Shown piece after piece: positions 1 through 27,227 of a DNA stretch of 27,227 bases (positions within the stretch are counted from its first letter, which is position 1; every line of letters begins with the position of its first letter). The stretch covers positions 1 through 27,227 of the forward strand of contig JACPBX010000019.1 in assembly GCA_016180085.1 (NCBI GenBank), read 5' to 3'. The stretch is from Candidatus Woesearchaeota archaeon (GTDB taxonomy: Archaea > Nanobdellota > Nanobdellia > Woesearchaeales > UBA10216). The position numbers and the translations under genes are program-made. Under the pieces are notes generated by a model. It was not told the origin of the DNA. It worked only from the letters and a program-made list of their open reading frames with translations, and did not search any database.

Positions 1-165
1 AATGTCTTCTGTAGACCTGGACCTGCCAAAGAGTATAGACACGTATCCGCTGACAATAACATAATCCGCATGCTTTTCCAGTATTTTGATGAATTTAAGT
101 ACAAACTTATCTAACTCGTTAAGAACTTTATCAAGTTTTATCGTTTTGTCATCTACAAATTCCAT
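1..165 (-). CDS. Hypothetical protein, 5' part only (runs off the window start); possibly nucleotidyltransferase-like
   Basis: Not in the ORF track. Manual translation from ATG at 165: MEFVDDKTIKLDKVLNELDKFVLKFIKILEKHADYVIVSGYVSILFGRSRSTEDI. The SGY..ILFG.sR.TEDI pattern recalls the GG/GS...DxD motif of nucleotidyltransferase-fold proteins. A TTTATAT box lies ~26 nt upstream. Alternative in-frame ATG at 192. Confidence 0.65.
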   Translation of the reverse strand, partial: MEFVDDKTIKLDKVLNELDKFVLKFIKILEKHADYVIVSGYVSILFGRSRSTEDI

Positions 166-259
166 ATTTTTAATATCAGTGCCATTTTGCATATAAATCT
201 TGTCAGAAAGAGGTCCTATTTAAACCCTAGCCGGGCAGTTGTCCAGTGTCCAGTGAAAA

Positions 260-2002
260 TTACAGCCTCTTTCCCATATATGCCCCGTCGTAATCATACC
301 CGAGCTTCCTGTAATATTCCCTGGCTCCAACCCCGGAGATTACAAGCATCTTGTCCATTCCGTTTTTCTTTGCGATTTCCTCGGCAGCTGCCATCAATTT
401 CTTTCCGAAGCCGCGGTGCTGCATCTTTGTTTTTTCATCCGGCTCATTGCCAATGGCAACAGCTGTTGCGTACACGTGCAACTCGCGGATTATCGCTGTT
501 GTTTTGGTGATTTCAGGTCTCAACTGCTGCGCCGGGAACCTCATCCTGCAGAACCCGATAATGGCGTCGTTTACGGGGTCTTCCGCAGCGATAAAGAATT
601 CTTTCCCGCGGCTGCCCTCGTATTCTGTGACGGTTACCTTGCTGCTGCCGCTCCAGCCCTTCCTGCCAATCTCCCTGCATCGGATGCAATTGCAAATTAT
701 TCCCTTCTGTTGTTGCAGCTGAAGGACATACTGCCTCAAGTTGGTTCGGTCAATCCCAGCAGAAGTGACATAAGTTGGAATATCCCGGTTTACCCTCATT
801 ATCCTGCACCATTTCGGCACAAACCGTTTGAATTCGCTTATTATCTTCGCTGCCTCTGCTGTTGTTACAGGCGTAAACTGCCCCTTCTGCCACTGCAGAT
901 AAAGCGGCGTTCCCTTTATGACAAGGCAAGGGTAAATTTTGAGCATGTCAGGCATGTAGTCGGGATTGCTGAAGAGCTCTTTGAGGCCTTCCAAGTCTGT
1001 TTCGCGGCTGCTGCCGGGAAGTCCCAGCATGTAGTGCGCATTAATCTTTAATCCGAGGTCTTTCAGCTGCTGCAACGATTCCTTGGTATCGTTTATTGTG
1101 TGGCCGCGATTCGTCAATTTCAGCTGCTGCTCATAAACTGATTCTATTCCCAGCTCAACCCTTGTGCATCCCAGCTTGAGCATGTGGTTGCCGTGCTCAG
1201 CCTTTCCCCAGTCCGGCTTTGTTTCGATTGTCAGCCCTATGCACCTTACCTTTGCCGTTTCGTTCTTTTTTTGCTGCTGCAGAAGGAATTCCCCGCTGCC
1301 GCGACCGCTTCTGCCGTCTTCTTCCTTGAGCCGCAGCATTTTTTCCGTAACCCGCTTAACCCTGCCTTCATCCTGGAATGTGCCTGGCATCTCGAAGAAT
1401 TGTTTGTAATGCCGCAAATTGAGTTCGGATTCGCCTTTGTTGCTGCTGTTGCCGCGACCGAAAAATTCTGCGGAAAAATCGTTCATTGCCTTGTAAGCAT
1501 AACCGACGAATTCCTCCCTGTAATCCTGCGGCATCCACGGAAATGTCCCCCCCTGGACTATCAGCTCAACCTTGTCAAATGACTGGCCCGTGACCGCATA
1601 CTGCTCAAGCCTGCTGAAAACCTGAAGGTAAGGGTCAAACCCTGCCCGGATTGCCCTCATCGTCGCCGGCTCCCTGCCAGTATAGCTCTGCGGCACATCG
1701 CCGAATTCAGACTTTGGCCCGCCAGGGCAGAACGTGCATCTTCCGTGAGGGCAGCCGTAGGGCTTGGTCATTATTGATATGCTCGCTATGCCTGAAATGG
1801 TCCTGACAGGTTTAATGCGGAGCTGCCGCTTCAGGTGTTTTGCCTGCGCCTCAGGGATGTTCAGAAACACCTCCACATCGTTGGGTATCTTTTTCAGGCC
1901 GTATTTTGAAGCGAGCCTTATCTTTGCTTTAGTGGCCGAGTCCTTGTCAAGCTTTCCCCGCTTGAGCTCGCTTACAAGCTCAGTGTAAAATCCTTTTGCC
2001 AT
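260..2002 (-). CDS. elp3: Elp3 tRNA uridine(34) carboxymethyltransferase (radical SAM + GNAT)
   Basis: KPVRTISG, CPHGRCTFCPGG (CX4CX2C), QSYTGREP, GLTIETKPD, GCTRVELG, RVNRDIP, CxCIRCRE, RELHVY, QHRGFGKKLM, ISGVGAREYYRKLGY. TTTATAAA box at 2028-2035, ~25 nt upstream of the start. Confidence 0.97.
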   Translation of the reverse strand: MAKGFYTELVSELKRGKLDKDSATKAKIRLASKYGLKKIPNDVEVFLNIPEAQAKHLKRQLRIKPVRTISGIASISIMTKPYGCPHGRCTFCPGGPKSEFGDVPQSYTGREPATMRAIRAGFDPYLQVFSRLEQYAVTGQSFDKVELIVQGGTFPWMPQDYREEFVGYAYKAMNDFSAEFFGRGNSSNKGESELNLRHYKQFFEMPGTFQDEGRVKRVTEKMLRLKEEDGRSGRGSGEFLLQQQKKNETAKVRCIGLTIETKPDWGKAEHGNHMLKLGCTRVELGIESVYEQQLKLTNRGHTINDTKESLQQLKDLGLKINAHYMLGLPGSSRETDLEGLKELFSNPDYMPDMLKIYPCLVIKGTPLYLQWQKGQFTPVTTAEAAKIISEFKRFVPKWCRIMRVNRDIPTYVTSAGIDRTNLRQYVLQLQQQKGIICNCIRCREIGRKGWSGSSKVTVTEYEGSRGKEFFIAAEDPVNDAIIGFCRMRFPAQQLRPEITKTTAIIRELHVYATAVAIGNEPDEKTKMQHRGFGKKLMAAAEEIAKKNGMDKMLVISGVGAREYYRKLGYDYDGAYMGKRL

Positions 2003-2042
2003 TTAAGAAAAAGGATTCTATGGCGGTTTATAAACTTTGCAG

Positions 2043-2597
2043 CTAAAGCAGGCCAATCAGCCTCGGGGCTACCTGGGAAAACAGGACAACATTTACTGCT
2101 ACGCTGCTAACTACGTATGCGAAGGCATACCCCGGCTCTTCCCCAAGCATGAGATTTATGGGCGTGGTTATCAGATAGTACAGGAGAACGAGCACAATGC
2201 CGAGGGCTGTTATGGAGGCTCCGGAAAAGGCGTCAGCTAAAATCGCCATCAAGGTTATTCCGATTAAGGATATCAGGATGGTGAAATCAAGCCTGGCTGA
2301 GAACAGTTTTGAGAAAAACGTTGAGGCTATCCCTACGAAGATTCCAATGGGCGCCCCGTAAGCTGATGCTGTCAGCACAGTGCCAAGCTTGACAAAATCC
2401 AGGTGAACAGGTGTTCTGAACCTCGCATTATAGGTTTCGGCCATGCTTGCAACAACGATAAAAATCATTGTCCAGAAAGTCAGCCTGGAAGCCAGGAAAA
2501 GTATGAGCAGGAATGCCACAGCCGCAATGGCTATTTTCTGCCTTTTATCAAGCCTGCTCGTTAAGCTTCTTAATGCTGTCACTCCCAACACTGCCAT
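2043..2597 (-). CDS. Multi-pass membrane protein, possibly ECF S-component-like
   Basis: 184 aa with ~5-6 hydrophobic segments. The stretch LGTVLTASAYGAPIGIFVGIASTFFS resembles S-component helices (weak, by eye). Confidence 0.6.
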   Translation of the reverse strand: MAVLGVTALRSLTSRLDKRQKIAIAAVAFLLILFLASRLTFWTMIFIVVASMAETYNARFRTPVHLDFVKLGTVLTASAYGAPIGIFVGIASTFFSKLFSARLDFTILISLIGITLMAILADAFSGASITALGIVLVLLYYLITTPINLMLGEEPGYAFAYVVSSVAVNVVLFSQVAPRLIGLL

Positions 2598-2686
2598 CCC
2601 AGCCAGCAGGACAAGGCAGCAATTTAAAATTATTTGTTATCAAAAGATTTATAACCGCCCTCACCGCATCATTGTTTTTGATAAAC

Positions 2687-3294
2687 ATGGCAGCTGCAAG
2701 GAAAGTTGAGACGATTATAATCTCGCTCGGAGGCTCTGTCCTCGCCCCAGCCCAGATAGACGTCGATTTTCGAACGCTGCGAGAAAGGTCGTCAATGCCG
2801 TGCGCGAGGACCTTGACTGGCTCGGCATACACGCAACAAGGCTTAATGCCCACCTCCTGCGAACGATTTTCAGGGAGGCAGCTTATTCCAGGGTTATAAA
2901 GAATCCGAACGAAAAGATAAAGCCCAGGTCGTCTGACCGCGTTGTTGTTGCGGCAGGCTGGAAACCGGGAAGAAGCACTGATTACATTGCTGTTCTGCTG
3001 GCAAAAAACCTTGGCGCAAGGACGGTGATAAACATCACCAACACCGACTTTGTTTACGACAAGGACCCGACAAAGTTTTCAGATGCAAGACCATTGCGGC
3101 AGACAAGCTGGAAGGATTTCCGCAGGCTGATAGGCGTAACAAAGTGGAGCCCCGGCCTGAATACTCCTTTTGACCCGGTTGCTGCAAAGGTGGCTGAAAA
3201 GATGAGTCTGAAGGTTGCAGTGATGGGCAAGGACTTGGGCAACCTTGAAAGCTTTCTGAATGGAAGGCAGTTTAGGGGCACTGTTATATCCTAG
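2687..3294 (+). pseudogene. pyrH: UMP kinase disrupted by an internal deletion and frameshift near 2770
   Basis: One frame from ATG 2687 gives MAAARKVETIIISLGGSVLAPAQIDVDF. A second frame from 2770 gives SNAARKVVNAVREDLDWLGIHATRLNA...GWKPGRSTDYIAV...VYDKDP...PFDPVA...GTVI. The intervening ~30 aa with the GGGxxAR loop of archaeal PyrH is absent. Confidence 0.85.
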
Positions 3295-3343
3295 TCCTGA
3301 CCTTCTGGTAAGATATTTAAAACAAAGTCCATTCCCTATTCTC

Positions 3344-5050
3344 GTGACAATTGATACCGTTGTCGAGAAAGCATTGGGGGAACAGCCGGCAGCAAGCTAT
3401 TACCCGGATAGTGGCTTACGGCACAGGGTTTCTGCGGCAACAAAATGGAGAAATGGGCAGGAATCCATTAAGACTGCTCTTAAAGAGATTCAAGATGCTT
3501 TATACAGATTTCCTGGCTACAGGGAAGCTGAAGAGATCAACGACCGTGACGGGCAAGTCAGAATAGTTAATCAGCTGATAATGCATACGGCACTGGCAGA
3601 CTTTTTTGCGAAAGCAGGACTATCAGGCTTGATGCAAGGATTTGTTGACCCTGAAGGCAGGATTGGTATCAGAAAAAGGCAGTCGCCTAAAGCAGTTCTG
3701 GAATTCTATAGCGAAAATAAGGGCTTGGGCTGGTTCGACAGAGCCCTGCCAACTCATGTGGAAGCGTGGAGGATAAAGGCACAGGGCATGTGGAAAAGCG
3801 GGAAGGAATCGGCGCAGCTGGCAACTGAGGCAATAGAAGATGTGCTTTACACCCTACCAGGTTACAGGGAGGCGGAGCAGGCGAACAGGAGGGAAGAGCA
3901 ATTAAGAATACTGAACCAATTGCTGCAGCAAAAGGGGCGGCAAAGGGACTATTTTGAAGAAGCAGGTCTGAGCGGCTTGATGACAGAATTCGTTGACAAA
4001 ACGGGAAGAACCGGCCTAAAAAAACTTGGTTCAGTTTCTGCGTTGCTTGAATTTTACAGCAAAAAGAAAAGGCTTGAGTGGTTCAACCCTGCCTATGCGA
4101 TGCACCTATCTGTTGAGAGAAGCGGAAGATTGGTGGTTGCGGACAGAAGGCAGGAGTGGCAAGATGGCATGCAAAATGGCAGGTATGGTTCAAAAAGCTC
4201 TTACAAGGGGACGCGGCTTGAGGAAATAGTTAATGACACCCTGGCCACTTACGGGCTCCAGCAGGGGGTTGAAGAGTTTTGCTACATGTTTTTCTCAAAG
4301 CAGGATGCGTTGCTGGCAAACTCGTTTAAGGAAAGGGTTATTCTGGCTTACAGGCTTGGAGTTTTCCTGTACATCGCTGGGGTTATTCCCAGAATCCTGC
4401 TCAATGGCGAGGCAAGGCGCCTCGGCCCTGAAATCAGTGACCTCGCTTTTATGGGGTATAGCTATTTTACCCACTTGGAGCGAAGGGGACGTAAAAAAGA
4501 TACTGAGCCGGCAGTACCGGATATCACGTTTAGCCGCCTGATGATGAAAATTGTAAGGCAGTACATCCGCGACTTGGAAAAGGAGAAGCAAACAGGAAGC
4601 CGCGACAACGACCCAAGCGTTGAGGAAATAATTGACGATGTTGGCGAGCATCCGCTCATTGTGCAGCGCTACGGCAGGCCAGTCTCTTATGACGATGTTT
4701 TACTGCCAGTTGCCCTGATGGAGAAATACATGACAGGGCAGCGTACTGTAATTATCCGGATAGGCCCAGAAAGCATGCCAATGAAGCCAGAAACCAAAGA
4801 CGGCTCTTGGGTGCTGGATCCGGAGTTCATAAGGCTGCGAAGCGATGAGCGTTTGTATCGGTTCTTGCAACGGGTAGGATCGGTACGCGACTGGCATGCC
4901 TTAATCGAGAGGACAGGGCTGCGGAAAAAAGTGGTTGAGTATGCAGGGACAGAAGTCACTCACGAAACTGTGAAATCAAACCCCAAAGCAAAATTTATAA
5001 AGAATAGTCCACTCCCGAGTAGAGGATTAAGTTCTGATGAGGGCACTTGA
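3344..5050 (+). CDS. Hypothetical protein with two tandem ~115-aa repeats and an unrelated C-terminal half
   Basis: Long ORF (track 3260-5050). GTG at 3344 is preferred because it lies ~23 nt after ATTTAAAA and avoids the pyrH overlap. Both repeats share W..G.ES......I.D.LY..PGYREAE..N...Q.RI.NQL......F..AGLSGLM..FVD..GR.G.......A.LEFYS..K.L.WF. Confidence 0.8.
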   Translation: MTIDTVVEKALGEQPAASYYPDSGLRHRVSAATKWRNGQESIKTALKEIQDALYRFPGYREAEEINDRDGQVRIVNQLIMHTALADFFAKAGLSGLMQGFVDPEGRIGIRKRQSPKAVLEFYSENKGLGWFDRALPTHVEAWRIKAQGMWKSGKESAQLATEAIEDVLYTLPGYREAEQANRREEQLRILNQLLQQKGRQRDYFEEAGLSGLMTEFVDKTGRTGLKKLGSVSALLEFYSKKKRLEWFNPAYAMHLSVERSGRLVVADRRQEWQDGMQNGRYGSKSSYKGTRLEEIVNDTLATYGLQQGVEEFCYMFFSKQDALLANSFKERVILAYRLGVFLYIAGVIPRILLNGEARRLGPEISDLAFMGYSYFTHLERRGRKKDTEPAVPDITFSRLMMKIVRQYIRDLEKEKQTGSRDNDPSVEEIIDDVGEHPLIVQRYGRPVSYDDVLLPVALMEKYMTGQRTVIIRIGPESMPMKPETKDGSWVLDPEFIRLRSDERLYRFLQRVGSVRDWHALIERTGLRKKVVEYAGTEVTHETVKSNPKAKFIKNSPLPSRGLSSDEGT

Positions 5051-5075
5051 GATAATAGGCTGCATAAATCCTGGT

Positions 5076-5103
5076 CCGGAAGCAGTGAATACTTCAGTTC
5101 CGG
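5076..5103. terminator. Imperfect hairpin between convergent genes
   Basis: CCGGAA...TGAA-TAC-TTCA...TTCCGG lies between the stop of the 3344 ORF (+) and the stop of cutA (-). Confidence 0.35.
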
Positions 5104-5123
5104 CAACAGTTACGGGTTAGAAT

Positions 5124-5429
5124 TTACTTAGTCTCCCCCTCCACCCACTTCCTGTACTCCTCGTCGCTGCCATGCCAGGGCAAAGCAACAATGCACGGTA
5201 TTTCGTAGCTGTGCAGCTGCCTCACTTCTTCGCGAATTTTCTCAAAGTTTTCCTTCCTCGCCTTGCACAGCATCGAAACCTCTGGCTCATCAACAATCCT
5301 GCCTTCCCAGCGGAACATGCTCTGCACAGGGAAAATGTTGGCACAGGCGATAAGCCGTTTCTCAAGCAGGTGGCCGGCTATCAGCTTTGCCTCTTTCATG
5401 TCCTTGCAGGTGATGTAGACGCTAATCAT
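5124..5429 (-). CDS. cutA: Divalent-cation tolerance protein CutA
   Basis: VYITC...EAKLIAGHLLEKRLIACANIFPVQSMFRWEG, LHSYEIPCI and Y.KWV are CutA1 hallmarks; 101 aa. Confidence 0.95.
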   Translation of the reverse strand: MISVYITCKDMKEAKLIAGHLLEKRLIACANIFPVQSMFRWEGRIVDEPEVSMLCKARKENFEKIREEVRQLHSYEIPCIVALPWHGSDEEYRKWVEGETK

Positions 5430-5517
5430 GGCACTTTTTGGGATGTCAGCGTTATTAAATCTTTGCGCCAGCGGCTCTCATCCCAGCAGCAGCCTGACTG
5501 ATCCGCTTTCCTGCCGC

Positions 5518-5940
5518 TCAATGCGGGCTTATCAGCATTTCAAAACACTCTTTTCCTTTGCCTATCGGCCCTGGCTGCACATAGTCAGGAGTTACCGCAT
5601 TTCGCGTTTTGAAATACAGAAGCCAGCGCAGCGTTTGTTCTGCTGCAATGCCAAAAACAAGGAAATTGGAGGGGTGGTTGACTAAAAGGGACAAGTATTC
5701 ACGCATGAAAGGGGCCCTTGCGGCTGCCTGCAGCAGCCCGTAGCCAAATGCTGCGATGCCGATAACCGTAGCTGTTCTCACAGCAGCCGTGTCAGCCCTT
5801 CCAAGCAGCTCAGCTGATGTGCCCGTGTAATATGTTGAAAACTGCACGCAGAATTCCAGCGCTTCAAGGGCTACCCTGGCCTTTTTGCTCTGCTGGACCC
5901 TCTCCTCGAGGCTTTTCCTGAGTTTGGCTGCCCACGTCAT
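5518..5940 (-). CDS. Hypothetical protein, possibly membrane-associated
   Basis: 140-aa ORF with a TTTATAAA box ~25 nt upstream on the - strand; hydrophobic stretch TVIGIAAFGYGLL. No family recognised. Confidence 0.6.
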   Translation of the reverse strand: MTWAAKLRKSLEERVQQSKKARVALEALEFCVQFSTYYTGTSAELLGRADTAAVRTATVIGIAAFGYGLLQAAARAPFMREYLSLLVNHPSNFLVFGIAAEQTLRWLLYFKTRNAVTPDYVQPGPIGKGKECFEMLISPH

Positions 5941-6009
5941 GATTTCCTGGCAAGGGCAGTGTTTTTATAAAAATTTCGGAATGGCTGTCTTTCTACAAGA
6001 CGCAGAAGA

Positions 6010-6017
6010 TTTATAAA
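6010..6017 (+). promoter_or_regulatory. TATA box for a leaderless transcript starting at or near ATG 6040
   Basis: TTTATAAA ends 22 nt before ATG 6040, similar to the spacing at other genes in the window. Confidence 0.6.
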
Positions 6018-6039
6018 AAGCTCAAGCTGAACGCTTACC

Positions 6040-6072
6040 ATGAAATGCGAAGTCTGCGCACAACCTTTTTAA
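6040..6072 (+). other. Truncated duplicate of the zinc-finger gene start (MKCEVCAQPF*)
   Basis: ATGAAATGCGAAGTCTGC matches ATGAAATGTGAAATTTGC (6149-6166) at 15/18 positions. Its stop codon (TAA 6070-6072) lies inside the repeat element. Confidence 0.7.
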
Positions 6073-6145
6073 GAAAAACCCAAATCTTGCAAAGGCAAGA
6101 TTGGGCCCAGTCGCCAAAGGCGACTTGGGGGTTGATCAAAAAACG
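6061..6145 (+). repeat. Palindromic repeat element, long form with two internal hairpins
   Basis: CAACC-TTTTT-AAG-AAAAA-[CCCAAATCTTGC AAAG GCAAGATTGGG][CCCAGTCGCC AAA GGCGACTTGGG]-GGTTG-ATCAAAAAACG. Same ends as the two tRNA introns. Confidence 0.8.
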
Positions 6146-6148
6146 CCA

Positions 6149-6307
6149 ATGAAATGTGAAATTTGCAGCAAGGGCATTGCGGAAACATTTTTGGGCAAGG
6201 TAAAAGGCACTTACGTCAAGGACGGCAAAGGCAAGCTTCGCGCTGTTTGCTTTGAGTGCCAGTCAAGGTTTAAAGATAAGTCCTCGCTGTTGCAGCAGCT
6301 GAAGTGA
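6149..6307 (+). CDS. Small zinc-binding protein, 52 aa (CxxC...CxxC)
   Basis: MKCEICSKGIAETFLGKVKGTYVKDGKGKLRAVCFECQSRFKDKSSLLQQLK. ATG 6149 is preferred over the track start at 6101, which lies inside the repeat. Confidence 0.85.
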   Translation: MKCEICSKGIAETFLGKVKGTYVKDGKGKLRAVCFECQSRFKDKSSLLQQLK

Positions 6308-6345
6308 ATAATTTAAAAACACGTGCCTGTTCTGTACTCTTTATT

Positions 6346-6465
6346 GCCCCTGTAGCTCAGTGGCCAGAGCGACTGCTTCGTATGACCCTTTTGCAAGCAA
6401 AAGGTTCAATCCAAAAACGATGAAGAAAAAGCAGTAGGCCGCGAGTTCAACTCTCGCCAGGGGCT
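6346..6465 (+). tRNA. tRNA-Thr(CGT) with a 37/38 intron
   Basis: Acceptor GCCCCTG/CAGGGGC, D-arm GCTC/GAGC, anticodon stem ACTGC/GCAGT, loop TT-CGT-A|A, T-arm GCGAG-TTCAACT-CTCGC, discriminator U73. CCA not encoded. ATTTAAAAA box at 6311-6319. Confidence 0.95.
6383..6429 (+). other. tRNA-Thr intron (47 nt) made largely of the repeat element
   Basis: TGACCCTTTTGCAAGCAAAAGGTTCAATCCAAAAACGATGAAGAAAA. Removal restores a 7-nt loop. The central helix TTCG:AGAA has 3 of 4 pairs. Confidence 0.85.
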
Positions 6466-6564
6466 TTCTCCCCCGAAATCCGATAGTTTTTTATAGTCAA
6501 AAGGGCAAAAAAGGCTTAAAATAGTTAAAAAAAGCCTCGCTTGAGGCTCCAAGAGGTGTTGCGT

Positions 6565-6807
6565 ATGTGCATGGGAGGAGGAAACTGCAGTGATGGCGTA
6601 TGTGCGAAGTGCCACGCTGTTATGAAAGTGGTGCTTGGTGCATTGGTGCTGCTCAACATTTACGTTTGGCCAAAATGGACAGGCGGAGTTGACCAGTGGC
6701 TGGCGTTTTTCGCAGTGCTGTTCATCATAAAGGGCGCAATCAAATTTGTCATGCCCAACTGCTCTCACTGCAAGCCTGAGGCAACGGCTGGCAAGAAAGG
6801 CAAGTAA
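6565..6807 (+). CDS. Small two-TM membrane protein with Cys-rich termini
   Basis: SD-like GAGGTG 6 nt before ATG 6565. MCMGGGNCSDGVCAKCH...two hydrophobic segments...CSHCK. Confidence 0.75.
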   Translation: MCMGGGNCSDGVCAKCHAVMKVVLGALVLLNIYVWPKWTGGVDQWLAFFAVLFIIKGAIKFVMPNCSHCKPEATAGKKGK

Positions 6808-6851
6808 GAGCAAGCAAGACAGTAGATTAGCAGAATAAGAAGCGAAAGAAG

Positions 6852-6872
6852 GGGCCCAAAAAGGCCCGTTTC
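6852..6872 (+). terminator. GC hairpin followed by a short T tract
   Basis: GGGCC-CAAAAA-GGCCC-GTTTC, 45 nt after the preceding stop codon. Confidence 0.4.
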
Positions 6873-6903
6873 TAAGCTGATTTACTACCCCTTAATGACA
6901 AGA

Positions 6904-6920
6904 AGCGAAAAGTATTTATA
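6904..6920 (+). promoter_or_regulatory. BRE-TATA promoter upstream of tfe
   Basis: AGCGAAAAG-TATTTATA fits the archaeal BRE + TATA pattern. Confidence 0.55.
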
Positions 6921-7054
6921 CTAGTTCGCACAGGAATACAGGTTAAGGGGGTTTAGTGGCTGTCTTAAACGATAGCCAGCGTAATCCGCTTTTGCTGCCA
7001 GTTTTTAAGGCAGCAACAAGGTTCAAAAAATAGGAAAAACAGGGAAAGAAAAAG

Positions 7055-7633
7055 ATGAGACAAATCTTGAAAGCTCCGAGGATGAGGATGCATGGAATGC
7101 AGAAGGCAAGGTCAAGGTCTCTTGCCACAGCAGTGAGGAAGAGCGGCCATCTTCAGACTGTTGCCGAGGTTGTTGGCCAGGAAGCTGTGCCGATTGTGCA
7201 GTACCTGAAGGGCAAGAAGAACATTTCCGAGTTCAAGATAGCTGAGAGCATAAAGGCAGAGGTTAATTCTGTGAGAAAGATGCTTTACGCGATGCAGACA
7301 AGCAACCTTGTCAGCTACTACAGGAAGAAGGACAGGCAGAAGGGCTGGTACATCAGCTACTGGACTTTGAAGCCTGAGTCTTTTGACTATCTCTCTCTTG
7401 CGACAAAGAGGCAGAGGCTTCAGCAGCTTAGGGAGCGCCTCCATAAGGAAGAGGCAAACGAAGGCCTGTTCTACATTTGCCCGAGCCTGTGCGTGAGGCT
7501 TGAGTTTGACAAGGCTGCCGAGATAAGCTTCAAGTGCCCTGAGTGCGGTACCATGCTGCAGCATCAGGACAACATCAAGACCATAGAGCAGTTAAGGTCA
7601 AGGATAAGCGAGCTTGAGTCCAAAAAGAACTAG
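7055..7633 (+). CDS. tfe: Transcription factor E (TFIIE-alpha homolog)
   Basis: Winged helix (ISEFKIAESIK...VRKMLY...LVSYYRKKDRQKGWYISYW) followed by a zinc ribbon (FYICPSLC...FKCPECG). Start uncertain (7055 or 7097). Confidence 0.93.
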   Translation: MRQILKAPRMRMHGMQKARSRSLATAVRKSGHLQTVAEVVGQEAVPIVQYLKGKKNISEFKIAESIKAEVNSVRKMLYAMQTSNLVSYYRKKDRQKGWYISYWTLKPESFDYLSLATKRQRLQQLRERLHKEEANEGLFYICPSLCVRLEFDKAAEISFKCPECGTMLQHQDNIKTIEQLRSRISELESKKN

Positions 7634-7656
7634 GTTGAGTGGCATTAGTGGCAACA

Positions 7657-9060
7657 TCATCTGCTTCCTTCTGCAGCCACAACCGCTGCTGTGTTACCAT
7701 TGAGTATGTGCAGCTTCTCAGCGTGCTTCAGCGTGTTCTGGAACCAGAGCAGGGCTGCTATGCCGGCTACCAAATGGCCAGTCATTATGCCGAGCCACAC
7801 CCCTTTTAATCCCAGCTGCAGTGGGAATGCCAGGGTGTATGCGAGTGCTATCATCAGCCCGAAAGCAAGTGATGTTATTGCCAGTACCTGCCACGCCTTG
7901 CCCAGACCCTGAAACGAGCTTGCGGCTATAAGCCTCAGGCCGAGGAAGCCGTATGCCAGTGCTACTATGCTGAAGTATTGCCTGCCGTAAGCGATGACAG
8001 CAGCGTCTTTCGTGAACACGGACAGCAGGATTGGGGAGGCAAGCAGGAGGGTTATGCCGACTGCTTCCATAAACATGAAAGCGCTGATTGAGGAGAAGAT
8101 TGAGGCGAGCCTTGCCCTGCCATACTGCCTTGCGCCAATGTTCTGGCCTATGACCGATAGCGTTGCAAGCCCGACTGCAAAGGCAGGCAGGACTGCCACT
8201 GATTCAAGCCTGAAGGCAACGCCCAGCCCTGCAAGCGCCAGGCTTCCGAATGAGGCAACGATTTTGTTAAGGAAGAAAATGCCAACCGCCAGAGTGCCTT
8301 GTGATGCTGCTGTCGGGATGCTGACTGCAAGTATGCCCCTGACAATTTCATTTGAGTAAACGAGCTTCTTGAACCTTAGCTTTACCAGCGCCTTTCCGCT
8401 GAAGAGGTGTGAGTACGAGTAAAGCAAACCGAGGGACTGTGATATTATGGTAGCGATTGCCGCGCCTTTAACGCCAAGCTGGGGGAACGGCCCGTAGCCA
8501 AAGATGAACAGGGGATCGAGTATTATGTTCGCTATGTTTGCAATTACGAGCGCTTTCATCGGTGTTTTCGCATCGCCCTCTCCCTGGAGCATTGCATTCG
8601 CTACGTTGGCAAGGAAGAACGCGCCACTTCCAAGGTAAATGACAGACAGGTAGTCCTTCATGAAGGCTGCAACCGTGGCTGACACGCCCAGGAAGCTGAC
8701 AAGGGGCTTTATCGTGAAAAAGCCTATGGCTAGGGTGATGACAGACAGGGCTGCTGCGATGAGCAAGCCGTTTTCGGCAATAACGTTAACCTTTTCAAAA
8801 TTCTTGGCGCCTATGCTTCTTGCCACAAAGGAGCTGACGCCTATGCCCATGCCTGAGTTAAGAGCTATGATTATGAAGAAGATTGGGAACGAGGCAGCGA
8901 CAGCAGCAATGGCTTCAGGCCCAAGCCTTCCAACGAAGAACGTGTCAACCAGCGTGAAGAGGTTGTGCATGAACATCGCAACGAGCATGGGGGCTGCGAG
9001 GAAGATGACGTGCTTCCTGATGCTTCCGGTTGTGAGGTCTTTTTTTGGCTTAGGCTCCAT
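7657..9060 (-). CDS. MATE family efflux transporter
   Basis: DLTTGSI...LAAPM...LFTLVDTFFVGRLG...ALAA; QGEGDAKTPM...NIILDPLFIFG...LGVKGAAIAT; two-fold internal repeat, ~12 TM. Start moved to ATG 9060. Confidence 0.93.
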   Translation of the reverse strand: MEPKPKKDLTTGSIRKHVIFLAAPMLVAMFMHNLFTLVDTFFVGRLGPEAIAAVAASFPIFFIIIALNSGMGIGVSSFVARSIGAKNFEKVNVIAENGLLIAAALSVITLAIGFFTIKPLVSFLGVSATVAAFMKDYLSVIYLGSGAFFLANVANAMLQGEGDAKTPMKALVIANIANIILDPLFIFGYGPFPQLGVKGAAIATIISQSLGLLYSYSHLFSGKALVKLRFKKLVYSNEIVRGILAVSIPTAASQGTLAVGIFFLNKIVASFGSLALAGLGVAFRLESVAVLPAFAVGLATLSVIGQNIGARQYGRARLASIFSSISAFMFMEAVGITLLLASPILLSVFTKDAAVIAYGRQYFSIVALAYGFLGLRLIAASSFQGLGKAWQVLAITSLAFGLMIALAYTLAFPLQLGLKGVWLGIMTGHLVAGIAALLWFQNTLKHAEKLHILNGNTAAVVAAEGSR

Positions 9061-9127
9061 TTGAATCAGCAAAGGCTGCGATAAAGAACTTGTTTATAAG
9101 GTTACTGGCGTAGCTTTGCAACAATAA

Positions 9128-10372
9128 TCACTCATACCTTAATGCCTGCACGGGGTTGAGCCTTGCTGCCTGCCGTGCAGGGGCAACCCCCGACACGCAG
9201 CCCAGCACGAATGAGAATGCCAGCGCACCCAGGATGAGGAAGGGGCTTGTTGACGCCTTCAGCAGCTCTGAGCCGAGAAAGTTTGTTGCTGCGAATTCAA
9301 CCATCTTGCCCATTCCGAGGCCGAACGCGATTCCTACAAGTCCTCCCACAAGGCCATAAAGCCCTGATTCAATCAGGAAAAGGAGCATCACGTCGCGGTT
9401 TTTTGCGCCAACCGCCTTCATTATGCCTATCTCCCTTGTCCGCTCGAGCACTGCAGTGTACATGGTATTCATTACGCCAATTGAGCCGACAACGAGCGAG
9501 ATTGCGGCTATCCCTATTATTACGGCCTGAACTATGCTTAATATGGTTGTAAAGCTTGCGAACAGGTCTTCAGAAGTCTGCACCTGGAAATCCTCGTTGC
9601 CCTCTTCCTGGCCCCTGTCCTTCCGTATCACTTCCTTTATTCTTGCAGCCACATCTACCGGCCTGAAGCCAGCCTCTACCTCAGCACTTACCAGGGCATA
9701 CTCGTCTTTGTTCCCGTATATTTCCCATGCGGTTTCAATCGGTATTATGACTGAAACGTCGTTAGCTGGGTCCCCAAGCTTTCTCCTTATGCCCACGACC
9801 TTGAACTCCTCACCCTCAACTTTTACCGTATCGCCTGGCTTGATTGTCCTGCCCATCAGCTTTTCGTCTGTCGAGTAGGAGTTCCCGACTATCGCCGCCT
9901 TTTTTTCCCCTTTCCTGAACTCCCTGCCCTGCGAAACCGAAAACCTCGTGCCGAAAACCCTTCTGCTCTCTTCATCAGCAGGAATCCCTATGCCCAAAGA
10001 GTATTTTGTCCTGCCGTTGAACTCGAACTTGCTCGTCTTGAACACAAAACCCCCGGCTTCTTTCACGCCCCTTGCCCTCTTTATCAGGTCAATGTCGTGC
10101 TGGGTGACCTTAGACAAGCCAGAGCTGCTGCCTGGAGGCCCGAAGAAGGCGCTGCCAGGCTGGACTATCACCCTGTCGGCTCCGATTGTGCTGAACTGCT
10201 CCTTTATCGCTGCCTCCATGCCCTTGCTTATTGATATCAGGCCTACTACTGCAGCGATGCCAACAAATATTCCGAGCATTGTCAGCCAGCTTCTCAGCTT
10301 CCTGTTCTTCATGCCCTTAACTGCCAGTAAGAAGTAATCCTTTAGCTTGATGAAAAGCTTCTGCATCTGCAT
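9128..10372 (-). CDS. ABC transporter permease, MacB/FtsX family
   Basis: RKLRSWLTMLGIFVGIAAV; periplasmic core; ISLVVGSIGVMNTMYTAVLERTREIGIMKAVGA; PARQAARLNPVQALRYE. Confidence 0.93.
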   Translation of the reverse strand: MQMQKLFIKLKDYFLLAVKGMKNRKLRSWLTMLGIFVGIAAVVGLISISKGMEAAIKEQFSTIGADRVIVQPGSAFFGPPGSSSGLSKVTQHDIDLIKRARGVKEAGGFVFKTSKFEFNGRTKYSLGIGIPADEESRRVFGTRFSVSQGREFRKGEKKAAIVGNSYSTDEKLMGRTIKPGDTVKVEGEEFKVVGIRRKLGDPANDVSVIIPIETAWEIYGNKDEYALVSAEVEAGFRPVDVAARIKEVIRKDRGQEEGNEDFQVQTSEDLFASFTTILSIVQAVIIGIAAISLVVGSIGVMNTMYTAVLERTREIGIMKAVGAKNRDVMLLFLIESGLYGLVGGLVGIAFGLGMGKMVEFAATNFLGSELLKASTSPFLILGALAFSFVLGCVSGVAPARQAARLNPVQALRYE

Positions 10373-10432
10373 TTCCCCTGTATATCCCCCGCATCTTCCC
10401 TGCACTACATACGCTTCGCGGCTTTGCCTGCT

Positions 10433-11692
10433 TTACTTCTTTTTTCTGAGCTTCCTGTAAGCAAGAACGCCAACCACAACTATTGCTACAGTAATGAGTA
10501 TGCCCTTGCCGTTGCTCTTTTCAAGCCCGAACTTTCCAAGCTCAGAGGTGGTGTAAACCCTTACCGGAACAGTAATCGTCTGCTGGTGCGGCTCGTTCAG
10601 CGCATCCCTGTATTCGAGGCTTAGCGTAAGCTGTGCTGGCTTTTTGAAGAAAACATCGTAACTTACTGTTTCTGAATCTCCCGAGTCTAGGTCTCCAACA
10701 TAAGCAGACTCAGGGGAGAGTATCTCGTAGTTTTCTGATTTGGCCAGAGCTGATGACAGGAATTTCACGTCCGAAAGGCCGCTGTTTATGATTTCTATCG
10801 TGACTTTGCGCTTTGCATTTAGCTTCAGCGGGTCTGAGCCAATGGCAGCAGCAGCCAGCTGCGGCTCTGAACTGACTAGTATGCCAAAGGACTGCCCGCT
10901 GATAGTGTAGTTCCTTCCTGACGTGTCAGAGTATGTTATGAGCAGGGGCATCCTGTACAGCGCGCTTTTTGCATCGGGGCTCGTGATTACGGAAAAGGCT
11001 GCCTTTGAAGTGCCTTTTTGCTTGATGAGCGGTATTATTGCCTCGTTTGTGGAGCCGTAGGCTGAAAACGTGTCTGTGAGGTTCAGCCTTACCCTGACGT
11101 TCACTGCATCACCGGTTCCGATGTTTGTGACTTCAAGTTCCAGACTGGAAGGCTTGCCGGGAACCATGGTTTCCGGCTTAGCAACAACAGACGTTACCGC
11201 AAGGGGCAAATCCCTCCTGCCTACGCTTACATTGAAACTGTCAACCACTGTCCAGCCCTGCGATGCCGTCTTATACCTTAGCGCGATTGGGTTTATGCCT
11301 GAGCCTGCTGCGACATCAATTGTCAGGAAGAACCTTACTATGACCGCATCCTTTCCTTTCTGCCTCCCGAAAAGGTTGCCGACAGATTTTGTTTTCTCGC
11401 TTTCATCAACCGAGAACGGGAACCTTGGCAGAAGCTCAACAGTAACGCCGTCAGCGGGCATTGTGCCAATGTTCTCGACCTTGAACTTCAGCTCAAGCCG
11501 CTCACCGGGCATGACAGGCTCAGGGTCCTGGTTGACAAAGCTTATTGTCACGAAAGCCGAATCAGAGACAGAGTCGTCAGTCCCAGCACTCACTGCTGTT
11601 GCATTTGTTAAAACTGCTGCAGCCGCGATAAAAACCAGGAAAACACTCAATGCGGCAAATACCGCTGCAGGAGGAATGTTCAGCTTAGTCAT
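10433..11692 (-). CDS. COG1361 / S-layer-family secreted protein with Ig-like repeats and a C-terminal TM anchor
   Basis: N-terminal hydrophobic signal, QDPEPVMPGE..ELKFKVENIG, repeated beta-rich units, C-terminal TM plus RKLRKKK. Sits between the ABC ATPase and the MacB permease, a familiar archaeal triad. Confidence 0.8.
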   Translation of the reverse strand: MTKLNIPPAAVFAALSVFLVFIAAAAVLTNATAVSAGTDDSVSDSAFVTISFVNQDPEPVMPGERLELKFKVENIGTMPADGVTVELLPRFPFSVDESEKTKSVGNLFGRQKGKDAVIVRFFLTIDVAAGSGINPIALRYKTASQGWTVVDSFNVSVGRRDLPLAVTSVVAKPETMVPGKPSSLELEVTNIGTGDAVNVRVRLNLTDTFSAYGSTNEAIIPLIKQKGTSKAAFSVITSPDAKSALYRMPLLITYSDTSGRNYTISGQSFGILVSSEPQLAAAAIGSDPLKLNAKRKVTIEIINSGLSDVKFLSSALAKSENYEILSPESAYVGDLDSGDSETVSYDVFFKKPAQLTLSLEYRDALNEPHQQTITVPVRVYTTSELGKFGLEKSNGKGILITVAIVVVGVLAYRKLRKKK

Positions 11693-11715
11693 TGCAGCCA
11701 CACCAGCTCTTTAGT

Positions 11716-12399
11716 TCAGTTCTTTTTTATCTTGATTATGGTCCCGTCCTTTATATAGGCTATGGTTTCAGCTTCGCCTGCAATCCTGTCATCGTGGGTT
11801 ATCACCACAACGGTTTTGCCTTTGTCGTGGAGCTTTTTCAGCATCCCAAAGATCTTCCTGCCTGTGCCGCTGTCGAGGTTTCCGGTTGGCTCGTCAGCCA
11901 GTATCACTTCGGGGTCGTTTGCCAGTGCCCTTGCTATTGCAACCCTCTGCTGCTGCCCTCCTGAGAGCTGGCTGGGGCGGTGGCCTTTCCTGTTAAGAAG
12001 CTCAACCTCGCCTAGCAGCTCGACAGCCTTCTTTTCCCTTTCATCCTCAGATTTTCCCTGGAAAATCATTGGCAGCATTATGTTTTCCATTGCCGTGAGC
12101 GTTGGCACCAGGTTGAACTGCTGGAAGATAAAGCCAACAGTTTTTCCCCGCATCTCGGCAAGCTCGTCTTCCGAGAGCGTGCTTACGTTCCTGCCCTGTA
12201 TGTAAACAGAGCCCCTGTCAGGCGCGTCCAGTGCCCCGATAATATGCATCGCCGTAGACTTCCCGCTTCCAGATGGGCCCTGTATTGCAAAGAACTCGCC
12301 TTTTTTTATTTCCAGGGAAGCACCGCGCAGGGCGTTTATGGTTTCGTCGCCCATCCTGTAGGTCTTCCACACGTTCTCAAGCTTCACAGCAGCAGCCAT
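11716..12399 (-). CDS. ABC transporter ATP-binding protein, LolD/MacB family
   Basis: Walker [11 protein letters not shown]-loop GFIFQQFNL, signature [15 protein letters not shown], Walker [13 protein letters not shown]-loop ITHD. ATG 12399 lies ~24 nt after TTTAAATA. Confidence 0.96.
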
Positions 12400-12476
12400 C
12401 AAACAAAATCCTGAAGTTTGCATTATTTAAAGTTTCAGCAAAACCTATAAATACGCCACGGGTTGCCATGCTTGAA

Positions 12477-13118
12477 ATGGCTTTACTGGCAATACGCACC
12501 ATAGTAAAGGAAAAGGACAAGGACAGCGGGAAGAAATGGTTTGCTGTATTTGTCGGGGTTATTATGCTGATGAGCGTGGCAGGCTTTGTTTTCTCCTTTA
12601 ACCCATCAGCACAGGGCAGCAATTTCCGTTATGGCGACCTGACGTTCAGGCAGACGCAGCAGGGATTCTTCGCCACAGAGGTAAATGGAAGGCAGGTTGA
12701 TTTCTTCTACAGGCCCGAGGACGTTTCGGATATCGACGTGCCTGGCTCTGCAGTTGAAAGGCTGACGGGAAGCAGGGTTGTTTACATCACTTATTACTGG
12801 AACAGCACGCTGGCTGAGGGCATGGCGCTTCTGCAGTTCGACGCTGCAAACCTGCTGGACTCAGTGCACAAAGTTTTCGCCCAGGCTGCATCAACAACAG
12901 CGAATCCTTTTAATCTTCCTCTTGTAACATGCGGTAATTCCACGAGCTTCATCCCTGTGCTGCTCTTTCAGGAAGCAAATAACACAGCAATATCCGTAGA
13001 TTCTGAAAACCCTGACTGCATTGTTTTGAGCGCCTCATCTGAGTCAGGGTTCGCAAGGGCAGCTGACAGGCTTAAGTACGCGCTTATATCAGGTGAGGCG
13101 GGCGGTGGCCGGGAATGA
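12477..13118 (+). CDS. Single-TM exported hypothetical protein (paralog 1)
   Basis: TATAAATA at 12446-12453 favours ATG 12477. TM WFAVFVGVIMLMSVAGFVF; many N-x-S/T sequons; C-terminal TC...C...RAADRL. Confidence 0.75.
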   Translation: MALLAIRTIVKEKDKDSGKKWFAVFVGVIMLMSVAGFVFSFNPSAQGSNFRYGDLTFRQTQQGFFATEVNGRQVDFFYRPEDVSDIDVPGSAVERLTGSRVVYITYYWNSTLAEGMALLQFDAANLLDSVHKVFAQAASTTANPFNLPLVTCGNSTSFIPVLLFQEANNTAISVDSENPDCIVLSASSESGFARAADRLKYALISGEAGGGRE

Positions 13119-13861
13119 GCAACAAAATCTCCGTAGAAGACCGCGCGGAAAAGGAAGGAGGCAAGGGAAAGCAGCAGGCATGGCAAAAGCCTGAGCCGCA
13201 GCAAATGCAACAACACCAGCAGCGCGAGCAAGCAAGCCACCATAGACACCATGAAAGGAACATAGTCCTGGCCTTCGCGGCTGTAGGGGTGGTTGTTATT
13301 CTTGGATTCTTCATGGCAAGATACGCGATAAACCTGGTCAGTGGCGATGGCACAGTTGATAATGCGGAAGAAAGCCGCTATTACAACGGGTTTGAGTTTG
13401 TAACAGATGGCAGCACGTGGTTCACTCAGTGGAAAGGGGACGAACTTACTTATAACCTACAGCTCAGGCACCCACCTTGGGAAGTTGAGAATGTGACTGT
13501 GAAAGGGCAAGTTGACTGGCGTTTTCAGATGCCTGGGATTTTCATAACTTTTGACCCGCCAGAGAACTTTAGTAGGCAGAACTCCTTTCTATTTCTCGCA
13601 AGTGTTGACCTGACAAGCAATTTGGACACAGTTCTCGACAGGACGGTTATTGCTGCCTGCACAGCCAACCTCACCGAAGCCTGCACCCAGAGGCCAATTG
13701 TCACGTGCTCAACAAACGCCTCAGTGATTTACCTCAAGGTCTCAAACGAAACAGGCGTCTTCCTTGACGGCAACTGCGCAACAATCCAGGGCTACGAAAA
13801 AGGCTTAACAAGAGCTGCCGACAAGGTAATTTACCAGTGGCTTAAAATAATCAGGAAATAG
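13115..13861 (+). CDS. Single-TM exported hypothetical protein (paralog 2)
   Basis: ATGA overlap with the upstream stop. TM IVLAFAAVGVVVILGFF; YNGFEF; TC...C...RAADKV, like the upstream gene. Confidence 0.8.
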   Translation: MSNKISVEDRAEKEGGKGKQQAWQKPEPQQMQQHQQREQASHHRHHERNIVLAFAAVGVVVILGFFMARYAINLVSGDGTVDNAEESRYYNGFEFVTDGSTWFTQWKGDELTYNLQLRHPPWEVENVTVKGQVDWRFQMPGIFITFDPPENFSRQNSFLFLASVDLTSNLDTVLDRTVIAACTANLTEACTQRPIVTCSTNASVIYLKVSNETGVFLDGNCATIQGYEKGLTRAADKVIYQWLKIIRK

Positions 13862-14369
13862 AATGTGGGTTCGCTGAGACATACTGCGACAAAGTGTCTT
13901 GCGAGCCGGAAAGTGACAGAACAGCCGAAGATAATTCTTCTTTAGCTCCTTTAGATTCTTTATCAGCTGATTCTTTCACCTGCCTTTCCAGGCGTTCAAG
14001 GTGTGAGATTAAGGTTGTCAGTCGGCTCCCGTAACGGTTAAGTAGGTCCAATAAAGGAACATGCGGCGAGAGGGGCGAATGAAGTAACCCTGAAATGCGT
14101 GCAGAAGAGCGCACCATGCCCAGTATTTCCTGCCTGTTATTTCTGTAAAAATCGCCAGGGACATATGCCCATGCATCCTCTGGTTCTGATCTTGCCATCT
14201 CGTAAAAATCAGTGGCAAAAGCATCTACGGCCTGGGCGAAGCCATCAATCAGGGGCTGAAGCTCAAATGCAGTAAATAAAGGAGAACCTGCAAGCAATTG
14301 TTCAACCTGCATCTCCAGGCTCTGTGGCCCTTTTCCTTCCGCCGTTACCCCTGCCAGTCCCTCTGCCAT
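13851..14369 (-). CDS. Hypothetical helical protein
   Basis: Track ORF 13851-14426. ATG 14369 follows GGGAAAGGAA and lies 20 nt after the upstream stop. No family recognised. Confidence 0.6.
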   Translation of the reverse strand: MAEGLAGVTAEGKGPQSLEMQVEQLLAGSPLFTAFELQPLIDGFAQAVDAFATDFYEMARSEPEDAWAYVPGDFYRNNRQEILGMVRSSARISGLLHSPLSPHVPLLDLLNRYGSRLTTLISHLERLERQVKESADKESKGAKEELSSAVLSLSGSQDTLSQYVSANPHSIS

Positions 14370-14388
14370 TTCCTTTCCCGCAACAGCA

Positions 14389-14754
14389 TCATAGTTCCTT
14401 GGCCCCTGCTTCCGAAGGCACAACAAACCTAATCCCGAGGCCTAGCTGGAGCAGTGCAGTGATTAGTGCCATGTGAGCATTGCCTGAGCCTGAGGACATG
14501 TTGACAGCAACCTCTGTGTCAGCTATTTTTTCTGACAAGCCCTTCTTAATATCCGCAACCAGCTGCTGTGGTGGTGCGAAGTCGTCAACAACCACAAACG
14601 CCGCCTTTACTGCCGGAAACTTCCGGGCAAAGTTCTCCTTCCCAAAATCATTCGTAATCAGAAAAATGTTGCTCCATGACTCAGAGGCGACCAGCCTTGC
14701 AACCTCGTTCCACGTTCCCTTCCCGGCCCCAAGGCACGCTATCAGCTCAGTCAT
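14389..14754 (-). CDS. Conserved-looking hypothetical protein with CARF-like Rossmann topology
   Basis: 121 aa with alternating strands LIACLG, IFLIT, FVVVD, VAVNMSSG, IRFVV and helices. TTTTTAAG box ~27 nt upstream. Confidence 0.6.
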   Translation of the reverse strand: MTELIACLGAGKGTWNEVARLVASESWSNIFLITNDFGKENFARKFPAVKAAFVVVDDFAPPQQLVADIKKGLSEKIADTEVAVNMSSGSGNAHMALITALLQLGLGIRFVVPSEAGAKEL

Positions 14755-14800
14755 GGCAGAAACGGCCGGAGCGGTTCGAAGCTTAAAAAGGTTACTGCAG

Positions 14801-15220
14801 TCACAACTGCAGCAGCTTCAGCCCCGTAACATCATCGTGCGTTCTTTCAAGCTTCCCCTGCAGCGGCTGCAGGAAAACTTCACATGATGCACCTACAACG
14901 GCTTCCTTCAAATGGCCTCCGAAGGAGTGCATCTCACCATCTGAAACTGTGGCATGCGCATGCACAAGCGGCTCGCCCTCAAATAGCGCAACGTTTCCGA
15001 TAATGCTGTCAATCTCAAGCTCGGCTTCGGCTTTTTTCCAGTTGTATGCCTTTGCCTCAAGGCTGTAGAATCCTAGCTCGACCTCTTTCACAGCGCCAAT
15101 GGCTGCGAATTGGGCGGCAGCTATGTTTTTCTCCTTGCAGAACGCTGTTACTGATTCTATTATTCTCTCTCCTGTATAGAGCAGCAGAACAAAAGTATTG
15201 CCGAGCTGTTGGTGCTTCAT
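14801..15220 (-). CDS. PPC domain (DUF296) protein
   Basis: GE.IIESVTAFC...IGAV...LEIDSIIGNV...VHAHATVSD...FGGHL: the HxH...GGHL signature. Confidence 0.92.
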   Translation of the reverse strand: MKHQQLGNTFVLLLYTGERIIESVTAFCKEKNIAAAQFAAIGAVKEVELGFYSLEAKAYNWKKAEAELEIDSIIGNVALFEGEPLVHAHATVSDGEMHSFGGHLKEAVVGASCEVFLQPLQGKLERTHDDVTGLKLLQL

Positions 15221-15253
15221 TTTTCAGCTTCCTGCCTGCTGGTTGCCGGGTTG

Positions 15254-15721
15254 CTAGTTGATGTCAACAACCTTCAGCTTAAAGACCAGGTTTTTCCCAG
15301 CCAGGGGGTGGTTCATGTCAATGGTTACTGTATCGCCGCTGACGCCAGTGATTGTCGCGTGCACCATCTGCCCTTGTGGAGCTCTGAAGCTGAAGCCCAT
15401 GTTCCGGTCAATTTTCATCTCCGCAGGGAACACGCTTCTTGGCACCTGCTGCTGCAGCCTCTCATCCCTTTCTCCATAGCCATCCTGCGGCGTTATCCTG
15501 ATGGTTTTCTGCTCGCCTTTCTTCATCCCAAGGACGGCATTGTCAAAGCCCTTTATCACTTCCACGTTGCCCGTAACAAACCTTATGGGAGCCCTGCCAT
15601 CTGTTGTGTCGAAGACAGTGCCATCCTCAAACGTGCCCGTATACTCAATAGAAACCTTGCTGCCCTTTGCAACAACGCTTATCGCTTCCTTCCCGCTTCC
15701 CTTTGCCCTGGCATCAGCCAT
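15254..15721 (-). CDS. FKBP-type peptidyl-prolyl isomerase, short SlyD-like form
   Basis: GSKVSIEYTGTFEDGTVFDTT, VIKGFDNAVLGM, ITPQDGYGER, insert-in-flap domain, DMNHPLAGKNLVF. Start 15721 or GTG 15730. Confidence 0.93.
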   Translation of the reverse strand: MADARAKGSGKEAISVVAKGSKVSIEYTGTFEDGTVFDTTDGRAPIRFVTGNVEVIKGFDNAVLGMKKGEQKTIRITPQDGYGERDERLQQQVPRSVFPAEMKIDRNMGFSFRAPQGQMVHATITGVSGDTVTIDMNHPLAGKNLVFKLKVVDIN

Positions 15722-15814
15722 TAAAATCACCCGGTTTTGGTTTTAGATGCGATTTAAATAGTTTTCCCGAAGTGGTAAGAAACGTTTAAATACAACCTGC
15801 AGCTACGACCTTAT

Positions 15815-17530
15815 ATGCCGCACAGGAAAACGCCACGAAAGAGGAAGGTTTCGCAGCGGCACTTATCTCGTTCTGTTCAGTCATCGCAGCAGCTAATGCA
15901 AAAAACAGCAAAGGCAGCCAAGTGGATTATCACAACTGGCGGCGTTGTTTCCGGCATAGGCAAGGGCACAGCGACTGCTTCCATTGGCAAGCTCCTCTCT
16001 AGGAACTTCAAGGTTGTGTCAATAAAATGCGACGGCTACCTTAACGTTGACCCTGGAACTATGAACCCGTTCGAGCACGGTGAGGTCTTTGTGCTTGAGG
16101 ACGGTGGCGAGGTTGACATGGACTTCGGCCATTATGAGAGGTTCATGAACATAAACTGCAAGAAGGAGTGGAACCTCACAACCGGCAAGATTTTTGACTC
16201 TGTTATCCGGAAGGAACGCCAGGGGCTGTTTCTTGGCAAAACAGTGCAGGTTATACCGCACATAACCAATGAGATAAAGGCAAAGTGGATGGACATTGCC
16301 CAAACCGAGAGCGCTGATGTCGTTACGATTGAGATTGGCGGCACCATAGGCGACATAGAAAACTCATGGTTCATAGAAGCAGCCAGGCAGCTGAAGAAGG
16401 AGGTCGGCCACGAGAACATACTTTATGTCCACCTGAGCTATGTGCCGTTTGTCAGGAGCATAGGCCAGCAGAAGACAAAACCGGCACAGCGCGATGTTGA
16501 AACCCTGAGAGGGCTGGGCATAATTCCTGACATAATAATCGGCAGAAGCGAGGAAGAGCTGACAAAGGAGTCCAAGCAGAAAATCGCGCTGTTCTGCGAT
16601 GTTCCTGAAGAGGCTGTGATTTCAGGCAAGGACATCGAAACGATTTATGAAGTGCCGATAATGTTTGAGGAACAGGGGCTTCTGGCGCTGCTCGCAAAGC
16701 GCTTCAGCTTCACCCCGCAAAAGGACCTTGCAGAATGGAGAAAGCTGATTTTAAACATTAAATCTCCAAAGTACAGGGTTAAGGTCGCAATATGCGGCAA
16801 GTACACTGCCCTTAACGATTCCTATGCAAGCCTGATAGAGGCAATCAGGCATGCGGCTGCAAACCTTAACTGCGGCGTTGACATAACATTCGTCGAAACA
16901 ACGGAATTTGAGGAGGGGAAGCTGACTGTTGACTCTGCCCTGCACAGCACCGATGCCATTGTTGTGCCAATCGGGTTCGGCTCTCGCGGAGTGGAGGGCA
17001 AAATTGCTGCAATAAAGTACTCCAGGGAGAGAAACGTCCCGTTTCTGGGCCTTTGCTTTGGCCTCCAGTTGGCGGTTGTTGAGTTTGCAAGGAACGTTTG
17101 CGGCCTGAAGGATGCCAACACCACCGAAGTCAACCAAAAAACGTCTCATCCGGTTGTAATGATTCTTCCAGAGCAGAAGAAAGTGAAGGAGCTTGGCGGC
17201 ACAATGCGCTTGGGCGCAGAAACCGCCCAGCTCAAAAAAGGCACGATGGTTGCTAATCTATACAAGTCCAGCTTTGCTGTTGAAAGGCACAGGCACAGAT
17301 ATGAGGTAAATCCGAAATATCACAGCATCCTGGAAAGGAACGGCATGGTCATTTCCGGAAGCAGCCGCAACGGCAGGCTTGTGGAATTCATCGAACTCCC
17401 AAGTCATCCTTACTTCACAGCAACCCAGGCACATCCGGAATACAAGTCCAGGCTTGAAAAGCCTTCGCCCCTTTATTACGGTCTCATCAGGGCAGCGATT
17501 GAGAGAAAGTACAGGATTAAGGTGCAGTAA
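15815..17530 (+). CDS. pyrG: CTP synthase
   Basis: TGGVVSGIGKG, KCDGYLNVDPGTMNPFEHGEVFVLEDGGEVDMDFGHYERF, KTKPAQ, GLCFGLQ, ERHRHRYEVN, QAHPEY. TTTAAATA ~22 nt before ATG 15815; alternative ATG 15896. Confidence 0.98.
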   Translation: MPHRKTPRKRKVSQRHLSRSVQSSQQLMQKTAKAAKWIITTGGVVSGIGKGTATASIGKLLSRNFKVVSIKCDGYLNVDPGTMNPFEHGEVFVLEDGGEVDMDFGHYERFMNINCKKEWNLTTGKIFDSVIRKERQGLFLGKTVQVIPHITNEIKAKWMDIAQTESADVVTIEIGGTIGDIENSWFIEAARQLKKEVGHENILYVHLSYVPFVRSIGQQKTKPAQRDVETLRGLGIIPDIIIGRSEEELTKESKQKIALFCDVPEEAVISGKDIETIYEVPIMFEEQGLLALLAKRFSFTPQKDLAEWRKLILNIKSPKYRVKVAICGKYTALNDSYASLIEAIRHAAANLNCGVDITFVETTEFEEGKLTVDSALHSTDAIVVPIGFGSRGVEGKIAAIKYSRERNVPFLGLCFGLQLAVVEFARNVCGLKDANTTEVNQKTSHPVVMILPEQKKVKELGGTMRLGAETAQLKKGTMVANLYKSSFAVERHRHRYEVNPKYHSILERNGMVISGSSRNGRLVEFIELPSHPYFTATQAHPEYKSRLEKPSPLYYGLIRAAIERKYRIKVQ

Positions 17531-17531
17531 A

Positions 17532-17780
17532 ATGGCAAATGTAACGCTTCTTGCTGGCATAGCAGGAATGACGATAATTCTGATTCTATTCATCCTCAGC
17601 CAGATGAAAAAGCTTTCACAGGACAGCACGGCTTACGACGCTGCTAACGCTGTTGGAGCTTTTATGCTGGTTTACTACGCTTTTGCCCTGAAGGCATGGC
17701 CATTTCTGGTTTTAAATTCTGTGTGGGGCTTATTCTCATTGTACGAAGTGATCAAGGATGTATCAGTAAGAAAAAGGTAA
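17532..17780 (+). CDS. Small three-TM membrane protein (CBU_0592-like)
   Basis: MANVTLLAGIAGMTIILILF...YDAANAVGAFMLVYYAFALKAWPFLVLNSVWGLFSL. Starts 1 nt after the pyrG stop. Confidence 0.75.
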   Translation: MANVTLLAGIAGMTIILILFILSQMKKLSQDSTAYDAANAVGAFMLVYYAFALKAWPFLVLNSVWGLFSLYEVIKDVSVRKR

Positions 17781-17823
17781 GTTTCCGATAAATTTATTAA
17801 ACATCCGCTAATCCTTGCTTTTT

Positions 17824-18867
17824 ATGTCCGAAGAGCCACAACAGCCGCAGCAATCTCAGAGTTCTGACGCTTCTGTTGAAACCAAGCCACAGCACCACCA
17901 GCAGCCGCAAAAGAAGGACGGCGGAAGCGAAAAGTCCGCATCTAAGTCTGCATCTATCACATCATTAAAAGAATCGATAATCAACGTTTACGACACGCAG
18001 TACAAGAAGCTCCTCATAATACCGGCAGCGGTGATAATTGCGGCAGTTGTTATTCTCCTGCTGTCCTACTCGAGCACCGGCAGCTTCTTCAAGAAGGACA
18101 TCTCCCTCAGCGGGGGTGTAAGCATCTCCGCCATTACAGGCTTCAGCGATGACATTGCCCTTGAGGCAGAGCTTGCCCAGCAGTTCCCAGGCTTTGACAT
18201 TTCTGTAAGGAAGCTCACCCAGCTTGGAAGCAGCATAGGAATTGTTGTGGAAGCAGGCATGCAGTCAGACAGTGACATTGAGAGCCTGTCAGGATTTCTC
18301 AGTAGCAGGCTCGGCATTGCAAGGGACGACTTTACTGTGCAGAAGATTGGGGCTTCCCTGGGCGAGAGCTTTTTCAGGCAGCTCATCAACGGTTTGCTGG
18401 CAGCATTCGTTTTTATGGCTCTGGCCGTCTTTGTTTATTTCAAGATTATTGCAGGCCGGTGGGTGTGGCTTCCCGGGCTGTTTGTTGTGTGGACGGCAGT
18501 TGTTGATGGCCTGTGCACCCTGGCTATTGTTTCCCTGACAGGCATGCACCTTTCGGCAGCCGGCCTGGCTGCTTTCCTCATGCTCATAGGTTACTCTGTT
18601 GACACAGACATACTGCTCACCATGAGGGCCCTGAAAGGCTCAGAGCTGAAGGTTTCTGAGAGGATAAGGTCGGCTGTCAGGACAGGGGTCATGATGACCC
18701 TGACAGGGCTGTTTGCTGTAATGGCTGGTTATTTCTTTGCAGAGTCAGAGACTATAAAGCAGATAATGTTCATACTCAGCGTTGGCCTGGTCTTTGACCT
18801 GGTGCACACGTGGATAACCAATGCGGGCCTGCTGAGGTGGTATCTTGAAAAGCGCGGAATGGCATGA
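17824..18867 (+). CDS. secF: Protein translocase subunit SecF
   Basis: KDISLSGG, IGASLGESF, AAFLMLIGYSVDTDILLT, GLVFDLVHTWITNAGLLRWY. Directly upstream of secD. Confidence 0.93.
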   Translation: MSEEPQQPQQSQSSDASVETKPQHHQQPQKKDGGSEKSASKSASITSLKESIINVYDTQYKKLLIIPAAVIIAAVVILLLSYSSTGSFFKKDISLSGGVSISAITGFSDDIALEAELAQQFPGFDISVRKLTQLGSSIGIVVEAGMQSDSDIESLSGFLSSRLGIARDDFTVQKIGASLGESFFRQLINGLLAAFVFMALAVFVYFKIIAGRWVWLPGLFVVWTAVVDGLCTLAIVSLTGMHLSAAGLAAFLMLIGYSVDTDILLTMRALKGSELKVSERIRSAVRTGVMMTLTGLFAVMAGYFFAESETIKQIMFILSVGLVFDLVHTWITNAGLLRWYLEKRGMA

Positions 18868-18883
18868 TTAAACGTGACTAAAA

Positions 18884-20587
18884 ATGGCAGCGAGGAGCAA
18901 GCTTAGGAGGATAGTGACGAATCCCAGGGTTGTAATTGTAATCCTGGCAGTTCTCATATCGGTTTACTCAACAGGCATCCCATTCTCGCTCGGGAGGGAG
19001 GGGGTTGTTGTCAGGTCTATTGAAAAAGACAGCGCTGCTTACGATGCAGGCATTCGGAGCAGTGAAAGCGGCACTGGCCTGGCTTCGAAGGAAAGAATAA
19101 TAGCCATTGACGGCAATAAGATAAAGACCCTGATAGACTATGCCGGTGCTGTTTCCGAGCTGGAGATAAACCAGACCCTGCTTGTCGAGACAGACAAGGC
19201 ATTTTACAGGGTTGTGGTGAAGCCAGAGATTAACATCAGGGTATTGCCTGAACTGGAAGAAAAAACCGTGGTTGTCAATGCAACTACGAATGAAACGGCT
19301 AAGGTTCTTGTCAACAAAACCGTGGAGGAGATTCTGGGTGTTGACGATGACATAGGGTTGAGGGTTGCCAATGCCCCAAAAACAAACCTGCGCCTTGGCC
19401 TTGACCTCCAAGGAGGGGCAAGGGTAATGCTCAAGCCAGAGACAGAGCTGCCAAGGGAGGACCTTGAGCTTGTCATAGCCAACATGAACAGGAGGCTGAA
19501 CCTGTTTGGGCTGAGCGATGTTGTTGTGAGGGACGCATCTGACCTCTCAGGCAGCATGTTCATAATCGTTGAGGTTGCCGGAGCCAACGAGGAAGACGTG
19601 AGGCAGCTGATAGCCAGGCAGGGGAAGTTTGAAGCCAAGATAGCCAATGAGACTGTTTTCACAGGCAATGAAGTGACTGATGTGTGCAGGAGCGCGACCT
19701 GCTCAGGCATTGATTTCCAGTCAGGAGGGTGTTTCCAGGGTTCATCTTCTGAAACAGTTTGCAGGTTTTATTTTACAATCTCACTAAGCCAGGAGGCAGC
19801 TGCAAAGCAGGCGGCTGCAACAGGAAAGCTTGCTATTGTAGGCGATTACCTCAGCCAGCCTCTGCAGCTGTTCCTGGATGACGAGCTTGTTGACGAGCTT
19901 CAGATAGGCAAGGAGCTCAAGGGCAATGCTGTTACCGGAATCAGCATATCAGGCAGCGGCTCGGGCTCAGGCAGGAAGGCTGCAACAGCCAATGCCATAA
20001 ACAACATGAAAAGGCTCCAGACAATTCTAATTACCGGCTCATTGCCAGTCAAGCTTGAGATTGTCCGAACCGATTCCATCTCGCCAATACTTGGCGAGCA
20101 GTTCCTGAGAAACGCACTTAAAGTCGGGCTGATTGCAATCCTTTTTGTTGTCGGAATACTGCTGTTCGCTTACAGGAAGCTTCAGATTGCCATTCCTGTA
20201 ATGTGCACAAGTCTCCTTGAAATCTTTATAATGCTGGGCTTTGCCTCGCTCCTGCCTTTCCTGAGCTGGACCATTGACCTTGCAGCCATTGCAGGCATAA
20301 TAGCAGCTGTCGGAACAGGCGTTAACGACCAAATAATCATCACTGACGAAGCCCTGAAAGGCGAGCAGAGGAGGATATTCTCATGGAAGGAAAAGCTAAA
20401 GTCAGCGTTCGCGGTAATATTCGGAGCCTACCTGACGCTGGTTGTTGCAATGCTGCCACTGTTCGCGGTTGGCGCAGGAATGCTCAGGGGCTTTGCCCTC
20501 ACCACAATCATCGGCATGTCTGTAGGCGTTTTCATAACCAGGCCTGCATACGCAAAGGTTATTGAGATACTGATGGAAAGGGATTAG
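18884..20587 (+). CDS. secD: Protein translocase subunit SecD
   Basis: LRLGLDLQGG, GKFEAKI, GSLPVKL, ISPILG, IDLAAIAGIIAAVGTGVNDQIIITDE, GFALTTIIG...ITRPAY. Confidence 0.95.
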   Translation: MAARSKLRRIVTNPRVVIVILAVLISVYSTGIPFSLGREGVVVRSIEKDSAAYDAGIRSSESGTGLASKERIIAIDGNKIKTLIDYAGAVSELEINQTLLVETDKAFYRVVVKPEINIRVLPELEEKTVVVNATTNETAKVLVNKTVEEILGVDDDIGLRVANAPKTNLRLGLDLQGGARVMLKPETELPREDLELVIANMNRRLNLFGLSDVVVRDASDLSGSMFIIVEVAGANEEDVRQLIARQGKFEAKIANETVFTGNEVTDVCRSATCSGIDFQSGGCFQGSSSETVCRFYFTISLSQEAAAKQAAATGKLAIVGDYLSQPLQLFLDDELVDELQIGKELKGNAVTGISISGSGSGSGRKAATANAINNMKRLQTILITGSLPVKLEIVRTDSISPILGEQFLRNALKVGLIAILFVVGILLFAYRKLQIAIPVMCTSLLEIFIMLGFASLLPFLSWTIDLAAIAGIIAAVGTGVNDQIIITDEALKGEQRRIFSWKEKLKSAFAVIFGAYLTLVVAMLPLFAVGAGMLRGFALTTIIGMSVGVFITRPAYAKVIEILMERD

Positions 20588-21446
20588 GCGGTTTCCGGCA
20601 AATCAGCGAGGATGGCTGCCACCCGGTATTTGTTCCGTATAAATGTTGTAAGATAAGATAATTTGCGCCGTGCCGCATGCCGCTTAGAAGACTTTTGACT
20701 TCTTGGACTTTATGAGCACAATCCCCTATGACCATGAGGCCTTCAGGTTTGAGCATTTCATGCAGGTCATAGACTATTGATGTCCACATCTCATCTGCAT
20801 TGCACAGCACATTATTGCAAATCACCATTTCAAAGCTTGACGCTATCCGCTTCTGTAGCAGCGGTGCCGCATCATGGATAACAGTTATCCGGCTTTTTAC
20901 ATCTTGGCCAAGAGGAAGACGCCAGGCTGTGGTTGGTGTCAAAAGGCGCCGAGCTTCAGTTGGCGTCAAATACGAAAAGGCCCTACTGATTCCGAGACGT
21001 CTGCCTACGGCCCTAATTTCCTCTCCCGAGAACTGCCGCGTTTGAGGATTGGTTTCAATTAAGCGTGCCAGATACCGATTGTGCCACTCGGTTTGGGATA
21101 CTGAATCATTATCATCAGAGTGCAATATGAGATTCTGTTGTGATGCAACTGCATCACAGACCTGTTCGTTACTATCGATAACAGTCAAGCGCCACTCAAG
21201 CCCTGCCCTTTGCATTAGCAGGGCAACTTCGAAAGGCTCGAAAGTTTGGAGAACATCACCGAATCCCTCATAATTTCCGTCAAAGTATTTGGTTGCAAAA
21301 GGGAGGTTAAGTCCTGCGCCCACAACAAGGGCGCCATATTCACTGCCTCTTTGAGCACTCAGAATTTCCTCAAGGGCCAGAAATGCCCTCGCATGTCTAG
21401 CAAAGTGGGTTTTTGTACCATGAGTGTCTAAATTATCAGAGTTCAT
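20559..21446 (-). CDS. Putative class I SAM-dependent methyltransferase, CheR-like
   Basis: LVVGAG...EPFEVALL...LTVIDSNEQV...FEMVICNNVL...LHEMLKPEGLMVIG parallels the CheR motifs EPYSLAM, ATDID, FDLIFCRNVL, LKPGGYLFLG. Confidence 0.6.
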   Translation of the reverse strand: MNSDNLDTHGTKTHFARHARAFLALEEILSAQRGSEYGALVVGAGLNLPFATKYFDGNYEGFGDVLQTFEPFEVALLMQRAGLEWRLTVIDSNEQVCDAVASQQNLILHSDDNDSVSQTEWHNRYLARLIETNPQTRQFSGEEIRAVGRRLGISRAFSYLTPTEARRLLTPTTAWRLPLGQDVKSRITVIHDAAPLLQKRIASSFEMVICNNVLCNADEMWTSIVYDLHEMLKPEGLMVIGDCAHKVQEVKSLLSGMRHGANYLILQHLYGTNTGWQPSSLICRKPPNPFPSVSQ

Positions 21447-21525
21447 CTGACAAGGGAAATCAGGCTCCCAATTTATTGTTTTCTGTCAATAGCTTTAAAA
21501 ACCTGCATCGGCAGCAACCTCGGGC

Positions 21526-22092
21526 ATGATAATCACCATCTCAGGCGTTCCAGGCTCCGGCAAGAGCACCGTAGCTAGATTGGTTGCGAGGAAGCTCGGC
21601 TTCAGGCACCACTCCGCAGGAGATTTCATGAGGGAGATTGCTGAAAAAAGAGGGGTTTCCCTGCTTGAGCTGGGAAGAATCGCAGAGAAGGACCGCAGCA
21701 TAGACAAGGAACTTGACGAAAGGACAATAAGGCTTGGCAAGGAAGAAGACGACTTTGTCATGGACTCAAGGCTTGCCTACTATTTCATTCCGCAGTCGTT
21801 CAAGGTTTTCCTTATGGTTGACGAAATGGCAGCCGCGAAGAGGATTTTCAGCGATATCAAGGGCAAAAAAATGGGCAGAAAAGTGGAGAAGGAAAGCACA
21901 ACCCTCGCTGCAACACTAGCCAGCATCCGCAAGAGGAAAAAGTCAGAGCGGCAGCGCTACAGGAAGTACTACGGCCTCAACCCTTACGACACGAAGCAGT
22001 ACGACCTGGTCATTGACACTACCAGAACAGCGATTGAAGATGTTGTGGAAAAGGTTGTTGAAGCGGTGAAGAAAAGCTGCATGTCGTGCTAA
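21526..22092 (+). CDS. cmk: Archaeal cytidylate kinase
   Basis: IITISGVPGSGKSTVA, SAGDFMREIA, IDKELD, VMDSRLA, ERQRYRKYYG, YDLVIDT. Confidence 0.93.
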   Translation: MIITISGVPGSGKSTVARLVARKLGFRHHSAGDFMREIAEKRGVSLLELGRIAEKDRSIDKELDERTIRLGKEEDDFVMDSRLAYYFIPQSFKVFLMVDEMAAAKRIFSDIKGKKMGRKVEKESTTLAATLASIRKRKKSERQRYRKYYGLNPYDTKQYDLVIDTTRTAIEDVVEKVVEAVKKSCMSC

Positions 22093-22149
22093 CGCCTTTG
22101 TGAAAAAAAACAAGAACTTTTTTAAACCCTCCAAATTTTCGGATTCTTT

Positions 22150-22872
22150 ATGGAGACAATAAAGGAAAACGACTTTGTTGAGCTTGATTATACTGGCAAG
22201 GTTGCCGAGACAGGAGAGGTTTTTGACACAACTTCTGCGGAAGTTGCCAAGGAAAAGGGCATCTTTGACGAGCGCGCAGCATACGGGCCAGCGGTTGTGT
22301 GCATTGGGAAGAGGCACCTTCTTATCGGCCTGGACAAGCAGCTTGTCGGAAAGGAGGTTGGAAAGAGCTACACGTTTAAGCTTCCGGTTGAGGAGGCTTT
22401 CGGAAGGAAAAACGCCAAGCTTATGCAGCTTGTTCCAACAGCGAAGTTCAGACAGCAGCAGCTTACCCCTTTCCCGGGTATGCAGGTTAACATTGACGGC
22501 ATAGTCGGCACGGTAAGGACCGTTACTGGGGGGAGAACGATTGTTGACTTCAACCACCCACTGTCGGGAAGGGAGCTTGAATACGCTGCCAGTGTTAAAA
22601 GGATTGTTACAGATGTTTCTGAAAAAGTCAGGGCAATACTCAGGCTCATAGGAATAAGCGTTAATGCTGTTGGCGTTTCTGTAAGTGATGGCAGCGCAGC
22701 GATAGAATTTCCGCAGGAGGCTCCTGCGCAGCTGAAAAAGGACATAGAGGAAAAGCTGAAGTCTGCCATAACTGAGCTGAAGGCCGTTTCTTTTACAGTA
22801 AAAGCGCCTGCTGCTCCTGCGACTGCAGCAATGGCAGCAGAACCGGCAGAAAAGCAAAAGCCGCTGCAGTAA
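22150..22872 (+). CDS. FKBP-type peptidyl-prolyl isomerase, long archaeal form
   Basis: DFVELDYTGK...GEVFDTT, GLDKQL, EAFGRKN, GGRTIVDFNHPLSG, plus the C-terminal domain of long archaeal FKBPs. Confidence 0.92.
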   Translation: METIKENDFVELDYTGKVAETGEVFDTTSAEVAKEKGIFDERAAYGPAVVCIGKRHLLIGLDKQLVGKEVGKSYTFKLPVEEAFGRKNAKLMQLVPTAKFRQQQLTPFPGMQVNIDGIVGTVRTVTGGRTIVDFNHPLSGRELEYAASVKRIVTDVSEKVRAILRLIGISVNAVGVSVSDGSAAIEFPQEAPAQLKKDIEEKLKSAITELKAVSFTVKAPAAPATAAMAAEPAEKQKPLQ

Positions 22873-23035
22873 GCGAAGAAAACCGTAACGGCAAAACGCG
22901 GCCAATTTTCGTCACTAAATAAAACAAAATTATTTTTTCACAAATTTTTTCTGAACGACAAAATATAAATAGTAGTAAGGGGGTTGAAAGGCTGGGTTTT
23001 TACGCTTTTACGCGTTTGCGAGGAGGGGCTAGTTT

Positions 23036-24130
23036 ATGGGGAGCGTTATACTTTCGACAAAAGATACAATAAGGTCATTAAGCAAGACCAACACTGCCGA
23101 TGCCGAGCTTGAGCAGCTCCTTTCAAAGCATCGCGCAACAATAAAGGTTGTTGGCTGCGGAGGAGCAGGCAACAACACAGTAACGAGGATTTCTGAAGTG
23201 GGCGTTGTGGGTGCTGAAACGATAGCCATAAACACAGACGCCCAGGACCTGCTTTACACAACTGCTGACAGGAAGATCCTGATTGGCAAGGAGCTCACCC
23301 ACGGCTTCGGGGCAGGCTCTGACCCGAAGATTGGCGAGGAAGCTGCAAAGGAAACCGAGCACGAGATTAAGGAAACACTGACAGGCGCTGACATGGTGTT
23401 TGTCACGTGCGGCCTTGGCGGGGGAACGGGCACCGGCTCGGCTCCTGTGGTTGCGGACATCGCAAAAAAGCTGGGCTGCCTTGTTGTTGGGGTTGTAACG
23501 CTTCCGTTTTCCATGGAAGGGAACAGGAGGTATGACAATGCCATGGCAGGGCTTGAGAGGCTTGAGGAAATCACCGACACTTTGATTGTCATCCCGAACG
23601 ACAAGCTTCTTGAGCTTGCTCCGGACCTTCCGCTGCTAACAGCCTTCAAGGTTGCTGATGAGATACTCACAAATGCCGTCAAGGGCATAGCTGAGCTTGT
23701 CACAAAGCCCGGCCTGATCAACCTCGACTTTGCAGACATCAGGGCTGTTATGGGAGGCGGTGGGGTTGCCCTCATTGGGGTTGGCGAATCTGATTCGGAG
23801 AACAGGGCTGTTGAGGCTGTTGAGAAAGCCATTAACAACCCGCTGCTTGACGTTGACACTTCAGGCGCATCAGGGGCATTAATCAACATCTCAGGCGGCC
23901 CTGACATGACGCTTGAAGAGGCAAGGAAGGTTGTTGAGACCGTCAGCCAAAAGCTGGATGCCGATGCCAGAGTCATCTGGGGAGCCCAAATCTATGAGGA
24001 CCTTGCAAGGACTGTAAGGGCAATGCTGATAGTCACCGGTGTAAAGTCTGCCCAGATTCTGGGCGCCAAGAAGCTCGCTGTCCAGAAAAAAGAGATGGAA
24101 AACGAGCTCGGAATAGAGTTTGTGGACTGA
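23036..24130 (+). CDS. ftsZ: Cell division protein FtsZ (FtsZ1-type by synteny)
   Basis: [50 protein letters not shown]. Followed by secE-spt5-rpl11. Confidence 0.98.
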
Positions 24131-24258
24131 GCAAAAACCGCAACCTTTAAAAAAGAGCCCTTACTCTTGTTCACATAGCGATTTTTAGATATGTTTTTTA
24201 AGTCAGGCGTTAAAAACGGCGTTAGTTAGAGTGTTAAAGAGGCATCACGAGGTAACAA

Positions 24259-24444
24259 ATGGTTATTGCAATTTTTACAAAATTAAAGAGTTTTGCAGGC
24301 GAGTGCAGAAGGGTTTTGACTGTGACGAAGAAGCCAACGAAAGCAGAGCTTATTACTGTTGTCAAGGTCTCTGGCATAGGCATTGCCCTGATAGGCTTAA
24401 TCGGCTTTGCCCTTAACATGATTAACAAAGTGATTTTCCAGTAA
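24259..24444 (+). CDS. secE: Protein translocase SecE / Sec61-gamma
   Basis: ECRRVLTVTKKPT..E...VVKVSGIGIALIGLIGF; position in the ftsZ-secE-spt5 cluster. Confidence 0.93.
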   Translation: MVIAIFTKLKSFAGECRRVLTVTKKPTKAELITVVKVSGIGIALIGLIGFALNMINKVIFQ

Positions 24445-24473
24445 TTTTTCAAGAAATGATTGGTTGATGCTGA

Positions 24474-25139
24474 ATGGCTGATGCTGCTGATGAAAATGCT
24501 GAAAAGCAGGATGATGAGCTGGACCTGAACATAGAGGAACAATCACCTGATGAGCTTCTTGAGGCATCGCTGAAAAAAGACCAGGAAGCGGCTGAAAAAG
24601 AGGCAACTGCCGAGAAAAAAGAAGAGGTTAAAGGGCAGAAAGAAGCTGAGACCGCAAGGTCTCCCATCTTTGCCCTCCGCACAACCGCAAATCGGGAAGA
24701 GCAGGTAATGGACTTCATAACCTCCAATGCAAAGAAGAAAAAGCTTGGCGTTTACTCCCTTATTCACCCTCATGGAATGAGGGGCTACATTTTTATGGAG
24801 GCAAAGGACAGGCAAGATGCTGAGCAGGCAGCCTTCAGGGTCCCTTATGCCAGGGGCCTCCTTGACAAGGAAGTCTCATATGAGGAGATTGAGCACATGC
24901 TCGAGCCGGGTAAAAAAGTTGAGGTCAACATCCAGAAGGGCGACATTGTTGAGATAATCAGCGGCGCTGCCTTCAAGCATTCACAGGCAAAGGTCACCAG
25001 AATTGACAAGACAAAGGAGGAAGTAGTTGTTGAGCTTCTCGAGTCAGCCGTCCCAATCCCGATTACCCTGAAGCTGGATGCTGTAAAGGTAATAAGGAGG
25101 GAATCAGAGGAAGGCGAGGCAGCCCATCAGGAGGAGTGA
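24474..25139 (+). CDS. spt5: Transcription elongation factor Spt5 (NusG) with an acidic N-terminal extension
   Basis: NGN domain (IFALRTTANREEQV...MRGYIFME) and KOW (GDIVEIISG...AKVTRIDKTKEEVVVEL...PIPITL). Confidence 0.95.
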   Translation: MADAADENAEKQDDELDLNIEEQSPDELLEASLKKDQEAAEKEATAEKKEEVKGQKEAETARSPIFALRTTANREEQVMDFITSNAKKKKLGVYSLIHPHGMRGYIFMEAKDRQDAEQAAFRVPYARGLLDKEVSYEEIEHMLEPGKKVEVNIQKGDIVEIISGAAFKHSQAKVTRIDKTKEEVVVELLESAVPIPITLKLDAVKVIRRESEEGEAAHQEE

Positions 25140-25189
25140 GCCCACACCCATAGAAAGCTATTTAAAGAGCCTGCCTGTCCCAAATTCTC

Positions 25190-25987
25190 ATGCCAACCCA
25201 GACAGTAGAAGCGCTTGTTGAAGGCGGAAAAGCATCTGCAGCCCCGCCGCTTGGACCAGCACTTGGCCCGTTGGGTGTTAATGTAGGCCAAGTTGTTTCT
25301 GAGATAAACAAAAAGACAACTCTGTTTGCGGGAATGCAGGTCCCGGTAAAGGTTTCTGTTGACACTTCCACTAAGGCTTTCACCGTAGCCATAGGCACTC
25401 CCCCTTCCAGTGCGCTTGTCAAAAAGGAAGCGGGCATAGAGAAGGGCTCAAGCAACCCTCTGATGGACAAAGTGGCTGATTTAAGGATAGAGCAGATAAT
25501 CAAAATCGCCAAAATGAAGGAGTCACAGCTTCTTGGCAAGGGGCTGAAGTCAAAAGTCAAGGAAGTCATCGGAACGTGCAACTCCATGGGAATACTGGTT
25601 GAGGGAAGGCCTGCTTTTGAAGTCATTAAAATGATTGACCAGGGCAACTTCACTGAGGAAATAACCCAAGAGAAGACAGAGCTTACAGCAGCCGAGCTCA
25701 AGGAGCTTGAAGAGGAGAGGAAGAAGCTCGCTGAGGAAATCGAAAAGAGAAGGGGCGAATTCCTTGCCAAGGCCAAGCTCATTATTGACTCTATGGCAGG
25801 AAAGGCTCGTGGCGAAATAAAGGCAAAGCTTGTTGAGGCAGCCATACCAACCAAGATTATTGAGGAACTCCTCCCTGTAACAGCAGCAGCCGGAGCAGCT
25901 GGTGCCCCTGCTGAGGCAGGAAAGGCCGCTGCGCAGCCTGGCGCGGCACAACCGGCAGCTGCAGCAAAGAAGGAAGAAAAGAAATAA
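25190..25987 (+). CDS. rpl11: 50S ribosomal protein L11 (uL11) with a long C-terminal extension
   Basis: VEGGKASAAPPLGPALGPLGVN, GMQVPVKV, GTPPSSALVKKE, EVIGTCNSMGI. 265 aa, against roughly 160 for typical archaeal L11. Confidence 0.95.
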   Translation: MPTQTVEALVEGGKASAAPPLGPALGPLGVNVGQVVSEINKKTTLFAGMQVPVKVSVDTSTKAFTVAIGTPPSSALVKKEAGIEKGSSNPLMDKVADLRIEQIIKIAKMKESQLLGKGLKSKVKEVIGTCNSMGILVEGRPAFEVIKMIDQGNFTEEITQEKTELTAAELKELEEERKKLAEEIEKRRGEFLAKAKLIIDSMAGKARGEIKAKLVEAAIPTKIIEELLPVTAAAGAAGAPAEAGKAAAQPGAAQPAAAAKKEEKK

Positions 25988-25998
25988 GCGTGAACTGA

Positions 25999-26199
25999 AT
26001 GGGAAGGATAAAAACTCAGCTGACAAAAAGGGTGACAGAGCAGCTGCTCAGCAAATACCCAGGCCAGTTTAGCGAGGATTTCTCTGAAAACAAGCTTCTC
26101 GTTGCCAAGCACGTTTCAGTTTTTTCTGCAAAGCTCCGGAATACGGTGGCAGGCTACCTCACAAGGCTCGTAAAAGTAAGAAAGGCAAAGGGAATATAA
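25999..26199 (+). CDS. rps17e: 30S ribosomal protein S17e (eS17)
   Basis: MGRIKT...F..DF.ENK...S.KLRNTVAGY.T. Confidence 0.94.
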   Translation: MGRIKTQLTKRVTEQLLSKYPGQFSEDFSENKLLVAKHVSVFSAKLRNTVAGYLTRLVKVRKAKGI

Positions 26200-26480
26200 G
26201 GCCCATAATACCCTGCCAAAACTTATTAACATATTTCTCAGTCGTTTCCTGCAAAACACAATTCTTCCGCATTTTTACATAAAATTTCACAAAAAGCGCT
26301 GCTTATATTTTATAAATTTTATAATCACAAGTATCAAAAGCAGAATGAGTTATGCTTCTTTTTCTGAAAAATCAGCAAAAGATTATAGGAAGTATTATCC
26401 AAAAGCATATAAATAACCTCTGACTGACTTTTGTCATCGTTTTTTCAACGTTTGACAAAAAAAAGGTGGATTGATTTTTC

Positions 26481-26666
26481 ATGAAAGACCAAAGGTTCCT
26501 GCCGGCTGACAAGCGCGAACCCGTCGAGGATTATGACGATTATGCTGAGGAAAGTTCTGACGCTGATGAATTGTTTATCGGCAGTGAAGCCGAGGCGGAA
26601 GAGCTTCAAATGCTTGACCACAACGGCAAAAAAACGCAGAAGGACGTCCTTTACATTGCAAGCTGA
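26481..26666 (+). CDS. Small acidic hypothetical protein
   Basis: 61 aa, D/E-rich. TATAAATA at 26408-26415 and SD-like AAGGTGG upstream. Confidence 0.5.
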   Translation: MKDQRFLPADKREPVEDYDDYAEESSDADELFIGSEAEAEELQMLDHNGKKTQKDVLYIAS

Positions 26667-26764
26667 TTCTTTTTATTGTGCGCGGGATTGACATTCGCAG
26701 TTGCTGCGGCATTATCAGTTGAGAAAGTATTTTAAAGCAGTTAAAAGTTGCTTGTTCTTAGTTT

Positions 26765-26874
26765 GGGCTCGTGGTCTAACGGCATGACGCATCCTTCGCA
26801 TGACCCTTTTAAGAAAAGGGTCAATCCAAAAACGGAAAGGGATGAAACTGCGGGTTCGATTCCCGCCGAGTCCA
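26765..26874 (+). tRNA. tRNA-Ala(CGC) with a 37/38 intron
   Basis: Acceptor GGGCTCG/CGAGTCC with the G3:U70 alanine identity pair and A73; anticodon stem CATCC/GGATG; loop TT-CGC-A|G; T-arm GCGGG-TTCGATT-CCCGC. CCA not encoded. Confidence 0.95.
26801..26838 (+). other. tRNA-Ala intron (38 nt) made of the repeat element
   Basis: TGACCCTTTT-AAG-AAAAGGGTCA (perfect 10-bp hairpin)-ATCCAAAAA-CGGAAA. Central helix TTCG:CGGA with 3-nt bulges CA|T and AA|G. Confidence 0.88.
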
Positions 26875-26883
26875 TTCAAAATA

Positions 26884-26972
26884 GTTTTTTGGTCGAGCTT
26901 TCTTCGGCGGAGAGCCGAAGACTGTTGCCTCACCGGCAACATTTTTGCTCACCACAGTGAGGAAAAAGGTCG
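26884..26972 (-). repeat. Palindromic repeat element, long form, inverted orientation
   Basis: Minus strand reads CGACC-TTTTT-C-CTCAC TGTG GTGAG-C-AAAAA-[TGTTGCC GGTGA GGCAACA]G[TCTTCGGC TCTCC GCCGAAGA]AA-GCTCG-ACCAAAAAAC. Same architecture as 6061-6145. Confidence 0.7.
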
Positions 26973-26973
26973 T

Positions 26974-27227
26974 ATGGAAAAGGAACTTGATGAGTTTGTG
27001 AAGCTGGCGAGGAAGGCCCTTGCCGAGTCTCCCTGGGCTAACATACAGACCGTAAAGAGCTATTCTGCCCAGCTTGCTTCTGAAGCCGATGAAGTGCAGG
27101 AAGCTGTTAGTAAGGGCGATAGTGAGAGCCTGAAGGCAGAGCTTGGTGACTTGTTTTGGGATACGCTTATGGTCATGCTCATAGCCGAGAAACAAGGCTG
27201 GTTCAAGCCTGAGGACTCAATCAGAAG
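26974..27227 (+). CDS. mazG: MazG-family nucleotide pyrophosphohydrolase (partial, runs off the window end)
   Basis: Not in the ORF track. Manual translation: MEKELDEFVKLARKALAESPWANIQTVKSYSAQLASEADEVQEAVSKGDSESLKAELGDLFWDTL...; contains PW..QT and the EXXE...EXXD metal-binding motif. Confidence 0.85.
   Translation, partial: MEKELDEFVKLARKALAESPWANIQTVKSYSAQLASEADEVQEAVSKGDSESLKAELGDLFWDTLMVMLIAEKQGWFKPEDSIR

Follow-up and report, generated by a model that had tools for sequence, protein, structure and literature searches.

How does an archaeal tRNA gene come by an intron, and can the source of that intron still be seen? The window considered here, by which we mean the whole stretch of 27,227 nt that was analyzed, raises this question because it carries four copies of one small palindromic repeat, two of them inside tRNA genes as introns and two lying free close by. 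A sequence-only reading of the window had proposed these four copies, and all of them are present where it had placed them. What is the repeat, how does it spread, and how is it tolerated in such genes? The relevant features of the window are:

6010–6019, plus strand: TATA box of a zinc-ribbon gene, predicted from sequence, with the first (remnant) ATG 30 nt downstream
6040–6060, plus strand: upstream copy of the duplicated gene start, a direct repeat of 6149–6169 (16/21 identical)
6058–6144, plus strand: copy 1, free long form, with GCA flank, closing stem, T5/A5 hairpin, nested module and tail
6079–6129, plus strand: 51-nt two-hairpin module nested in copy 1, a separate repeat family
6149–6307, plus strand: 52-aa zinc-ribbon ORF, whose start (6149–6169) is the downstream copy of the duplication
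6346–6465, plus strand: tRNA-Thr(CGT) gene (Rfam RF00005, 57.7 bits)
6383–6429, plus strand: tRNA-Thr intron at 37/38 (47 nt), whose excision in silico gives a 73-nt tRNA-Thr
26765–26874, plus strand: tRNA-Ala(CGC) gene (Rfam, 50.4 bits)
26801–26838, plus strand: tRNA-Ala intron at 37/38 (38 nt), predicted from sequence, whose removal restores the tRNA
26884–26972, minus strand: copy 4, free, three hairpins, tail 26893–26884, fold z = -5.5
26974–27227, plus strand: start of a MazG-family gene (context; Pfam PF03819, E = 3e-14)

The basic unit is about 33 nt long, a 10-bp hairpin followed by a 10-nt A-rich tail. The first arm, composed of two variable bases, ACC and a T-run, pairs with a second arm composed of an A-run, GGT and two bases; the tail then reads AYC, an A-run and C, and further hairpin modules are sometimes nested within the unit. 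Copy 2 occupies 6383–6418 (+) of the tRNA-Thr intron (hairpin 6383–6408, tail 6409–6418; 51.5 bits under covariance model R1, described below), and copy 3 occupies 26801–26833 (+) of the tRNA-Ala intron (hairpin 26801–26823, tail 26824–26833), scoring 59 bits, the top match of the genome. In copy 1, a 5-bp closing stem (6061–6065/6130–6134) encloses the inner T5/A5 hairpin (6066–6078) and the 51-nt module, and is followed by the tail (6135–6144); the module itself occurs at about 17 loci in this genome, alone or nested. The DNA folding z-scores of the copies range from -3.0 to -6.6, copy 1 reaching -6.6. That structure is conserved through compensatory changes, as had been suspected from the four copies, is borne out by the alignment, in which pairing holds in 97% of stem cells and both partners vary at 4 of the 10 pairs; 0 of 500 shuffles attain its covariation score.

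A second regularity connects the stem to the tail. In each of six variant classes the tail's purine run is a mirror image of the stem's purine arm, with a score that 0 of 2000 permutations equaled; the ATCC subclass is an exception, and one stem class carries C instead of the mirror-predicted G in the tail in 19 of 25 copies. Judged from its sequence, the combination of pyrimidine arm, purine arm and mirroring second purine run has the architecture of an intrastrand purine-motif triplex repeat of the PIT/BoxC/TMECO type. The enterobacterial BoxC/PIT/TMECO repeats (Holder et al. 2015, PMC4666352) share the order of pyrimidine arm, loop, purine arm, short loop and mirrored purine run, as well as a length of ~34 nt, tail-to-tail inverted pairs, one to dozens of copies among close relatives, variable flanks and no transposase nearby. 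They are, however, G/C-rich with 9-nt arms, and their triplex has been shown in vitro, whereas the present repeat is archaeal and A/T-rich, has only 5–7 mirrored positions and a triplex predicted from sequence, and adds tRNA introns and nested modules.

How widely is the repeat distributed? The covariance model R1, trained on 21 short copies and run over this Woesearchaeota-type genome of 1 Mb, gives ~48 full-length matches with E<0.01, and this genome-wide scan substantiates the proposal of a dispersed family common to tRNA introns and non-tRNA sites. Its abundance is far above chance: R1 gives only three weak matches in 30 genomes outside the genus against the ~48 here, and 14 sister genera searched with R1 have none. 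Within the genus the family is present in 9 of 9 congeners at 1 to at least 125 copies per genome, a 100-fold range; since R1 scored no more than 150 candidates per genome, these counts are minima. An exact 26-base pattern is also found in Methanobacterium, Micrarchaeota, Aenigmatarchaeota and an IMG/VR provirus contig, six ORFs of which gave no family match against Pfam; for one of these hosts, Methanobacterium sp. MBAC-LM, which has 7 copies, the record is a complete chromosome and not a metagenome-assembled genome (MAG). We found no published description of the repeat family.

At least 14 tRNA introns are built from the element; they sit at 37/38, in the T-loop or near position 29. Taking out the Thr and Ala inserts leaves normal 73–74-nt tRNAs, and removal of the T-loop insert restores tRNA-Val(GAC); all three thus leave a normal cloverleaf, as expected of archaeal tRNA introns, and intronless orthologs match the predicted splice product. 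Both window tRNAs are confirmed by Rfam; ARAGORN found no tRNA in the window in its default mode and misassigned the anticodons in its intron mode. The Thr and Ala introns are longer than the element by 5–11 nt at the 3′ end, and these extra nucleotides lie outside the repeat and are complementary to the anticodon loop. In tRNA-Thr they form the exon-complementary extension at 6419–6429; in tRNA-Ala they are positions 26834–26838, with which the 3′ splice site gains its full 4-bp helix and 3-nt bulge. On inspection, the 3′ splice half of tRNA-Ala is canonical (4-bp helix, 3-nt bulge, anticodon stem). At the 5′ splice site, a bulge is followed by the element hairpin, and on the strand facing it the 10-nt tail is extruded as a loop separating the hairpin helix from the central helix, a predicted arrangement that is not a strict bulge–helix–bulge (BHB) motif; the central helix of tRNA-Thr, moreover, has 3 bp only, compared with the 4 bp of a BHB helix. 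Single-unit EndA enzymes are usually strict about their substrates, and the only EndA found here is a single 197-aa unit, one protein with PF02778 and PF01974. The earlier suggestion of an element that excises itself or is spliced out by its host divides in two: the host EndA gene is there, but the element is not self-excising, since the predicted splice motif is made by each intron's own exon-complementary 3′ extension. Placed behind the tail, this extension would create a BHB-like motif from which EndA could remove the insert, and we infer that the element persists in tRNA genes as a host-spliced intron.

Relatives that lack these introns can still be found. The tRNA-Ala intron is missing in G003 and in the matching outgroup genera g3, g5 and g9; congeners carry other element variants at the same intron site, and G005 shares its variant with the distant G006 and not with G000, to which it is closely related. 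The tRNA-Thr ortholog of G003 aligns as two abutting halves and is therefore intronless. On the far side of tRNA-Ala, copy 4 fills the spacer between the tRNA 3′ end and the MazG start codon (26974), a spacer that differs in every genome and holds other variants in plus orientation, or none, in the congeners. A free long copy had been supposed to accompany every tRNA with an intron; the rule holds in the window and fails generally, as in G007, whose tRNA-Thr has the intron while the zinc-ribbon site upstream is empty.

That zinc-ribbon site is empty in four congeners, occupied by a short form in G004, and occupied by the long form here and in G005; the G004 copy lacks the 51-nt module and is otherwise identical. 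In the four empty-site genomes (G007, G008, G003 and G001) the gene-start sequence occurs in single copy only, with a TATA box ~30 nt before the single ATG, and in the present genome the upstream gene-start copy opens a 10-codon mini-ORF (6040–6072) that runs into the element. A BHB intron in the zinc-ribbon mRNA was considered and rejected, as the flanks lack the helix-bulge pattern and in-frame joining needs arbitrary borders. A further copy lies in frame in Nop10, adding 5 aa, here and in G005, with an empty site in seven congeners. Filled and empty orthologous sites, on which the sequence-only reading had staked its case for mobility, thus exist at the zinc-ribbon start, tRNA-Ala, tRNA-Thr and Nop10.

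Could the family nonetheless be a static motif under selection, serving as promoter, terminator, 5′-UTR element or tRNA-processing signal? Such a function would make sense of the seven copies that abut tRNA 5′ ends at 1–4 nt in one fixed orientation, of three or four others at tRNA 3′ ends, and of the nine that end 1–15 nt before a same-strand start codon, among ~30 copies neither in nor against tRNA genes. The T5 run would serve as an archaeal terminator, and in G007, G006 and G008 a reversed copy stands before tRNA-Thr in place of the TATA box present in G000. Yet a static motif is hard to reconcile with restriction to one genus at 1 to at least 125 copies, with orthologous empty sites that have ordinary TATA promoters, with copies within introns, an ORF and the hairpin loop of another repeat, with nested 51-nt insertions that destroy any fixed spacing, or with flanking duplications that mark insertion events, and we regard it as improbable. 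A promoter for leaderless mRNAs was likewise rejected as a general explanation, because the nested insertions break the spacing, the loops are variable and not TATA-like, and the empty sites have TATA boxes. Nor did inspection reveal box motifs or arrays fitting a C/D-box or H/ACA guide RNA, a CRISPR-like solo repeat or an integron attC site.

The insertion events themselves have left scars. Flanking direct duplications pass the score threshold in 19 of 170 copies, versus 6 shuffled controls; they are 15–80 bp long and affect ~11% of copies, the remaining copies showing none above shuffled controls, and the tRNA introns having no flanking duplication. Most of the 19 directly abut the hairpin, and several restore the start of an ORF or the 5′ half of a tRNA. 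The idea that duplications always begin at the transcription start was rejected because one of them (L150) extends 31 nt upstream of the ATG. A regex search for 5′-truncated copies was dominated by noise and confounded by neighboring full copies. Insertion is preferred after (C)GCA. Copying takes place at the level of DNA, and recent copies stand between direct target duplications of 15–80 bp. Duplications that are long and variable, or absent, do not agree with the short, fixed termini, as in MITEs or REPs, that had been suggested.

Which enzyme, if any, moves the element? Neither Y1 transposase nor TnpB, Cas1 or reverse transcriptase (RT) was found in this genome, and, with no short fixed-length target-site duplication either, the family departs from MITEs. 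All genomes of the genus are MAGs, 67–92% complete (this one 83%), and a mobilizing enzyme could therefore have been missed. Movement in trans by a Y1 HUH transposase, either a RAYT or an IS200/IS605 TnpA, has in its favor a hairpin with conserved adjacent sequence, the preferred 5′ flank GCA and the absence of a short fixed target duplication; REP/BIME repeats with RAYT and the IS200/IS605-derived PATEs are likewise dispersed hairpins with a short conserved flank and frequent inverted pairs. However, neither this genome nor 7 of 9 congeners has the Y1 domain PF01797, which occurs in G002 (6 copies of the element) and weakly in G005, and long, variable tandem duplications are no signature of HUH transposition. 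In the congeners neither Y1 nor RT genes track copy number, and the HUH/RAYT/IS200-605 mobilization envisaged by the sequence-only reading now seems very improbable.

A SINE-like retroposition fares somewhat better but is still unlikely in our judgment. Here an excised intron RNA, made up of hairpin and A-tail, would pair through its A-run with a nicked, T-rich target and be reverse-transcribed, leaving a target duplication of variable length. The unit starts within 0–2 bases of the intron 5′ splice site and ends a few nucleotides past the tail, the tail is A-rich, and the duplications vary in length, with a left edge that is often A-rich or overlaps the tail A-run. Against this, PF00078 (RT) is absent from the present genome and, among the seven congeners with at least 28 copies, found only in G006 (28); RT genes in the genus are confined to G006, G003 and G002 (28, 1 and 6 copies), all three among the four lowest-copy genomes. 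Furthermore, reversed copies occur inside introns too, and the mirror rule fits a purine-motif triplex, which is reported to form in DNA and not in RNA (PMC4666352).

We therefore favor, as the likely account, a young family of small, modular, lineage-confined DNA repeats that is mobile, is copied by host replication or repair and survives in tRNA genes as introns removable by EndA. Copying would need no dedicated transposase and could proceed by microhomology-guided template switching where a hairpin or triplex stalls the polymerase. Outside tRNA genes, copies would survive against tRNA ends, in spacers, in frame within ORFs, and at gene 5′ ends where the duplication regenerates the start; the non-tRNA copies appear to be retained, in frame in Nop10 and otherwise in 5′ gene regions. 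A more specific version, which we offer tentatively and consider rather doubtful, is spread by structure-guided templated insertion: the triplex would stall replication, a copy would be made between microhomologies at GCA (left) and an A-rich tract (right), the intervening target would be duplicated, tRNA introns would be created directly, and the element could cross phyla (e.g., between DPANN archaea and methanogens), perhaps on viruses.

Rickettsia palindromic elements (RPEs) resemble the present repeat as small palindromic repeats, in frame in protein genes and present in RNA genes, that are tolerated by the host and have no transposase of their own; unlike it, they are 100–150 bp long, bacterial and not spliced out, and we know of no mirrored tail described for them. 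For the transposed BHB tRNA introns of Thermoproteales (Fujishima et al. 2010), the summary in PMC4090602 gives transposition at the DNA level as inferred, without donor or mechanism. As far as that summary goes, those introns share with the present family a recent gain inferred at the DNA level, whereas the present family also has many copies elsewhere than in tRNA genes (in spacers, at gene starts, within an ORF and within another repeat), which supply a donor pool, and shows flanking duplications, a stem-mirroring tail and a cross-phylum distribution.

A 2026 census of Asgard archaea left open the route by which tRNA introns arrive (10.64898/2026.10.13.758758). In the present genus a donor pool is visible as a 33-nt unit inside and outside tRNA genes, and gains are dated by intronless orthologs, outgroups and insertion scars; as a tangible candidate for the origin of new tRNA introns in archaea, the family opens the birth of an intron to testing. 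With it the bacterial triplex repeats gain an A/T-rich archaeal counterpart, and one sees three routes by which essential genes would put up with a selfish repeat: the insert is spliced out, the gene start is duplicated, or the insert is read in frame.

The window is the whole of a 27.2-kb contig from a 1.0-Mb metagenome-assembled genome (MAG) estimated to be 83% complete (G000 hereafter), and Rfam confirms both of its intron-bearing tRNA genes, tRNA-Thr(CGT) and tRNA-Ala(CGC). The 10-bp hairpin of the element begins at the very first base of both introns. Its arms consist of two variable bases, ACC and a T-run on one side and an A-run, GGT and two bases on the other, and a 10-nt tail (AYC, an A-run, and C) follows on the 3′ side. 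The sequence-only reading had claimed that free and intronic copies share their ends, and identical ends are indeed found in the free copies and both introns:

6383-6429, intron of tRNA-Thr(CGT) at 37/38, whose removal yields tRNA-Thr(CGT)
26801-26838, intron of tRNA-Ala(CGC) at 37/38, whose removal yields tRNA-Ala(CGC)
6058-6144, + strand, free copy enclosing two additional hairpins, ends as in the introns
26972-26884, - strand, free copy enclosing three hairpins, ends as in the introns

The same unit is present both within and outside tRNA genes. The 51-nt, two-hairpin module nested in the first free copy (6079-6129) belongs to a separate repeat family of ~17 loci, standing alone or nested (in G000 at C20:48901, C22:138161, C29:42623 and C39:5872, among others); its inner stems show compensatory changes, and it can sit inside the element's closing stem. 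Introns of congeners may contain two units, the second reversed.

A covariance model (R1) built on an alignment of 21 short copies (A2) returned ~48 full-length matches in G000 at E<0.01, establishing the repeat seen in the window as a dispersed family. The element stem is 97% paired, with four pairs altered on both sides, and none of 500 shuffles attains the observed score. Across G000, the copies occupy diverse contexts:

At least 14 in tRNA introns, mostly at 37/38, with two in the T-loop and one near position 29
Seven reversed, the gap to the 5′ end of a tRNA being 1-4 nt
Three or four immediately 3′ of tRNA genes
One inside the hairpin loop of another repeat family, the loop of the paralogous copy being empty
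Nine terminating 1-15 nt upstream of a start codon
One in frame within Nop10 (C23:19891-20079, - strand; loci L061/L064)

Taking out one of the T-loop introns restores tRNA-Val(GAC). Of ~55 copies, ~25 touch tRNA genes, whose estimated share of the DNA is below 1%. The start of contig C35 and the end of C37 overlap within a single tRNA gene, where the element lies in an intron at a non-canonical position; assembly is probably interrupted by the repeat, so that copy numbers in the MAGs are underestimates. In three congeners (L037 in G007, L035 in G006 and L038 in G008), a reversed copy adjoins the 5′ end of tRNA-Thr, replacing the TATA promoter present in G000, and the tRNA follows the upstream stop codon at a distance of just 33 nt; either the promoter comes from the element or one transcript covers tRNA-Thr and the gene before it. 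A further repeat family, represented by ~20 loci genome-wide (in the window, 213-256, + strand), comprises a TATA box followed by a conserved GCCGGGCA-type block, the 9-mer TGTCCAGTG and an overlapping 7-mer copy, with extra hairpins at some loci and an inserted hairpin-tail element at one; a small-RNA gene and a regulatory site are both possible identities.

Empty orthologous sites, sought at the suggestion of the sequence-only reading, were found at the zinc-ribbon gene downstream of the first free copy, tRNA-Ala, tRNA-Thr and Nop10. The zinc-ribbon site is empty in four congeners (G007, G008, G003 and G001), which have a TATA box, ~30 nt and one ATG; it holds a 33-nt short form in G004 and an identical insertion with the nested module in G000 and G005, and in every filled genome ~21 bp of the gene start are doubled, flanking the insertion on both sides. 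tRNA-Ala(CGC) lacks an intron in G003 and in the outgroup genera g3, g5 and g9, and so at least this tRNA intron was gained within the genus; tRNA-Thr of G003 is likewise intronless. Differing element variants occupy the tRNA-Ala position across congeners, and since the variant of G005 matches that of the distant G006, unlike that of its close relative G000, the intron body undergoes replacement. From genome to genome, the tRNA-Ala/MazG spacer holds another variant, another orientation, or nothing. In G006 (L051, contig C2), the tRNA-Ala intron and 3′ half are identical to those of G005 while the 5′ half is unrecognisable, which could reflect a split or decayed gene or an assembly artefact. 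The Nop10 hairpin is read in frame in G000 and G005, adding five residues, and is absent from seven congeners, which keep the usual C-x2-C motif except for C-x-C in G001. The native site already had GCAGC to its left and, to its right, a run resembling the tail; the 24-nt hairpin took the place of ~9 nt, and a Cys codon in its loop substitutes for the lost one. These empty sites are at odds with a purely regulatory motif, as is the range of copy numbers across all nine congeners (1, 6, 28, 31, 55, 56, 57, 72 and at least 125 matches).

Some flanks bear insertion scars. Direct repeats above the score threshold flank 19 of 170 copies, as against six shuffled controls, and most are duplications of 15-80 bp abutting the hairpin, the right-hand copy often starting within, or right behind, the tail A-run. 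Several restore the beginning of an ORF or the 5′ half of a tRNA, in Methanobacterium and Micrarchaeota as well. In Methanobacterium sp. MBAC-AD2 and MBAC-LM (L139/L147, L148), the element lies within the 5′ portion of a tRNA gene and a 26-35-bp duplication recreates an intact 5′ end downstream; further copies there are flanked by 40- and 74-bp duplications. Three tandem 53-nt units in G001 (L058, C75:4700-5200), each a tail-like run, 7 nt, hairpin and tail, form an array produced by repeated duplication at the element. The 5′ flank favours (C)GCA (GCA in 55 of 170 copies), target-derived in one recent insertion. Element-bearing tRNA introns show no flanking duplications; there, 5-11 nt behind the tail pair with the anticodon loop, their sequence varying by species while pairing is kept.

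A HUH-type transposase had been suggested as a partner, but G000 has no detectable Y1 transposase, reverse transcriptase (RT), TnpB or Cas1, and within the genus Y1 occurs only in G002 and G005. A SINE-like RNA route would be consistent with the A-tail and flanking duplications, but the RT it calls for is missing; in the genus, RT is confined to G006, G003 and G002, all of them among the four lowest-copy genomes (28, 1 and 6 copies). Insertion may instead be templated, through template switching that uses GCA and A-rich stretches as microhomologies, a mechanism that would account for the variable duplications, the Nop10 replacement and the lack of a transposase.

Among 170 distinct forward copies from G000 and fetched loci, the tail agrees with the stem in every stem variant compared, each pyrimidine run of the stem being listed here with the purine run of its tail: TTCTT with AAGAA (8/8), CCTTT with GGAAA (5/5), TTTCT with AAAGA (2/2), TCTTT with AGAAA and TTTTC with AAAAG (one each), and CTTTT with GAAAA (6) or, with C where the mirror calls for G, CAAAA (19). 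Relative to the purine arm, the tail is thus reversed, not complementary. None of 2000 permutations attains the mirror score, the independent evidence being the number of classes because copies inside one class are related. A mirror repeat cannot be a product of copying; it is the hallmark of intrastrand triplexes of the purine-motif type, the fold we predict from this pattern. The bacterial BoxC/PIT/TMECO repeats share the mirror architecture and likewise occur in inverted pairs; their copy number ranges from one to dozens among strains, with no adjacent transposase (PMC4666352). According to the same paper, RNA does not form purine-motif triplexes, so the constraint would act on DNA.

Beyond the genus, R1 found no element in 14 further genera of the same taxonomic family and only three weak matches, in two families, among 16 other families of the order. 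An exact 26-base pattern recurs in two Methanobacterium genomes (one complete; seven R1 matches in each), Micrarchaeota, Aenigmatarchaeota, one Nanoarchaeota MAG and one IMG/VR provirus contig, where <0.001 chance matches are expected in the 596-Gb collection (a rough estimate assuming uniform base composition); with this expectation, the patchy distribution points to horizontal transfer. The provirus-class contig (L073, IMGVR_UViG_3300048041_000145; 33.8 kb, 32% GC) carries two copies, near which six ORFs lack any Pfam family, and is a possible vehicle between hosts.

Searches of a literature collection found no paper connecting a dispersed repeat with archaeal tRNA introns, and a preprint on Asgard archaea (10.64898/2026.10.13.758758) leaves the arrival route of tRNA introns open. 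The family described here is mobile, or at minimum repeatedly inserted, and limited to certain lineages; its intronic copies would be removed by the splicing endonuclease EndA, which G000 encodes in one gene (197 aa).

Follow-up and report, generated by a model that had tools for sequence, protein, structure and literature searches.

A small dispersed DNA repeat as the probable source of two tRNA introns in a Woesearchaeota genome

The window (the whole analysed stretch of 27,227 nt) comes from a 1-Mb metagenome-assembled genome (MAG) of the Woesearchaeota, in agreement with the original prediction of a DPANN host, and contains two tRNA genes interrupted by introns. The tRNA-Thr(CGT) gene lies on the plus strand at 6346-6465 (Rfam RF00005, 57.7 bits), with a 47-nt intron at 6383-6429; the tRNA-Ala(CGC) gene, also on the plus strand, lies at 26765-26874 (RF00005, 50.4 bits), with a 38-nt intron at 26801-26838. 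The anticodons are read from the stems, and the tRNA-Ala has the G3:U70 identity pair. Orthologues without an intron are found for Thr-CGT in the sister species G003 and for Ala-CGC in G003, G011, G013, G024 and L005. Removing the insert at 37/38 restores the cloverleaf, and since the empty orthologues fix the splice sites, both introns are located exactly at 37/38, as had been proposed.

As also described originally, the two introns start (at 6383 and 26801) with the same 10 nt, and their 21-nt blocks at 6399-6419 and 26814-26834 differ by one mismatch. The further claim that they are related by copying is borne out: both are copies of a repeat that is present about 50 times in this genome. 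The probability that the resemblance is a chance match, or one locus an assembly chimera, is next to nil. Short repeats do break metagenome assemblies, and contigs of the sequencing run end at the repeat, with none spanning the locus; nevertheless, the 21-nt block has no match (allowing one mismatch) in 300 simulated windows, and a chimera is excluded by the synteny of both loci in most sister species, where each keeps its own tRNA and its own introns. By sequence comparison, the Thr and Ala introns are not each other's closest copies and form no private pair; the Ala intron is closest to a Leu-GAG intron on another contig (C18), with which it is identical over 34 nt, and the Thr intron to a Glu-CTC intron on a third (C30).

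The Thr intron is made up of a repeat copy (hairpin and A tail, 6383-6417) and a 12-nt 3' part, the Ala intron of a copy with a perfect 10-bp hairpin and A tail (26801-26832) and 6 nt more. Segment 26833-26836 of the Ala intron forms four of four pairs with exon residues 26795-26798, as the central helix of a bulge-helix-bulge (BHB) motif with 3-nt bulges; in the Thr intron, 6424-6427 forms three of four pairs with 6377-6380 (a relaxed BHB). The h' helix scores 0/2 in both, which places them in the relaxed hBH form and not the strict BHB form. It is extremely unlikely that selection for a functional RNA within the intron (a splicing enhancer, or a box C/D guide like that of euryarchaeal tRNA-Trp) accounts for the shared sequence. 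A stable hairpin is indeed kept in all intron copies, but inspection finds neither box C nor box D in these two introns, their Rfam match is to tRNA only, the same sequence also occurs free and antisense, and its subtypes are swapped at one and the same site.

The repeat unit, of ~35 nt, consists of a hairpin of 11-13 bp, whose arms are a T-run and an A-run and whose loop varies, flanked on one side by a short A-rich tail; its end tag is ATC(C) or ACC followed by an A run. One end is sharp (the foot of the hairpin, usually 3' of a purine, consensus YCGCA) and the other variable. At the level of sequence, compensatory changes are shown to maintain the hairpin. In a set of 142 copies, which includes orthologous ones, making the counts non-independent, the first foot pair is T-A in 91, C-G in 27, A-T in 17 and G-C in 3, the second is G-C in 97 and A-T in 40, the 5' flank is A in 102, and the tail ends most often in CG (65). 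In 10 copies a duplicate of the flank follows the tail, against 2.7 expected (maximum 7); target duplications range from none to tens of nucleotides, and filler separates the duplication from the A tail. Two more copies lie in the window. One, free and on the plus strand at 6061-6143, has a second, double-hairpin repeat nested within it at 6079-6129, and its form without the nested part occurs on contigs from the same habitat; the other, at 26885-26972 on the minus strand, is a composite antisense copy between tRNA-Ala and the next gene. The original prediction had overlooked both, as well as the genome-wide nature of the shared sequence. A literature search that reached few subscription papers found no published description of the repeat.

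In this genome (83% complete; tRNA genes counted by hand) the repeat occupies 16 of the ~21 intron-bearing tRNA genes, at 37/38, at 59/60 and, in one case, in the anticodon stem. It had been suggested that C34 isoacceptors, being redundant with modified U34 tRNAs, tolerate insertion best, and elp3 does lie in the window (260-2002, minus strand). That suggestion does not survive the census: the 16 hosts comprise six C34, four U34 and six G34 tRNAs, and Glu-TTC, Gly-TCC, Pro-TGG and Arg-TCG, for which no other gene was found in the MAG, all carry the repeat. A special link to CGN anticodons holds in one respect only. The repeat is not confined to them, but because the CG of the tail pairs with C34-G35, introns of such tRNAs can be nearly pure repeat, as that of tRNA-Ala is. 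In 15 of these introns, 51 of 60 positions of the central H helix are paired, against a mean of 25.4 and a maximum of 38 in 20,000 null draws, three of the introns having only two of four pairs. The genome encodes a single EndA of 197 aa, at 45896-46486 on the minus strand of contig C40, and RtcB, by which the repeat-bearing introns are predicted to be spliced; the alpha4 EndAs of DPANN archaea are associated with more disrupted tRNAs (PMC5829648). Because of these repeat-type introns, ARAGORN finds no tRNA in the window by default and, with introns allowed, calls the two genes Phe and Leu.

About 35 of the ~50 copies lie outside introns, in both orientations, and transposition from one tRNA gene to another, as originally invoked, thus falls short of a full account. 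Nine of the non-intron copies adjoin tRNA ends (six antisense at the 5' end, three sense at the 3' end), where about 0.002 per copy would be expected by chance; the repeat is thus concentrated within and next to tRNA genes. Tail-to-tail inverted doublets and tandem arrays are found, and comparison with two sister species (G007 and G008) reveals empty and filled versions of intergenic sites. At 6040-6060 (plus strand) there remains a stub of seven codons, the former start of a small Cys-rich gene that the repeat has severed; the gene is uninterrupted in G007 and G003. Here the ORF restarts 3' of the repeat (6149-6307, plus strand) from a duplicate of the gene's start that has diverged. Between stubs and restarts, codon differences number 10, 6 and 25 at positions 1, 2 and 3 (p=3e-4); duplicated gene starts differ chiefly at synonymous sites. 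(Removal of the repeat as an mRNA intron was considered and rejected by eye, the inspected junctions showing no central helix.)

The original prediction had offered reverse splicing as one route of intron gain. In its fuller form, excised introns would be reverse-spliced into other RNAs by EndA and RtcB and copied back into DNA, and free copies would be stray retro-insertions. All 16 intron hairpins of this genome are sense and begin at, or at most 3 nt from, the 5' splice site, many free copies are likewise sense and immediately precede start codons, and an A-rich tail with variable duplications loosely recalls retro-insertion. What makes the RNA route very unlikely nonetheless is the set of six antisense copies at tRNA 5' ends, together with others, likewise antisense, within G008 tRNA introns, the filler between A tail and duplication, the two-to-one ratio of free to intron copies, and a search for reverse transcriptase (RVT_1) that found none in five genomes of the genus. 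Spread at the DNA level is favoured by the occurrence of copies in antisense orientation, by inverted doublets and tandem arrays, and by the target duplications. Our preferred reading, to which we assign a probability of about 0.74, is that a small, non-autonomous, REP-like DNA repeat, of which both introns are copies, spreads at the DNA level and creates or replaces BHB tRNA introns.

Sister species bear on the age and manner of this spread. Among ten of them there are empty, filled and replaced intron alleles; different subtypes of the repeat occupy orthologous sites, even in the closest sister (G005), and tRNA exon types have been swapped between species. The originally proposed recent gain is therefore upheld, as gain or turnover recent in the lineage, on the strength of the empty alleles and the subtypes differing at the same site. 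A CTP-synthase tree leaves the genus without resolution, and the intron-less state of G003 can be read as ancestral or as a loss. Across Nanoarchaeia the repeat is patchily distributed, often in or beside tRNA genes; in other families it constitutes introns in the D-loop, at 37/38 and in the T-loop, and tRNA ends are duplicated beside the insert. Two real copies reside on one viral contig; four other viral-contig matches lack the left arm and look like chance. It is unlikely that the hairpin is instead a functional motif of the host (for protein binding, termination or RNA processing), not mobile in itself, whose copies are homogenised and carried about by ordinary gene conversion, ectopic or between species, by way of conserved tRNA sequences. 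In favour of this, no cognate transposase was found; the T-runs on both strands could terminate archaeal transcription; no recombination anchors are more conserved than tRNA genes, and tRNA exon types are swapped between species; and the duplicated gene starts resemble two alleles. Conversion alone, however, leaves the flank consensus, arrivals in unrelated intergenic sites with a sharp foot junction, and insertions among the first codons of genes without explanation, and the repeat is absent from family-level relatives yet has burst to tens of copies in one genus.

No Y1_Tnp gene was found in this 83%-complete genome, a custom HMM built from 120 Woesearchaeota Y1 proteins also having been used, and no RAYT gene was found in it or in four sister genomes (MAGs 67-92% complete); the search for a mobilising enzyme, which also covered reverse transcriptase, thus came up empty. 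A single large integrase match looks like a housekeeping XerA-type gene. Several candidates were set aside. The Y1 gene of G005 has what appears to be a degenerate repeat before its start, but relatives of that gene have IS200-like ends of their own and lack the repeat; other Y1 loci in related genomes are not flanked by the repeat and have unrelated ends of their own. TnpB-only elements of G001 and G007 have copies nearby, but their ends too are unrelated. The rules of IS608 guide-target pairing give no consistent fit across subtypes.

On the DNA-level reading, insertions into tRNA genes would survive only at splice-compatible positions (37/38, 59/60, the D-loop or the anticodon stem), where the variable 3' part would complete a relaxed BHB, so that the host's alpha4-type EndA and RtcB could excise the insert; the repeat would in this way both make new introns and overwrite old ones. 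As to how it moves, the chances are somewhat below even that it does so in the form of single-stranded DNA, after cleavage at the hairpin foot by an enzyme of the HUH/Y1 type that acts in trans and is present only from time to time, that it takes some downstream flank along, and that recombination with a homologous allele, in many cases that of a related species, resolves its far end. Such carriage and recombination would account for duplicated starts that differ mainly at synonymous sites. A broader proposal, which we regard as doubtful, is of a coding-free micro-element with an as yet undescribed one-ended insertion pathway that targets the structured single-stranded DNA of tRNA genes and homes, with short flank, between co-occurring species, its tail being pre-adapted to complete a BHB and splicing erasing its cost.

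A 2014 review termed the mechanism of tRNA-intron transposition unknown (PMC4090602), and a 2026 census of Asgard archaea gives no general route by which introns arrive (bioRxiv 10.64898/2026.10.13.758758). One repeat, shared by so many intron-bearing genes and also living outside introns, would provide an identifiable DNA donor and a concrete source of new archaeal introns; it speaks for an intron-late route that operates on DNA and is filtered by the BHB rule, and the repeat-bearing loci are defined substrates for tests. A close archaeal precedent comes from Thermoproteales, whose transposed BHB tRNA introns (Fujishima et al. 2010, in the summaries of PMC4090602 and bioRxiv 10.64898/2026.10.13.758758) share with the present case the occurrence of similar introns across isotypes and positions in one genome. 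The present case differs in its reservoir of free copies in both orientations, doublets and arrays, of which those two summaries make no mention. The disrupted tRNA of Caldiarchaeum subterraneum (PMC3293823) likewise has a mobile element as proposed intron source and att-type duplication of tRNA ends beside the insert, the latter matched by the repeat in other families, but there a 1.8-kb recombinase-coding element affects one tRNA, whereas here a 35-nt non-coding repeat, with no enzyme attached, affects 16.

Among dispersed repeats, there is a close likeness to bacterial REP, REPIN and BIME sequences (PMC3733652), which are also short imperfect palindromes tagged at one end, with conserved pairing, tens of extragenic copies, a lineage-patchy distribution, and occurrence as singletons, inverted dimers, tandem arrays and nested composites; some REP families, moreover, have no dedicated transposase (PMC3733652). 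The tag, however, is neither GTAG nor CGTC (the definition in PMC3733652). The archaeal repeat also differs in its long and variable target duplications, and it may differ from REP/RAYT systems in having no repeat-flanked RAYT gene, none being found in the five genomes searched (MAGs 67-92% complete). REPs are not known to show strong tRNA targeting or removal by splicing. Rickettsia palindromic elements are, like the archaeal repeat, tolerated inside genes, including RNA genes; they are longer than ~35 nt and stay in the product, whereas splicing is predicted to remove the archaeal repeat from the tRNA. Three other classes do not fit: a MITE with terminal inverted repeats (the tail lies outside the hairpin, and the duplications are not of fixed length), a non-autonomous IS200/IS605 derivative (its ends are unrelated to those of the Y1 and TnpB elements examined) and a SINE-like or retrohoming element (no RVT_1 in five genomes, and antisense copies exist). 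There remain the introner-type, transposon-derived spliceosomal introns, in which, as outlined in PMC11282704, a small non-autonomous DNA element is likewise intronised by host splicing. In contrast to that outline, the archaeal repeat would rely on EndA and RtcB acting on a BHB in place of the spliceosome, and it lacks terminal inverted repeats with a fixed duplication. Were the micro-element proposal to hold, archaea would have their own equivalent of introner elements, and BHB introns in tRNA and rRNA a general mode of origin.

The genes for tRNA-Thr(CGT) (6346-6465) and tRNA-Ala(CGC) (26765-26874, with a G3:U70 pair), their anticodons read from the stems, carry introns at 6383-6429 and 26801-26838. 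The original prediction of near-identical introns inserted at 37/38 stands: intron-less orthologues (G003 for Thr; G003, G011, G013, G024 and L005 for Ala) fix the boundaries, the first 10 nt are the same, and a 21-nt block with one mismatch is common to both, a match that arose in none of 300 simulated windows. Sister species keep synteny at both loci, so neither is an assembly chimera of the other, and artefact as a general explanation deserves almost no credence. On copy-to-copy comparison the two introns are not each other's nearest relatives: the Ala intron equals the Leu-GAG intron over 34/34 nt, and that of Thr is closest to the Glu-CTC intron.

Each intron opens with a hairpin and then a brief A-rich tail; this unit is a repeat present in ~50 copies in the host genome (G000, a 1.0-Mb Woesearchaeota MAG, 83% complete), 37 of them simple and 14 nested or variant, the latter counted by hand. 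Among ~29 tRNA genes (hand census), 16 have an intron containing the repeat, in most cases at 37/38, in two at 59/60 and in one in the anticodon stem. The wobble position of these genes holds C six times, U four times and G six times, which defeats the proposal that redundant C34 isoacceptors are the favored hosts. Of ~35 copies outside introns, nine touch tRNA ends (expected, ~0.002 per copy), six antisense and head-to-head at the 5' end and three sense at the 3' end. The remainder are intergenic, on either strand, and frequently within a few bases of a downstream start codon; the window's free copies lie at 6061-6143 (plus strand) and 26885-26972 (minus strand). We put at roughly three in four the probability that the two introns stem from a non-autonomous repeat that spreads as DNA and is filtered by the requirement for a bulge-helix-bulge (BHB)-type motif. 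Two further tRNA loci of this genome may be recorded here. Contig C41 has different GTG-anticodon tRNA genes 1.3 kb apart (25647-25787 and 27067-27137), just one of them with an intron, which derives from the repeat. In tRNA-Leu(TAG) (C23:33529-33630), 14 nt of the T arm are duplicated in tandem, through either a genuine intron-like insertion or a slip of the assembly.

Over 142 copies in the genus, a set that includes orthologues, so that pair changes are not independent events, the outer hairpin pairs covary (T-A 91, C-G 27, A-T 17, G-C 3; at the second pair, G-C 97, A-T 40). Copies join their flank abruptly at the hairpin foot, usually 3' of a purine (A in 102/142; consensus YCGCA), and the end on the tail side is variable. 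Tail-to-tail doublets and tandem arrays occur, and a second, double-hairpin repeat is nested in some copies; the copy at 6061 is seen in its un-nested form in contigs from the same habitat. This second dispersed repeat (~50 nt; 6079-6129 in the window, and on G000 contigs C5, C7, C20, C22, C23, C29, C35, C36 and C39) also occurs free and within two tRNA-Gly introns.

Antisense copies, found at tRNA ends and also inside the Glu-CTC and Leu-GAG introns of sister species G008, together with the doublets and arrays, argue for spread at the level of DNA. They count against an RNA route, as does the failure to find a reverse transcriptase in five genomes searched, and we consider that route improbable; that the repeat is a guide RNA is less credible still. 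Movement of the DNA repeat might, tentatively, follow a one-ended pathway with an HUH enzyme acting in trans; no HUH/Y1 enzyme tied to the repeat was found in the genomes searched. TnpB-only elements (L301-L303, in G001 and G007) have short direct repeats at their left end, and hairpin-repeat copies often insert right beside this motif, also at C1:23536 and C40:35171 in G000.

Intergenic sites alternate between empty and filled among G000, G007 and G008. Ten copies (2.7 expected) have their 5' flank duplicated beyond the tail, typically where the repeat entered the first codons of a gene, leaving a stub and a second start (restart) downstream. Stub and restart differ 10/6/25 times at codon positions 1/2/3 (p=3e-4), a preponderance of third-position differences that a decaying stub would not show. 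In the window's small Cys-rich gene, the linker and the first 18 nt of the restart are identical in G000, G004 and G005, the stubs differ at synonymous sites, and the site is empty in G007 and G003; we infer that repeat and donor flank arrived laterally and recently in each resident allele.

Between the 3'-terminal bases of 15 G000 introns and exon nucleotides 32-35 (in the T-loop, their counterparts), 51/60 positions pair, where random post-tail sequence gives 25.4; central-helix pairing is 4/4 for Ala and 3/4 for Thr. The commonest tail end, CG, pairs with C34-G35, and this is why just 6 nt follow the repeat in the Ala intron. Neither intron has the intron-side h' helix, making these relaxed motifs. 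The genome encodes RtcB, the joining enzyme, and a single 197-aa EndA, the cutting enzyme; no second subunit was found in G000, and EndA is therefore probably of the alpha4 type, a type that has been associated in DPANN with a greater number of disrupted tRNA genes (PMC5829648). By these pairings the repeat-derived introns would be removed by splicing. The rtcB gene is itself broken in its conserved N-terminal motifs by one or two ~30-nt inserts in G007 (L406/L276:2590-2735), G005 (L403) and G003 (L404). By eye, the folds of the G007 inserts are those of canonical BHB mRNA introns; all these inserts are unrelated to the hairpin repeat and absent from G000 and G008, and a long in-frame stretch of intein-like appearance is inserted in the rtcB of G000.

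Both intron sites are occupied in all examined genus members except G003, which may have retained the empty state or lost its introns, and the Ala gene is intron-less in all three other family genera where readable. Subtype, length and 3' end vary between species, even in the closest sister, G005, which indicates a site refilled or converted, not simply inherited. A host motif spread by gene conversion is an unlikely origin. The tRNA-Thr(CGT) exons, compared between the window and L093, L094, L097, L098, L099 and L101, are of two types, discordant with the CTP-synthase tree: G000 has the type of G007 and G004, not that of its sister G005, a sign that tRNA genes may recombine between species.

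Searched with a strict pattern, 8 of 10 genus genomes yield 6-35 copies (the other two have variants) and 50 other relatives yield none; with looser patterns the repeat turns up in 13/300 other Woesearchaeales and 18/300 other Nanoarchaeia genomes, a few perhaps by chance. Outside the genus, too, it makes up tRNA introns, located in the D-loop, at 37/38 and in the T-loop, and is found with gene starts and tRNA 3' ends that are duplicated. One copy, the only such case (L373:1480-1540; G447, of another Nanoarchaeia order), interrupts an apparent 23S rRNA, probably as an rRNA intron. In other families (L374, L383, L388, L341, L010) it is in antisense orientation at the T-loop, next to a tRNA 3' end that is duplicated, or else is enclosed in a duplicated 5' half; the tRNA stays intact, an arrangement much like an att site. 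IMG/VR viral contig L363 has two copies (2634-2660 and 5918-5947), one just upstream of a tRNA cluster, and a virus is a possible vehicle between lineages.

No published description of the repeat was found in the literature searched, and a 2026 preprint (bioRxiv 10.64898/2026.10.13.758758) regards the arrival route of tRNA introns as still open. The repeat is not strictly a MITE (it has no fixed duplication), an IS200/IS605 derivative (its ends are unrelated to those of the elements examined) or a REP (its tag differs, and no RAYT, the REP-associated transposase, was found in G000 and four sister genomes). With REP sequences handled by HUH/Y1 enzymes (PMC3733652) it nevertheless has in common a hairpin tagged at one end, an abrupt junction and a brief consensus in the flank. 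The repeat works in like manner to introner elements and to intron transposition in Thermoproteales (PMC4090602).
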